Positions 1 through 64,000 of a stretch of 64,000 nt of DNA are shown piece by piece; positions within the stretch are counted from its first letter, which is position 1, and each line of letters starts with the position of its first letter. The notes below the pieces were generated by a model. The model worked only from the letters and a program-made list of their open reading frames with translations, searched no databases and was not told the DNA's origin. The position numbers and the translations under genes are program-made. Where the stretch lies: the NCBI GenBank assembly GCA_003971905.1, contig RSEE01000060.1, positions 62,001 through 126,000 on the forward strand, read 5' to 3'. This DNA is from Moniliella sp. 'wahieum'. Its lineage: Eukaryota.

Positions 1-1110
1 ACCGTGGACGGTAACCGGGGTAACCGGTTATACGTATAACCCGTAACGCGTAAACGTTAAATGGTGGAGGGCTAGTACGTTTTGTGACATGTGACATCTA
101 AAAGTACACCGAGTCGTGTGTACACCACAGCGATTGTGGGTTTGAGAAGGACCGTTACACGCTACGCGTTACATCATACCATACCGGGTTACTCGGTCAC
201 ATGTTGCACGCTACATGGATGTTCCGAGTCACTATCGCCTGTGGGCACACCGAAGCACCCAGATGCATCCAGAGGCTGTGAAGGGCACGATTGGGGGGGG
301 GGAAAGTGGGAGACACTCGCTATGAGTCTCGATCCATTTAGATCTTAGAGAAAGTGTGCATATACGTACCATAGCGTAGAATAGCATGATGCATGGGTCA
401 GATGAAGCTTGGAGCTTGAAGCTCTTGAAGCTTGAAGCTTGAAGGCCGGAATAGTGGCACAATAATCTGAAGCTTTTGAAGCTTGAAGAAGCTTGAAGAT
501 GTTTTGCCGCCGTGTGATAAAGTGTTTCTGCCACAAGCATATGTGGATTGGTTATCTCGATCATCGATTATCGACTAATCTACCATGCACAACTGCACGA
601 TGTATAGGCACGAGATCGTTGAACGTTGACACATTGACCGTTGATACGTTGATCGACCTAGGAAGAGAAATATATTGGACCCATGTGGATTCAACATATA
701 TTCAACACGGCTGAAGTTCAACGTTGTTCAGCCTTGAAAACGTACGTTCAACGTTCAACGTTCAACGTTCAACATTCGCTGTTCACTATAGTTACCTAGT
801 TACCGGTTACCGGCACATGCACAACTTGAACAGGTCCTTTATGACGGAGAAGACATAACGTTCACGACGTTCATGTCATGATGAACAAGTTCATCGATTC
901 ATTTTCATCGAATGCATCGATCCTCGCTCAGGCGCTCAGCTGAGCGCTGCTCGTCGAGTGATTATCGAGAGTATCGATAAACCATCTGCGTCGTTAACGT
1001 CATTAACGTCATTAATCATCGACCTCTTGAATATGGTGGACTGTGGCGAGCGAGGCTCTCGGGAATATTAGTCGCAGTCACTAGTCACATGTCACATGTC
1101 ACATGTCACA
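1..1110. repeat. Island of 7-bp-period palindromic repeats
   Basis: AAGCTT-G x2 at 428, AACGTT-C x3 at 750, ACTAGT-C-(ACATGT-C)x3 at 1080-1107, plus degenerate ACCGGT/ACGCGT units. Confidence 0.9.
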
Positions 1111-1137
1111 CCTGGAAAGCTTATTAAAGTTGGTATC

Positions 1138-1351
1138 TGTTGGGACCCGTGGTCCCGTACTTAGGCCAAGGCGCCTCATCACCCTTCACCCCTGATTTGT
1201 CCTCCGAAGCCTCCACGTGTACTCAGGCTTGTCTGAATCCCTGTCTCTAGTGTGGCACAAGGCTTAGACCGCAACCACCACCATCGCGATTGCATTGCTC
1301 TACATTTCCAGAGGTTCTTCACCCAATCCCTTGGGTTCCTCCGGTCTTACA
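1138..1351. mobile_element. Solo LTR, family A (214 bp)
   Basis: TGTTGGG...CTTACA termini; perfect 5-bp TSD GTATC (1133-1137 and 1352-1356); near-identical to 45754-45969. Confidence 0.92.
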
Positions 1352-1489
1352 GTATCGCCGTCGATGGCCCCCCACAACGAATGGTTTTTGAACACGTTGA
1401 ACAACGATTCGATCAACTGATCAACGTGGTCAACGTCGAGTCGCACGTTGTCCGACGGATGGGTGAGAGGTTCAGCCGCTAGCCAAGGC

Positions 1490-2900
1490 ATGGTTACTCC
1501 GATTACTCCGGTTACTAGTTACTCCGGTCTAGTTACCAGTTCCATGTTGAAGCCTACGGCCTACCTATACCAGGAGATACTATGGTTACAAGTGCCAAGT
1601 AGGTACTTGTCTGTTGCTAGCGTTTACTGGTTACCTTACCATTACCAGCCTGTTGCCGGAGATGGATTATCGATTATCGAGATAGGTATATCCTGGAATC
1701 GACGGGCATCGATGATCGATGGTCGGTGATCCGGTGATCCGCGACTGTCTGAGATCTGAACCATTGGTGATCGATGATCGATGATCGATGATCTTGTTTG
1801 GGGATGCTCGATGCCAATGCCCCCCAATGCCCCGCCTGCCCGTCTTCTCCCGAGCAGGCAGAGGATGGCAGGTGCGCCGAGCGCTGTGGGCCGAACGGGC
1901 GCCTGCCCGTGCTACATACGCTGCCCTCCGTTGTACGTTGTACGCTACGCAAGTGGACCGTGGAGTGGCCGTACAGCAGAGCTAGTAGCGCCCAGACACG
2001 CAGAGCATGGGGTGGCATGGTGCGTGGTGGCGCACAGCCGCCCATGGCCCAGGCGGACGGGCTATCAGGATATCAGCACCTGAGGATATCAGTGTGACGT
2101 GGGACATGGGACATGTACATGTGATGTGCCATGTGCTCGGGGATATGTCCCGTTCAAAAGAACAAGAGAACCACCAGTTTCGGCGGCAGACAAACGGCCG
2201 CGCTCGGCGCTCAGCCTGAGCTGAGCACGCGTGCAGTAAGGGCAGTGCGCAGGGGTAGGGTGGCCCAGTGCGGTCCAATGTCCAAAGCCTAATCCGCATC
2301 CTCGGGCCCTGAGGCCCTGAGGCGCTGAGCCCGAGGCCTGATATACCGGACAGATGAGGCGCAGAAGCTAGCTGTGGCACCGCCCCAGCCCACCCCTTGG
2401 CCACCGGGGCACAAATGGCGGCTGTGTGTGATGTCATTGAACACCCTGCCCAGGCCAGCACACTGTGACCTGGTGCCCGATGCTTCCCTGAGGCTTCCGA
2501 AGCTTCAAGCGAAGCCTCAAGCTCTCAAGCGGCAAGACTGCAGTCGATTGGCTGGGCAGCACCGAACGCAACGCCCTGAGGCCGAGGCCCTGAGGAGTAG
2601 TACCCGATAGGCTGAGTTAGCAGTTAGCAGTTGCTAGTTGCTAGTTACTAGTTATCGGGCATCGGCTACCGCTTGCCGGACTAACAACATGTACCAGTTC
2701 CTAACTCCCCTGTGCGCTCGAGGCGCTCCGGGCCTGAGGAGGCTGGGGCCCTGAGGCCTGGGCCTGAGCGCCTGAGCGCCTGGGCCCTGGATGCACATGG
2801 CCTCAGCCTGAGGGCCTGAGGCAGCCTGAGGTCTGGTGCCCGGTGCCATGAGATCTGATCCCTGGGATCGATGAGATCGATGACGCTTCAAGCTTCAAGC
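1490..2900. repeat. Island of 7-bp-period palindromic repeats
   Basis: ATCGAT-G x3 at 1770-1790; degenerate AGGCCT-G/AGCGCT-G runs at 2300-2340 and 2730-2830; CTAGTT runs at 2615-2655; GCTTCAAGCTTCAAGC at about 2885. Confidence 0.85.
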
Positions 2901-3052
2901 CCCGAGCCGCCGAACCGCTGAGGGAGGGTCCGCCACCCCCCTAAAACCAAACCCATGTCAGAAAAAGATACAAAAGGGGCCCTGTTCTCGTCCTGACTCC
3001 GTGTTCCCCACCGCCACCGTTCTCCTCTCTCCTCTCCCCCACCTCTCGCACC

Positions 3053-3244
3053 ATGAAGTTCTCCTTTGTCGCTATCTTTGCCGTTGTGGCCGCTGTTGCC
3101 GTCTCGGCTGCTCCAGCCCCCCCCCCTGCTCCTGAGGGTGGTACGTGGCTTGCATCCTTACTCTTGGGATTCGTTTTTCATTAATCGTTGTTGCTGACAT
3201 GCTTTTGACCCGCAGACATGTGGTGCCAGGGCTGCGCCCGCTAA
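3053..3244 (+). CDS. Small secreted peptide precursor, 38 aa, two exons (3053-3140, 3216-3244): MKFSFVAIFAVVAAVAVSAAPAPPPAPEGDMWCQGCAR
   Basis: CACCATG start after a CT-rich leader; classic signal peptide; intron GTACGT(3141)..GCTGAC..CAG(3215); splicing keeps frame and ends at TAA 3242-3244. Confidence 0.8.
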
Positions 3245-4948
3245 ATTGGCAAGATCCCAATCTGGGACTCCCACGCGGTGCACCCGTCGTCTTGGAGTTT
3301 GCCTTGTGCCACTTCCTTGATTCTTGTTCTTTTCCTACCCTCTCTTCTTGTCTATCTTGTCGCCAGGTGTATAGGCTTTGGGCCACGTGCAATGTAGCTT
3401 GAACGTCTTAACGTCTTGAACGTGGGAATGCTTTAAACCCCTATATCCTTCAGGATGTGAGCGCTTCGTGCTGTAGTCATCAGTTTGGATCTCCACACAG
3501 CCGAACTATTGCAATGGGTTTGAGCGCGTTTTGGGAACGGCGGGTTGCGTACATTACTTGGGCGACATGCGCCACACCATGGAATCTTCAACACCAAGCA
3601 GCCGAACTGATTCAGCAGAAGTTTCGAGCAAAACGGACCCACCACTTTTCCCATGCCTTAGATGTTACACACAGTCCTCACACCACAATGGACAAGAGGT
3701 CCGGTGGACTGAGAAAGAAGATGGAAAGGCGCGCTGAGATGGTGGGCCCGATGGCGAGAAAACGGTGGCAGAATAGACTCCTAGACGAGGTCATGGGACG
3801 AGCCCCGAGGAGGCATCCGCCCCTACAGTTTAGGGGAGTACAAAGGCCCTGCTCAAGTCCATGTCTGCCGTCTGCCGCGACCTGCGGCGGCCCGCGTGGC
3901 CCGCTCCTCAGGTCCTAGTTCAAGTCCTCCCAGATCCGGGCTCATCCCATTGGCCATTTCCTCGGACACGTCTTCACCGTCTCTGGTTCATACATGACGC
4001 ATCATCGAGCAGCGTTGTAGAAGGCCGAATGACGTCTCACTGGTAGAGATTCTCCTCTACCATGCATGACACGAACCGTACACCGCATACTTGACAAGGC
4101 TGTGTGCCTTTACAGTGAACCCATGACCACATAGTACTGCGCTTCATGCTTCAACCCCCGACTAGCCAGCCTGACACATTAACCGAAGAGACCACACCTC
4201 GTTTGCAACCACAAGCTCCTCTTCATCTGCTGCAGCTGCGCAGATAGGGGAATGCGAGTTCGTAAAACGACCTGGTCTCATTACGTCTCGCGTGTCATCC
4301 TGTGCGCCTCCTTTTTCCTTCTCGTTTCACAATAAAGGAGGTTGAATGATGCCGCAATGGGACAAACAACGTGTGATGAGATGCAGGAAAGCTATGCGCT
4401 GTTAATAGTCCAGTCGCCTTTGGATTGTACAGGCGGCCAAAAAGCTGTTCCCCCACTTCAAGGACAGGCAACTGTGTCTCTTCTTAGTTGCCTCTTCGCT
4501 ATCATTTGCCCTTGCCTTCCAGCTTCGGTCTCTCCCCGCCCATAACAGCTCTCTAGCGTCACGTCGCGTGGATCCGCTTCTAGCCACGTCGGAACAAAGT
4601 CCCTGGCATCCTTTCGGATTTAATTTGGGGCCTCTCGCGTTCCTGATACTCCTGTTTTAATACTGTGGAAGCTTGGGACACTCACGATCCAAGGCCAGAT
4701 GGAAGAAGGCCGGTAGTTACACTGAAAGAGCGATGCCGTCGCTCGCAAGGGATGCTAAATGCAGGCACGTACTATCGTAGCTTGATTCGAGGAACGAGCT
4801 AGAGACGCACCAGAGGCTACGTGCAGGTCAAGCAAATGGCAAGTTGGCCGAGCGCGCACCCAACTCAAGCCACCGACCATCGAAGGGCAGCGCGCGGGAC
4901 AGATGGCCCAAAGAAAGGGGACAAGTCAGGTCAAAACCGTACATCCAT

Positions 4949-5805
4949 TTAGGCTGCCTCCTCGGCCGCCGGAGCCTCTGGCGCTGGGGCGGCAGCTGCA
5001 GGTGCGGCGGCCTCGGCGGTAGGTTCAGCTTCAGTCTCCTGCATGTCCGACGTCCAGAGCGTCAGGTTGTCCCGGAGCAACTGCATGATGAGTGTCGAGT
5101 CCTTGTAGCTCTCTTCGCTGAGCGTGTCGAGCTCGGCAATGGCGTCGTCGAACGCCTGCTTGGCAAGGTGGCACGCGCGGTCGGAGAGTTGAGGATTTCA
5201 TAGTAGAACACGGAGAAGTTGAGTGCCAAACCGAGACGAATGGGATGGGTCGAGGCGAGCTCAGCAGCAGCCACGTCAGAGGCTGCCTTGTACGCCTCGA
5301 GCGATTTGTCAGCACTGTCCTTGCGCGTCTCGCCCGTGGCAAACTCGGCGAGGTAGCGGTGGTAGTCGCCCTTCATCTTGTAGTAGAACACTTTGCTCTC
5401 GCCCGACGCGGCCGAGGGAATAAGGTGCTTGTCCAGTACGCTGAGAATGTCCTCACATACCTTGGCCAGTTCGGCCTCGATCTTCTCGCGGTACGCCTTG
5501 ATGATGGCGACCTGGGCAGTGTTGCCCTTGCTCTCCTCCTTCTGCTCGATGGAGGAGACAATGCGCCACGAGGCACGGCGAGCACCAATGACATTCTTGT
5601 AGGCGACCGAGAGCAGGTTGCGCTCCTCGACAGTCAGCTCTTGGTCGGCCGACGCGACGGCCTTCATGCTCTCGACCATCTCTGGGGGAGGGGTCAGGAC
5701 GGGGGGGCAAGGCAGGGCGCAGGGCGCAGGGGGGCACGTACCATCGTAGCGCTCGGCCTGCTCAGCGAGCTTGGCGAGGTAGACGTTGTCGGCGTGGGTG
5801 CTCAT
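4949..5805 (-). CDS. BMH1: 14-3-3 protein (Bmh1/Rad24 family)
   Basis: [54 protein letters not shown]; 60-nt intron 5682-5741; one frameshift near 5180. Confidence 0.98.
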
Positions 5806-6422
5806 GGGGGGGCTGGGCTGGATCGGCAGGGGCGGTGGTGGTGGTGTGGTCGGGGGCTGCTCGGGCTGGCTGGGCTGGGACGGGATGGCGGACCGGAGGG
5901 GTTAGTGAGTACGCCGGGCCCAGGGCCCAGCACGCAGCCCGCAGCAGCGCCCTCGCGCCGCTGGCCCAGCGCTCAGCGCTCACGCGCTGGCTGGCCCGAC
6001 TGCCCCTGCCTCCCGCGGGCCCAGAGCGAGGGGCGCGCCGGCAGCCCCCGCGCTGGGCGCACTGGGTGCAGCAGGGGTGCACTGCTGCACTGGGCCTGCA
6101 CCGGCTGCGCGCGTGCGCGCCACTTGGGCCGGCTGCTTGTCGCTGGGCCACGCCAGAGCCACGCCGTGCCTGCCTTGGCCTGCCTCGGCGCACCCGGCCA
6201 CGAGGGGGGGGTGTGACAGCTCCCACATCACATGTCGCGTGCGACTGGCAGCAGGCACGTGACGCGCGCATGCCCCCGTGCAGCTTACATCAGCAGGACA
6301 CTTGCCGGGGAGCAGCCCAGGCACAAATTTGCTGTTGGGAGGCACGTCCACATCGGCCCTCCACTCTGACCGGCAATCGCCGCGCGCCATCCGCCTGCCT
6401 GCGCCCCCTGCCTCTGCGCACC

Positions 6423-8186
6423 ATGAGGCTGCTCCGCATCGCCTTCCTCGCCCTCGGCGCTGCTGCTGCCGCCACCACCGCCACCGCCCTTTCCATCCAC
6501 TCCTCTCCCCGCCCCCCGCCTCCTCCTCCGCCTCCTCCGCCGACCACCCCCACCCCGTCGTCGTTTGGCATGGGCTCGGCGACAGTGCCCAGTCCGAGGG
6601 CATGACTGGCTTTGCCGATGCCCTGCGGGAGGCCTACCCCGGCATCTTTGTCCATCTCGTCGCTCTCGCCGACACGGCAGCGGCGGACCAGCGGGCGACG
6701 CTGTTTGGTCTGGTCAACGACCAGGTGGCGCAGGTGTGCGAGCAGCTGGCGTCCATCCCCGAGCTGCAGGACGGATTCGATGCGATTGGCTTCTCGCAAG
6801 GCGGGCAGTTCATGCGTGCATATGTGGAGCGCTGCAATGCGCCGCCTGTCCGCAACCTCATCACGTTTGGCAGTCAGCACATGGGCATTGCCGGTCTGCC
6901 CCCTGTGCGCCGCGCGACTTGCTGTGCCGCGCAGCGTCGGGCATGCTCCGCAACGGCGTCAACACCGACTATGCCCAGTCCCACGTCGTCACCGCGCAGT
7001 ACTACCGCAATCCGCGTAGCCCTGCCGAGTTTGAGGGCTACCTGGCCCACAACCACTTTTTGCTTGACATCAACAACGAGCTCGAGGTCAACGAGTCGTA
7101 CAAGCGCCGTCTCTCCAGCCTGTCCAACTTCATCATGGTCGTATTTTCCGAGGAGCAAACTGTGGTGCCCAAAGAGAGCGGCTGGTTCGCCGCCTACCCC
7201 CTGGCCGAGGCGGACGAGCCCGTGGATCTTCCCCCCGTTCCGTTGCGGGAGAGCTCGATCTACAAGGACGACCGGCTTGGCCTCCAATCGCTTGATCGCC
7301 GCGGAGCGCTCGTCTTCGAGACGTGCGAGGGCCCGCACATGTCTATTGATCCGGCGTGCCAAGATAAGATTCTAGGGCGCTGGCTGGGTACGCCCGCGTC
7401 GCAATTTGCCCAGTGGGAGGGGCGGCCAACGGCGAGTGTTCTGAGTCATCTTGGGTGGCCTGAGACTGGTTCTTGGCGCTGGCCACAGTGCACTTTCATG
7501 AGCAACCCAGATGGCTCTCGTCGTCTACGCATCGAGCCGGCTGCGTCCGCTCATGTAGCCCACTCGAAGGAGCATGCCCCCTTCCCCCCCATCGACATTG
7601 ACTATACCACGGCCGAGCTCGTTGCTGTGGTCATCCTTGTTGTCCTGATCTCATTGCTGTTCTGGAAAGCTGTGATTGTGATTCTGATGGTTATTCTTAC
7701 TGCCATTCTCTTCCCTGGGTTGGTCGGTGCTGTTCTTGCCTTGCCGCTGGTCATGGTCGCGTTCCTGGTGGGGTGCGTGATTTACCTCCCGTTTGCGCTG
7801 ATTGCTTCCCTGGTCCGCCGAAGGACGCAGCCCCAAGGCATTCTGCTCCCCTACCATCCCGCGTGGGAACCAAGGCGACCGACTACGTACGGTGCCGTCG
7901 GCCCGGCCGTCTTTGTCCAGGGCGTTCGTCCACCTCAGCCCGTCCCGCACCCTCACCCAACTCCTGTTCCGTCCCATCCCCCCACCCCCTAGCTCGTGCC
8001 CCTCAACCATCTTCGTCTACGGTTGCACCCGATGTGGAAGCCGCCCCCCCCAGCTACGACGAGGTGGTCTGTTTCACCTCTTCCCCGCAAGTGAACCCCG
8101 TGACGTATGTCGGTCAGCGGGGGGTGCTTGTCCAGCCGTCATCTCAGGATTGGTTGGTCAAAGTGTTTCCCCCCCTGTTCCTCTAA
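6423..8186 (+). CDS. PPT1: Palmitoyl-protein thioesterase (PPT1 family) with signal peptide and C-terminal hydrophobic/Pro-rich extension
   Basis: MRLLRIAFLALGAAAA signal; PVVVWHGLGDS, DAIGFSQGGQFMRAY, NLITFGSQHMG, QYYRNP, TVVPKESGWF, GPHM across frames; stop either 7992 or, with one more frameshift, 8186. Confidence 0.9.
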
Positions 8187-9008
8187 GTTGTTTCCATGTT
8201 GATATCAGTTCGATGTGTTGTTCAAACCCCCCACCCCACCCCCCCATTCCAGCTGTACACTTGTCAGCACGTTGCATGGATTTTGTCCTCGCGATCCCAT
8301 TCCCCAATTGTCCGTGACATGTGGCACTCCTCTACTGGCTTTCCTTACCGCTGAGGGCTGAGGGTTGAGGCCGGTGACCACGGTCCTCGCCCCGAACCCA
8401 TTCCCCATTCGTGGTCTACGCTCCAGACGATGCAGGCGAAAGCTTCTCTGCCGTTCTGGCGGTGGCGCTATTTGTTGTAGGATCAATTTCGTTTTTTCCC
8501 ATCTAATCCCGCTCGCGGCGCGGGGCATGACCTCAGGCCAGAACAGGTCCTCCCTCGTAGTTTGAGGTCAGCTCAGTTCCCATGGCTGCACGCTCAATGA
8601 CGCGGACGGAGAATCGTTGTTGTACCCAAAGTAGAAGGCCGGCCATCCACGTTGCGGCAGCATGGGGGGAATGATGCAGAGGTATGTGTATGGACCATAG
8701 AAGGTGTAAGGTGTAAGCAGATAGCGAAACGCACACTTCAGTCTGAAGCTTGAGCTTTAGCTCCACGCCGGGCCGTCGCCGCGGGAACGACTCGCCTATT
8801 GGTAGCCGGTACCGTTTCCTGCGGGTGTGTGCAATGAGACGAGGGGGAGCTGGTCTGGGGGGTCGGGAGCAGGTGGCTCGAGCTGGCCCATGCTGCGCCA
8901 AAGGCGGGGAACAGCCATTGCAGGGGCACGGCGGGGCAATCTGCAACACTTGTACAGACAGCTGGGATAACTAGTAACTAGGGGTGGCAGACTGGATCAG
9001 TTCTCCTT

Positions 9009-9048
9009 GAGCTTGAGCTTGAGCTTGAGCTTGAGCTTGAGCTTGAGC
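9009..9048. repeat. (GAGCTT)n hexanucleotide microsatellite
   Basis: About 6.5 perfect tandem copies. Confidence 0.95.
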
Positions 9049-9406
9049 GTGTGAGCCTGGGACTGAACTTGAGCTGCTCAAACGTCAACTTGAGTTGGGC
9101 AGAGCCCCGCTGCAGCTGAACCTTGAGCCTCCAACCTAGCTACGGACGTGCGACTGTGCTGGTACGTCGCCCGACAGATCTGCATGCATTGTAACGAGGT
9201 GCTGTCGGGCAGGATGACAGGCAAGCTCTGGTCCTGACCTTAACCTAACCTGGGCCCTGGGCTAACGGGTGGAAGAGCAAAATGGGGGGCTAAACAGCGA
9301 GACTCCACCCGCTGGGGAGCAGGCGGTTGGAAACCCCAAGAGGCCCTGGGCGGGGGAGGAGGGAAGAGGAGGGAGGGAGGGGGGGTAAACAATGTCGAAC
9401 CAACGA

Positions 9407-12400
9407 TTAGGTCACGATTCCATTGGGGGGCGCCTTGAGCCATGGCACGTTCGCGTAGTCCCGGGTATTCTTCATCACGTCTGTGCCCCACCAGCGCACC
9501 TGGATCGAGCCGTCCCGTGGCAGCTGCAAGGCAAGGAAGATGATGATGCTGGCGATCGCCGCGCCGGCATCAAGCGCGGCCGAAGTAATGTACTGGTACC
9601 GGTCCCAGAATTGAAGGAAGTGTGGCGGACAAACCATTGGGTGAGGATGTTGGGAATGATAAAGACCACATTGACCGGTGTCGAGGAAGGGATAAAGGTA
9701 GCAGCCAGCAGCAAGACCGGTGCCGACACATACTCAATTTGCGGTCGGGTCTTGCCCACAAACCAAATCGGGATGGGCAACAGTGCCCCCCCAACATCCA
9801 CCAGTACAGCGACTGGTACAGCCCACTCCCGCCAAACAACCGTCGCGGCCCAATGGTGCCCCAGACAATCGAGCTGGTGTAGGCCTGCTGGGCACCGAGA
9901 CAGATCATGCCCCCCTGCTGCAGGATTGCACAGGTCGTGCACTTTCCACATCAGGAAGACTTGGTGCCGAATTGGACCGCGTACGTCCACAGCACAAACA
10001 GCGTCTGTGGCCACAATCGACACGCGCGGCGGCACCTTAAGGTAGTGTCCCATTTTGAGCGCCGAGGCATAGAGCAAAGCAATGTTGTTGACCGAGATGC
10101 AAAACGTCTTGAACAGAATGTTGGTGGAAGCCGAGCCGGGGTGCATGTAGCCTGCCACCAAGTCTGCCAGGACGTTGGTGAACGAAATAAACAGGTTGGT
10201 CTGAGCGAAGACGAGGCCGGCAGGAAGAAAAAAGATGGCGCAGATGGAAAAGGCAACGACCAAACTAAAGATTGGCATTTGTGTGTCCAGCCCCGTACCG
10301 CCCCAATCCCAATCACAAATCCGACCGGCAGAAAGCAAAAGTACACCCATTCAGGCACTTGCGGGTACTTGAACATCATCTTGGCGTGGATATCATCCTT
10401 CTCTGCCCGACCGTACTTGATCACACCCGCCACTGCGTTGTAGTAATGCAACACAAAGTGGACAAGGAGAGCCATGGGCATGGCAAGGCCAGCGCCATAG
10501 ATGAGATAGAACCCGTAGGAAAGAAAGGCTGGGGAGTAGGCATCGTACTTTTCCTCGCTGTAGGGGCCATGGGGCCCATCCAGCAACCGGGTCACATCGT
10601 ACGCGTGTGCGTATTGTCGTACACGCCGGTTCCCAACAGAGGGAAATAACCAAAGTTGAGGCTCTGTGTACACATACAGGCAGGGTTAGTGTAAGGCGAT
10701 GACCAACGGAGAGAAAAAAGGTAAGTACACACGTTGGTGAAGAGCAAAACGGTGCCCAAAATAATCCAAAAGATGCAGTAAGCAATGGCCAGGTTCAAGC
10801 TGGTCCACCAAGGCGGGACCAAAGGCGACGTGATGGTAGAAAATCTGTGTCCAATCGAGCGACATGGGGAACAGGGCCAACCCATTTTTGAACCCAAATA
10901 TGTGGTTCACCGCGACCGAAGACGGATTGGTCCAGCATACCCAGTTGAAAAAACTCAATGCGGTAGCCAAGTAGGTTGGGATGAACTGCCAACAGGACAT
11001 GCCAACCATGAGGAACTTGAAATAGCGCAGACGAGTGAAGCCATTGATAGGTTCCTCTTCGGCGTGCAGGACATTGATAAGGAGAGAGATGGTCAAGTTG
11101 TAAGGCCAAATGGTGCTGGCTGCGCGAACGAGGAAGCGCTGGCTCAACCAGCCAATCCGATTCCAACAAACGCACTGGACCAGCTCACGAGCAGTCCCAG
11201 GGCAAAAGCGCCGCCTTTGACACGGTGGTCCCAAAAGTACTTGTTGTCGATCGAGGGAAGGATAAAGACGGGATAACTGGTGTAATTGTTAACAGTAACC
11301 ATGCTCATCTGGGCCAGTAGACCATGCTCCTTCATTGTCCACTCGCCCGGGTTGAGGTCGACAGTGGCCCCTTCCCCGAACAGGAAGGAAGGTAAGGGAA
11401 TCTTGACATGGGGCATGTGGCGCGCCCATGCTTTGCCCGTCGGCCAAGCAAACAAAACCATCAGCGGCGCGTCAATGTGGGAGAGGGGAAACGTAAGGTC
11501 CAATACGCATTGGCAGCGACCGAAATGGTGATGCAGGTGAAGGCAATAACCCAAACCCGCAAAGTATTGCATGCTTCGTCCACGTCGTCGCTCTGGACAC
11601 TAATCTGACCTCGACATAGGGACTGTCTTCGAATGTGGGTCTTGGAGTACGACAGTCTGCGGCCGGCGTTTGTTGGATGGTTGTGGATGGAGAGGCTGGG
11701 GGGTTCGACGTGCACGTGGTCGCTAGGGAGTTGATGTGAAGGTCTGAACCTCATCCCGCCCAGGTCGTACTTGATCTCAGACATTTCCGATTCCTCTCCA
11801 TCACCAAGACCCGCTAGGGGCGAAAAGACATCGACAGAGTGCTGGGCGCTAGGATAATGCAAGAATGCGGCTTGACGGACGCAGCGGCCAGATTGGTCCC
11901 GCTCGAAGGGGCGGTAGGGGAACTGTGGGCGACAAAGGAGAGAGGGTGGTCAAAGGTAGAATCGGCAAAAGCTTGGTTGTAGGCGGGATGATGAGCCGAT
12001 GTGGTGCGCACAGCAGCTGGAGCACCAAGTTGCTCGTCCGTGTCGTCCGCGAGCGGGGGGGCTGGAAGGCGAAAACCTGGTCGAGGTCCTCTTCGTCCGA
12101 GTCCTCCTCACATTCCTCTCGGATACGCCGGAAGTGGGCATCGTCGTCAGCGGTGTTGCGACCATGAGGATTAAGGGCGATATCAGGGCGTGTGGGGGCA
12201 ATGGCGGAAGAGAAGGCGGAAGGAGTATGATCGCCCCGGCCGCGCGTAGATGGGCGGAGGTTGGAGGTGCCGGGGCGTGCGCGGGGCCAGGCATTTGCAA
12301 ACTCGTACGCTGAAACAGGCGCAGCACCGGTGGCAGCATGGAAGAAGGCGAAGGGGGCGTCGGCGGGGGAAGGCGGCGGCGGAGGCAGTGGCGGCAGAAG

Positions 12401-12574
12401 CAGCGGGATGGTGGCTGGTGCCTGGGCGGAAGCGAGGAGGGTCGCGGCGGCCGCTGTGGCTGTGGCTGTGGCTCTCGCTGTCGGAGGCAGACGAGGGGCG
12501 GGATGGGGGTGAGGGTGGGAGGAAGGCGAAGGGCGATGGGTCGAGCGCGCCTCGTCGTCGAGCGAACCGGCCAT
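9407..12574 (-). CDS. Oligopeptide transporter (OPT family) with long low-complexity N-terminus
   Basis: CNTLRVWVI, LNPGEWTMKEHGL, IWPYNL, KDDIHAKMMFKYPQVPEW, LKMGHYLKVPPR, SSIVWGTIGPRRLF, YITSAALDAG spread over several frames; ends approximate. Confidence 0.93.
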
Positions 12575-14070
12575 GGCGCCGGGCACGTGGGGGGGGAGGC
12601 GGCGAAAGGCGGCCAGGAGACGCGTGGGGGGTGGGTTGGATGGGGCCGGCAGGAGCGCCGCACGAGCTGGCCTGGCCTGGGTTGGAGGTGGCCGAGGGTG
12701 GCCGAGGGTGGGCGGGATGCGGATGGACGGGATGGACGGGATGCGCTGGATGGGCGGGATGGGCGGGATGGGCGTGGGGATGGACTGGCATAGGCGCCAT
12801 GCCATGTCACATGTGATGTGGGATGCAGGGTGAGGTCGGTCTGAGAGCCCCCGCAGTGTTCCTGAGGCATCACGTGACGTGTGACGCCACCCGGCCAAGC
12901 ACAATGGAGGCCCCACAGGGCCACTGTGCTGCTGGCCCAGCCGCCGATTGAAAGTTGAAATGCACCTCGGGCGCCGCGGCGCTGGATCGTTGCGCGTGGA
13001 GCAGGTCGACCCATCTCACCGGTCACCCATCCCCTCCATGCCACACGTCAAACCACCGCAGCACAGCACCAGCCACCCCCATCCCGCTTGTGCGCCAAAA
13101 AAATACCAAGAAAAGAAAAACGATACCGCCGGCAGACTCCTACCGAACAGTGGACCATCAGTACAGTGGTTATGCCTGCCATACTGGCGGGGGCTGGCAG
13201 AGCCTATAGCCTGAAGGAAGGGTGTTCCCATTTGCGTTAGCCCTGCCGCCGAACCTGTCACACTCGAGAACCTAGCAATAAAAACTCGTAGCTTGTTTTG
13301 AATCCCCACCGGCACCCTTGAACAATTCCCTACGCCACCACTCCTCGAGGAACCCATCATGACTCTCTCGGGCATAGCATAGCAGTTGGCACCCAGAAAA
13401 GTTAGCTCCTTCCATCATGGAGTTGCTTTCCATCCAATCTTGATCTTATACCGCATTGGCCTTGGACGCCAGGACGTCCTCTTTATCTGTGATCGAATCG
13501 CAACTCCTTTTGGAGAGGTGTTTCTTCTGCCTCAAATGAAACGATTAGGTCTTCGGACTTCTTCCTTACGACAGGGCCGGGAGGAAGGGGACTGCTTATC
13601 TTTCTCCGCTCATCGTCGACATCAACTTTGCCGCCCGCTACTTCCTGCCCAAGCTCCGCCACTGTACCGAATTCACATATTCGCACCGTTTTGTTCGCCT
13701 CCCCATCTTCCAGCAAGCCACCCTTGACACAACCCTTCTACATCCCGACTTCCGCAAGCTCCGACCGCATATCCGCTGACTTAACAAAGTCTCTGCATCT
13801 GCACCTCACACCCTGAACCAACCCAGTAGGCAGGTCGTGCAAGGGAGCCCTCCGGCTCGCCTTGCTGGATCTATGGGCGGAACTAACCGCGATTCGGTAG
13901 ACTAGATGCATACAGTCGTTTTGATGCCATTGACGACCTCGGCCGGAATGCAGCAGCCCGGCAGGAGTAGGACGACCCCGTCCAGGAGATCAGGCAGGAA
14001 ATCAAGGCAAGTTCCCAGCGGGAGGGATACCGACAACCTCGCGGTAGGGCATGCAGGGTAGGTGCCCAGT

Positions 14071-14651
14071 TTAATCTTCCGTCCTGGACGATCGTGCCCT
14101 TGGCCGAGACGTAGAGACCGTCCAAGAACTTACGGATATCCTTGTTGCGCACAAGGCAAGCACCGTGCATGTCGGCGGCCGACTGGGAGACGGCGTTGAT
14201 GTCGTTGCCCTCGATCAGCACCTGGTCCTTCTGCGCCTTGTCCTCCGTGATGGTCACACCCCGCGCATGGGTACGTGGCGCACGCGCTTCTCTCCCAAGA
14301 AGTTCCGAATCTCCACCGCCCGCTTGTCGCCGGCAATGATGAGGTTGACGGGGAAATGGGCGTAGACTGCGCGCACCTTGTACTGGAACCCCTTCGTCAC
14401 GCCCTTGATCATGTTGGCCACAACCGAAGCTGCAGTACGCAGGCACGCAACGTGCTTACGTCCACCGTGCCACACCACAAAGCGCACCTTGGTCCCCTTG
14501 GGGTCCTTGACCAGGCGGACCTCCATGTTGAGGTGCTTGAGCGACTTGCTCAGCTCGCCACGGGGACCCTTGACCCATACGTCGCGCGAGGCCACCTTCA
14601 CCTCGACATCGGCCGGACGGGGATCTCAATGTCCTTGTAAATCTGCAGCAT
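14071..14651 (-). CDS. RPL9: 60S ribosomal protein L9 (uL6)
   Basis: VKGPRGEL, NMIKGVTKGFQYKVRAVYAHFPVN, EIRNFLGEK, NKDIRKFLDGLYVS; 5'UTR intron 14665-14855; several frameshifts. Confidence 0.97.
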
Positions 14652-16352
14652 TGCGAATGGGTTCCTGCACAACGGGGAGAGGAGAAACGTTAGTCGGCCA
14701 AGGTCCCGCACACGCCAAAACCCACTGTAATGATCCGGCGGGGAAGCGGCAGCTGGCAAGAGGAGGGCAGGAGAAGACGCCGCTTCCAAGCGCGGGTGGG
14801 CGTCGATCCTCAGCGCATCCACCAGCGTGCCATCCAAGCCCAAGAACCAGCTTACCTTGAGGCCGCCCGGCTGTCGTGCTTGGTGCGTGGATGAAGAGGC
14901 GGGGCCGGTGGCCGCCAGCCTAGAGGCCGTGCCGAATCGGAGAGGAGAACAGCGCTGCTAGACTGCCCAGTGCCCACTTCGGGGTTTCGTCCAGTACGGG
15001 GTCGCTGTTGGCGCAATTATTCTTGGCTTTTCCCGCCAACCCTAATACCACCGCTACTTGACTATGGCAGCGAAGCGCCGGGCCTTAACATGCTGGCCGC
15101 CGGATGCCTCTGCCATGTTACCTGCAGCAGCACGATGCCACCACCAGGCCCGAATCTTCCATCGGCGTCCAATCATCGGCGTTCCACGTTTTTGCTCAGC
15201 CCCTCTATCCTTTCGGTCACGTTGCCCTTTCTTGGCCGCCCTAGTTTTCCAGAATAGATGGATCTCTCGGCGCTGGCGTCCGCCACACAGCCGGCAGATT
15301 ATATGCAAGTGATACTAAAAGCCCGCTCAGTGGTTATCAACGCATCCCGCCCTATATGCGGGGGAATATAGTGAGTCCCAGGACTTCCTGCAGGGATGTA
15401 TGGTCCTATGGACCTAAAGGGATGTGTATGATGCTTGGATTGATCGAACACGTATCGGTCACCCAAGAGCCTATCGTTCCTATAGCCACTTCCTTCAGGA
15501 CTTACTCTTAACCGTGTCTCCCTGTTTGGCGTATAGTATAAACCACCGGCATGCCAACATTTGTCCGGCTCTCCCATTTGTATCCTTCCTCTGTTGGAGC
15601 TGTTGAAGAGATCCCACTCTTGAAATAGAACTGCTATCTCTCTCTCTTTCCCCATCTTTCACAGATTGTGCTCTTTGACGGCCCACTGGTGTAGTGGCGC
15701 CGGCAGCCCAAGCCGGAACGTTCGGGTTCAACGTGCATCTCCTGTGGAATATTCCTTCCTGGCGCAGGAATATTCTCTAGCCTCCGTCCGTAGCCCACGC
15801 ACTCATGTGCAATGCAATACATTATCAACTGTCTGCTCTCTAGTCTTCCACAAGCCCGCATCCCTCTTCATCGGCAGAGCTTTTTGCCTCGTCTTCCACA
15901 CTTGTATAGGGTGCAGCTTGCATGTGGGTGGAGACTCTCCAGTGATACATAGACACGTGGCATAGAAACAGGCGCAAGGTCAAACAGAAACAAAGTCGGA
16001 TTCCCAGTCCAGACATATTAGCGACTAGGATAAGTCATGTGACAAAGTCTGGTCGTTCTGGGCAGGCTAGCAAGCGGAACCATAGGGAAAAAGTGGGCGC
16101 AAAATGAAAGAAAATGCAGTTGCCGTGTTGGGAGACCAGCATAAAACCGGACGGGGTTGAGGATTTGTGGAAATGCGGAAAGGCGCAAGAGGCGAGATGG
16201 GAGTTAGATACCACTCGAGAACGGATGCGGGTGCGTGCGGTCGAGTGTTGGAGTGATGGTGGGTTTTGAGAGATGATGGGGAGCAGCAAAGAAGGAACAG
16301 CAAAACCCCTTAGGGTAGAGATAGCGTCCCATACAGAAGCTGTATGCGTTGA

Positions 16353-17950
16353 TCATGCCTGTGGCTTAAGGGAGGCAGTGGAAGTACGCGGCTTGGCCCG
16401 AGGCGTTGAGGAAGTCAAAGTGAGGTGCTTGTGGTTGGGGCTGTGGTTGAAGTGTTTGATCAGCTGTTGAAGGATGCGTTTTGAAAGACATGGATCTATC
16501 AGTGTACGTGGGAGCGGAAGGGGGGGCACGAATTCCCCATGGAATCCCTGCATGGTAGTGTCCACAAGCTATGACAAGGGGGTTTCCGCAATCCCGGCTG
16601 GTGTGGCCGGAACGGAACCTCCCACTTGAGGTCATGGAAGGGTCGAAATGGACGACTGGCGCGAACAGGTTGGGTCCATCGCGTTGGTGGCGTGTGTGTG
16701 CAGTGATTCGCTGAAGTCGACGGTCCCCGCAAACCATCCATGAAAATGGTTCCTGTAACGCCGGGCGTGCCACATGGTCCAAGGCGTATTTCAGTACTAG
16801 GTTTTGGGCCCTAGCACGTTGGGACTGGCGAATTTTTGGTTGAGCAAAGCAGAAGGATCGCCGGACAAACTCATCACAAGGCGGTGTAGCAGGTCAAAGG
16901 CCGCCTTTGCCGTCCCATCGTAGTAGAGCGGACGTAACTCTGGGCGTCCGTCATTCCACAGATGACTCGGGCAAGAGGATGAACAGCCGCTGCCAAATGT
17001 GCTGATGAAATACCGACAAATGCGCGGTAATAGAGGCTAAGTTGGGCCAGATAGTGAGCCACCCATTCGACCTGGGGAGGCTCTTGAAGAGCTTGGCACT
17101 TGAAAGATCCAGTCGCTTACCGTCGGCTGGCCCAAGCTCCATGACAAAGTGCTAAGGATGTGCTGGCTCATCTGGATGAACGATTTCATCAAACGTGCTT
17201 CGCACAGCTCACGGCATTGCTGTAACGAAGGTCGATGGGCCTTGGCGTTATCGTACTTGCTGGCAATGAGCAATGCACAGCATGCCATGAGCTGGCAGTG
17301 CTTACGCAGGACCACCCGTTTGGACATGTATCGATCGACATGTTGACCGCTTGGTACAGAACTGATTCGATGCCCATATTGAAGCTCAAATGCACTTCGA
17401 CCAAGAAGTCGATCAGGAAACGACGCATGCACCACCCAACATGGGGCTGAGAATCATCATTGCACCTGAGGCACGCTGGCTGCCTGCACGTCCAAATGAT
17501 TAACGTCAGTAATCGGGTCAACTGGATTGAAGACGAGAAGTAGATCTGTACCTCGAGCTGGAGCATGTGATTGATTGCATCCTCCTGGTATTCGTCTTCA
17601 AACATCCAGTCGGGCACGGTTGAAGCGACTGGTGGGATGGAAGAAAGTGAGCGAGAGTGCTTCAGCTGTGCGTGATTATTATCAAGGATGGCCAGCGACG
17701 GCACCGAGACGGAGCGTGCCATGGTCACAGACGATAGCACCGCTGCTTGCCCGGGCCCGGTGAGCTCCGGAGCCTGTGCGGACCCGGCGCCAGCTGGGGC
17801 TCACTCGGCTCGGATGGGAGTGCGGAACCATGCTGGGCGGCGTTCTGGTGGGGTGGTGGGGGGAGAGGCGAGTAGGCCGGCTGATGGACGACGTTCTGGC
17901 GCGGGCAACCGAGCCTTGGAGCTTGACGCAAGGATGCAGGCGACTGGCAT
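16353..17950 (-). CDS. Cyclin, G1/S (Cln/Puc1-like) type
   Basis: Cyclin box MRRFLIDFLVEVH...AVNM-DRYMSKRVV...QLMACCALLIASKY, FIQMSQHILSTLSWSLGQPT, MAHYLAQLSLYYRAF; both ends uncertain. Confidence 0.82.
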
Positions 17951-18881
17951 GCGGAAGTCGGAACTGTGTGGTTGCCGAGTTAGATACGCCGATAGAAGGG
18001 TGATCATCGATCAGTTTGATCTATCGCAGAGAAGTTGCTACTCATCACGTCGGCGGCAGCAAGTACCAAGTGTTCTGCTGAAAACGCGCTCAAACATAGC
18101 ATAACGCAGGAACGCGTAACGCGTAACTACTAGCCAGCGGCTTCTAGCGTCTCCTCGTCCTCAGTGTACTCAGTACTAGTTACTAGCTTTGCTACTGCGG
18201 CCTCAACGAATTCAACCAACGTACAATGTCACACAGCGCCACCACCGGCCACCGTGGATTGCGGCAACTTGCAAAACACCGTGCACACCCACATATTTGC
18301 TCAAAAGCTCTTGCCTCCACGTTTTTCCTTCCTTGCCGCCCAGTTGCCGCCCACGGGTGGGTCGAGGGTGGGTCGGCCACCCATATGCAGAGGTGGAAAT
18401 GCACCATGGATCACGCTCGATGCGTCCTGTCCGTGAGCCTCAGCTGAGGCCTGAGCCTCAGGCTCATTGCAGAGTTTCAGGGTCTCGCTGCTCAAAAGCC
18501 TCAAAGTCAACACCAGGCACCGTTTCATGCCATTCCCGGCCATCGGCCATCCCACACGGGGGGTACCGCTACTCCGTAGAGACTATAGTTTTTACTGATA
18601 CGTGATGGGCAGATGCGCTGACATGGCCTGTGGGTCGCATAGCCCCCAGGGTGCCGCGTGACGCGTGTGACGTCTGTGCTGCACGTTACCTATTTACCTG
18701 TACTTATTGGCCTTCTATACGTGTCGCAAAAATATAAGCTTCGATCAAAGACATTTGCTGATGCGCTGAAGGTTTGCAGAGGGCACACCAGGGCATATAC
18801 CGGGGCATACCCGAGACTTCAAGATGTTGGGCCGATATGGTATGGTATGTCTAGCTGCCGGAGGAATACCGGTAGGGACCA

Positions 18882-19118
18882 TGTAGGACTGGGACGCCCC
18901 GAATTCATCGCCCCAAGGCGGATGAGATCGTGATGATATCGAATGCTGAATGAGGAGTGGAATGGAGGATGTGGTTCTGAGGAGAGGTACAGGAGGCTAT
19001 GAGAAGGGTAGGGCCTTATATAGACGAGGGTACCGCGGAGCTGAGGGAGCGTCCGGGCGGATAAGAGGGGGGTGATGACTATCACGCAGGATGGCGTGAT
19101 TGGGGCATCGCCCCAACA
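18882..19118. mobile_element. Probable diverged solo LTR
   Basis: Ends CCAACA after hairpin TTGGGGC-ATC-GCCCCAA; contains TTATATAG; purine-rich stretch resembles the 60415 LTR; left end either 18882 (TGTAGG, 237 bp, no TSD) or 18944 (TG preceded by TCGAA, matching TCGAA at 19119-19123). Confidence 0.45.
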
Positions 19119-19189
19119 TCGAAACATCAGTAAATCGGTAATCAGTATGTTCGGGAACCTTAATCTTAATCAGGTTGAACGTGCATCAT

Positions 19190-19780
19190 ACTGATCGAAC
19201 TGATCTGAGATGTGAGAGAGCCTGTGAGGATGAGGCGATGAGGGGTTAAATTTAAACGTTAAACGTTAAGGCTAAAGTCGCTTCAAGAGCGTTAAACGCG
19301 TTAAACGTTAAACGTTTAACGCTAAAGCGCTGAAGGGTTTCTCTCGGATTTCAGATCTCAAGCCTACCTCAAGCTTTAGGCCTTAGGCCTCAGAAGTTAA
19401 CCGTAACTCGTAATCACCGGCCCATTGCGGAGGAGAATCATTCATTAGTCAGGCGTTACGCGTTAGGTTTAGGCCTTACGCGTTACGCCTTAGGGCCTTA
19501 GACGCCTCTAACTCAGATCTCAGACTGACCTCATGTGGAAAGCGTCGTGGCAAGCGCTAGTGTGGGCCCAAGATGCTAAGACCTCAATTTCAGAGGCCTA
19601 AGGTTATAGGGGCCGCGTCTGGCTAGGCTGGCTTTAATTCACGAAGTCCTGATCGATGATCATGCATTAACCACTGGCCACAGGTGAGCTCACCGGCCAC
19701 CGGGTCACCGGCCATCGATATCTGGTCCCTTCAGTGGTCCCTGTTAGTCCTCAAATCACTAGTCACTAGTTACCCAGTGG
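19190..19780. repeat. Island of 7-bp-period palindromic repeats
   Basis: AAATTT-A-AACGTT-A-AACGTT at 19248-19267; AAGCTT-T-AGGCCT-T-AGGCCT at 19371-19390; ACTAGT-C-ACTAGT near 19758. Confidence 0.9.
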
Positions 19781-22059
19781 CCCAAGTATAGTCACCACTC
19801 CGATCTTGGTTTGTGCTTCATATTCCTCTTTTCCCACCGTAACACCTGATGAGGGGCTTATTCCGCTGTAGACTGAATGGCATTTGTGTGTATACTGTGT
19901 ATCGAGGGCTGTTACTTTTGGGGGCCACAAAATAGTGAATATAGTATGTGAACGGATGGCGGGGGCACCAACTGGTCCTGCTCTCCTGGCGATTCCCCTG
20001 GTTCCTTAAGCGGGGTTGGCGCTACCGAGCGGCACACACCAAAATGAACGGGTCGGTTAAGGCGTAGCGTTTCCCTGTCCCAGTCTTAAGCTCTGTCAAT
20101 GATATGGATGCAAAAGTATGGAACATGTCCAGATGATCCTGTGTTGTGTTGTGCGCATACAGTACAACATGCACTCGGCTCTATATCTTTTGCCAAGATC
20201 GGCACGTGATCGATCCAAGAATAAGTGTTGTGACTGGGGGACGGGGCTATATATATCCGGAAGTGTGGTTAAGAGTGTATGGTCCCACACTGGCTAAATG
20301 TTTCCATCCCATATCGGGTGTGTATGCCAGTAGCACTCAATTAGCCATATACAAAACCCGCCGTTGGTACTCTTCTTAACCTCCAACACTATCCTATTAA
20401 GCAATCCTATAGCATGTCCTTACCAACAACAGCCTACCTTCTGTCACCCCACCATGGTGGTACTGTGTGGTCGACATCATCGTAGAGACCCAGGTGGGCA
20501 GGGTATAAAATTCGCTCACCTAATCCCTCTTCCATCTCTTTCACGGGCCGACTTTGATACGCATTACACATCCTTCTCTTCCATTATCGATTATCGTCGA
20601 TCCCGCTTTTCGGCTTCTCTTCCCGTCACTCTCAGCTTTTTTTCTCCGTTTCTTTCCCTCTTCCTCTCTCTCGACTCGGCTTCTCTCCCAGTACTATCAC
20701 AAAATCCAAGAACCTACAAAAATCTCTTCTCTTCGTCTCCGTCTTGCTCTCCGCCTAAAAGCCAACACTATTATTATACGCCAGGTTCCGACTTTCTTCG
20801 TTTCCCTGTGTATTCGACATCTCTATGTCTCCTTCGCCACCCTTTTTTTACAAAATCGGCCCTTTCTTTGATCCCACAACATCACGGCCAAGCCACCCCC
20901 CATTTCTCTCCCCTCTCTCCACTTCTTCTAGGTACACTCCCTACTAGATGAACCACCCTTTGGATCAGGTCCCTTGCCCTCCCCACTCATCGGAGCCCAC
21001 CTTCACCTCCGTTGCGTATACAGCTCAACTGCCTCTGGACGCTCTTCTGTCTCTACCCGATGACTATAACATAAGACATTACTCGTGTGATATAGGTTCA
21101 AGCATCAAGCTGGTTGCCATAGTTTGGCTGATATCGCTCCATTTCCAATTTCTTCTTCGTCTCGAGCGTCTCGCTCCATCTTTCCACTTCGTACCATGTC
21201 CTCGCTCATGCTTTTCCCCCAGCAGTTCGGATATAGGCCTGCCCCTCAGCCTGGGGAGGGACTAACTGAAGGGACCATGGCCACGAACGCATGACCCACG
21301 TTCTGGCTCAAACCCCGCAAGGATATCTATATCCTCCACCTCAAGGTTTGTGAGTAGACGAATGATGGTACTACAAGGGCAATTATCCTCAAGGTGAGGC
21401 TCATGATGGTTGTCAAAGGCACTTAGTTGGTTCTCAATGTGTATATCTCGCTTGTTCCACCAAGGTTCAGAGGCTTCAAGGGCGTCATCTGACATTGGGC
21501 TTCACGCTACGCCGTGATGCCTCGGTTCCATGCGTCAGCCTGAGGGAAAGTTCCAGTACGCAGACTATGTCTGTGCGAGAAGACCCAGATGCCAATTCAG
21601 AAAGCAAAGGCACCCGTCTTTCGGCGATTATACGCATCCTTCTCTCTCGGTGTGGTAATAACTGTGGCTAGATCTTAGCCTTCATTAACGTGATTGGGCT
21701 AACAGGGCCATAAAACGATTGCACCGATTGCCGGCGGGGTTAATCACCGATCCGATGCGGGATAGTTGATAGGGTTCGTTCAGCTTGGGATAAAGCACTG
21801 ACCCCGTGCTGGATCCACCGCAGCAGGGATAAAACACACACTGCTCTCTTGCGAGGCCTTTCGGATTGCGCCTGAGCGCGACACAGCCCCTGCGCCAGGC
21901 CGGCATTGCCAGCGTCGAGCACCGAGCAGTCGGGACCACCGCACACGACAGCCTGCTGTCCACCACCTTGAGCTGTCCACAGAACAGGTAAGTCATGCTG
22001 CCGGAGTGTTTCCCTATGGTCGATGCCGAGCGCAGAATGCTGATGAGGCGGGGACAGAA

Positions 22060-22326
22060 ATGACCCGGGGCACGACTTCGTTTGGTCTGCGCCACATCAA
22101 GGCGCACACGCTCTGCCGCCGGTGCGGCAAGCGCTCCTTCCACAAACAGCACAAGGAGTGCGCCTCGTGCGGTTACCCCTCGGCTAAGACGCGCTCGTAC
22201 CAATGGGGCCAAAAGGCTATCCGGCGCCGTACTACTGGCACTGGCCGCATGCGCCACCTCAAGACGGTGGCGCGCAAGGCAAAGAACGGCTTCCGCTCGG
22301 GTGCCCCCAAGGCTGCCTCGGCCTAA
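22060..22326 (+). CDS. RPL37: 60S ribosomal protein L37 (eL37)
   Basis: [23 protein letters not shown]...CASCGYP...[14 protein letters not shown]; 5'UTR intron 21988-22057. Confidence 0.98.
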
Positions 22327-25300
22327 GCTTGTCTGTGTCTACCTATATACTTCGTAGGCTGCACGCGGCGCGTGCATGCTGTACCTCTCCAAAATATGGC
22401 AATTTTGAGCCTCAAGTCCAACCGAACAGATCTATGGCTTGATGGGTTTGCATTGCTATATGAATGTCACTTGGACGAGATGCCGAAGAAAAGGATTGAT
22501 CCGGGCCGTGTTGCCGGGATATCCAGCTACGACAAGTGCCATTTCGCATACGGGATGGACAACCACTGCAGTTCAAGCACATGCTGTCTCCTTGTCCCTG
22601 GCCTACTTTCATCAATCATCCAGCATTGCGTAGGCTTCGCTAGTTTGATTGAGCACAGTAGGTGGTGGCATCTTCGGGGCGAGTGGGATCATTTTGTGCT
22701 CACCTGTGACAGCGAGCAAACCTCGTAACCATGATGCATGCTGTATGATGTGGTAACTGAGATATTTCAGCCTCCGGTTCGGCCCTTCTCGGATAGAACT
22801 GTACTCCACGAGCCTCTGTTTTATGGCCTGACCGTGCAGGGTGAAGGTGCCAGGCTTTGGTTGGCATATCAGCTAAGAGAGACGATGATAAGGTTTTTTG
22901 TCGGGACGGCTTCCTTCCTGCAATTCCGTAAAATAAGAGATCATGCAGATCATGAGAGAGCGCCGGACAAGAACAACTCGCTCCTGCTGGCGAAAGGGAA
23001 ATGAGTTGCGAAAGTGTGGTCGCCGTTTTGGAGGGGGACGCTAAGGCAAATTTGGTATCGGTGTTGTTTTGTGACCAAAAAAAGGCGAAATGGAAAGCAT
23101 TCCTAAGTAGTACGCGTAAGATAAGTATCGCGTTGGCCTGTTGTACACAAGACGCATTCAGCCTTACCACTGCACACCAGCGACTTGAGGGGGTTTATTG
23201 ACGAAGAGACGAGATAGTAACGAGAAGGGAGAACCAAGGATCATTTTGGGTAGCGACTAGAGATGATGGTATGATGGTAAACAAACACGGTCTGAGACCA
23301 TTTATTGTTTCCCCACTTTTAAGGGGCAAGCTAGCTACACCCTCCCCCGCGTCACCTCTATGGTCTCCCACGCTACAAAGGAAAACGTCAGTCGCTACCA
23401 ATCTCAATTCTTCTTGGAGCGAAGCAGCTGACGAAGCTCCCCCTGAGTGCAGGCCACAACTCCACAGCAGAAAGCGCCCACGAAGGGCAATGCCATTTAA
23501 CTTGAGCACATGACCCACCTTGGTTCCCGTATCTTGTCCAAGACCCACTCTGACCGCGGTCTTTTTCCTCTCGAAGCACGTACCCACGACCTCGGTCCCT
23601 TCTTCTCTTCTCGCTAGATCCCAGTCCCTTCGTAGCTTGAGGGTGGCGGGGCGTTATTCTTTATTCAAGGTCGTAGTCACGGAGGAGTGACGCAAGCTTC
23701 CGTGTTCCAAGAATGGTAATGCGCTGTGCAGGAACGCCGTCACCAGATGCCCCGGGGCCCGCCTGCCTTTCCTAACGTCACGTCTCGCCTATATATTCTC
23801 AGTGGGAATGCACCTATGGCTATATATACTAGTATTGTGGGTGATTTTGGTGCTTGGGTCGTCTATACTATCATTGATTCGATAGCGGAGACTGCGTATT
23901 TCCAACATCCGTTGTGTCGCTGTTGGAGTTTGGAGTGCTAGCAGATCAGCTTGATCAACGCTTCAGTACTCAGTACTCAGTCGGAAAAATGAGCACAGGC
24001 TCGTGAGCTCACGCGAGCAAAGCAGAGAGAGAGAGAGGTGGGGGGAGCGAGGCGGTGGTGGATTATGACAGAAGCATCAATCGGGCATAAGGGCAGTTCC
24101 CCGGAGCATCCCCTATCTGGGCTGTCTCGCTCCTTGGATTCTTGTAGTGACGGGGCGCTTGATCCAGAACAAGGAACTATCCCTGCCTATCTGGGCGATG
24201 AGACGAAGAGAACGACGGCCCCCGCCTGCTTACATCTCCGTGGGACCTACTTGTCGCAACCGAAAGACGCCAAGGGATTTGACCCGGCTGATGATGGGGA
24301 TGGCGATGGCCCTTGGGGTGCAGCAGGCGATTGCTCGATGGTCGATATTGACTTGATGGCCCAGGGTTGCCGTGGGAAGAAAAACTACCTCTCCCAACGA
24401 AAAGATTCAAGGTATTTTACCTCAACATATGGCACATCACCATCGTCCTCGTCCTCGTCTGGTCTAAAACAACGCCCCACACCGTCTTCACTCGCCGTGT
24501 GCAGCCTATGGACCTAGATGGCCAGGCGAAGCCCGATACCTCGTACCCCCGCCAACACTGTCCCAATGTTTCTGCATCCAACGCGACTGGTACTCTCAGC
24601 ACGTCCACGAGCCACCAGGCCCCTTATTCCCACTCCTACTTTGATGATCAAAGGGCGGAAGAGTAGATGGAGTTCGACGAAAGTGATCCGGAAGCTATGT
24701 CTGCCGACGAGAAGGTACCGAGTGGGACGTACGAAACACATCTATCGGCGGAAAAGGATGGCAAGCTGGACATTTCAACTGGACACACCTACTATGTCGC
24801 CTCAAGCGGGTTAGCACCAGAAGTGTACGTGCTTCGAACCTCAAGTCGTCATTGTGACAGATCCAACTCACATGACAGCCACCAGTCTCACAACAGTACT
24901 CGGTCAAGAGATTCAGATCGCACCATTGTCGTCACTTGCCGCACCGGAGACGAAGGCGAAGGGAATAGGAAGGACTCGATCAGGTCTGACCTTATCCTCC
25001 CTTTCAGTCTCATGCCTTTCCTTGGGATGTGGCATGCTACCTGATGTTGAGAAACCCCTGCATTCGGATTTTGTTTTTTGTGCAACCACACCACACACCT
25101 CAGTCATGTATGCTCCTTCCCCGACCACATCGCCCTCTCACATTCCCAGTTTGCATCCTCCACCCCCCTTTCCCATCCGCACCGACTACATCCTCGGCTC
25201 TTGTCATTAAAGGCGGTTGTGATCGCCCGAAATGAGGGCACAGAGCATCAAATTCATCAGACATGACCTGAACCATCTCCGTCGCGTCGCTTGGGGACCG

Positions 25301-25874
25301 CAGCCCCCAAGAAGGTCGCTAAGGGCTCCAACAACATATTTTACCCGCTCAATTTTGCCCTTCCCACTTTTAGTACCACAACTAAAAGCGGATGGTGTTT
25401 CCTCTGTTCCATCTCTGCCTGCAATCCGGGCAGTGGGATGTGAAGCTTGCAGCACAAAACAATCAGTAGTTCAGATGAATACACTCCATTCTGACTATAC
25501 TTTCCCTTTCTTTTTTTTCCTGACCTTGTGGCCACATGGTGCTGACACTGCTTGAGCAGGCCAACAATGTGCAGAGTAAGGCTGCACATATGGGAGTGAT
25601 TATGACCACGGTTGCATCAAGGGCGACTAAGTTTTCGAAAAGAGCAAAAAGGTTAGGACTGTCGTCATCGACGTCATCCTCCAAGTCCATCCAGCACACT
25701 CTGGCGGACAGACAATCCGACGTTCCTGCATCAGCCGGCATGCAGAGCATCCCATTAGCATGTCTCTCCTCTATCTACTCCTTGACCCTCATTGTGCTCC
25801 ACAGTTGCTCTTGCGATGCATGCATTTTTGGACATGGCACCCTCGCGTCCAAGGAGGGTTTCCCAGGCAGCACA

Positions 25875-26871
25875 TTACCCGATGACAAGCTTGCCATCCG
25901 CATCGTTGAAGCTGTAAGTAGGAATTTCGAGGTTGAGCGGAGCAGGGCCCTTGCGAATACGGCCGGAAATGTCATAGTGAGAACCGTGGCAGGGCAGCAG
26001 AACCATCCACCATAGTCACCCGCCTCACCAATGGGAACACACCCAAGTGCGTGCAGACGCCGAGCATGACAAGCCATTCGGGGCGCTGGACACGCTGTTC
26101 GTCCGACTCGGGTCCCGAAGCGAGGCAACGTCCACCACGATTCGGCCTCCTTGATTTCTTCCGGGGTACGGTGGCGGACAAAGACGGGCTTGCCACGCCA
26201 TTTGATCACGGCATTCTTACCCAGCGGAATCGAATTCAGTTCCCCTCTACCTTGGCATGGCGAGAACGTCGGCGGAAGGACTAAGAGTGGAGGTAATCGT
26301 GCACAGCCGATTTGCCCCCCGCTGCCGTCAGAACACCCAAAGAGCCAATGACAAAGTACGACAGGGTCTGGTTCGCCTGCGGGTCCTTGACTCGCACATC
26401 GTCGTAGTCCGGCACCTTGGGTGCAACACTCTTGGTCGACGTAGACATGTACCGCTGCCCCCCCAGGCTGCGGGACGGGTTGGTGTTGAGCGCAGTTTTA
26501 AACGCACCGCTGGACGTCAGGCTACTTGCCCATTTGGGCGGCGCCTCGTGCCGAGGGTGCCCATGCTCCCCATGGGGCAGCAGACGCAGCTGCAGGGGCG
26601 TCGTCTTGGGAATACCAGTAGCCGTGGCAGCGACACTGGGCCTGTTGAACAGACACGGTCAGCATGGCGCATGGATACACAAGGCCGCAAGAACAGGAAG
26701 GCGGCTGAGTAGGCGCCACAACCTCGGGCAGACGCGCGGGAAGAGTGGGGGCCAGGCGGAAAACGGGGGGCGGGTGCATCGCACCAGGGCATGCGGGCAA
26801 TAGGAGCAGGATGGGGGGCACGTACGCCAGGTGAGGGGCTTCTTGAGCACGAAGCGCGTGAGGCTGGCCAT
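25875..26871 (-). CDS. RIP1: Cytochrome bc1 Rieske iron-sulfur protein
   Basis: [43 protein letters not shown], ends LVIG-stop; N-terminal [11 protein letters not shown] presequence followed by GTACGT intron. Confidence 0.96.
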
Positions 26872-27519
26872 TCTGGAGGGTAGCAGGAAAGAAGCTGGGG
26901 CTGGCTTGCTCACCACCGCCTGGTTTGCTGCGTGCATGGCCGCTGGGTGCTGCTGCTGGCGCCCAGCGCTCCAGCACTCCCAGCCGCCATCCCGGGTGGG
27001 GCCGCAGGCAGCACGGCGCCTGTATGGTCCCAGCTTACAAATTCTGGCCTCAGACCCCGTGCTGGGCCCCGTACTGCGCCGCTGTTCCGTTTCTAATCCC
27101 GCGAACCAGTCCGATTTGAACATTTGCCCTGCGAGCACTGTGTTGATGCATTGCGTACGTAAGACAGGCGACAGTTGAACGTTGAAGTTGCGGCTTGGTT
27201 GCTCCCGCCTCTCCGCGGAATTGGACGTAGTAACCGACCACGCCTTTTACCAGGCACCAACCTCCAAGTACTTACTGATGAATTTCGCGCGACGCGTGAC
27301 GTCGTATCAATCGCCCCAGCCGTCCCTCCGCGCTGATCTTCACCACGCCTCTGCACACCACTCGTCTCGGCAGCTTAACGCTTACCTACGTAATCGCATA
27401 GTCGGCAGGTAATTCATTGATCTACTCCAACACAGTACGTATGGAGAGGGGGATATAAGGCGGTGTGTGTAACGGAGGCATGAAGCCGAAGATGGTGAAG
27501 ATTGGATCGAGGACGACAC

Positions 27520-28270
27520 AGGCTGAGTACTCAGGAGTGTACTGAGTAGTAGGCCTTGTTGAGTACGCAGACCCAGTTGAGAAGGATCATGCTGTGTCTT
27601 TTCATGCAGCACGCTGGGTCTGATGCGCCCTGCGCAAAAGCGCAAAGCCAGTGCAGAGCGCAGATCATTCGACCAACACGGAGTACCAGAGAGCACTGCG
27701 GATCGAATGCACGAGCTAGCGCACTAGCATACCTGGACGTTGGCTCAGCCAGCGGGATTGAGACGGAGGGTGGGGGATGCGTCATGCATGGGTCTGGGTA
27801 TAGTTCTCCAGGGCCTCATACTTCTGGGCGTCAAATTTCAAATAGCCCCAAGAGGCCGCAATATAGGCAGCCTTGAAGCTTGATTGTCGAAGATCGGTCG
27901 TATCGCTTCAAACGCTTCAGGGCCGCAGCCAGCTGTAGCACAGACAATGCGCCGGCACCTAACCGGCATCGTCGGTGGCTAGTTGCTAGTAAAGCTTAAA
28001 GCCATTGACTAGTGACTAGTTACTAGTTAGCGCTTAGCGCTTAGCGCTTTATATTTATAGCAACCACACTACCTGGGGGTTGCCTGGCATGCGTGGCGTC
28101 GCAGTCGCATGTCATGCATGTCACATTGTCACATGTTGCTGTGGCGCTGTGCCTCCGGGAGGCCTACGCACTATGGCGGCTAGACTACAACGACGGTCCT
28201 CAGTATGTGGCAGAAGGTAGACGAGGGAGAACTAGCTGAACTATCGACGATCGATGATCGCATATAAGGC
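27520..28270. repeat. Island of 7-bp-period palindromic repeats
   Basis: Six units in register at 28008-28048: ACTAGT-G-ACTAGT-T-ACTAGT-T-AGCGCT-T-AGCGCT-T-AGCGCT. Confidence 0.92.
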
Positions 28271-29050
28271 GCTGGGGTCGAAGCAGGCAGTGCGCTGGTG
28301 CCACAGAGCGGATGCACTGGCCAGAAACCGGAGCGCTAGCGACGTCGATCCCCGAACGCCACATGCAGGCGCAAACCCAACAGGCCGCAGTAGGTCGCTC
28401 TGGGGGAGCTGGAAGCTTGACACACCGTCCCGCTCGTCCCCGCCCGCTCGCCACTGTTCCGATGGACCGCCGATCACCAGACTGCAGCACAGCACCGGTG
28501 TGGTGCAGTTTTTTTCGCCATCCGCATGGGGCCAGGACGTCGGCCGGCCGCTGCGCTTTGCTTCGCTTCCCGCACTGGAATCGGTGACAGTCATCGATGG
28601 TCAGGACGAGATTGGCAAGTGGCTAGTCAAGTGCTAGTGACGAGCACTGGGGACGCGTGACGCGTGGCAAGGCACGGGGCGAGAGGTTGCAAGGGGCCCA
28701 ACGACGCAGCGCGGGCAGAGGAAGCGCTAATAACCAGTAGCTAGCAACTGCGCTCCCGCTCAGCGCTCAGCGTGAGCGCTGACTCGGCTGAGCCCCGTGC
28801 GTCCCGCCCCACTCCGCCCCGCAATCGGCAATGGAACAGTGGGCTGGTGCCTGGGTGCCGGTGGCTGGTGAGCTATGCCCGCTGACCGGTGACCGGCGAC
28901 CAGTGGGCACAGCCAGAGGCCCCCGCCAGTCTGAAAGACTTGGACAGCGCCGACTGCCTACCGCCTGCACCCCATCCACCTTCTGCGTCGCCCACCACCA
29001 CCACCGCGCCCCTCTCTTCACCCCCTTCCCACATTCTTTTGCTCGGCGCG

Positions 29051-30561
29051 ATGCGTGCTGTGCTGCCGCTTGCCCTTATCCTCGCTGTCGTGCTGGCCGC
29101 CCTGGCTGCGGCCATGCCTTCGCCCGATGCCTTCGCCCAGCCCAACCGTGAGCCGAGGGGCGTGCAGGCTGTCCGCCGCGCCTCGATTGCCCCCCGAGCG
29201 TCTAACAATGTGACCTACCGCCTCCCCACTCCGACCCCTTCTACCTCCGCCCGGCAACATTAGTCTCTACAAGCCCGGCGATGTCATCCGCACCCGTGTC
29301 ATCCAGCCCGAGTAAAGGTCAACGGTGCCGGCCGTACACCCAGATCCTCTACCGCACCACCACACCCAGGGTCACCCCTCGGCCACCGTGACGACTGCCA
29401 TCGAACCCGCCAGCGGATCGCCCCCGCGCATGATGTCCTACCACATCTGGGAAGACTCGACCAACCGTGACTGTGCTCCCTCCTACACCCATCCTCCTCG
29501 GCAACGATGCGCCCAACATCATGGTACTCGGTACGTGATCCCTCTCTCTTCCATTACTGCCTTCATGCTAAACCATCTTCTGCGTGTAGGCGACGATGTG
29601 CCGGTGTGGTTCGACTTTTTGTCGAAAGGCATCACGGTTGTCGGCCCGACTACGAAGGCCCCAAATCTGCGTTGTTTGCCGGATTCCAGGCTGGCTATGC
29701 CATTCTGGACTCGGCTCGTGCCGTCAGGAACTACCTCAATGGCCGGCAGACGCCAAGGTTACCATGACGGGCTACTCGGAAGGTGCACATGTGACCTGCT
29801 GGGCCGCCAACTTGGCCCCGTCGTATGCACCTGACCTCAACATTGTTGGCACTTCACATGGAGGCACAACCAATCGACATGGAGCTTACGCTGCGTCACT
29901 TTGACAACACGTCCTTCTCTGGATTTACGCTTGGTGGCATGCACGGCATGATGGCTGCTTACCCCAAATTCAACCGTACCATTACCCAGCATGCTCAACA
30001 GCGCGTCCTCACCGACCTGGCCAGCATCTACGCGCCTCCTGTCTGCCATGCAATCTGCGTGGCGCCGCCTACGCCAACATTCCTTACATGGAAATGCTCA
30101 ACTTGCCCAGTGGCGATCCCTACAACGATCCTGTCGTGCGTGTTGTTTTGAACCGGGAAACATGTGGAGTAACAAGTCCTCCGTGGGTGTTGGATACCCC
30201 AAGTTCCCCCGTATGATCTATCAAGGCCGGAATGACGATGTTATCAGCTACGCTGCGGTCCAGGCCTACGTCGACCAACAGTGCCAGCACGGCGCTAACA
30301 TTCAGTTTAACATTTACGAAGCCAACGCCCACACGGCTCCGCAACTTGTCATTGGCGGAGACCTGAATGCCATGCTGTTCACGCTCCAGGTGTTGGAGTT
30401 GGACGGCCAAGCCTTTGTGCCCGTACCGTGTGGATCACCCTCCCCACCTTGCTCAACCTGTGACATTGGGCGTCGACGATCTGCTCGGTGGCAACATTCT
30501 TGCTGCCTTCCAAACGCTTTGGAACCAAGGCCAAACCGTGCTGGGCAGCATTGGCTTGTAA
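29051..30561 (+). CDS. Secretory lipase (Candida LIP / CalA-like family)
   Basis: Signal [49 protein letters not shown] nucleophile elbow, [40 protein letters not shown]. Confidence 0.9.
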
Positions 30562-33216
30562 TCCCGTTTTCTTTTTCTTTCCTTTTGTTTGAACTGTATC
30601 CACTCCACCCTCTCTCGTAACACCTCCCTTGCTCTTGTTCTTTTTGCTCTGCCTGTGCACAGCCACATTTTTTATCCTCTTTTGGTCGTCTTGTCACGTG
30701 TCATTGCTACTTCTCGAGTGGTCTATGCCCTTCCATAGCCACCTCTGATGGTAGCTAGGGCTGAACTGTTGGTTTATCCCTCGGACATTTGATCCAAATT
30801 AACACCAGTTTCTGGTTAACTGTATGAATGGCGTGGACCTTGGCAGATGATAACGAGAAGAAGTACCGCCTACCACTGTAGGCATACCAGTGGGCAGCTC
30901 GCTCGTTCACTCTGAACATACTGACACGGACAAGGTGTGCAAATGTTGTTGAGCCGACCTAACCGAGCTGGCGCCCTACTATATGTCAGAAGAGTGCGGC
31001 CCGACCTCGGATGTGCTGGCTCATGCTGGCGTCGCAAGATTGCAACGGAGACGATAAAAAGAGTTGGGGCGTTTTATACAAACGCGCCTTGCCAAACACA
31101 GTACGGCAGCGATGTTTGGCCCGACGGACTGTTCCGGTGACTTCTGCAGAATGGTCGCATCCCGCTCTCACACCCTGCTGCGTTTTCGTAGCATCGGATC
31201 TTGTTCGTAAATGGCCTTCCTGCAGTTCCAAATCATCTCCCCTCTCTTAGGATGCGCCCTTCTGCTCTGCCCGGCGTTGTCGTAGTAACGTCAGAGAACA
31301 TATAACATCCCATGCTTTTCCTTCGTAGTCTCGTGTGCATCTCCCAAGAGCAAAACACTTTGCTTTCCTCATTGCTCCAAAGGGCTTCGTCGGTCATACA
31401 AGGAGAATCGCTCGATAAAATGGTGTGATCCGCGTAGGGTACTTGCACATAATCGATTTAGGAGACCAACGCACCAGTGTGTGCCAGAAAGAGAGAGATA
31501 CGGATTTGGCCAACTGGCGATGCCGGCGCGACACTATTTTGGGCCATACTTTGTGGTGGGCGTGGACTGCATCAGCAACTTGTTGTGGACGATCCCTGCT
31601 GGGACATGATACCTGCGCTTCCCCTGCCTCCCTACCCAAAATTAAATCATCTCCCAGCATCAACAACTCTGTGGGAGCTTCTTTCCGATATGAACTGTGA
31701 CTGTGAACGTTGACGACCACACTCAACAATCAACAGATGCGGCCTCTCGAGCCCCGAAGCAGACCCCGCGGCACGTGACATCGCCGTTGCCCACAGCGCA
31801 TTTATCTCAAGTCAACTTGATGCATGTAGCATGATGCATGGTTGACTGTTGCCATCAACCGTTGGGTCGGACGTGTATCCCGCCCTCGAGACTGTTGCAG
31901 ACGTTGCTGGGATTCTTGGACCGCTGATCTGGACATCATGAACAGGCCACGCGGGCTTGAACATCGTGATCCTGTGATCCTCCCCATATCACTCACTATC
32001 AGAGGAGTGGGGTGGGTGGGGCCAAAGGCCTAAGGCCTCGCTAAAAGGCCTAGCTAAGGTGTGCGCGAACGTTTAGCGTCGGAAATCGCATGAGTCGGAG
32101 ACTGAGCCTCGCCTCAGCGCCATCGCTCAGCCTGAGGTGTTTGTGCTGCAACTGTGGCGGTGACTGGGCGATAATGGGTCTCCTCCGGGTCCTCTGCAGT
32201 GGATTGGGTGGACCCTACTGAGACTACTAACCTGTGGGCCGAACCGAGAAGGAGGATTGCGGCGTAGTGCCAGAGACACTGTATTTAAAAAAAGTGCGGA
32301 AGCGCTGCCTCGTTTCGGATGGGAGTAAACTAATGCCTGGCAGTTAGGGCTTAACGAACAGCGCTATAGTGCTTCTGTGCTGCTTCGAATATGCCCTCGC
32401 CGCCTTTGAATTTCATGCAGGCACATGCCTGTGTGGGTTGCGTTGTTTGCGTTGTCCTCCGTCAAGCGTCGACGTCTCAGAGAAACGCACAACAGTCCAA
32501 CAGGATATATCACGCTGCCCTTCCGTGAGGAGAAGAGCAGACCCTATACTGGGGCGACCCGGACACTCAAGTGACTACCTAAGGCCACGGCAGGCAGGGC
32601 GACTAGCAGTGACTGGTGTTTGGCGGGCGGCGGGCGCAGAGACTGATGCCCCAGTGACATCATTATATTGATGTGAGGCAAGGCAACATCGCAGAGACGC
32701 CACAGCTACGCTCGCGTAAATGGCTCATTTTAAACCCAGCAGCCTGTGATGCACATGCGAAGGCACCGTCTTGTTGCAGCACAAGGGCGCACACCCACGA
32801 TGCTCTCCCAGCGGCAATGTGTGATCCAGGTTGGTCGATGTGCGGGGAAGGGACGGGGCAGTACGCGCCCTAATACCGTTGACAGCATTGGTCGGGCGGG
32901 GGCACAAGCACAGTGTGCGTGAGCTGCCATGGGCAACGGCTGGAGCCAGGGCAGACGCGAGGGTCAGCGCTCAGCCTGGCTCCCGCTCAGGCCGCACCGT
33001 CCCGTCCCCCCTCCATATATTGGCAGTGCCAGATCAGTGCAGGCACTCTACTCACTTGTAACCCCACCATCACCGCTTCCGCTGCAAGAGCAATTCCCTG
33101 CCTTTGAACCAGTAGATCTAACGCCCCAAGGCCGCCTCCCCCATCAATACGATCCACTATCGAACCATGGGCCTGCCCACGGCCGTTTCAGCCTTGGCCA
33201 AACCCCCTACGTCCCG

Positions 33217-34726
33217 ATGGGAGACGACACAGGTCCCCACAACAGTGAGGTGCGCTACATCCCCCAGCATCGCCGCCTTGGCCAGGGTGGATTCGGCACA
33301 GTGTCGCTCGCCAAGCGCTCGTCTGACCAAGCTCTGGTTGCGATAAAAAAGTCCGCTTCGAGACCCCCCAAGGCGGCTCTCCCGACAGCGAAGAGCGGGG
33401 GCGGCTCGAGTCCGAAATCCGGACACTCTATGCGCTTGCACCGCACAAAAACATCATAGGCCTCAGTGCCACTTGGTTCAACCCTGCCACAAAGTAAGTC
33501 TGACTTATCTGTCGCCCCGTGCCTCCTATAACGGGGAAATGGTTGTCGTATGCCAGCAGTTCGTCCCTTTCTCTTGTGGATGAGTCGAAAGCTAACAGTA
33601 TTACAGTGTCTGTTCCCTAGTGTTCGAATATGCCTCTGGAGGGTCGTTGGATGGGCTTATTTCCGCGTACCGAAACCAAGCAAACGGGCACACATTGGCC
33701 GGGCTGGATGTCAGTCTGGTGCGATCGCTGTTGCTCCAGCTCCTGCAAGCAATCGACGCTTGCCACAACTACACCGATCCCATCACGGGCGAGCAGAGCG
33801 TCATCCTTCATTGCGATCTCAAGCCGGCCAACATCCTTCTGGACCAGCGCATGCGACTCAAGCTCGCCGACTTTGGTATGAGCCTCTCGTACCCACGCGG
33901 CTGCCTCGGTGCGGCCTGGCCCGGTGGCACCGAATACTACCTTGCTCCGGAGCTGGTCGTTCCTCCGGCCAAGGCGCAGAGGACCGCGACCCCGGCGACG
34001 GACATGTATGCGATTGGGTGCATCGTGTACGAAATGTGCACCCTCTCCCGCCTGATTCGTCCGGGCCCCGGTGGCCGAGCGGTGCGTGCCGAACCGGTCT
34101 TACCCAAAGGGTACCCACCCTGGTTGGTCGAAGTGGTGCAGTACCTGGTGAAAAAGGAGGCAAGCCAACGTCCCCCCGCTCGTCAGATCTTGGCGCTGGA
34201 GGTGATGAAAGCAGAGGAACAACAACTGGCCCTCGTCCAGGCCAAAGCCGATGCTGAAGACCAGATTGCCAAATGGGAGAAATTGGGCCTTCTCCAGGCA
34301 ATTATGTCCCCCTCTGCGACACCCAATGTGCCAGTCCAGGGGCACAAGAATGAGCAAGCGCTTCTTTGTTCGTCCACCGACAAGTGGAGCAGTAACTTCT
34401 GGGACTCTGCCTATGACGATGCGTCACTCACGGCCCTACGGCGCGAGCTTGCAAAGTACATTAAGGCTAATGACGATGTAAGGGAGGAGCTCAAGGCGCT
34501 GGACAAACTGGAGCAGGAAGTGGACGGCGCTTACGAGGCCGTTGTCTCCATCGGACGCCGTGGTGCTGAATGGTTCCAAAGGGTCCGCGCCCAGATGGAC
34601 AAAGAACGGGCCCGAGCCGAGGAGGCGCTCCAGATGGACAAGATCATTCGCGGGATGTGCCACCAGCTCGACTGCATTGAAGATAATGTGCAGCGGAACG
34701 AACTTGCCCTGCCTGACGCCAACTAA
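33217..34726 (+). CDS. Ser/Thr protein kinase, NIMA/NEK-like, with C-terminal coiled coil
   Basis: LGQGGFGTV, VAIKK, FEYASGGSL, ILHCDLKPANILLD, KLADFG, GTEYYLAPE, DMYAIGCIVYEMCTL; intron about 33494-33606. Confidence 0.9.
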
Positions 34727-36392
34727 GCGTCCTTTTCCCATTCCCTCTTCTTACTACTACATATCCACAAGGTTCGGTTTTGGCTTTGGCTCACTCGACA
34801 TATGATTATATGTAAACTAAAACAACTAGTGTCTCTCTCTCGCCTCGAGGATTGGAATCTGCATCCCTTTTTTGTGACCGCACACGATGGTATTCTTACA
34901 TAGCTGTTACTATATATGGTGTACTACTAGTGGTAAGTATGAGGGTTTGTAGATAATTGAGTATACACCACTATATTATCGCTGCCTGTGGAGTGAGACT
35001 CTTTCTCCAACAGGAAAGATGATGATCCACTAGCAGCATAATATAAGGACGTATTTCACCAGCAGTATTTTATACATGTCCAGAGGATTTTAAGGATGGG
35101 GATGGACCACGCATTTTGAAGAGCCCCGGGACAAACGTGTGAGAAATACGGATGTGGAAAGGGAATGAGATGGGGCTACATTGACTTCTTTTTGAGTAGA
35201 CTGAGTTCGAGATAAATGTCAAAAGCATACCACAACAGTGGGAAGAGGAAGAGCTACAACGCTCCGTTGTACAGTACAGGTCGAGATGGACCGCAGAGGA
35301 GGTGATCCGGTCGGTGACGGTTCCTTGGCTTAGAATGATGATTGCTGGCATGCCGACCGTAAGATGTTGTCGCTGAGCTCCCACTTGCAATGATAATGTT
35401 GTATGGTCTGTATTCTTGCAGAAAAGTAAATGCTATGAACACAGTCAAACCCAAGGTTGGCACCAAAAGATAATCACGGCACCAAGGTTGTGGAAGGGGA
35501 GCAAGTACCACAGCCTTGATGGATGTGCAGCCTCTGGAGCCCGGAGAATGCCCCGCATCAGCAACCAAATGCGTTTGACCGGTGCAATGCACATCAACAA
35601 CGGGCGGGGTAGAGAGCATTCAAAAGACCAAGTCCTTCCCCTCAGCCCCACAACTTCTCCGGTCGCATTGGCATCTCTTGGCGAGGGCGACTGTGATGTT
35701 GAGGCGTGGAGTCCTGATGGTCATCGAGGGTAGTGCAATGACACGAATGGTGGTTGTCAAAGCCAAAAGTCAACAAAACACCCATAGAAAAAGACAAGTA
35801 GTTAATCGCCACTAGGGGCTATAGGCTGTGGAAGGGGAAAACTGAAGCGAGAGAACAACGGAACTTCTAGGTGGGAGGAGGCCTGGGAGCCTGTGAAGGG
35901 ACCTTTTGGCCAAACGCATGAGCCAACCGGTGGCTCCACAGCACCGTTTTTACTGTTCACACGTCCAGCTGCGACGGTTGCTTCGTGTCGACATTGCTCT
36001 CCTGAAAAACGACGTCTGGTGGACGTTGTGGGGGTCGAGGTGTGTTTGGGGTTAGAGAGATGTGGTCAACGCAGCGTCGGCGCTGCTCTTCTGCGGCACA
36101 TGGAGAGCCACACGGGATGCTCGGGAGAGGAGGCCAAGTGGGTACGCTCGCGCTTGGCGCACTGCACCAGTGTCGTCGCACCCATGCCCCACATTCGGGT
36201 TAAGCGCGCGTTAAGCATGGCGCTTACAGACGGCGCTGCCCCATGGCCGAGCAGGGCCGAATCATTTAATCGTTATTAATCACAGATGAAATCATCGAAA
36301 TCATCTCACAGGCAAGGGTGAATAAAAGCCCGCCTGGCCCGGCAATTCTCGATCCGGCACGCAACATCCCCACCTTGATCTCATCCTCCACA

Positions 36393-37594
36393 ATGGCGCC
36401 TGCCATCCCGGCTACTCGACGCTCGTGGTATTTCGTCAAGTACGCAAATGGACCGCTTGACCCGGCCAAGTCGTTCGAGCTGAGGGCGGAACCCATTCCT
36501 GAGCTGAAGGAGGACGAAGTGCTGGTTGAAGTGGACTACTTGGCCGCCGAGCCGTCGATGCGCGGTACCATGCGTTCCACCGAGTCCTACCGTCCTCCTG
36601 CTCCACTCAATCAAGTCTTCTGGGCTCTGGGCACGGGAAAGGTCGTAGCTTCCCGCTTCGCCCCTCTGCCTGTGGGTACCTTCGTCTATGGCAACCTAGG
36701 CTTGACGACCCATGCGATTGTGAATGGACCTCAGGTCACCTCTCCCCGTGCGGGTGCGTTCGCCTTGCGTCCTGTTCCTACTCGCCCCACTAAGAATGGC
36801 ACCATCCTGGACGCGAGGGAATTTATGACTGCCTTTGGTCCTCCAGGGATGGCTGCCTACGTCGGCCTGCTCCACCCTCTGGTCGGAGCCCTGGGACGGT
36901 TCCGCGATACCAAACTGGAGGACGAAGTGGTGCTCGTTACAGGCGCTGGTGGAGCGACAGGGAACTATGTGATCCAGATTGCTAAGGCAAAGGGTGTCAA
37001 GAAAATAGTGGGGATTGCCTCCAAAGGCAAGCGCGATGCCGTGCTCGCTTCCGGTGCTGATGCTTTTGTCGCTTACGACGAGCCCGACTTCCAAGCCCAA
37101 CTCTTCCAGGCAACTGAACGGAAGGGGACATTGTAAGTACCCCTCATTTTACTTCGGAAGGGTCGTCGACCGGCTGAGTGCTAATATTTTGGGGAACAGG
37201 CTATTCGAAAACGTCGGAGGTAAAGTTTTCCAAACCGCGCTGCTGGCCTTGGAGGAAAATCGTGGTCGGGTGGCTCTTTGTGGGCTGGTGAGCCAATATG
37301 ACAGCCTGAAACCCGACGTAACTGTACAGCAAGTCTATCGTGGGGTATTGTTCTGTCGCGCCGGTTGACTGTCAACGGGTTCATTTGCAGTAACCCCATC
37401 TACCAAGACATCAAGCCGTTGAAGGTCTTACGGAGCTTTTGATGAACAACCAGATCCACTCGACCTACTACGAATACCAACCCTCCGGTATTGAGAACGC
37501 TGTGGATGCTATTTTGGCCATGCTACAGGGGAAGAATGTGGGCAAGACCACGATTGCGATCCGTCATCCGTCCGCTGTGAATTCCAAGATGTAA
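36393..37594 (+). CDS. NADP-dependent oxidoreductase, MDR / prostaglandin reductase-like
   Basis: IPELKEDEVLVEVDYL, VVLVTGAGGATG..VIQIAKAKG, FENVGG, GRVALCGLVSQY, ends GKNVGK; intron about 37133-37199. Confidence 0.92.
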
Positions 37595-37620
37595 TAGTCC
37601 CCCGATTGGTGCATAACACC

Positions 37621-39207
37621 TCAAATGCATTTCTCTCCCGTGTGAAACTGTGACTCGTGGATTGCTTGTACATACTGCGCCGTGAGTGCCTCTAACCCCG
37701 TAAGGGTTTGGTCGTCAGCGCCTTGAACATCGCTGGGTTCCCGATCCCAAGGAGTGGACATATCCGTCTTTACGGAAGAACCGATGTAACTAGCACCTTG
37801 TCGCCCTGGGTCCGAACATGCCCAATGGTGCCCTAGCATGGCCCACTCGTTCTTGTTCTCCAAGGTAAGAGACGTTGCGCTTGAGAATGAATGAGGAAAT
37901 GAGCTTGAAGACGATACGAGAAACTTGGCCCAAGCCGCCCGGAAGGATGGTGGTGGACGTATGCGCCACATGAGCTTACTCCATGTGTTGTGCTCCATCT
38001 TATGGGCAATGTGTTGTTGTTCGTCATCTGTTGGATCGGGGTGCCCGCGTGCGCCTGTTGGCAATGGCCGTTCCCGTCCCCGCACCAATTCAAACACCAA
38101 GCGCCCTATCCGCATCGGCTCGTCCACCACCACCAAATTTTGCAAAGTAGGGGACGAAAGAAAATGTGCAGTGTTGCCCTTGCCAGGTACAATCCACCAC
38201 CCCCTTCCAGTCCATCCGGGATCACCCCTGGTGCCCGCGCTCTAAACAAGTCGGGGTTACCCGGAAAAGATGCGCGAGAGAACAATGTGGGTCAAGCTGC
38301 TGAGCTGGGCCAGCGCGCTGACAGAGGCGGGGGTGTACATGTGCAACTGGGTCATCCATCAGCGTTTGTGCCTTTCTCGCGGGGGAAGGGGACTCACCTC
38401 AATTCGCTTGAGCGCAAGCAATGGCCATGTTGCAACCGCATAATCAAAGGTGGGGGCAGCCGCATCCCCAGTGGCCGTACCAGTCCCGAGGGAGAGACGC
38501 CTTGGTTCGTTTGCTTGGCTTGGTAAGCAGTCGCTCGCTCCACCAGATCGTCCTCCTGACGCGATGCGAAGCCGGCCAGCGTCTCGGTGAGCGGATCGGA
38601 AGGATCAAAGAGGTAGCGTGGCCCAGCTTGAAGGGATAACTGATACGAGACTGCTCGTTCGGCTGCCAAATCGGGTCCGATCAGACACACTTCTTCCGCC
38701 TGGCCTAAACGGTAGGCTGCTCTTGTGGCCGACGAACCAGCGGGGCCGAGCAGCGAAGGGGATAAGAGGAGGTGAGTGATTGATGGCCCCACGGAAAAGA
38801 ATGGCATCCACGTCGAGTGCGTGCTGCGACCCCACTGCTCCAGGAACCATGTACTCCCCCCGTGATCTAGGAGTACGGCCGATCGAGTCCAGCGCGCTCG
38901 TTCTGTGCCCCTTGGCCCTTGTAGAGCAGAGCGAAAGAGGGAACCGCCCGCGGTCCAACGATACGAACATGTCGATACAACACTGGCTCATACAACTCTC
39001 GCCACACAGAACCAAGGAGGCAAAGAGTAATCAGCGTCGGCCGCGGCCGCAAGCCCTGGCGGGGCGAAGTCGAGGCGGGGCGGCCGCTCCGGCCGCGCTC
39101 CGCTCCTTATTCCCACATGCATCCTCCCATGTCGTAACACGAATCAAGGCATCGAAGATCTCAAGCAGCAGCTCAAACGGAAGATACGCAAACGGGTTGT
39201 TCACCAT
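37621..39207 (-). CDS. F-box-like protein
   Basis: N-terminal PFAYLPFELLLEIF..., LCLLGSVWRELYEPVLYRHV typical of fungal F-box-like domains; rest fragmented over frames. Confidence 0.65.
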
Positions 39208-39491
39208 CCTGTCGTGGTCCTGTGGGACATAGCACGTGGGGAAGGGACGGTGGCTGTGGGGGAGAGAAATTGGAGATGGCAGCCCGATACCATTGATATC
39301 ATACCCCTCCCCAATGATCGAAATGATCATGATCGTTGAACGAGCCCCTCACGTAAGCCGCGCTGTGTGCCACCACGAAATATGTCATTGCAACGTGAGG
39401 CGCATGTGCATGGTGGCGGATGGTCGATGATCGATGATCGATGATCTCTTTGATCCGATGGCCATTCATATGATGATTTCTGAGGCCCACC

Positions 39492-39741
39492 GGTTAGAGT
39501 GCGGCTAGGGAACGCAATGAGCAGCACAAGAGATGAGTTTCAAGGCGTGCAAGAGGGCAGTCCGTCAGCCACAAGTCCTTCAGCAAGCTGAAGCTCTGAA
39601 GGGAAGAAGACAAGAGCCAGCAAGCAAGTCGGAACAGACAAAGGGGTGGCGCAGCCCGCGCAAGGGCGAAACACCCGAACCAGCGAGTGTCACCGATCCA
39701 TTGGAGAGAGTGTAGGTGAACCCTAGCACTACCCGCTAGCA
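39492..39741 (-). mobile_element. Old solo LTR, family B, inverted relative to 44225
   Basis: Reverse complement shares TGCTAGGGTTC, CAATGGATCGGTGAC, CTTCCCTTCAGA, GACTTGTGGCT, CACGCCTTG and GCACTCTA with 44225-44479; flanks CCACC / CCGCC (TSD with 1 mismatch). Confidence 0.8.
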
Positions 39742-42597
39742 CCGCCAGCTCACCAGACAATATTGGTGTGGTAGCGTAAAAAGCGCAAATAAAGACACGG
39801 GGGCGCGCAGGATTATCCAGCGTGGCCTAAAGACTGGCAGAGAACCATGCGATCCACAAAATAAAAGAGGGAGAAATCCTCCACAGCCCACGCTCGGGAG
39901 GAGGTCTGGAGGTATAGGGAAATGCCTGTGTGGTGAATATATTCTGTGGTCCCCGTTCATCCCCTTCTTCGCTATCTTTTGCCAGAGAGGCGACAATACA
40001 GATGACACAAACCAAGAGTGTACCACTCGTGACCAGTGCCTTGTACTCCATGAGGTTGTGGCTGATTGAGAGGTCGGTCAAGAGAATTCGCTCCTATACA
40101 TCGTCGAAACAGAGGCGGATGATTATGATGAGATCAATGATGAGAGAGGTTACTACTAGTAGGGAGGGCAGACACATGATCTTGACAATGGGCAAACGGT
40201 GGCGATATCGTTCGCTTGGGCCAAAAGCAAATCTATTACAGAGGCCATTACCGCTTTTTAGCAAGTCTCTCGCCAGATTGCCCACGCCGGTCACAATAAG
40301 CAGAACGGTGGTGCACGCTTAGAATGAGACACAGATTGAAAAGAATCATTCATTACCCCCTCTCATCCTGGGAGGGAACGGCACCCATAGGCAAATGGCG
40401 CTTCCGACTGGGACAGGTTCTTTTGTCAGAGAGGCACCCCCTCCCAATCAGACCGGGGCGACAGCCCCCTCTCTAATAGGCTCCATATCGCACGATGCTA
40501 ACTGTGCATTGCTTTACCCCGGCGCTACTCTTGATACAGGTGACGGGGTGACGGTGACCGAGCCAGGACGAGCGCATCCTCTCCCCTTTTGTCTCCCTTA
40601 CCTGGGTTAGACCGACGTCAAACTAGGCCGGCTTGTCTCGGAACGTTGAACGCCGCTGAGCACGTTAAGCAAACCCACATGCGCTCTGTTGTGTCCAATT
40701 TAAACGGAACTTGTTCCCATCGATCTATGCAACTAGTAGTAGGATCAAGTCCCTTTCGTACGGCCGAGGTGGCCCGTGCATGAGCTTCTCTGAATCCTGA
40801 CTTAATGATCCTACTCGTCAATTTGGTCTCTTTGGCCTTGGACGCGAGTGTGCTCTAACTTGAGCCTCCGGATCTGGACGTCAGTTTCCTGATCTGAGCG
40901 TTTCCTTCTCGTTGTGTGATGCTCCCCTCATGCCTTTTTGAGTTTCTGCCTGAGGGCGGAGATCCTTTCCTTTACTTGCGCCTTTCTGATTTTGACTGTT
41001 CCTGTTCCTGGCTGAGTGTAGGGACATTTCCTTACTTTGGTTCGCTCCTTTCTTCTGAGAGCCCTTATCTCGATTCCGCCCCTCTTTCGTCGTTGTGTTT
41101 TGCTATTCGTTGTACCTGCCTATATATGACCCTTGATCCGCGCATGATCCTTTTCCCCTCTACTGAATGGTCATTCTCCGTCTTTTTTCTTCTCATTTCG
41201 TCTTGCTTTCGTCATCTTTCTTCGTCATCTTCGTCGTCGTCGTTTCATTCGTCCTCCTTTCTTTCCTCTTCGTCCTTGTACAACATCCCTTACCAATCCA
41301 TCCTTTTCATCCATCACAGGCAACTCCCGTGTTTTACTCTTAGTTCACCATCACAGCAGTCCCACCGACTTTTTGCTTCCAGCGACCATCTCTTGGTCTT
41401 CCAACATCCCTTCGACTGGGTATCCATTGCCGTCGATCCTCTTTCAGTCTCATCTGTACGGATCACATGGCGATCCTACAAGAGAGTTAAATTGTTCTGT
41501 AACAGGACATGTCAAACCCTATCTTTGCCTGCGTCAACTTCCAGCCCGAACTTTAGGACCACACCACTACAGGCGTGCTAGTCTTGCTCGTTTTGGGCCC
41601 ACCGCAACTTGCCGCCACGAGAGCGAACACTCAATGGAGAGGCCTCACATCCCCTCTAGCTCCGTTCGGATCTGCCAGTACAGTGGTCGGGCTTGATCAA
41701 CCGTAAGAACCTGTCCTCCTCCAAGGGAAAGCACCCCTAAACTATGGGCCGGGCCCCAGTCCGGGATCCACCCATGACGGCTCTCACCCACTGAAGCAGA
41801 GCTGGAGAATATATCAGTCAAGGGTTGATGTTACGTTTGGCCCAGGCCACAGTACAGCCGCAGTCCTGTTTCGATGTGAGGAATAGATGAAATCGATGAA
41901 AGAGGAGGCAGAAGCATTGGGATACATTTGGCACTTTGTGTTATTAATAGAAGCGAAGAATGCCGCGCATATACCGTCAAGTATACTATGACGAATGCAT
42001 AGATCTCTCCACGAGAGCTCTCTATTGCGTCGTGGAGAGATGATAGCTTCTTCTGACAGACCCTCTGCGGTCCTGTAGACACTCCGGGTAGGACGGGGGC
42101 CATATCCTAGATCAGACCTATCAATATCAGGCCTATCCGGGCCGTCCATGGTTTGCTCACTTCACGTTCGACATCAACAGTCTGGCCGGGGTGCCAACCC
42201 AGTGCCTCGCTCTTCCGGCAGGTTTGAAGCTTCAATATTCAAGCTTCAAGAGCTAGCATAAAGCACGATGCGTGACGCGTGATGCATGGGCCACCCTTCT
42301 GTACCCTTCTGCACCCTACTCTTCAACCTCAAGCCGCCGGTCGTGAATACTCGCAGTTCGCAGCCCAGGCAAGTAAAACTTCAATTACAAGCTCTGAGGG
42401 AATCGGGGAAGATGCCCATCGCTCAGGCGCTCAGGTCCTCAGGCGCTCAGCAAGCCGCGCGCCACGTTGGATGTGCGCCAGTACTCAGACTGAGTGTACT
42501 GAGTACTACTCAGTGCTGCGGGCTGGACACTGTGACATGCCACACGAGGAAGTGCTATCGGATGATACTCTTAGTGCCTTCAGCCTTCGCTTGCTTC

Positions 42598-42730
42598 TGT
42601 TGGAGAGTAGTGCCTAATGCTGGGGTTCCCCTGCACGGCCCTCGGTAGATCGGTGACGCTCACTTAGCCGGGCGGAAGAGTTCCGCTCGCAGGGCGCGCA
42701 CGCCCTGCTCGCTTCATCTCCCTTCTCTCT
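42598..42730 (+). mobile_element. Truncated LTR fragment, family B
   Basis: Starts TGTTGGAG and aligns with 44225-44350 (GATCGGTGACGCTC...TTCCGCTCGCAGG..GCGCACGCCCTGCTCGCT..CATCTCCCTTCTCTCT). Confidence 0.85.
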
Positions 42731-43914
42731 GTCATCATGCATCAGGCCTCAGGGGTCACCGGTCATCCAACAGTCAGCATCCTCCTTTATCCCACCTTCC
42801 ATTCTCGCCCCTTCCCACATTTCTTATCCAACTCCTGACCGTTTCCAGCCAATTGATTGAGTAATACAGGCAACCTCTCGTCTCCACTTAGCTGCCTCAT
42901 CTTCATCATCCAACCTCATCGCCCAGTCGCGCGAACTTTCCTTCAGTGGCGTCGATTCCCCCTACCACAGCATATCGCGTGGGTTCCTTTCACAGCTACG
43001 TCGACGGCCGCCCCTTCCCAGCTTCAGCTCTGGCAGTGTTTTCCCTCCACTGCACCTACCCGTCCCTAAGCCCCGGACGCTTCAGACACGTTACTACCCC
43101 CAAGCGGCGCATACGCAGCCTTGGCACGCGTACAGCCGCCTCGGATTCACGCCACCAAATAGCCCAAACCTGAAACTACCGTGAGTACTCCACCTAAGGG
43201 ATTGCACCCCATCAACCTGGGTGAGAGCCTCCTGGCAGGGCCCAGGGTAAGGATCGAGCCCCCATCCACCGATCATCCTTGCTCCATCCCCTCCCATGTC
43301 CCACCGATCCCCTTCTTGTCCCCCCTTGCCCCCCCCGCCCCCCCCCTCAATTGCTCTCGACCACTCCGCCTTGTGCCTCGGTTACTATTTGCACCACCGC
43401 CCCTCTTTGAGCCAGTCAGAGACGCGTCGGGTGGTCATCCGTCTTCGAAATAAGCATTGTGGGGAGTCGGCATCCCTGTGGCCATGGCGCCGGCAGTGGC
43501 GGCACAACTCTCGGCGCGGATTGAAGGCACACTGTGCTCGAGCGTGGTCGTTGGTGCGGCAAGGGGGGCACCGCCAGTGAGCACGGGTGGGGGGCATTGT
43601 AAGGTAGTGGAGGACGCGTCGACGCGACTTAGGTGTCATTTAGGTGTGATATGCCCGATTATTAGCCAGCTGGCGCAGCAAGCCTCCCCCCGTCACGTGC
43701 AGGCAAGGGAGCAGTAGGGTTGTTGGCGGATTTGATGGGTACTCGTATATGGAACTAAAGGATACTCACCGGTCACGCGTCGCCGTTGCCCCATACATCG
43801 AGATGGAGCAGAGGTGGGTCGATGAACGTTGGAGACAAGCCAGTATAATATTTCGGTGGTGGATATACGTGTACACTTTTTGATCCGTTCCGAGTGTCGC
43901 AATGGGAGAATGTA

Positions 43915-44215
43915 TGTAAGGTCGGAGGAACCCAAAAGGAATTGGGTGGAGAGCCTGTGAAAAAGTAGAGCAAACCAAAGGCAATGGTGGCGCCATCAAG
44001 CCTTACGGGCTCAGAGCCTCTCATGCACATGCTACACCACTTGGAAGAAACAGGGGGTTCGAACCACCAGCCAGGTGTATACACATGGAGGCTTCGAAGG
44101 CCAAGCTTGAAGCTTGAAGAAAGAGGGGACAAAAGAACGATTAATGGTATGCGATAAATCGACCAGGCACTCAGGGCTCAGGAGCTTAGGCGCCTTGGCC
44201 TACGCACGGCCAACA
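43915..44215 (-). mobile_element. Diverged LTR related to family A, inverted, with insertions
   Basis: TGTAAG..CGGAGGAACCCAA..ATTGGGTG..GTAGAGCAA..GGAGGCTTCG..AGGCGCCTTGGCCTA..CCAACA matches the reverse complement of 1138-1351; no TSD found. Confidence 0.8.
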
Positions 44216-44224
44216 AGACGGATC

Positions 44225-44479
44225 TGTTAGAGGGTACTGCTAGGGTTCTCCTGCGCGGCCCTCAATGGATCGGTGACGCTCGCCTAGCCGAGCGGAAGCG
44301 TTCCGCTCGCAGGCCGCGCACGCCCTGCTCGCTCCATCTCCCTTCTCTCTCTCCTTTCTCCTTCCCTTCAGACGTTGCTTGAAGACTTGTGGCTCACCAC
44401 TTTGCCTTCACGCCTTGTCTGAAGGCTGCTTTGCAGCTGATCCATAGGATCGCGAGTGCTCTCAAGTCGCACTCTAGCA
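44225..44479 (+). mobile_element. Solo LTR, family B (255 bp)
   Basis: TGTTAGAG...CTCTAGCA imperfect inverted termini; perfect TSD GGATC (44220-44224 and 44480-44484). Confidence 0.9.
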
Positions 44480-44739
44480 GGATCTTGGTCTGGGTTAGAA
44501 CGAAGAAAGGAATGGCAGAGTACCTAAGAGGATCGGGACACGAATGCTGATGTGTGGTACATGTGACAGACACCCTCAGGTATTCAATTTTCAATGTTTA
44601 GTTAGCACTTGGCGTTTATAAAATTGTTCCAGGCCATTCGCTCTCGCCTGCTGGTAGTACATACTACGGCCTGCCTAATCTTGATGATCTGGATAATTGA
44701 TAATCGGAAACCAGATGGTCGGAGTGGGCGATTGGTGAT

Positions 44740-47520
44740 CTGTGATCGATGATCTAGATGATCGGGAACGATGTGATGCATGTGACGCTGACGAGAGTGA
44801 TAAAGCTTAAAGCGACTAGAGGCTAGTGGGGAGGGCTGCTGCTATGTTGGTAGTGAGTAATTGTACGTATTGATGGGGAAGCTACAAATAAATCTGACAC
44901 ATGTGATTCACAGGGCCTTGGCTTCACGCATCATGCACATCATGCATCATAATGATCGATGCACTATGTCCATGTGCAACGTTCAACGTTCATATTCTTA
45001 GATCTTGCCCGTTAGCGCGTTAGCGTTCCACGTTACGCCGGGAGTGTCATGCATCACCCATTGCATCCCGCGTGCTGGGCAGGCCCGCTCGTCGCGTTGC
45101 GCATTCCAACGATGCCGGTGCCAGTATGGCCTCTATGTCCGCTGCGAACCGAGCACGAAGAAACCCGTTTTTGCCACGTGTGGGCGGGGGTGATGCAGGT
45201 GATGCTCAGGGCTCACTGTGGTAGCTGCAGTTAAGCTAGGCTGGTGCCAGCGACCCCGCGCCTCTTCAGCACACCTCTTGGTGGAGCGCGATGCACATTG
45301 TGCACGCTGGACACGATTCGGTGCCAGCGGTGGTGAGCCTGGTGAGGTTGGTGACCGGTGACCGGTGAGGCCCGAGGTGCGGCGGGGTGGGCTTGGACCT
45401 TGGGGCGCCACACGACGCACATAGTGCAGAGTGCCTCTATACGGTCTACGCGGGGCACACATTTGGGTACTGAACACGTTAAACGTACTGAGTACTGAGT
45501 TCAGTAGTAATGATCCTGGTGACCCAGCGACGTCCTAAGTGCAGTTATGCAATGACAGAGAGAGACAGGAGCTAGGTTGAACGTTGAACCCAGACTGAGG
45601 ATCAGAAGAAGAAGGAGAAGAATGAGAAGAAAGGAGAGCGGCACTAGGCCAGGGGATAGGGATACTGGTGTGGTGCCCGGATGAGTAAGATGGTCAGGAG
45701 TGCCGCGGAGGTGGCTGGCCCATAGGACCCTGGTCAACAAGTAGTGAACTCACTGTTGGGACCCGTGGTCCCGTACTTAGGCCAAGGCGCCTCATCACCC
45801 TTCACCCCTGATTTGTCCTCCGAAGCCTCCACGTGTATACTCAGGCTTGTCTGAACCCCTGTCTCTAGGTGTGGCACAAGGCTTAGACCTCAACCACCAC
45901 CATCGCGATTGCATTGCTCTACATTTCCAGAGGTTCTTCACCCAATCCCTTGGGTTCCTCGGTCTTACACTCACTGACTACCGAATGCCAATAGCCTTTG
46001 GGCTTTTCTGTTGGTCATCGAGCAGTGTCATTCATGTCTTCATTGAATATTGAGTAGTGCACTATACAGCCACTAAAGCTAGTCACTGTGGCATGTGAAT
46101 GTGACATGTGGCAGATCACCGATTTTCATCATACGTCACGCGTCACACGTCATAGCCACCACGCATCCGGAAGAACCCTCACTTGATTGAAAATGGGTAA
46201 TCGAAAATCGATCTAATCAGTACTCAGTAACTCAGTACTCACAGTAATTCAGTGGCGGCGGCGTGGGGGCTTGGGAGGCTGAGGCGCAGCTGTTAAACTG
46301 GACGGAGGCCCGCGGAGGCACTGGTCCGGCCTCAGGCCAGGTTTGAGGCCACTCCTGAGGCCCAAATAAGACTGAGCTTCACAGGTAAGGCGCTGAGCCG
46401 CTCAGGCTGAGGGGGCTCCCGTCAACGCTCAGCGACCGCCTAAGCCTCAGATCCTGGAGGCTATCTTGCAACGGGTGGCGCAACAGGGCGCAACGTGTAT
46501 CCCCCTATTAAGCTTTGTAATGGCCTTGGACCGAACCGAGATACGCCAATGTTGTCCGACTCAGTGCGCAGTCTCGACTAGCCTAGTAGCTAGTAGAGGG
46601 AGCAGCGACTAGTGAGCTAGTGACCTGACCTTGGCGCTGCCAGCAGGCCCTGCATTCAGCAATTCGATACAGATCGATGATCATCAATCTCGATGCATGT
46701 CTGCCCCATGGAAACGTACCCCCCGTACTATCCTTTAATGCTCGCTCTCTTCTTTTTACGTGTTGCTGCGTTCTGAACGACGCACTAACCATGTTCAAAA
46801 CGCCTTGCGCTTAACCCCGCCGTCGGCGCAGTCCAGCAAAAGGCAAGCAACGTGCCCTGTTTGCCCCCAGCGCCTCAGCTCCAACAGCATCACCGCGGGC
46901 GTCGCGCGTCGTTTTTGAGATAGGAGGCCCATATACGCAGTACGGATGGGCATATCAAGCCCTGTGACGGGTGGCGCTGTCTGTCAGAGAGTGTGCCAGC
47001 AACGCCAGCAACGTTAGCAACGTTAGCAACGCCCTTGCGTGCGTTGGCAGCACACGCACAGCGTAGCGCCCCCCAGGCAGCACGACGCAGCCGCACGCAG
47101 CCCCCAACGCACTTCGTTCCCAGCCCAGGCACAGGAAGGCACGCCTGTGCGAGTGGAACGAGGCGCCGTCTGCTGCTGTCTGCTGCCTCGCTGGGCAGCT
47201 CTGCCACCGCGCATCCTGCACCCTGCATCATGCACATGCATCACCGATCGTTGGTCACGCATCGCACATTATGCGTCACTGCATCACTGGTCACCGGTAA
47301 CTAGCTTCACTAGCATTACTAGATCACGAAGTCACCAGCTAGTCACTAGCACTAGTCACTAGCGCTAGTCACTGGTCCCTAGTCCCAGGCTCTGTCCCAA
47401 TCGCTAAGCCTAGGCCCTCGTTGCTCGTCACGTGTCGCATGTCATGCATCATGCATCATGCACCATGCATCACCGGCCACTGACATCATATATCATGCGT
47501 CATGTATCATACATCACAAC
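44740..47520. repeat. Extended zone of 7-bp-period palindromic repeats upstream of the zinc-finger gene
   Basis: AACGTT-C x2 near 44978, ACCGGT-G x2 at 45354, AGTACT runs near 45485 and 46218, ACTAGT-C runs at 47340-47375, ATGCAT-C x2 at 47444. Confidence 0.85.
45754..45969. mobile_element. Solo LTR, family A (216 bp)
   Basis: TGTTGGG...CTTACA; perfect TSD CTCAC (45749-45753 and 45970-45974); near-identical to 1138-1351. Confidence 0.92.
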
Positions 47521-47581
47521 ACCCGCCGCTCCGGCCGAAGACAGACTGACCTTCTGCCACGGCCTGCAACGGGAGCCACGC

Positions 47582-49650
47582 ATGTCAATATTCATTTTGA
47601 ACGCGCAGCATCACTGTGCCCAGACCAGCGCGACATACACCCTGGTCGCGCATGGAGCCCCCATCGGCCGGCCATTGCCTTCCGACAAACCGACACGGGC
47701 GCTTGGCCACAGCCACCTGCCCACCCTCTCCGCCTTCTCCATCCGCTCCAGCTTCTGTGCCCTCGTCCTCTTCATCCTCTTCATCCTCTCCACCGGCACC
47801 CTCCCCCGTACCACGCCAGCCTCTCTACCCTGCCCCCATGCGTCCCGTCGCAAGGCTACCCAAGCCGCCTGCCAGCGTGCCCAGCAGCTCCAGCAGCTCC
47901 CACCGCACCGCCGGCGCCCCGCCACGTCCCCTGCGCTCGCCGGTACCTACGACCCCACGCTACAAGACCGTTATGACCACCCCATCCCCCCTGTTCCCGC
48001 CGTCGCCCCCCCTCCTTTCTGGGCTACCGCAGCTGCCGCAGCACAGGCGACAAGCCTTGCTATCCCTCCGCAGGCTCTCCCCCATCCGCGCCACCCTGCT
48101 CGGCTCGAGCGCCCCCAAGACCTGGCATCCCTCGAGGCGCAGCGGCTCGACTCGTATGCCCAATTCAAACACTTTCTCGGTCTTGAAAAGGACGCGGACT
48201 TGCCCCCCGTATGCTCCCCAAGCGCTCTCGTGAACGGGATGGTTGCGTTACCGTCCCAGGTCAAGACCCCGTCCCAGGCTTCGGGCTTGGTATTTCCGCC
48301 TTCTGGCGTCTCTCCACGTTCAAGTCTGCCTGACGGGGCCCCGGCGCATCCAAACGCCAATCCACAAACTTCTGTCCCACCTGCTTCACTCAGTCTCGAT
48401 CGCCTGACATTCAGCTTTGATCCCTCGGGCGCCGACTTGGCCCCTGTTGTTCTGGCTGGTAGCCAACCCGTGTTTACCACTCATGCGCTCCCTCTGGTCA
48501 CAGCGCCACCGCCCCCCTGCATTCTAGCGCAGGACTGCAAGAGTGCCGAAGGGGTTTTTCGATCCGGACGCGAGGAGCGCACCGTTTCTCACATGTCGGT
48601 TGGCAAATCGACTGGCTCGCGCCGCTCGCATCCATACCGCTTGGATACCAAGAACCACCGCCGCAGCCCCTCGAACGTTTCAGACCGGTCTGATTTGAGT
48701 CCAAAGGCATCTCCCCTTGACGGGAAGGCGGCTACGCTTCCCGTACTTGCTCCGCATTCACCCATAAGCACAACCTCAGGCTCAGAGCAGTCCCGAGCCG
48801 AAAGTGCACTTGACTCACCGGCAAGCCAGACGCCCAGCGTCTTATCTCCTCCGCAGTCGGCCGGTGAAGCATCTACGGACCGCCGCCTCTCGCACCTGTC
48901 CACCTCGGATACCGGATTGGCAGAATTGGGGTTGTCTAACAAGCCCATCCACAATCTCCAAGTAACCACGGCCAAGACCAAGGCTGCCTCGGTGTCGCGT
49001 CGAAAAGCAGCGGCGCCCTTCAAGTGTCCTGTTCCTGGCTGTGAGAGCTCGTTTACGCGGGCTCTCAACTTGCGTGGTCATCTCCGCTCCCACACGGACG
49101 AACGTCCATACTCATGCCGGTACTGCGAGCGGTCCTTTGCCCGTGCCCACGATAAGCGGCGACATGAGAAGTTGGTGCGTATCCCCTTCTGTCTTGTTTT
49201 TCCTCAGCCAAACTGACATCCTCCCGGAAGCATTTGAATATCCGTCCTCATACCTGTGAAAGTTGCGGCAAGATGTTTGCGCGTGTAGATGCCCTGAACC
49301 GCCACCACCGCCAAGAAGGGGAGGTGTGCGTTCCTCGGTCCGAGAGCGGTACTTCCCCGATGCCTACAGGACCGACCCCCATGGCCCCTTCGCCCGTGGG
49401 TCAGATCTTGACCCCTACCCTACCCTATCCCCCACCGCAACTGTCCTATGCCTCATTCGGCTCTGCGTCATCAGCAAGCAGCCCTCTGGCACCGCCCACT
49501 ATGCCAACGACGGAGCTGCTCGTGCCGCACCTTCCCATGTTGGCCGACTGTAACCCCGCCGGACCGCCTATGGCCTACGTTCCTCTTGTGCCCGATGGAC
49601 TTTCGGACCCAGGGATCTGGGCCCCGCGCTTTGCTGGCCACGTGTTGTGA
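47582..49650 (+). CDS. C2H2 zinc-finger transcription factor, Crz1-like
   Basis: FKCPVPGCESSFTRALNLRGHLRSHTDERPYSCRYCERSFARAHDKRRHEKL|H..HTCESCGKMFARVDALNRH; intron 49175-49230; Ser/Pro-rich N-terminus; start codon uncertain. Confidence 0.9.
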
Positions 49651-52600
49651 TGACGGGTTGCTTACTGGCCCTTTTCCTTTCCCCTTTCCTTTCCCCTTTC
49701 CTTTTCCTTGTTCCTCTGTCGCACCTCAGTTACCTATTGGCTTGCCCTGATATATGACCACCCTATATATTTCTCCTCCCCTCCTCCTCCGCCCCTCAAA
49801 CCACTCCCCTGCGTGCTGGCCTTCGGCTTGCGGCTTTGTCTCCATTCCCTTGGAGATGCCGCCTTACTATCTTAGCCTGCCCCCTCCCTTCTTCCTCTTT
49901 CGGCTCCTACAACTCAGTTTCGACATTGGCAGGGCGAGGGGAACTCTATGAGAATTCAAGGCAAGGGGTGGGAGGCTGGGGGGCTGAATACTTTTGTTGC
50001 TATTTGGGGGCTCATCGGCCACCAGTGCACGTTCACACGTTCACACGCGAAAGCGCATCTAAACATTACTTCTACGCTCTCGCGCTCATCTTGATGGCCT
50101 GTGGGTGGGTGTTGCGGTTATCAGGTACTGGTATAGGGAGTGTGCCGAGGCCACATACTCGTACAGCCATGCCGATGCTTATGAATGATGTACTGCATGG
50201 CCGGCCCACGACGTCTCGGCTGAAAGGCTGAGGCTGAGTAACTGAACTGAGTGCTCCTGACACCTGACATAGTTTGCTCACTGTGGGGTTTCTGCCGAGG
50301 CATGTGGGACAAAGTGAGGCCTGAGGGCCTGGGGAAGCGCTAAGCTGAGCTCGCGTTGTCCCCGCCGTCCCCACGCTGGCTAGTGGACTAGGACTAGGCT
50401 AGACTACTCTTGCGCAGGTCGGTCGGGGCGAGGGGTGGCTGAAAGCTTAATAGCCAGGCTCAAACTACAGCTGGCTAGCAGCGTGCACCATGCGGTCGTG
50501 GGCGAGTGTTGCGGTGGGGGCACTTTGATCGATCATCGATCCATGCTCGGTGACCGGTGAATGTTGACCGGTGACCCCGTGGGGGCTAGGCACTAGGGAG
50601 GGGGGTGGGACGGTCCCATACATGCCCCCGCGAAGCCCGGTACAAGTGACTGGTGGCTAGGATATAGTGCGTATGACATCACAGTGAAGCTTGAAGCTGG
50701 AGGTCACGACTTCTCAAGTGCCTTTGTTCCCAGGCGCAGTCGCTGCGCGGGCATCTCGAGATTCCCATCTACTCTACCAGATCCATTGTCCTCCCGCGCT
50801 CCTCAGTTCGACATTTGAGTTGGACGTTAGACTGACCAACCCTCGGCCTCATTAATCATTTCGGCTCCGACGCGCGACTGGGGGCATCGATGACGATGAC
50901 TATAGCGAGGCGGAAAGAGACGCAGCTGTATGTAGACACGGATGCATTTCGGTGCTGCTGTGGCTCTCGCGGGGGGCCGGTGAGTTCATCTGCTTGTGGA
51001 ATATGGAAGGCTTGTGCGTGGAGGCCGGAGGGGACGCGTGTTGTCGCAGGTAGTACGGGTAATGTATGTATCTGATGCATGACTCAATGATGAACAATTC
51101 ACACAGGAAAGCGTTTTTGGTTAGAGCGTTTTTATTCGTCGGTCTCGGAGTCTGCCGACCCGGCCGCGCCGACCAGCAACTGCCGAACGCGGAGCATCGG
51201 CCGAAAGAATCCTCAAGACATCCCCCCACACTAGGGCCGTATACTAGGCAGGGACACGCTCTGCTGCTCCACCTACATAGCATTTTTCCAAGAGACGTAG
51301 GCTCGTGTCTCTTTCCATGTCCCAGGCATCGATCATCCCATCGATCCCTCTCCCCCGTCGGGTCCCGAGGGACTATAGGGAGCACCATCCCCGCCTTGCA
51401 TCTTCCTCTCTCCCCTTTCTCTCCTCCGTCGCGGTCGTGTCGGCCATTGCATGAAACCTAAGTATAGTAGCCCTCCGATTCCGGACGCGACGATCGATGA
51501 TTGGTGAAATACCACATAGCTAATCGAAAATGCCGGTAACAAGGTTCCGGATAGATATGTGAGGACTACGTACGAAATTCAAGGTGGGCAAGGCCCACAA
51601 GATTGTGAACCAGAAATTTCGATTAGCCATGCAACGTGTTGTGGGTGGGTGTGTTGGTCAAAACTGTAGGGATTTTTACACAACACAACACTATACGGTG
51701 TTGGGGAACTTGATTGGCTGTGGCTATATATAGAGCTGACTATAGTGAGTGGCGCATACAGATGCATACCACGTGCTTTTTTGTTTGTACCACAGGAGAA
51801 CCCCATTGTTTACCAATGGTAAGTTCTCCAGAACAAAAAAGATCAAGCGCCTAAAAAGTCACGAAGTGAAGAGTGGACGCCAGTCTCCGTCAACGTTCAA
51901 CTTAACTCGTATTAGTATACTCAGTGGGGAAGATGATCGAATGACCGCGCGTCAGTACTCAGTGTTAATAGACGATGTGCTACCTTCCTCTCAGCTTCAA
52001 GCTTCACTAGCACGACTCGAACACCGAACCATTGAATTTATCGGACAACCTACTTTTGTGAGCTGAAGTCCCCTATAGCCAACAGGCCTTTTAGAGGCAC
52101 GAGCAGAAAAAGTTATGTAGTAGTTTTCCCTCTGCCCCTTAGCGTCATCGACCTCATCGATGGCCGATCATTAATTTATCGTCACACGCGTCACCTAACG
52201 TCGTTGCTCTCTTTCTGTGCCTTTGTGTTTCACCCCATTCTTGCTGCCAGAGTAAGACTGGTGTACGTTGCGAAGACTTACTCATAAGCAACCTACAGCA
52301 TACCAAGGAGATCCGGAAAGACACAACGAAGGTGAGACAACGGGGGATCCTCGATCCGAGGACTATAAGTAGGCGAGACGAGGAAGAAATATTTGTGTTT
52401 TTTTGTGTGGTTTCTGCCGACGCCCGTTTGCTCCTCCGGCCACAGGCCACCTCAGGCCGGCCTTAGGCTCGAAGTGGTAAAAGCTTAAGAAGACTACACT
52501 GTATGCATGTGCTATCCAGGGGACTGGCACCTAACATCGCGTTGTTATCATATGCAACGCCAATATCCACCCGCAAGGGTCAAGTAGAAAGGAAAATGAG

Positions 52601-52753
52601 GTGTCGCTGCTCTAAGTAGGAACGGTAAAAGGGCACAACAACAATTTTGAGCCCACCACAGCCGCATCATATCATACCAATGATGTGGGCTTTGAAAAAA
52701 AGGAAAAAAAATAAGTGTAGGTGACGGAGCCTTCCCTTCAAGCGTCAGCTTGT

Positions 52754-54775
52754 TCAAGGCAGGGCCGCCGCCCGAGCCGAAAGCTGACGAACTTCTGAGC
52801 CACCGAGAAGTGTGGCATTGTCGAACCGTTGAATCCCCTGGGCGGTCGAGCCACCCGGAGCAACATAGGTGATGTTGTGGCCGACCTCAGTGAGGAAGGC
52901 AGCGGTTTGGTTGGAAAAGCCAACCCAGCCCGGGATGACTGGGTCGGATTCGGCCCATTCCAGTTGCGTGGTATCCGGAGAGAGTTGGTTGTGCCAGCGT
53001 GGTTGGGCGAGCGACTGCTGAACATTAATTTCGCCCTTGCTCGAGAGAAGGTTGAAACCGTTGATGATGTTGGCCGTGATGATTTTCGACCCGCCCGCCG
53101 AGCCAATCGCAAAGAACAGTTCCCCCGTCGTCGCATTTTCTCCAATCGTGGGTGAAATGGAGGAGAGTGGCCGTTTCCGGCCGCAGGTTCGTTTGCGGGC
53201 GAAGGGGCGTACCCAAACGAGTTGGCGCCCGGCACGGCAAAGTCGTCCATCTCGTCGTTCAACAGAATTCCATCCGACGTCCACACCTGGCTACCCCAAA
53301 TCAGGTTGACCGTCGTGGTCAGCGTCACAGCGTTGCCCTGGGCATCGACTGCTACCAACTCGGACGTGCCCGCTTCCTTTGTGGCGGGGAGGTAGGCGGA
53401 AGGGTTGTATTCAGCCGCGGGAAGAACAGAGGTATCATTGATCAAGGCTGCCTTCCGCGCTGCATCCTCAGGGCTGATGAAGATTTTTTGAATGTCTGTC
53501 GCGTTCTTAACAAAAGCGGGGTCACCCAGTTCTGTACGCTCGCCATAGGCAAACTTGGTACTCTCAATCAACCGATGCAAGGTCACGTTCGAGTTGGGAG
53601 AGGTGGTGTTGATAGCATCAATGGTAGCCAAGGCAGAGAGCACAACGGTGCCCGAGCTTGGTGCGACAGAAGAGAAGACATTGTAGGACCCATTGGCAAA
53701 GGAAATGTTGTTGGCCTCGCGGACGATGGCAGTATAGTTGGCCAGGTCACCAAGGGAAAGGATGCCACCCGTAGCCTGAGCCGCGGCCACCGTATTGATC
53801 GCAATCTCGCCCTTGTAGAACGCATCGGCACCCTGTTGTTGGATGGTCCGAAGAGTTTGAGCGTACCGCGGCTTCTTGATAATGTCCCCCTCCTTGGCCG
53901 CCTGGCCCGTGGGGCAGTAAACCTCCCGGGCGTACGGCAAGCCACAGAGTGTCTCGTTGTAAGCAGCGATCTCGACGCCCAACTGGGACGGGACGCGGAA
54001 CCCGCCCTCAGCAATCTCGATGGCCTGTTCAAATAGGGTGGCCCAGGGCAACTTGCCATGCCGACTATGGAGTAGCTCCCATCCCCTCAGCTCTCCGGGC
54101 ACGCCCACTGCCAAACCACCAACGGTGGACGCATCCGGGTTGGAATTGTTGCTGTAAATGGTAGCGTTGCCGAGGGCAGGTAGCGATTCGCGAAAGTCAA
54201 TCGTTTCGTACGTGGCATTGATGCGGGCAGTGGGGTCGGAGCTATTGGTTCCTTCTGGTACAGAGCGCACGAGCATAAATCCGCCCCCACCAATGTTGCT
54301 GTGGAAGGTGTCAATGACGCCCACACAAAGAGCGGCACCAATGATCTACTCAGCGTTCAGGCTGGTTAGTCAAGCCCAGTTCCTTAACAAATAGACTGCA
54401 AGAAGATACGCACTGCGTCGGCGGCGCTCCCGCCCTTACCGAGCAAGTCAGCGCCCACGTTGCTGCAGACGTCCACTTCAGTGCTCACTGCCCCGCCCGC
54501 ACCTTGCACGGCATGCTCGGGAGCAAACCCCTGGGATTTTGCCTTAATGGCAGGCAGATCAGTGTCGTTGAGGGTGGTGTAGTTGCCCGATGGCAAGGGT
54601 GAGGCACTGGGATAGAAAACAGGGGCACTGCTGCTGGTCGTGGCCGAGGTGGAAGAGGCTGAGACGGATGTGGGAGCGGCGGAGCTTTGGGCTGAGGCTT
54701 CGTTCACATAGGGCAAGGGCGTAGCCTGGACGTAGAGGCGGCCAGGAGCAGCACCGTGGACAAGACGGCGCGCAT
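52754..54775 (-). CDS. Gamma-glutamyltranspeptidase, secreted type
   Basis: Signal MRAVLSTVLLLAA; GGSAADA, NIGGGGFMLVR, IDFRE, VGVPGELRGW, GTS, TTTVNL.WGS, LLNDEMDDF, KRPLSSISPTI, GSAGGSKII, PRWHNQL. Confidence 0.95.
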
Positions 54776-56814
54776 GCTGGGCGGGGGAGGGGGGCTGGTG
54801 GGAGAGACGAGGAAGAGAGGCGGCTGGACGGGTACTTTTTAAGTCGGCAGGCGGAGAAATTGCGTCATGGGAGAGTGATCGACAGAACTGCTGTTGATAG
54901 CAATGCACTGACCAAGCGGGCAGATATCGTATCCCCGGGCGGGGACCAGTCCGATCAGGCACTCTTCGTCAGAGCCCCCAGAAGACGAAGGCGAAGGCAA
55001 CAGGAGGTCCGTCAGCGTTCAGCGTCATCGACATCGACATCGTTCAGTACGCGCATCGATCATCGATCATAGGGAAAACGAGCGTTGGGCTTCTTCCTGC
55101 CTGTGGGCCCTCGGGGTAAAGGGGTGTAGTTTGGTGTAGTAGGGACGCTATAAGCGCCCATGCCGCTATCGGCCACTCCCATCTGGCTGCGCACGGCCCA
55201 CCCTCAGGCCCGCTGCTGCTGTTCTTGTGTGCCTTCGCGTTCGTTCTTGCGTTCGTTCGTTCGTTCGTGCGCTGCGCTGCGACGGCTGTCGATGTCGAGC
55301 ATGTCGATTTCATCGATCATCGGCATCATGCATCACAGATCATTGTAATCATTCGATGATCTTTGCGCATCCCAACCAGCACCACGGCAGTCGGGGGGGG
55401 CACAGCGCCACAGCGCCACCGCGCGCCTGCTTGGCGTGCCTGCACGCAGCGCTTCTGCTGGCCCCGTGCCTGCCGCATTCACACCATCCACATCCCTTCT
55501 CCGCCTCGCTGCAGCCACACGGTCCAACCCATGCGAGAGTCACATCGACTGTCTGCGTTGCAGCCACTGCCGCCACTGCGCAGCCCGGCGCCGATGTGCC
55601 GCGGCCCGCCTCTCGGCTTTTGTCTGTCTGCCTCGTCTGCCTATACTGTCTTTTCAGGTCTTATCGCGTTATCGCTTCCCGGCCGCCGTACCACGTGCAC
55701 CAGAATGCACCCCCCCACTTCTATTTCCGAGACGGCGGAACTGATCCGGGGAGAACACTCGCCCTTCCCCGGAGACCCTTCCTCCTCCCCTAGCGGCTGC
55801 ACCAACTCAACAGCTCCATCGTCTGGCCCTGGCCCCATGGGCTGCTTCACCATGACGCGGAGAGGAGCCCGTTTGAACGTCTTTTCACGCTCCTCAGGAG
55901 GGTACCAGCATATGTATGAACGCGAGGTCTTTTTCAGAACAACATGACCCTCAAAACACAGCAATAATTAACAACTCCCCCAAAAGAGACCATCTCGGAG
56001 GCACAACGCATGTCCCCCCATAGGGTCTCACCACTTGACAGCTGCGACGATCAAAACGATACCCGGCATCGCCAAGCGGATCACGCGCAAGGGCAACAAC
56101 TATCGACGGCTGCTGTGGGGTCAAAAAGCAGCATATACTTCTTCTATGGCTAACCCCAACACCGATCCCCCATGTCCCTACACTAGCAAACTGATTGTTT
56201 TGAGAGTAGGCCGTCTCAAGACCTCGCTTTCCTAAGACTTCGAGCGACGGCAGCCAGAGCGCCGAGATCATCTTTTCCGCCCGAGTTGATCCAGCTCTCT
56301 TCCCGGAGCGCCGTCAGAGGTGGGTAGGAGATGCGTTAAAGGGCAAAAGATTCCTAATACACTACATACTGTAGGTGCCAACCACTGATTTGGTCGGAAC
56401 TTGTGTTCCTACTCGCCCCGTCCCCACGTCTACTATATAGCCCTCCCATATACGACCACATTCATCTGGCAGACGCAGGCCTGCTTCCGTCAATGAACTT
56501 AAAATGATTAGCGAGGCCAAAGATGGGCAAGTTCACATCAGTCGGAACATTTAAACACCACAGACAGAAGAGCGAATGCGACTGTGCTACAAACTACTTG
56601 CAAATTCCAGACCACTGCCACTACCGCACAACCGACTGCGGCCAGCCAAAGACTCCTGGCGTGAAGTGCGTATTCAGAGAGAATATGAATCTGTGGCATT
56701 TCCCCTTCTATACACACCCACACGCTAGCAACACGTGGCCACGAGCATCGTGACGACGCATACTGCAACGTAATCGTTTCGGTAAACACGCATGTACTTT
56801 GCGATCACACGCGA

Positions 56815-57196
56815 TTAAAGACCAGGCAGGTTCTGGCCCGTGAGCGACTTGAAGCCCGACTCGAGACCGTTGCTGATCTCCTGGGTCTGGTTCTGGCTCA
56901 GGTCGTGGCCGAGGACCTGCTGCTCGCCGTACTCAACAGCCTTGTCAACATAGTCGTTGGTGAAGCCACCCTGCTGGCCCTGCTGCTGCTGGCCTTGCTG
57001 GCCTTGCTGGTTGCCCTGGGGCTGCTGTTGCTGTTGCTGGGATTGGAAGAGGGACTGGAAGAGGGAGATGGGGTTAGCTTTTCGTACTTTAAGGAGTATG
57101 CCTTGTGTGGGGCCATGCATCGCGCCTCCGGGACGCCTCGGCAATTGGTGACGGCAGGAGAAGAGGGGGAAAGGTGCAAAATAAACGTACGTCCAT
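56815..57196 (-). CDS. Small (81 aa) Q/G-rich fungal protein; exons 57196-57191 and 57054-56815
   Basis: ATG GAC|GTACGT..GCTAAC..CAG intron; TATATAAAA about 65 bp upstream; product MDSLFQSQQQQQQPQGNQQGQQGQQQQGQQGGFTNDYVDKAVEYGEQQVLGHDLSQNQTQEISNGLESGFKSLTGQNLPGL. Confidence 0.85.
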
Positions 57197-59388
57197 GATG
57201 TTGGAGTTGACAGTAAGTTGGTGAGGGTAATCAAGAGGAAGAGGAAGACAGAGGCGTTTTATATACCCGCCAGACACGCTTCCGCTGTGGATGGAACGAT
57301 GCACATCACGTGTGCAGTGGACGGATAAGGAACGGCGTTCGGGTGGGTGGATGGCTTGCCACAGACAAGGCGCTCGCCCTGCCGAACTGCTCGAATGTTC
57401 GTTGGACGGACATGGCGCAGACACAGCACTGGTACAGTCGCCTGCCTCGCATTGGCTGCGTACGCGTGATGATGATGCATGATGCACCGCTTTTCTAGTT
57501 GCGAGTGACTAAGTGACTCGTCCCTTGCCCGCGCGTCACTAATCACCAGTCGTTTTGATTCACCCCCGTAACAGTGGTACACTGCGATACCTTCATTGTT
57601 CATGCATCATGCATCATGCATCATGTACTCAGATGCTTCTCGGCATCATCGTGTCACCGGTCAGCCGTCACGTCACCCGTCAGCGTCACTACGCAATGGG
57701 TGGCACCCCCTTCTACTTCCGCCTAATGCATGAGTATCGAGTACCTGAGCGCATGGGTAGCCAGAACCTTGTCACTCTAACTCACTCTATAGAATCACTC
57801 ACTACCTCACTGCCTTCTCCGGCGGGGTTCCAACTATTGGGACCTATTGGGGGTGTCTTATGGCCCCTGTCTTTTGGTATGCCTCCACTTGACAGCACGA
57901 CCAGCAGATCCCCCGTCTGCTCCCACTAAACTGTTGCCATCGTCAAACGGATCTGCGATAACATCACAACCGCCACTACACTTGCCGGTCGCTGTGACAA
58001 GGGGATCACCGGTCACCGGCCGATAATTAAACGCCGTTCGGTTAGGTTAGAACACTGAAAAGGAAAAACTGCGGTTAACATGTAACACGCTGTCGAGATG
58101 GCCGCTCACAGTTTCGTTTGGTGGGTAGGCAGTCGCTGGTATAGGCCACCAGACGCTGTAGTGTCATGCGGAGGATGGCGATTTGACGGGCACAGCTGTA
58201 GAAAGGGTAAGGTGGAACGCCAAGCCGCTGAAAACGAGCATTAGAACCCGGCGTGGGGAGCAGTGTGGCCCGTTGAAGCGTAAAAATCAGATGCTCTCTT
58301 CGCGTGTTGAGAAAGCCTGAGGTCGAAAACTACGATTGTGTCTTTCGGCGGAAGCTGGAAGAGAGACTACAGAGGTAGGTATGCAGGTGGCAATAATGAG
58401 ATTGTGTAGTACGTTGCATGTGTGCACACAACGCGTCAACTGAACTGAGGGCAGGGTGTCCTGGGCCCGCCCTGATCAGGACTGACCCTCAGCGCAACAG
58501 ACCTGTTGCTGATGATTGGAGAGTATGGAGCATAGGAATTGTAAGGGTCGGGCGATACGAGTGAGACCAAGTCCCACCAAGGGAAGCACAAGATGCACTG
58601 GTAGAGGGACTGAATGAGAACAGGGTCGGCGAAGAGCAGTGACTAGTGACTAGTGAGAAGAGGTGTACCTGATTAGCAGCTATAAGAGGACCGTGATAGG
58701 AATCCTTACAAGATCGATTGGTAACTTAATCGGCAATCAGAGGGTAAATCGAGTGTGCCTATGCGACAAAATTGGTCTCGTTGAACTCGCCCTGAGCCGT
58801 CCGGGGTTGTGAAGACAACACTGATAATGAACATCGCGGATCTCAAGCTGAGGTACCGCCGACCAAAACGACCCGATCCGAATGGTGTACCATGAGAGAT
58901 CGCCCTGATTCAGCTGCTCCATTGATTCCTGGGTATCATGTATGATGGGGCCAGATAACACTGTTAGGAGGGCGCAGCTAGGTGTTGGTGCAATAGCTTC
59001 GTTCTGCTCTGGTTTAGGGTGTGAGAGCAGGAGGCCTTTCCTTTGCAGGATTGCTAGACGCCATTCGCACTTCTGAAGAGAGACACAGCAGTACTCCCTA
59101 TTCTAAAAAAGAGGGAACGGGAAAAACGGCCCGACGTACTGGACACATCGGGGCACATCGTACATCGTATACGTCCAGTAGGCTGATGAGGCGGTGGTGA
59201 TGGAGATGGGGCAACATCAAACACTATATATCACTCGGATTTCATTCACCGGTCACCTATCGCCATTTTTGAAATTGGCATTGATCATTTCGACGCGGTC
59301 ACGTTGGGTTCCGGCAGCGCGACGCGTTCACTGACCTTCATTTCTTCTTGGTTCTCTCCCCACCATCTCTGCCCAACAGCCGCTCCAC

Positions 59389-60249
59389 ATGACCGCCCCC
59401 CTTACTCCCCCGCTGGCAATTGCCAGCTCGATCACCGAGAAAGAGCAGGTGCAGGTTCATATCATGCCGTTCCAAATTGACTATTCGGGTCCCGCCCCGG
59501 TCAGCACCTTTCTTCTCCTTTCACCTGCTGAGGAAGGATTGGATTGGCGGCAGAGGTGGGGTCCGGCGTCAATTCGGAAGAGAACAAAAAGTTGAGAGAG
59601 AATGGGGAAGGACTGCCACCACTCCCTCAACTTACATCTGCATTTCGAGGAAGGCAAATGCATGCCACGCCCTTACCCCTTCCTCCAGGGTGGGGGGGGG
59701 TGTATACGAGGTACCTCCTCCCCCTTCCGCCGCCCAGGTGGTGGCACCACCAACGGCACTCCCGAGTAAGCCCAAGCCTGCACCCGCACCTGCCAGTACC
59801 AAATCCTCGGGCCACCCCAAAAAGTTTAGTCTCGATTCGGATTCGGATTCGGACTCGGACGAATCGGACGCCGAAGCCCAGCCAGGACCGGAACCGGTTT
59901 TGGATTGTGCTGCCGGTGACATGACCGCCGGACAGCTCCTCTTCTCCAACGGCTTTATCGATGAGGACGAGTCCATCATTCCGACTCCTACTCGACCCGC
60001 ACAGACGCTTACCCCTATCGCTGACTTGGCCCCGATGCCAAATGACCCGCGCAGCGCGCTTTTGGTATGGGCCGCGGACGGGCCAGCGGACGTGGGAGAC
60101 GACCGGTTCTTCCGCACTTTGGGCGAATGGCAGTCGGTTGTCATTGATTCGGTACGTCTTCTTTGCAAGAGGCGGAAAGATGAAAACTGACCCCGTGATC
60201 CCTTTGCCAGCTACAATCCTACGATGCCATCGGCCCAGAGGCACTCTAG
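59389..60249 (+). CDS. Ribonuclease H2 subunit C (Rnh203/RNASEH2C-like)
   Basis: VHIMPFQIDYSGPAPVSTF, SAFRGRQM...LPPGWGG, LVWAAD...DDRFFRTLGEW; probable intron about 60152-60210. Confidence 0.8.
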
Positions 60250-60414
60250 CCGTCCAGGGCCGCAACCTCCTCGGGGCTTTCTCTTCGCCGTGTCTCGTGT
60301 TCGTGTGCGTTTCAGTCTGACCCAGGTAAGCTGGTAAAGGTTCACGCGTTACATCAATGCGAAAATGGCATGGGTTTGAAAATGCATCGCGACCACCATG
60401 TAAGCCAAAACGAC

Positions 60415-61804
60415 TGTTGGCCTAGGGAGCCGGACGGGCAGAAGGATGAGGAGAAGGTGATGGATTGGAGCCAGAGTTGGGTCTGGGTACAGAGGCATCT
60501 ATAGGAGGCTGGACTAGGCACAGGGACAGTGAGTCACACAGGAGAGAGTGCAGGGCACAGGGACAGTGACACGCAGGGACGTCAGCGTGGAAGCCGATGG
60601 AACCGAGGCGAACCTGGTCTACCGACTGGGAGCCAGAGGATCACAGTCAACACCCCGCTGGCCAGGGAACCCGGAGACATCGGGTGGGATGAGCTCCTGC
60701 CAGTGGATGTAGAGAGGGGAGGACTTGAGTGGCAACCGGGACGAATGGCCTGGAGTTGTGCATGGCCACACGACTGGCCTACACCCCCGCTGTCCAGGAT
60801 GACACCTGAACGAGCCGAGCGCTTGTGGTTGGTGTATTGTGCGACCGCCAGATGCTTGTAGAAGTCTTAGAAGTAAAAGTAGTAGGGGTTGCGCCCCGAA
60901 GCGATTTGGTGGGCAAAAGTAAAAAGCACCAGTTATAGGTGTAGTGAAAGAAAATTGGAAACTTGGAGTAAATGCGGTCCAAGGTCGTTTGGCATCAAAA
61001 TTGGATGCGTTTGGTAGTTGTTTGGTTCCGCATGCCTGGTGCCAGTGGGGTCCATTGGGCATGGGAAATGAACGGGCGCTATGCGTCAACCGTCTTGATC
61101 TGTTTGGGTTCTCTTTGTTGTTGAAAAAGAGGAGTGGAAGAAGTTGGGTGACCACCCCCCCCCATCCTTTCCCCAGGTGCCCCGGATGAATTGGCAATCC
61201 GGGGCGTGTAGCCGGGGGGGGCATGATGAGCAGCCACCCCCGCTTTCTGCGATTCGCCTGCGCCGTTTTGTCGTTGGAGGAATTTCGTCTCGTTGACGAT
61301 ACCGACACGTTTTGTTCCGTCGTGTGTTGTCCCTAAAAATCATTGCCCCATCTGTGGGGGACGAGTGTGCCGATTGTGGCGGTAGTATGCCGATTGTGGC
61401 GGTAGTATGCCGATTGTGGCGGTAAGGTGCCGATTGTGGCGGTGGTGTTGTTGGGCGGGAGGACGGGTGTGCTTGTGGGCTTGGCGGCTTAGCTTGGGCT
61501 TGTAGGCTTGGGGGTGGGCTTGCTTGAAGAGCGCTCCCCTTCCGGGGGGATCAGATTGTAGCTCTGTTGGCCTAGGGAGCCGGACGGGCAGAAGGATGAG
61601 GAGAAGGTGATGGATTGGAGCCAGAGTTGGGTCTGGGTACAGAGGCATCTATATAGGAGGCTGGACTAGGCACAGGGACAGTGAGTCACACAGGAGAGAG
61701 TGCAGGGCACAGGGACAGTGACACGCAGGGACGTCAGCGTGGAAGCCGATGGAACCGAGGCGAACCTGGTCTACCGACTGGGAGCCAGAGGATCACAGTC
61801 AACA
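60415..61804 (-). mobile_element. Complete non-autonomous miniature LTR retrotransposon (TRIM-like); LTRs 60415-60652 and 61565-61804
   Basis: TGTTG...CAACA LTRs identical except for a 2-bp TA indel; TSD ACGAC (60410-60414 and 61805-61809); 912-bp interior with no RT/integrase; orientation inferred from the short purine tract AGCGGGG abutting the left LTR on the minus strand. Confidence 0.93.
61369..61444. repeat. 20-bp tandem repeat (GCCGATTGTGGCGGTAGTAT) x about 3.8
   Basis: Direct reading; lies inside the TRIM-like element. Confidence 0.95.
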
Positions 61805-61944
61805 ACGACGGGCCATGGCAGATGGGAGAAGGGGCATCAAATCGCAAGCGTAGACATATCGCCCCGTTTTAGACAACGGAAACAGGGCCGCTGAACGGAT
61901 GCATGGGACATGAACGATCAACCCAAGCAATCGGGTCTAAGCCC

Positions 61945-62482
61945 TTAGGCCGAGGCACGAGCCACAGCAGGGTTGACCTTTTTGCCGTCCTTGTTGAAAC
62001 GCACACGCACAGGGGGTGCGCGGTTGCGGCGGTCAACACGCGAGCGAACACGCACCGTCTTCGAGTGAATGGCGCAGGAAACGCAGTAGTGGACCTTGTT
62101 GTACAGCTTGGGCAAGGTGTACTCGGCGTACACCGAAGCCTCGCTCATGTCACGCACAGCGGCGGCCTCCACCACGTTACGGACGGTGAAGCGCTTGATC
62201 GCCTTGTCCTTAGGAACGGCGCGGGAGCAGTTCGAGCAGCGAACAAAGTTGACATGGCCACGGCCGTGCTTGTTGCGGCCACCGTTCCTGCGTTAGTCGT
62301 CACTGGCAAAGGGGAAATCAATCAGTACACAGGACAAAAAACAGCCCGACACATCGTGACGGGAAGAACATTGCACTTGAAGGACGCAGCAGGCGGCGGG
62401 ATACGCCCATTGCGAATAGGAGAGCATCCTCACGCGCACAGGCACACATTGTCACCCCATCAAGAGGAAGGCGGGACTCACT
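61945..62482 (-). CDS. RPS26: 40S ribosomal protein S26 (eS26)
   Basis: [46 protein letters not shown]; intron 62303-62481 splits the ATG (A|TG); one missing base in codon 4. Confidence 0.97.
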
Positions 62483-62844
62483 CTGGGCAAAGAGGATCAA
62501 CTTGCTGTTGGCGAGCTAGCAGATGGGACGAACGCGGCTGTGTAGGGCAGCGCCCTGGTTTCCGATGGACGCCTGGGGCAACAATAGGGTTGGCGCAGGG
62601 TTGGCGCAATAAAATGTCCTTCGTACCAGTGTTAGGTAATCCACACTCCCCCATCGCTTCAGGGGTTGTTTTAAAAAAAAACCTCGCTCGATGACCGCAG
62701 CACCTGCGAGGGGCGGAATGGAAAAGGCCAGCCATTCGCTTGCTCCACCTTCTCCATGGCGAACACGGTGTTTATGTTGCACGTAACACACACTGAGGGG
62801 TAGAACAAATCAGTATCCCATATCCCAGCGTCGAAACAAAAAAA

Positions 62845-62941
62845 TGCTTCAAAGGGGAATCGAACCCCTGTCACATCGATGTCATACGAAGGCTGGCCCC
62901 GTGCTTGGCAACGATGTAGTATACCACTAACCCATTGAAGC
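62845..62941 (-). tRNA. tRNA-Gly(GCC) with 26-nt intron at position 37/38
   Basis: Acceptor GCTTCAA/TTGAAGC+A, D-loop AGTGGT, anticodon stem CATCG/CGATG with loop TTGCCA|T, T-arm AGGGG-TTCGATT-CCCCT; T-run (Pol III terminator) immediately downstream. Confidence 0.95.
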
Positions 62942-64000
62942 TTGTGCTATTCTTTTGAACGCACCAGTTTCGCACATGCGTGCAAACGTACAAATTATCT
63001 TAGCTGCGCACTACAAAGCTCACACCCCCAAAGCCGACACTCAGTACTCAGTCTAGATCACAACGCTCAAGCTCAACCCTCTCATTCTCCGTCAAACGTG
63101 ATGATCGAGATCAGTATATGCCCCTCTGTGGTCATCCCGCCATATCTCAGCAGGGCTTACATTCGCAGTTTCTTCAATCGGCATCCACTGGCACTGCCTT
63201 TCTTGCTTTCCTCCTCCGGGTAGTCTATGTGGTTGTGTATCGTCGTTCCTCGCCTTTCGGCGGCTTCTTAATCTCCTCTGTCGCCTCTTCAATTTATAAG
63301 CCTTCTCCTCCATCGCACTTTTGCAACTCTACACAATCTCTAAAATTATCAACAATGCCACCCCCTGTTGCACCTCTCGTGTCCCATCAGCTCACGTCTT
63401 GTGCTTCTCTATGATTTCTCGTTTTCTTTAACAGAGTAAAACAACTCCATCGCGTTAGCGCACGTCATAAAGAAAAGGAGAACGATGACAAGTTCTTGAC
63501 ATTGAGTGGTCTCCTTCTTCTCACCCTTCCCCTCCTTCAATTTCACGGGCCAGGGGGGAGATAAGTCTACCACTGTCAGCACAAACCGGGGCTCACATCG
63601 GCGCTGAAGCGCTGAAGTCTCGTCAACACTTGAGACCCCCCGTCATCTCCGTAAGCAGAAAGCAGATGACATGCAGTGGATGCAATGAGAGAGGGGGGAG
63701 AACCGATGTGCAAATACAATAAGCACCCCGAACGTACCCAGAACGAGCACAGGATGATGTAGCGAACTACGGCACGTCTGTAACGGGGTGGCTGGCTTCC
63801 CAGGCGGAGACCTTCCCTGCCCATCGGAGAAAAGACTCACGGAGGACTGAACGCGTTTCAGATCCAAAGTCCAAGGCTCATTGGAGTGAACGTAGGAGGG
63901 TCGAGAGTGATGCTTTGCTGTGCGTCGAGCAAAGCCTGAACAGCGGTCTGCGAGCAGAGGTTGCGTGTGTAGGGGCTGGACGCGAAAGCGGGGAGCTCCG

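Follow-up and report, generated by a model that had tools for sequence, protein, structure and literature searches.

The window (the whole stretch of DNA analysed, 64 kb long) comes from a basidiomycete fungus related to Tilletiaria (Ustilaginomycotina) and carries many copies of a short element in which a T-N-A trinucleotide is followed by a 4-bp palindrome and then by a second T-N-A with the same N. This 10-mer occurs 111 times where 2.7 occurrences are expected, and describes more sharply a pattern that the initial annotation had presented as 7-bp-period chains of A....T hexamer palindromes. Our best reading, which we hold tentatively, is that recurrent 7-bp insertions, anchored to particular sites and made by fold-back or template switching, gave rise to the elements, which slippage then amplified. 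Unless stated otherwise, expected counts were simulated from this 64-kb window alone with a third-order Markov model.

In a scan for tandem hexamer palindromes (two copies of a 6-bp palindrome plus spacer, covering 64 palindromes and spacers of 0–6, set against 30 third-order Markov simulations), A....T palindromes followed by one base were found at 31 positions (0.07 expected), and each of the other 27 palindrome-class/spacer cells held 0–3. The preference for A....T palindromes at spacer 1, as claimed by the initial annotation, was thus borne out, and all 14 of the tandems it had listed were found where it placed them. It had seen no arrays of the C....G, G....C or T....A classes; T....A palindromes indeed gave zero in every cell of the window at spacers 0–6, but one G....C array is present (GGGCCCA; Table 1). 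Nor does the pattern end at position 59260, as had been proposed, since an ACTCAGT array lies further downstream. Exact tandem repeats of at least two copies peaked at period 7 (69 vs 3.3 expected), with 17 each at periods 8 (0.8 expected) and 9 (0.1 expected), and in 42 of the 69 period-7 arrays the unit reads x y T N A y' x'. Odd palindromes centred on T-N-A numbered 71 with arms of at least 5 (13.3 expected) and 37 with arms of at least 6 (3.7 expected); in the window, those centred on A-N-T, C-N-G or G-N-C stayed at expectation, and long even-centred palindromes, perfect 10-bp ones included, were not enriched. The pattern is real and far above chance, and its enriched symmetric form is an odd palindrome with T-N-A at the centre.

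The T-N-A is duplicated directly, not inverted. Among 129 10-mers of the form T.A/4-bp palindrome/T.A, N was the same in 111, complementary in 7 and another base in 11; T-N-A pairs 7 apart numbered 182 with the same N (36.9 expected) and 43 with a complementary N (37.4 expected). Within the non-coding-like part, same-N pairs were found 106 times with a palindromic 4-nt filler (2.6 expected) and 62 times with a non-palindromic one (28.6 expected). The initial annotation had counted 11 of the 16 A....T palindromes; these do occur as tandems, but once single units are included all 16 possible 4-bp palindromes serve as fillers, at roughly comparable rates. N was C in 50, G in 38, T in 13 and A in 10 of the 111 10-mers (C/G in 88), with no strand or orientation bias at this position. 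The commonest discrete element was TNAab + b'a' + TNAab, in which five bases are copied directly and two in inverted orientation. When a 5-nt sequence D starting T.A was sought in the layout D + reverse complement of its last k bases + D, k = 2 gave 121 occurrences (0.1 expected), k = 0 gave 10 (4.8 expected), k = 1 gave 14 (0.9 expected), and k = 3 and k = 4 gave one each; keeping k = 2 but making D 4, 6 or 7 nt long yielded 11, 7 and 6. The putative event is polar: the two inverted bases lie next to the non-T-N-A end of D in 119 cases and next to its T-N-A end in 14. That the same D5 layout with a 2-nt inverted copy also occurs, more rarely, without T-N-A (79 vs ∼10.6 expected, some being by-products of arrays) suggests a general process for which T-N-A is the preferred site. 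Lag-7 runs of T-N-A type reaching at least 10 bp numbered 150 (∼15 expected), 44 of which started exactly at the T (1/7 expected). Their modal length was 12–13 bp, where duplication of a whole unit would give 14 bp; TNAab b'a' TNAab made up 21 of the 34 12-bp runs, and in ten 10-bp runs only T-N-A, not TNAab, was repeated. Isolated elements comprised 63 10-mers, 21 12-mers (TNAab + b'a' + TNAab) and 11 13-mers.

The 111 10-mers fall into 89 chains, 73 of which consist of a single unit; arrays, on which the earlier description was built, do exist but are the minority, and discrete single events dominate. Past the first mismatch, 2.06 of 6 flanking bases kept the period (chance ∼1.5), and at least four of six did so in 20% of flanks; with flanks this non-periodic, most short units are not decayed long arrays. 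Six of the 22 adjacent unit pairs combined different palindromic fillers with the same T-N-A identity and phase, as did 8 of the 11 chains with at least four T-N-A with respect to register; in four of the six pairs the change was a symmetric double one that preserved the palindrome. Point mutation of copied units would hardly produce such a filler change in register. Hetero-filler pairs are few (n = 6).

The units are found in long stretches of intergenic DNA that resemble promoters. Pfam-confirmed coding sequence held none of the 111 10-mers and none of the 89 chains, and five chains fell in coding-like sequence, as marked by an ad hoc score of codon usage, under which 32% of the window is labelled coding-like and 97% of the Pfam-confirmed coding bases are recovered. 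The reported absence of arrays from coding exons was confirmed: none of the 42 x y T N A y' x' arrays lay in Pfam-confirmed coding sequence and 41 were outside the coding-like mask. Repeats found in the window were limited to solo LTRs and a short promoter-like repeat (two low-copy families), and no flanking homology was found between unit sites.

Table 1. Arrays, chains and example elements of the window
Feature	Position
4 TAA chain, exact 7-bp spacing, fillers cccg, cgcg, acgt	37–60
TGTGACA x2.1	83–97
CTTGAAG x3 (AAGCTT+G); degenerate copies from 403	424–444
GTTCAAC x4.3 (AACGTT+C)	744–773
GGTTACC x2.1	799–813
5 TCA chain, filler ctag then catg x3; ACATGT+C array 1084–1110	1078–1110
GATTATC x2.3	1665–1680
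GATGATC x2	1708–1721
GATGATC x3.7 (ATCGAT+G)	1768–1793
AGTTACT x2, closing a mixed heptamer run begun at 2615	2641–2654
CTTCAAG x2.3	2885–2900
GGGCCCA x2, G....C palindrome with spacer 1	5916–5930
GCTCAGC x2.3	5967–5982
AGTAACT x2	8968–8981
Isolated 12-mer TNAab+b'a'+TNAab, example TCACC GG TCACC	13016–13027
CGTAACG x2.4 (ACGCGT+A), ∼300 bp upstream of minus-strand cyclin ORF	18111–18127
GTTAAAC x2.6	19252–19269
GTTAAAC x2.6	19299–19316
CCTTAGG x2.1 (AGGCCT+T)	19376–19390
4 TTA chain, fillers ggcc, cgcg, cgcc	19469–19492
AGTCACT x2.1	19756–19770
GATTATC x2	20583–20596
ACTCAGT x2.7 (AGTACT+C)	23963–23981
3 abutting arrays in one register: AGTGACT x2.1, AGTTACT x2.1, GCTTAGC x3.3; filler changes from ctag to gcgc, T-N-A phase kept	28006–28049
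CGTGACG x2.1	28652–28666
GCTCAGC x2.3	28757–28772
GGTGACC x2	28883–28896
CCTAAGG x2	32025–32038
GATGATC x3.3 (ATCGAT+G)	39424–39446
5 TCA chain, exact 7-bp spacing, fillers tgca, ggcc, gggg, ccgg	42735–42765
CTTGAAG x2.4	44103–44119
GTTCAAC x2.3	44977–44992
GGTGACC x2.7 (ACCGGT+G)	45350–45368
ACTGAGT x2.3	45485–45500
GTTGAAC x2	45576–45589
4 TCA chain, fillers tacg, cgcg, cacg	46129–46152
CATCATG x3 (ATGCAT+C)	47442–47462
5 TCA chain, fillers tata, tgcg, tgta, taca	47486–47516
GATCATC x2	50528–50541
4 TGA chain, fillers ccgg, atgt, ccgg	50551–50574
CTTGAAG x2	50685–50698
CTTCAAG x2	51993–52006
GATCATC x2.4	55054–55070
CATGATG x2.1, sole array within the coding-like mask	57472–57486
5 TCA chain; CATCATG x3.7 (ATGCAT+C)	57593–57625
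GGTCACC x2	58006–58019
AGTGACT x2.7 (ACTAGT+G)	58638–58656
ACTCAGT x2, outside the range first reported	63039–63052

The initial annotation had offered either a mutational process (fold-back or template switching at TNA-N4-TNA sites) or a structural or protein-binding code. The former is favoured because the units are exact and mostly single, have sharp, non-periodic flanks, use every 4-bp palindrome, show no strand bias and are built as a templated 7-bp insertion would be. One version of it, a plain fold-back that would duplicate the sequence in inverted form through T-N-A, is contradicted: N should then be complementary, which it was in 7 of 129 cases as against 111 with the same N, and perfect 10-bp even palindromes are not enriched. 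The units are quite possibly scars of a recurrent, local, sequence-anchored insertion in double-stranded genomic DNA, and neither a family of binding sites nor plain microsatellites. From their anatomy we infer the direction of the event (insertion), the position of the break, the polymerase steps and the involvement of an enzyme. T-N-A-a-b would become T-N-A-a-b. b'-a'. T-N-A-a-b, the 7 bases gained being a direct copy of the five that start with T-N-A plus a 2-base reverse complement of those adjacent to the junction; from such an insertion of b'a'TNAab the A....T hexamer palindrome, the T-N-A-centred heptamer palindrome and the 7-bp periodicity arise automatically. In the most economical scheme, a strand would break at the 5' edge of T-N-A and ∼5 nt would be copied by short strand-displacement or fill-in synthesis. 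The polymerase would then turn briefly to the displaced or complementary strand and copy 2 nt there, a minimal fold-back whose stem is 2 bp and whose loop is T-N-A, and the end would be rejoined to the original 5' end. Longer arrays would build up as the event recurred at each regenerated T-N-A, with ordinary slippage contributing, and events in coding sequence would be removed by selection, as 7 is not a multiple of 3. The scheme has its difficulties: the proposed rejoining across a 3-nt loop is chemically unusual, a stem of 2 bp gives the fold-back negligible thermodynamic stability, and neither the T and A around N nor the C/G excess at N is accounted for. No enzyme known to us makes a break at the T-N-A 5' edge and yields the b'a'TNAab product, and the anatomy could in principle arise in another way.

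One such way, though unlikely, is excision of a cut-and-paste DNA transposon with a 5-bp target duplication and blunt flank hairpins. Its footprint would read target copy, two P-nucleotides, target copy, which is the exact form of the 121 D5 elements, and chains would follow from repeated insertion and excision at preferred T-N-A sites. Flank hairpins go together with 5-bp duplications in Transib/RAG-type elements, and several DDE transposases have symmetric, T-N-A-centred target preferences. Against excision, hAT geometry predicts palindromes centred on A-N-T, which are not enriched in the window. According to part of one source, Ac/Ds footprints are palindromic sequences derived from flanking DNA, and PIF/Pong/mPing elements use a 3-bp T-N-A-type target with a free middle base, although mPing-type T-N-A elements are there said to excise precisely (PMC4561436). 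In the window units the inverted copy is one-sided and almost fixed in length: the 119 to 14 asymmetry is unexpected for a symmetric transpososome, and P length is nearly always 2, with k = 0 rare (10 vs 4.8), whereas hairpin repair adds P-nucleotides variably. In addition, no transposase domain was found among the 265 ORFs of at least 90 aa in the window, nor any TIR-bounded element with a T-N-A, 5-, 7-, 8- or 9-bp duplication above chance, and 89 chains in 64 kb would require very many excisions in a gene-dense region.

Selected cis-elements, that is, homotypic clusters of dimeric transcription factor sites or a dyad-symmetric chromatin or structural signal whose symmetry is maintained, are a quite unlikely source. 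The promoter-like location agrees with them, the symmetric double changes resemble covariation, and the ACGCGT array near the cyclin ORF gives a candidate match to the MluI cell-cycle box (ACGCGTNA). However, no single factor fits 16 fillers used at comparable rates; what stays constant is the T, the A and the spacing of 7 bp and not the half-sites; array units are exact copies, like young mutations; there is no orientation bias; and the same N is copied although it occupies the only position irrelevant to symmetry. Predicted array hairpins are weak (−0.7 to −8.5 kcal/mol), with one of eight arrays folding clearly better than its own shuffles, which weakens the idea of a code based on stable structures.

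Ordinary heptamer slippage during replication, with palindromic units favoured by multi-register pairing of slipped intermediates and single units left by decayed arrays, is improbable. It fits the prominence of period 7 among exact tandems and has bacterial parallels: according to one study, many bacterial genomes contain an excess of heptameric repeats, for which slippage tied to the footprint of the polymerase active site is proposed (PMC4692102). We found the exact 21-mer (TGATCGA)3 at at least 120 loci in prokaryotic genomes, against an estimated ∼0.3 expected; other heptamers at those loci were mostly non-palindromic among the matches listed, unlike the window's arrays, 42 of 69 of which are palindromic about T-N-A. 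The claim that no described system matches the pattern agrees with our literature searches, but intergenic heptamer repeats as such are known in bacteria. Moreover, slippage needs a pre-existing repeat, and leaves unexplained the palindromy of 42 of the 48 T-N-A-containing period-7 units (1 in 16 expected), the restriction to T-N-A centres, the 12–13-bp mode and phase bias, the non-periodic flanks and the presence of unlike fillers in one register; the array units do not stand out in hairpin stability. That the pattern is an artefact of assembly or consensus, or that the arrays are repeats inside decayed mobile elements, is hardly credible despite the two low-copy repeat families: the units occur at 89 places, embedded in unique sequence whose neighbouring copies are degenerate, they avoid coding sequence, their flanks are not homologous to one another, the same heptamer array recurs in many independently assembled bacterial genomes, and we know of no sequencing error mode that creates T-N-A-anchored palindromic 7-bp insertions.

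If the mutational reading, site-anchored insertion of 7 bp, is true, these units would be the product of an undescribed local mutation process, unlike that of ordinary microsatellites.

The initial annotation had described 7-bp-period arrays of hexamer palindromes starting with A and ending with T (A....T), each followed by one spacer base, and the tandem claimed was present at every coordinate where it had been placed. A count of all 64 hexamer palindromes at spacers of 0–6 bore out the enrichment: A....T doublets at spacer 1 numbered 31, against 0.07 expected from 30 third-order Markov simulations of one 64-kb window, while the 27 other combinations of class and spacer held 0–3 doublets each, T....A palindromes giving none throughout. 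Exact tandems of at least two copies were counted at periods 4 to 9 (see the table of counts); the expected values for these and the other counts in the window likewise derive from Markov simulations of it. The unit of the 69 period-7 arrays had the form x y T N A y' x' (N being any base) in 42, was C-N-G-centred in two and A-N-T-centred in one, and was non-palindromic in 24; the only palindromic heptamer arrays without a T-N-A centre were CCCAGGG/CCCTGGG doublets and a CTAGTAG array. A tally of the array list gave 42 palindromic and six non-palindromic period-7 units containing T-N-A. This triplet occurred in 15 of the 17 period-8 units, and in 16/100 and 12/50 of the tandems of periods 5 and 6, both of which were ordinary. 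Enrichment of odd palindromes was restricted to T-N-A centres, those centred on A-N-T (190 against 177.5 expected with arms of at least 3; 17 against 11.4 with arms of at least 5), C-N-G and G-N-C being at expectation, as were all even-centred palindromes in the window, including those with arms of at least 5. At the pentamer level, ATNAT, CTNAG, GTNAC and TTNAA were each enriched 1.26–1.36-fold in non-coding-like sequence, and the remaining 12 classes of odd palindrome all stayed at or below 1.08-fold there.

Observed and expected counts of exact tandems, odd palindromes and D + rc(last k of D) + D structures
Class	Observed	Expected
Exact tandem, at least 2 copies, period 4	228	182.5
Exact tandem, at least 2 copies, period 5	100	52.6
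Exact tandem, at least 2 copies, period 6	50	13.6
Exact tandem, at least 2 copies, period 7	69	3.3
Exact tandem, at least 2 copies, period 8	17	0.8
Exact tandem, at least 2 copies, period 9	17	0.1
T-N-A-centred odd palindrome, arm at least 3	357	191.6
T-N-A-centred odd palindrome, arm at least 5	71	13.3
T-N-A-centred odd palindrome, arm at least 6	37	3.7
D + rc(last k) + D, m=5, k=0	10	4.8
D + rc(last k) + D, m=5, k=1	14	0.9
D + rc(last k) + D, m=5, k=2	121	0.1
D + rc(last k) + D, m=5, k=3	1	0.1
D + rc(last k) + D, m=5, k=4	1	0.0
D + rc(last k) + D, m=4, k=2	11	0.8
D + rc(last k) + D, m=6, k=2	7	0.1
D + rc(last k) + D, m=7, k=2	6	0.0

Pairs of T-N-A at distance 7 numbered 280 against 131 expected, those with the same N reaching 182 (36.9 expected) and those with complementary N 43 (37.4 expected). 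When the four bases between the triplets (the filler) formed a palindrome, which occurred 129 times, N was the same on both sides in 111 cases (about 2.7 expected), complementary in seven and another base in 11; in the non-coding-like part the same-N count was 106 against 2.6 expected. Palindromic fillers of other lengths showed a mild excess in that part (3-nt, 20 against 7.3; 5-nt, 8 against 1.6; 6-nt, 3 against 0.4). All 16 4-bp palindromes served as fillers, ACGT most often (13) and AATT least (1), and N was C in 50 of the 111 units, G in 38, T in 13 and A in 10 (C or G in 88/111). Around A....T hexamers in non-coding-like DNA, position –2 was T in 52% of cases and position +7 was A in 55%, against a background of 23%, with nothing comparable at the same positions around T....A hexamers. 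Masking of stretches self-similar at lags 7–9 (1,585 bp) left 237 T-N-A heptamer palindromes (134.6 expected) and 247 A....T hexamer palindromes (157.8 expected). When units sharing a T-N-A were joined, the 111 units formed 89 chains, of which 73 were single, 11 double, four triple and one quadruple; given this preponderance of single units, the arrays first recognised are the visible tip of a larger population.

Exact lag-7 runs of at least 10 bp with a unit of T-N-A plus a 4-bp palindrome numbered 150, about 15 being expected. Their lengths peaked at 12 (34 runs against 0.73 expected) and 13 (22 against 0.10), not at 14; 44/150 started exactly on the T, where one-seventh was expected, and 21 of the 34 12-bp runs had the form T N A a b b' a' T N A a b or its mirror image. 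Past the first mismatch, a mean of 2.06 of six flanking bases kept the period, and 20% of flanks matched at four or more of the six. Since the flanks are not periodic, the short units are to be taken as discrete products and not as eroded arrays. The same anatomy emerged when structures of the form D + reverse complement of the last k bases of D + D were counted on both strands, D being a directly copied stretch of m bases beginning with T.A: the combination m=5, k=2 was by far the most frequent. In 119 cases the two inverted bases abutted the end of D opposite T-N-A, and in 14 the end that carries T-N-A. Structures of D5 + 2 inverted nt + D5 beginning with other trinucleotides numbered 79 against about 10.6 expected, these being in part by-products of arrays. 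Adjacent units sharing a T-N-A had identical fillers in 16/22 cases and different palindromic fillers in 6/22; the latter differed by a symmetric double change in four cases and at all four bases in two, and only three pairs of palindromic and non-palindromic neighbours differed by a single base. Fillers were mixed in 8 of the 11 chains with at least four T-N-A at exact 7-bp spacing.

The window (64,000 bp, 56.0% G+C) is a gene-dense nuclear eukaryotic region with short introns. Pfam searches of 265 stop-to-stop ORFs of at least 90 aa recognised a 14-3-3 protein, a palmitoyl-protein thioesterase, an OPT transporter, ribosomal proteins L6/L9, L37e and S26e, a cyclin, a secretory lipase, a protein kinase, an oxidoreductase, a C2H2 zinc-finger protein and a gamma-glutamyltranspeptidase. 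The closest named relative of an exon of the last was from Tilletiaria anomala (62% identity), with two further entries at 74–82% and other Ustilaginomycotina and Agaricomycotina at about 50–55%; these similarities place the host among the basidiomycetes, within the Exobasidiomycetes or close to them. A home-made codon-usage log-odds mask, trained on 2,261 Pfam-supported codons, covered 32% of the window as coding-like and recaptured 97% of the Pfam-confirmed coding bases. Outside it lay 41/42 palindromic period-7 arrays and 84/89 chains, and none of either (0/42 and 0/89) fell in Pfam-confirmed coding sequence in the window. The density of T-N-A heptamer palindromes was 7.10 per kb in unmasked sequence and 2.35 per kb in masked sequence. 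Counts per kb correlated negatively with the coding-like fraction (Spearman –0.52), and 19 of the 29 1-kb bins with a low coding-like fraction contained at least one unit. About 300 bp upstream of the minus-strand cyclin ORF are two ACGCGT hexamers separated by one base; this motif, which equals the MluI cell-cycle box, may here be a mutational unit that was co-opted as a G1/S promoter element. Other features of the window are collected with the units in the following table; the tRNA gene probably contains an intron, given its length, and for the 239-bp repeat the alternatives are a partial tandem duplication of recent date and an assembly issue.

Coordinates of unit-rich stretches, repeats and other features in the window
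Feature	Position	Strand	Remarks
Unit-rich stretch	1–3000		Upstream of small secreted-peptide gene
Unit-rich stretch	18000–19800		Between cyclin gene and next gene
Unit-rich stretch	27800–28900		Upstream of lipase gene
Unit-rich stretch	42200–47600		Upstream of zinc-finger gene
Unit-rich stretches	50200–52000, 55000–55400, 57400–58700		
Mixed-filler chain	42735–42765		TCA tgca TCA ggcc TCA gggg TCA ccgg TCA
ACGCGT pair	18111–18127		
C-N-G-centred period-7 doublets	5916–5930, 9249–9262		CCCAGGG, CCCTGGG
Palindromic array without T-N-A centre	46583		CTAGTAG
Small two-exon gene	3053–3243		~40-aa secreted-looking peptide (MKFSFVAIFA...), Cys-containing tail; immediately follows the 3 kb richest in arrays
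(CTTGAG) x7.2	9006–9048 (degenerate to 9075)		Longest simple repeat in window; near 3' end of OPT transporter gene; T-N-A present, but period 6 and non-palindromic
~215-bp element, two copies	1137–1350, 45753–45966		About 99% identical; TG...CA ends; each copy flanked by its own 5-bp direct repeats (GTATC and CTCAC)
~130-bp repeat, three copies	42608–42733, 44228–44353, 39683–39741 (inverted)		80–87% identical; CT-rich tract ending CAG follows in two copies; in the third copy homology ends exactly at the start of the TCA chain, 42735
Perfect 239-bp direct repeat	60414–60652, 61564–61804		1,150 bp start-to-start; adjoins S26e gene
20-bp x 2.9 tandem	61368–61424		Between the 239-bp copies
tRNA-Ala(AGC) gene	62845–62941	–	97 nt; only Rfam/ARAGORN match in window

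The reading we favour, though tentatively, is that the units are scars of a T-N-A-anchored 7-bp insertion produced by displaced-strand synthesis and a turn-around of the polymerase. One strand would be opened at the 5' edge of T-N-A and some five bases resynthesised, displacing the old strand; the polymerase would then switch onto the displaced or the opposite strand and copy two bases, and the joining of the new end to the old 5' end would render TNAab. b'a'. TNAab. We infer all four steps, and with them the direction of the insertion, from the shape of the products. Such a mechanism would explain the direct copying of N, the one-sided inverted copy of two bases, the start of the repeat at T and the weak occurrence of D5 + 2 nt + D5 at other trinucleotides; the fixed size of 7 bp would come from a minimal 2-bp stem with a 3-base loop, and the rarer m=4, 6 and 7 variants would correspond to 4, 6 or 7 displaced bases. 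Each event would remake a T-N-A-a-b site, so chains would grow. If a or b underwent a point change between two events, the filler would be new and again palindromic, and later slippage would alter copy number. With somewhat greater reserve, a site-preferring nickase or a domesticated transposase, coupled to a turn-around polymerase step, is put forward as the candidate agent of an endogenous mutational mechanism not described before, acting in this Ustilaginomycotina lineage, which would copy five bases directly and two from the opposite strand and would keep supplying promoters with dyad-symmetric hexamers in tandem.

The main rival, which we consider unlikely, would see in the units the footprints of an unseen transposon that makes a 5-bp target duplication and leaves blunt flank hairpins. 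A direct duplication of the target around a few extra bases is expected of a footprint, and here N was the same on both sides in 111/129 cases and the footprint-like shape D5 + 2 nt + D5 was found 121 times where 0.1 were expected. Against this, the inverted part was nearly always exactly 2 nt and one-sided (119 against 14). Pfam detected no transposase domain among the 265 ORFs of the window, and a scan for terminal inverted repeats with target duplications detected no element with a matching duplication there. Breaks of the Transib/RAG type yield P nucleotides and leave a direct repeat around a palindrome derived from the flank. Ac/Ds footprints are likewise described, in the extract available of PMC4561436, as short flank-derived palindromes between direct repeats. 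The units have in common with both a short palindrome bracketed by direct copies of a few bases; they differ from them in that no element accompanies them in the window and in that the inverted part is almost always of 2 nt and one-sided. According to the same extract (PMC4561436), the PIF/Harbinger element mPing uses a 3-bp T-N-A target with a free middle base and is excised precisely through T-N-A 5' overhangs, leaving no filler. The site acted on would be alike, but the units contain a filler, and TNATNA (distance 3) was not enriched in the window (153 against 152 expected), which also discards a T-N-A + T-N-A duplication. If a T-N-A target gained P nucleotides through a blunt hairpin on the flank, TNA|TN'A would be expected, and m=3 showed no excess; hairpins with a T-N-A loop on both flanks predict adjacent complementary-N heptamers with unrelated arms, found 5 times against 2.6 expected. 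The hAT target is nTnnnnAn, and a hairpin with a 1-nt offset would give an odd palindrome around the complemented base adjoining the element, with an A-N-T centre; such centres were found at expectation (17 against 11.4, arms of at least 5). Retention of 2 nt per element end, as in Tc1-like elements, predicts one filler per family, while all 16 occur. An arbitrary 7-bp target, or duplication of whole units, predicts 14-bp runs and mostly non-palindromic units, while the mode was 12–13 and 42 units were palindromic against six.

The dispersed repeats found in the window were unrelated to the units. The two ~215-bp copies look, from their sequence, like solo LTRs of an LTR retrotransposon; when these and the three ~130-bp copies were aligned in search of alleles before and after an event, no informative difference was found. 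An origin of the units in dispersed repeats was rejected, array families sharing the arrays alone, with flanks that lacked homology.

That the units are selected sites for dimeric proteins is rather improbable. Such a homotypic cluster needs one shared half-site, while 16 fillers were used and the xTNAx' classes were equally enriched (1.26–1.36 times). Slippage alone is more improbable still. It would account for head-to-tail exact heptamer copies, of which 69 arrays with two or more copies were seen against 3.3 expected; however, 73/89 chains are single units with fewer than two copies, and slippage expects a free unit sequence and a random phase, whereas 42/69 arrays are T-N-A-centred palindromes and 44/150 runs start at T. 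It also expects decayed arrays to leave periodic flanks, whereas 2.06 of six flanking bases continued the period. Were the units simple inverted duplications, or fold-backs through T-N-A, complementary N (7/129) and perfect 10-bp palindromes (not enriched) would be expected. The single-strand folds predicted for eight arrays ranged from –0.7 to –8.5 kcal/mol, with z below –2 in one of the eight, predicted to fold as a 5-bp stem with a T-N-A triloop; folds this weak do not support a role as stable structures or an expansion driven by hairpins. A stop-codon module (TGA/TAA in all frames) was discarded, the orientation of N being mixed upstream of a single gene and the C/G and T/A counts balanced.

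The insertion proposed resembles several known processes in part. Template-switch or quasi-palindrome mutations have reportedly been treated by Ripley and by Loytynoja and Goldman. In snap-back templated insertions and synthesis-dependent MMEJ, a stretch of the opposite strand is copied beside a break or fork, creating local dyad symmetry. All these events share with the units a short copy of the opposite strand, but they are tied to no fixed sequence anchor or 7-bp length and as a rule complete an inverted repeat that is already there, whereas the product here is stereotyped and anchored on T-N-A, with the central base copied directly. FEN1/rad27 mutants show flap-ligation duplications, from 5 to some 100 bp in length, that lie between direct repeats already present; these too are short tandem duplications arising from a nick or flap, but lack an inverted filler.

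Intergenic heptameric repeats are described in bacteria (GGGAATC in Xanthomonas, GGGGA(T/C)T in Nostoc, heptanucleotides in Calothrix); in the extract available, their copy number varies, their function is given as unknown and slippage over the polymerase footprint is proposed (PMC4692102). As far as that extract goes, they coincide with the fungal units in period and intergenic location. They differ in that each genome has a single unit or a few of them, in long arrays and for the most part non-palindromic; the fungal units use any of 16 fillers with T-N-A as the sole constant, are mostly single, and lie in a eukaryotic host. The 21-base (TGATCGA)3 from the window matched exactly at at least 120 loci in prokaryotic reference genomes, where ~0.3 were expected by estimate. 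Among the matches listed, the repeat was concentrated in MAGs of Gemmatimonadales and Chitinophagaceae, occurring also in a cyanobacterium and others, and lay just past gene ends (e.g. loci L009, L011, L032, L057 and L040), often with an inverted partner across a short spacer, (GATGATC)n ... (GATCATC)n, an arrangement that places TGA in all three frames on the sense strand of each gene. At L040 it abuts other heptamer arrays, ACAATTG and ATCAATT; the other heptamers among the bacterial loci listed were mostly point variants or non-palindromic. The fungus is therefore not alone in having period 7 and the TGATCGA unit. What is new is the grammar of T-N-A plus any palindrome, the anatomy of single events and the eukaryotic host; no description of this grammar was found in a full-text literature search, the matches being judged mainly by the starts of their abstracts. 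In kind, the units belong with templated insertions and the short heptamer repeats of intergenic DNA, and there is a real chance that they reflect a new mutational mechanism.

Should the units indeed be the scars of stereotyped insertions, a eukaryote would have a new mutational signature anchored on sequence. With 89 chains in 64 kb, it would be strong enough to mould the majority of the long intergenic regions, and it would point to a novel nuclease and polymerase activity; the excess of heptamer repeats in bacteria, for which there is no explanation, may also be connected with it. The process would offer a handle on the birth of short dyad-symmetric motifs and their tandem clusters in promoters, the tandem dyad-symmetric hexamers providing raw material for the sites of dimeric transcription factors.

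Follow-up and report, generated by a model that had tools for sequence, protein, structure and literature searches.

It was found that the chains of palindromic hexamers in the genome of the fungus Moniliella sp. 'wahieum' follow a single rule. In the elementary event, as read from the sequence, a 7-mer centred on T-N-A appears to be duplicated, and at one or both ends one or two mirrored bases appear to be added. Directly supported are the T-N-A rule, the duplication of 7 bp, mirroring at either end, the even-centred symmetry, and the near-absence of the arrays from coding DNA. It is very likely that a hairpin-type mirroring of the duplicated T-N-A 7-mer made the palindromes, and the arrays are probably stacked excision footprints of a cut-and-paste DNA transposon.

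The window analysed in this study is a stretch of 64,000 nucleotides, positions 62001-126000 of contig C60, in an assembly of 69.5 Mb in 223 contigs. A collinear counterpart of the whole window was found on contig C58, and the two haplotypes differ by 3156 substitutions in 95,072 aligned bp (3.3%). An older duplicate of parts of the window lies on C63/C52, with about 77-83% identity in genes. Segments of the window are present four times, two copies being close to each other and the other two older, with shared gene neighbours, which suggests two haplotypes atop an older duplication of the genome or of a segment. The chains and neighbouring sites are as follows.

28008..28048, unstranded: six A....T palindromic hexamers in a 7-bp register (from the sequence), with fewer units in C58
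28025..28031, unstranded: the heterotypic junction 7-mer AGT-T-AGC, present in both haplotypes
28004..28010, unstranded: another T-N-A site, ATT-G-ACT, which marks the left end of the chain and is the source of its G spacer, altered in C58
27978..28001, unstranded: a neighbouring cluster of like kind, GCTAGT-T-GCTAGT-A-AAGCTT-A-AAG, longer in C58, with a 14-bp indel at 27985
1080..1110, unstranded: the chain ACTAGT-C-ACATGT, in which both halves of the site AGT-C-ACA are mirrored, one unit shorter in C58
19248..19267, unstranded: the chain AAATTT-A-AACGTT-A-AACGTT, lacking the AAATTT unit in C58 (21-bp indel)
19371..19390, unstranded: the chain AAGCTT-T-AGGCCT-T-AGGCCT (from the sequence)
42227..42246, unstranded: the chain AAGCTT-C-AATATT-C-AAGCTT, with one extra unit in C58
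29050..30574, + strand: a secretory lipase gene (PF03583, E 5e-13; paralogs at 74-82%)

The chain at 28008-28048 is intergenic (27126-29050) and precedes the lipase gene by about 1 kb. In T-N-A phase, it reads ATT-G-ACT / AGT-G-ACT / AGT-T-ACT / AGT-T-AGC / GCT-T-AGC / GCT-T-AGC / GCT-T. The C58 version has one ACTAGT and two AGCGCT-like units; the junction ACTAGT-T-AGCGCT is common to both haplotypes and the number of units alone differs. Units to the left of AGT-T-AGC mirror its left half, and units to the right mirror its right half. Thus, AGT-T-AGC may be an unduplicated asymmetric target site and the presumable ancestor of the chain. The history of the 42227 chain would need one substitution in addition to one mirroring event.

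An earlier note on this DNA had pointed out this chain and those at 1080, 19248, 19371 and 42227, and all five sequences were confirmed as described. Homotypic 6-bp palindromes 7 bp apart occur 32 times in the window, against 0.3-2.1 in four kinds of shuffle. A....T hexamers make up 31 of these 32 pairs and all five chains. Since the hexamers are A....T, every junction reads T-N-A, a constraint that the earlier note did not contain.

In the notation used here, a site is x y T N A b c, and a prime marks a complement-mirrored base. In C58:1-200000, there are 349 pairs of TNA triplets with the same N and 7 bp apart, and the 4-bp middle that they enclose is palindromic in 184 of them. The same test gave 5/152 for ANT, 18/390 for CNG, and 24/456 for GNC. 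Palindromic TNA middles number 111 of 182 in the window and 41 of 63 at five loci on other contigs (20 kb). In a metagenome control, which consists of the surroundings of distant, apparently bacterial homologs at 29-37% identity (80 loci, 0.89 Mb), the count was 21/250. TNA pairs peak at distance 7, with 349 pairs against 77-204 at distances 5-13. N is G or C in 151 of the 184 hits, compared with 73% in the TNA background, and all 16 possible A....T hexamers occur.

The middle b c c' b' was found 113 times against 6.0 at the control rate, y' x' x y 95 times against 6.1, and the plain-copy middle b c x y 59 times against 32, where the classes overlap at palindromic sites. The 8-bp classes are raised to 10-12 against 0.4-1.0, and two 9-bp classes to 14 against 0.6 and 10 against 0.8. 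The enriched middles at distances 8 and 9 consist of a full or once-trimmed 7-mer plus one or two mirrored bases. The length of the duplication is 7 bp, and full copies of the 7-mer flank gaps of 1-2 nt. In two-base gaps between copies of TNA 7-mers, after removal of plain duplications, 15 of 16 are P-nucleotides (expected 2.7 ± 1.5), as against 10 of 79 for non-TNA 7-mers (expected 13.2). One-base gaps have no P-nucleotide excess after the same filter (3/6, expected 2.4). P-nucleotides fill two of nine four-base gaps (expected 0.1) and two of three six-base gaps (expected 0.0).

Arrays are nearly all non-coding; 13.4 kb of coding-like DNA holds 4 of the 111 window hits. Their density is about 0.8 per kb, or about 157 arrays in 200 kb of C58. 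They cluster in long intergenic regions, at up to 12 per kb, where solo LTRs also gather; the array-rich parts of the window are 1-3000, 18000-20000, 27000-29000, 42000-52000, and 55000-59000. They are nearly missing from gene-dense stretches and from both full-length retrotransposon intervals of C58. The intergenic region on C63/C52 homologous to that of the 28008-28048 chain is unalignable, yet it carries different arrays of its own.

It was assessed whether different palindromes neighbour each other at a spacer of one base as often as the earlier note implied. For all palindromes they do not: the window has 23 heterotypic pairs at spacer 1, against 15.1-19.7 in shuffles (SD 3.9-4.6), and spacers 2 and 24 have 23 and 32 pairs, respectively. 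In C58:1-200000, there are 54 at distance 7 and 39-65 at 24 other distances. As this amounts to no enrichment, the idea fails if taken literally, but pairs of A....T hexamers are in excess. The window has 11 such pairs at distance 7, against a mean of 3.5 (range 0-9 over 34 other distances), and C58:1-200000, which contains the homeolog of the window and is not independent of it, has 16 against a mean of 5.8 (range 2-11 over 24 other distances). The spacers had been said to vary independently. On the contrary, most heterotypic pairs have the same base in all three spacers (8 of 11 in the window, 13 of 16 in C58); the 28008-28048 chain, with spacer G and then T, is an exception. Exact double-mirror products account for only 5 of the 16 pairs in C58 and 3 of the 11 in the window. 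The other heterotypic pairs need further substitutions or are eroded.

Haplotype differences contain the event itself. Among clean indels, 41 are 7 bp in length, against 20 of 6 bp and 12 of 8 bp. A strict set comprised the 209 clusters of haplotype differences, 4-14 nt in length, that have exact 8-bp anchors on both sides. Nine of the 209 fit exactly a TNA 7-mer that is duplicated with ends mirrored or trimmed, and are not plain duplications. By the same criterion, non-TNA centres gave two fits despite 16 times more candidate 7-mers (4747 vs 300). The polymorphic model-fitting events begin at asymmetric 7-mers. Four cases are listed, the last of which was found by eye.

19400..19408, unstranded: a single site CGT-A-ACT; C58 has two copies with mirrored AG between them, an exact fit
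52527..52538, unstranded: a single site CCT-A-ACA; C58 has CCT-A-AGG-CCT-A-ACA, with the left half mirrored and a new AGGCCT
52060..52068, unstranded: a single site GCT-G-AAG; C58 has two mirrored bases and a copy trimmed by one base
27831..27837, unstranded: a 7-bp haplotype indel giving CGT-C-AAA-TTT-C-AAA, with the right half mirrored and a new AAATTT; an adjacent substitution bars it from the strict count

An 11-bp indel in C60 outside the window combines at a single junction two bases mirrored from either end. By-eye cases at 32019, 58076, and 25670 are, like that at 27831, excluded from the strict count by nearby substitutions. Slippage certainly acts on the 7-bp units as well; 10 of the 43 anchored 7-nt clusters are exact direct duplications. 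The C63/C52 duplicate cannot serve as an outgroup because its intergenic DNA is unalignable. A shorter allele could be a later slippage loss, and the process may no longer be active. The strict events amount to about 0.3% of the substitution count (9 vs 3156), a rate that a few hopping elements could supply without being common.

These indels bear on how one palindrome becomes another. The earlier note supposed paired compensatory substitutions that convert the units, which is contradicted by the junction common to both haplotypes and by new hexamers that are single 7-bp indels. No paired substitutions are needed because palindromic hexamers arise in one step and the heterotypic junction appears to be the unduplicated asymmetric site. 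The part of the claim that symmetry is generated and not merely copied was upheld: plain duplication alone, in a simulation, gave 37 palindromic and 404 other middles, and the observed counts are 184 and 165.

I propose excision of a DNA transposon with RAG/MULE-type flanking hairpins because a fixed 7-bp duplication together with P-nucleotides is the signature of such excision. The transposon would insert at a 7-bp, T-N-A-centred target xyTNAbc and duplicate it. On excision, both flanks would be sealed as perfect hairpins of the RAG/Transib/MULE type, with no offset tip base. A host nuclease of the Pso2/Artemis type would then open the hairpins about 2 nt past the tip, leaving 3' overhangs of 4 nt, one being b c c' b' and the other y' x' x y, and end joining would overlap the overhangs by 4, 3, 2, or 0 nt. 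Full overlap would give xyTN-Abcc'b'T-NAbc or its mirror, that is, a new A....T palindrome in the 7-bp register with the same spacer. Partial overlap would give 8-, 9-, and 11-bp periods with P-nucleotides. Chains could grow by repeated hits at one spot, slippage, and point mutation, and two different palindromes would come to lie side by side where both halves of one asymmetric site were mirrored. I infer the hairpins, the opening enzyme, the transposon, and the direction and timing of events in this scheme.

The steps have precedents. Flanking hairpins occur in hAT, Transib, RAG, and MULE transposition (PMC5499845), excision footprints with P-nucleotides are known from a fungus (PMC5873905), and Pso2 and Artemis cut hairpins two nucleotides 3' of the apex (PMC3299998). 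A toy simulation of the hairpin model gave 172 palindromic and 178 other middles and 52 homotypic A....T pairs, where 184, 165, and 49 were observed; its overlap weights were hand-set from the data, and it demonstrates sufficiency only. The simulation under-produces heterotypic pairs with equal spacers (3/9 against the observed 13/16). Two further points weigh against the model: an offset-tip pattern, b w' x y, exceeds its control as well (21 vs 5.3), and a passage of PMC5751038 describes Ustilaginomycotina genomes as poor in repeats.

The scars appear to behave like a hAT/RAG/MULE excision footprint whose chemistry is known and whose geometry and scale are unusual. As in hAT elements (Ac/Ds), the target duplication is retained with palindromic P-nucleotides from end-joined flanking hairpins (PMC5873905). 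However, Ac/Ds palindromes centre on the complement of the element-adjacent base, whereas c and c' are both kept here, giving an even centre. The even-centred classes count 95-113 against about 6, and the 7-bp offset classes reach at most about twice the control (e.g., 10 vs 5.2 and 6 vs 2.7), with the offset class b c' x' y below the print threshold of 4. Canonical hAT offset hairpins, with a target site duplication (TSD) of 7 or 9 bp, thus leave the main classes unexplained. The hAT TSD is usually 8 bp, and the 7 bp seen here is given only for hAT7 of rust fungi in the relevant section of PMC12730594. Kyakuja (KDZ) elements share the 7-bp TSD and have basidiomycete hosts, reported from Agaricomycotina in the same section (PMC12730594), but the TSD is read here from footprints and no element accompanies it. 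Cryptococcus KDZ elements make TSDs of 4-8 bp (PMC11343200, PMC12810828), and neither of these papers was found to use the word footprint. Kyakuja and hAT7 would be the best leads for the element family.

RAG1/2 coding joints and Transib resemble the scars in having perfect flanking hairpins (PMC5499845) and short P-nucleotides; RAG hairpins are opened 1-4 nt 3' of the tip (PMC2175297). Both the perfect-hairpin symmetry and the short P-nucleotides were found here. RAG coding joints lack a target duplication, unlike the 7-bp duplication here. The Transib TSD is 5 bp in length. Transib was rejected on this difference from 7 bp, and a passage of PMC5751038 reports it absent from fungi. The MULE Muta1 is alike in a flanking hairpin with both full strands, 43+43 nt (PMC5499845). 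Its excision in yeast is more than 90% precise, unlike the scars here. MULE TSDs are longer than 7 bp. PHIS elements (PIF/Harbinger with TWA, NuwaII with C/TNA/G) share a TNA-centred target, and NuwaII occurs in basidiomycetes (PMC4482050). They were rejected, as a 3-bp TSD cannot account for b c at the left end together with x y at the right, and 7 bp are duplicated here.

About 340 kb of the 69.5 Mb were scanned for terminal inverted repeats (TIRs) flanked by a 7-bp TSD, and no element was recovered. The one match lies within an inverted pair of isocitrate/isopropylmalate-dehydrogenase-family genes on C58 (178269-181086), an arrangement that recurs on other contigs. By-eye inspection of large presence/absence differences in 104 kb revealed no TSD of 7 bp; those that are clear comprise LTRs, whose TSDs are 4-5 bp, and a single MITE with a TSD of 2 bp, and there are also unexplained blocks. 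A genome search with seven Pfam transposase families was empty, but these negatives are weak because the positive controls of four were silent and 1-bp coding indels in this frameshift-rich assembly break six-frame searches. Specifically, no genome match was found for hAT (PF05699, PF14372) or KDZ (PF18758, PF18803), whose controls were silent, for MULE (PF10551), whose control was detected in 3 of 14 genomes, or for PF13359 (Harbinger/PHIS). In a Pfam scan of 82 of the 231 long C58 ORFs, mostly the longest and with those of the window's homeolog largely left out, the mobile-element domains were retrotransposon enzymes only.

Other mobile and rearranged sequences were found. A young non-autonomous LTR element at 60415-61804 (1.39 kb, LTRs of about 240 bp, TG..CA) is absent at the C58 site; its dozens of copies (94-99%) often form tandem arrays in which LTRs are shared. 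At least two families are represented by the solo LTRs at 1138-1351, 44226-44479, 45754-45968, and 39492-39747, which are polymorphic between haplotypes and mostly have 5-bp TSDs. Full-length LTR retrotransposons lie at C58:74575-80267 and 109207-114757. The MITE at 51515-51631 (117 bp, CA..TG ends, TIRs of about 14 bp, an apparent 2-bp TSD) is absent in C58, and its ends resemble the CMC/Plavaka type. As the one element seen with CA..TG ends, it differs by its TIRs and 2-bp TSD from Kyakuja, whose 5'-CA..TG-3' termini lack TIRs. At 18589-21425, there are two adjacent inversions relative to C58, several breakpoints of which lie within T-N-A clusters, and 20 bp have moved to another place. Just before the first base of the window, C60 has about 260 bp of a 7-bp/14-bp minisatellite (GTGGACG/GTGGACC), which is nearly absent in C58 and is not TNA-centred. 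TAACCC-like repeats at the start of C58 (1-400) are probably a chromosome end.

As for genes, one further feature helps to place the organism.

52741-54324: a gamma-glutamyltranspeptidase, whose best named match is Tilletiaria anomala (61%), followed by other basidiomycetes

These matches make the organism a basidiomycete, probably one of the smut lineage. Stretches of the ribosomal L6-family (14065-14673; 88-90% identity), L37e (22053-22328; 84-88%), and 14-3-3 (4949-5812; 77-84%) match many other contigs in more than four copies, possibly retrocopies or large gene families. Indels of 1-2 bp between haplotypes are frequent in coding-like DNA at 29050-30570, 9478-11234, and 36420-37136. Non-triplet indels number 16 in the lipase (1.5 kb), 13 in the OPT region, and 5 in the dehydrogenase, some of which may be intronic. 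These coding indels suggest an unpolished assembly, or else decaying duplicates.

Could the scars arise with no resident element? A domesticated or cargo-free transposase-like nuclease (RAG- or Kat1-like) may make 7-bp staggered breaks at T-N-A, the ends being filled, hairpinned, and rejoined. Such an enzyme would account for the same sequence signature and would fit both the absence of an element in the 340 kb scanned and that of the seven transposase families. It has a precedent in a domesticated hAT enzyme that makes hairpin-capped breaks in Kluyveromyces (PMC4763223). Nevertheless, no candidate gene was found in the transposase searches, which are insensitive. No known enzyme combines target duplication with hairpinning of the filled ends when no element is inserted. 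I regard this explanation as unlikely. An equally doubtful extension is that the fungus has its own RAG-like enzyme, which keeps cutting non-coding T-N-A and rewrites promoters as a germ-line form of junction diversity; short of that, the agent would be a transposon of an undescribed lineage that targets 7-bp nnTNAnn sites and forms RAG-type hairpins, and its footprints would account for a visible portion of all intergenic DNA.

The best form of the idea in the earlier note is that template switching during replication (four-point, quasi-palindrome correction) seeds inverted copies and slippage amplifies the 7-bp units. The four-point model can yield short inverted repeats and apparent compensatory changes, and the relevant section of PMC5453318 describes no base-specific centre or fixed 7-bp stagger for it. 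A single zero-loop switch that returns on a 1-nt T match would suffice to write the 7-bp class, and slippage does act on the anchored clusters, as described above. Yet the same geometry is available to ANT, CNG, and GNC, and there is no excess there. In the 8- and 9-bp classes, the point of return lies exactly 7 bp back and has no microhomology, and the 11-bp indel mirrored from each end would need two switches. Complemented spacers (double inversion), which inter-strand switches should produce, are few, 17 against 184 with the same spacer. Quasi-palindrome correction predicts neither the strict T-N-A centre, nor the fixed 7-bp duplication, nor the mirroring at both ends. Thus, template switching seems an improbable source of the arrays.

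It is more doubtful still, and quite improbable, that selection maintains the arrays in promoters as groups of transcription-factor sites or as DNA structures, although they cluster in long intergenic regions, including those upstream of the lipase and its paralog (secreted-protein genes). Against both this and the selection for symmetry that the earlier note entertained, every one of the A....T hexamers is used and the homologous C63/C52 region has different units; in addition, copy numbers vary freely between haplotypes, and P-nucleotides in the gaps are the mark of a mutational process and not of a binding rule. Selection may act secondarily on some arrays. Finally, polymerase stutter at palindromes in sequencing or assembly, which the many 1-bp coding indels might recall, can hardly be the cause, as most arrays are found in both separately assembled haplotypes and avoid coding DNA, and neither the T-N-A rule nor the eroded old copies are error-like.

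Excision by a cut-and-paste transposon with hairpin-sealed flanks is therefore the reading I favor, and its meaning may be considered on that basis. Excision footprints are usually studied at one reporter locus at a time, and no description of a genome-wide pattern of this kind was found in the open-licence PMC and bioRxiv literature. The scars would record the target length, the target consensus, the hairpin geometry, and the opening position of the putative enzyme, and the arrays would be a natural large-sample readout of fungal hairpin end-joining. The TNA statistic may provide a sequence-only test for past cut-and-paste activity in any genome where no element is left. Paired changes that look compensatory can arise without selection. 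If C58 is typical, the 69.5-Mb assembly would hold some tens of thousands of arrays. The C63/C52 comparison indicates complete turnover of an intergenic region with retention of the signature. Much of the new non-coding sequence in this fungus appears to come from footprints, as one of its main sources.
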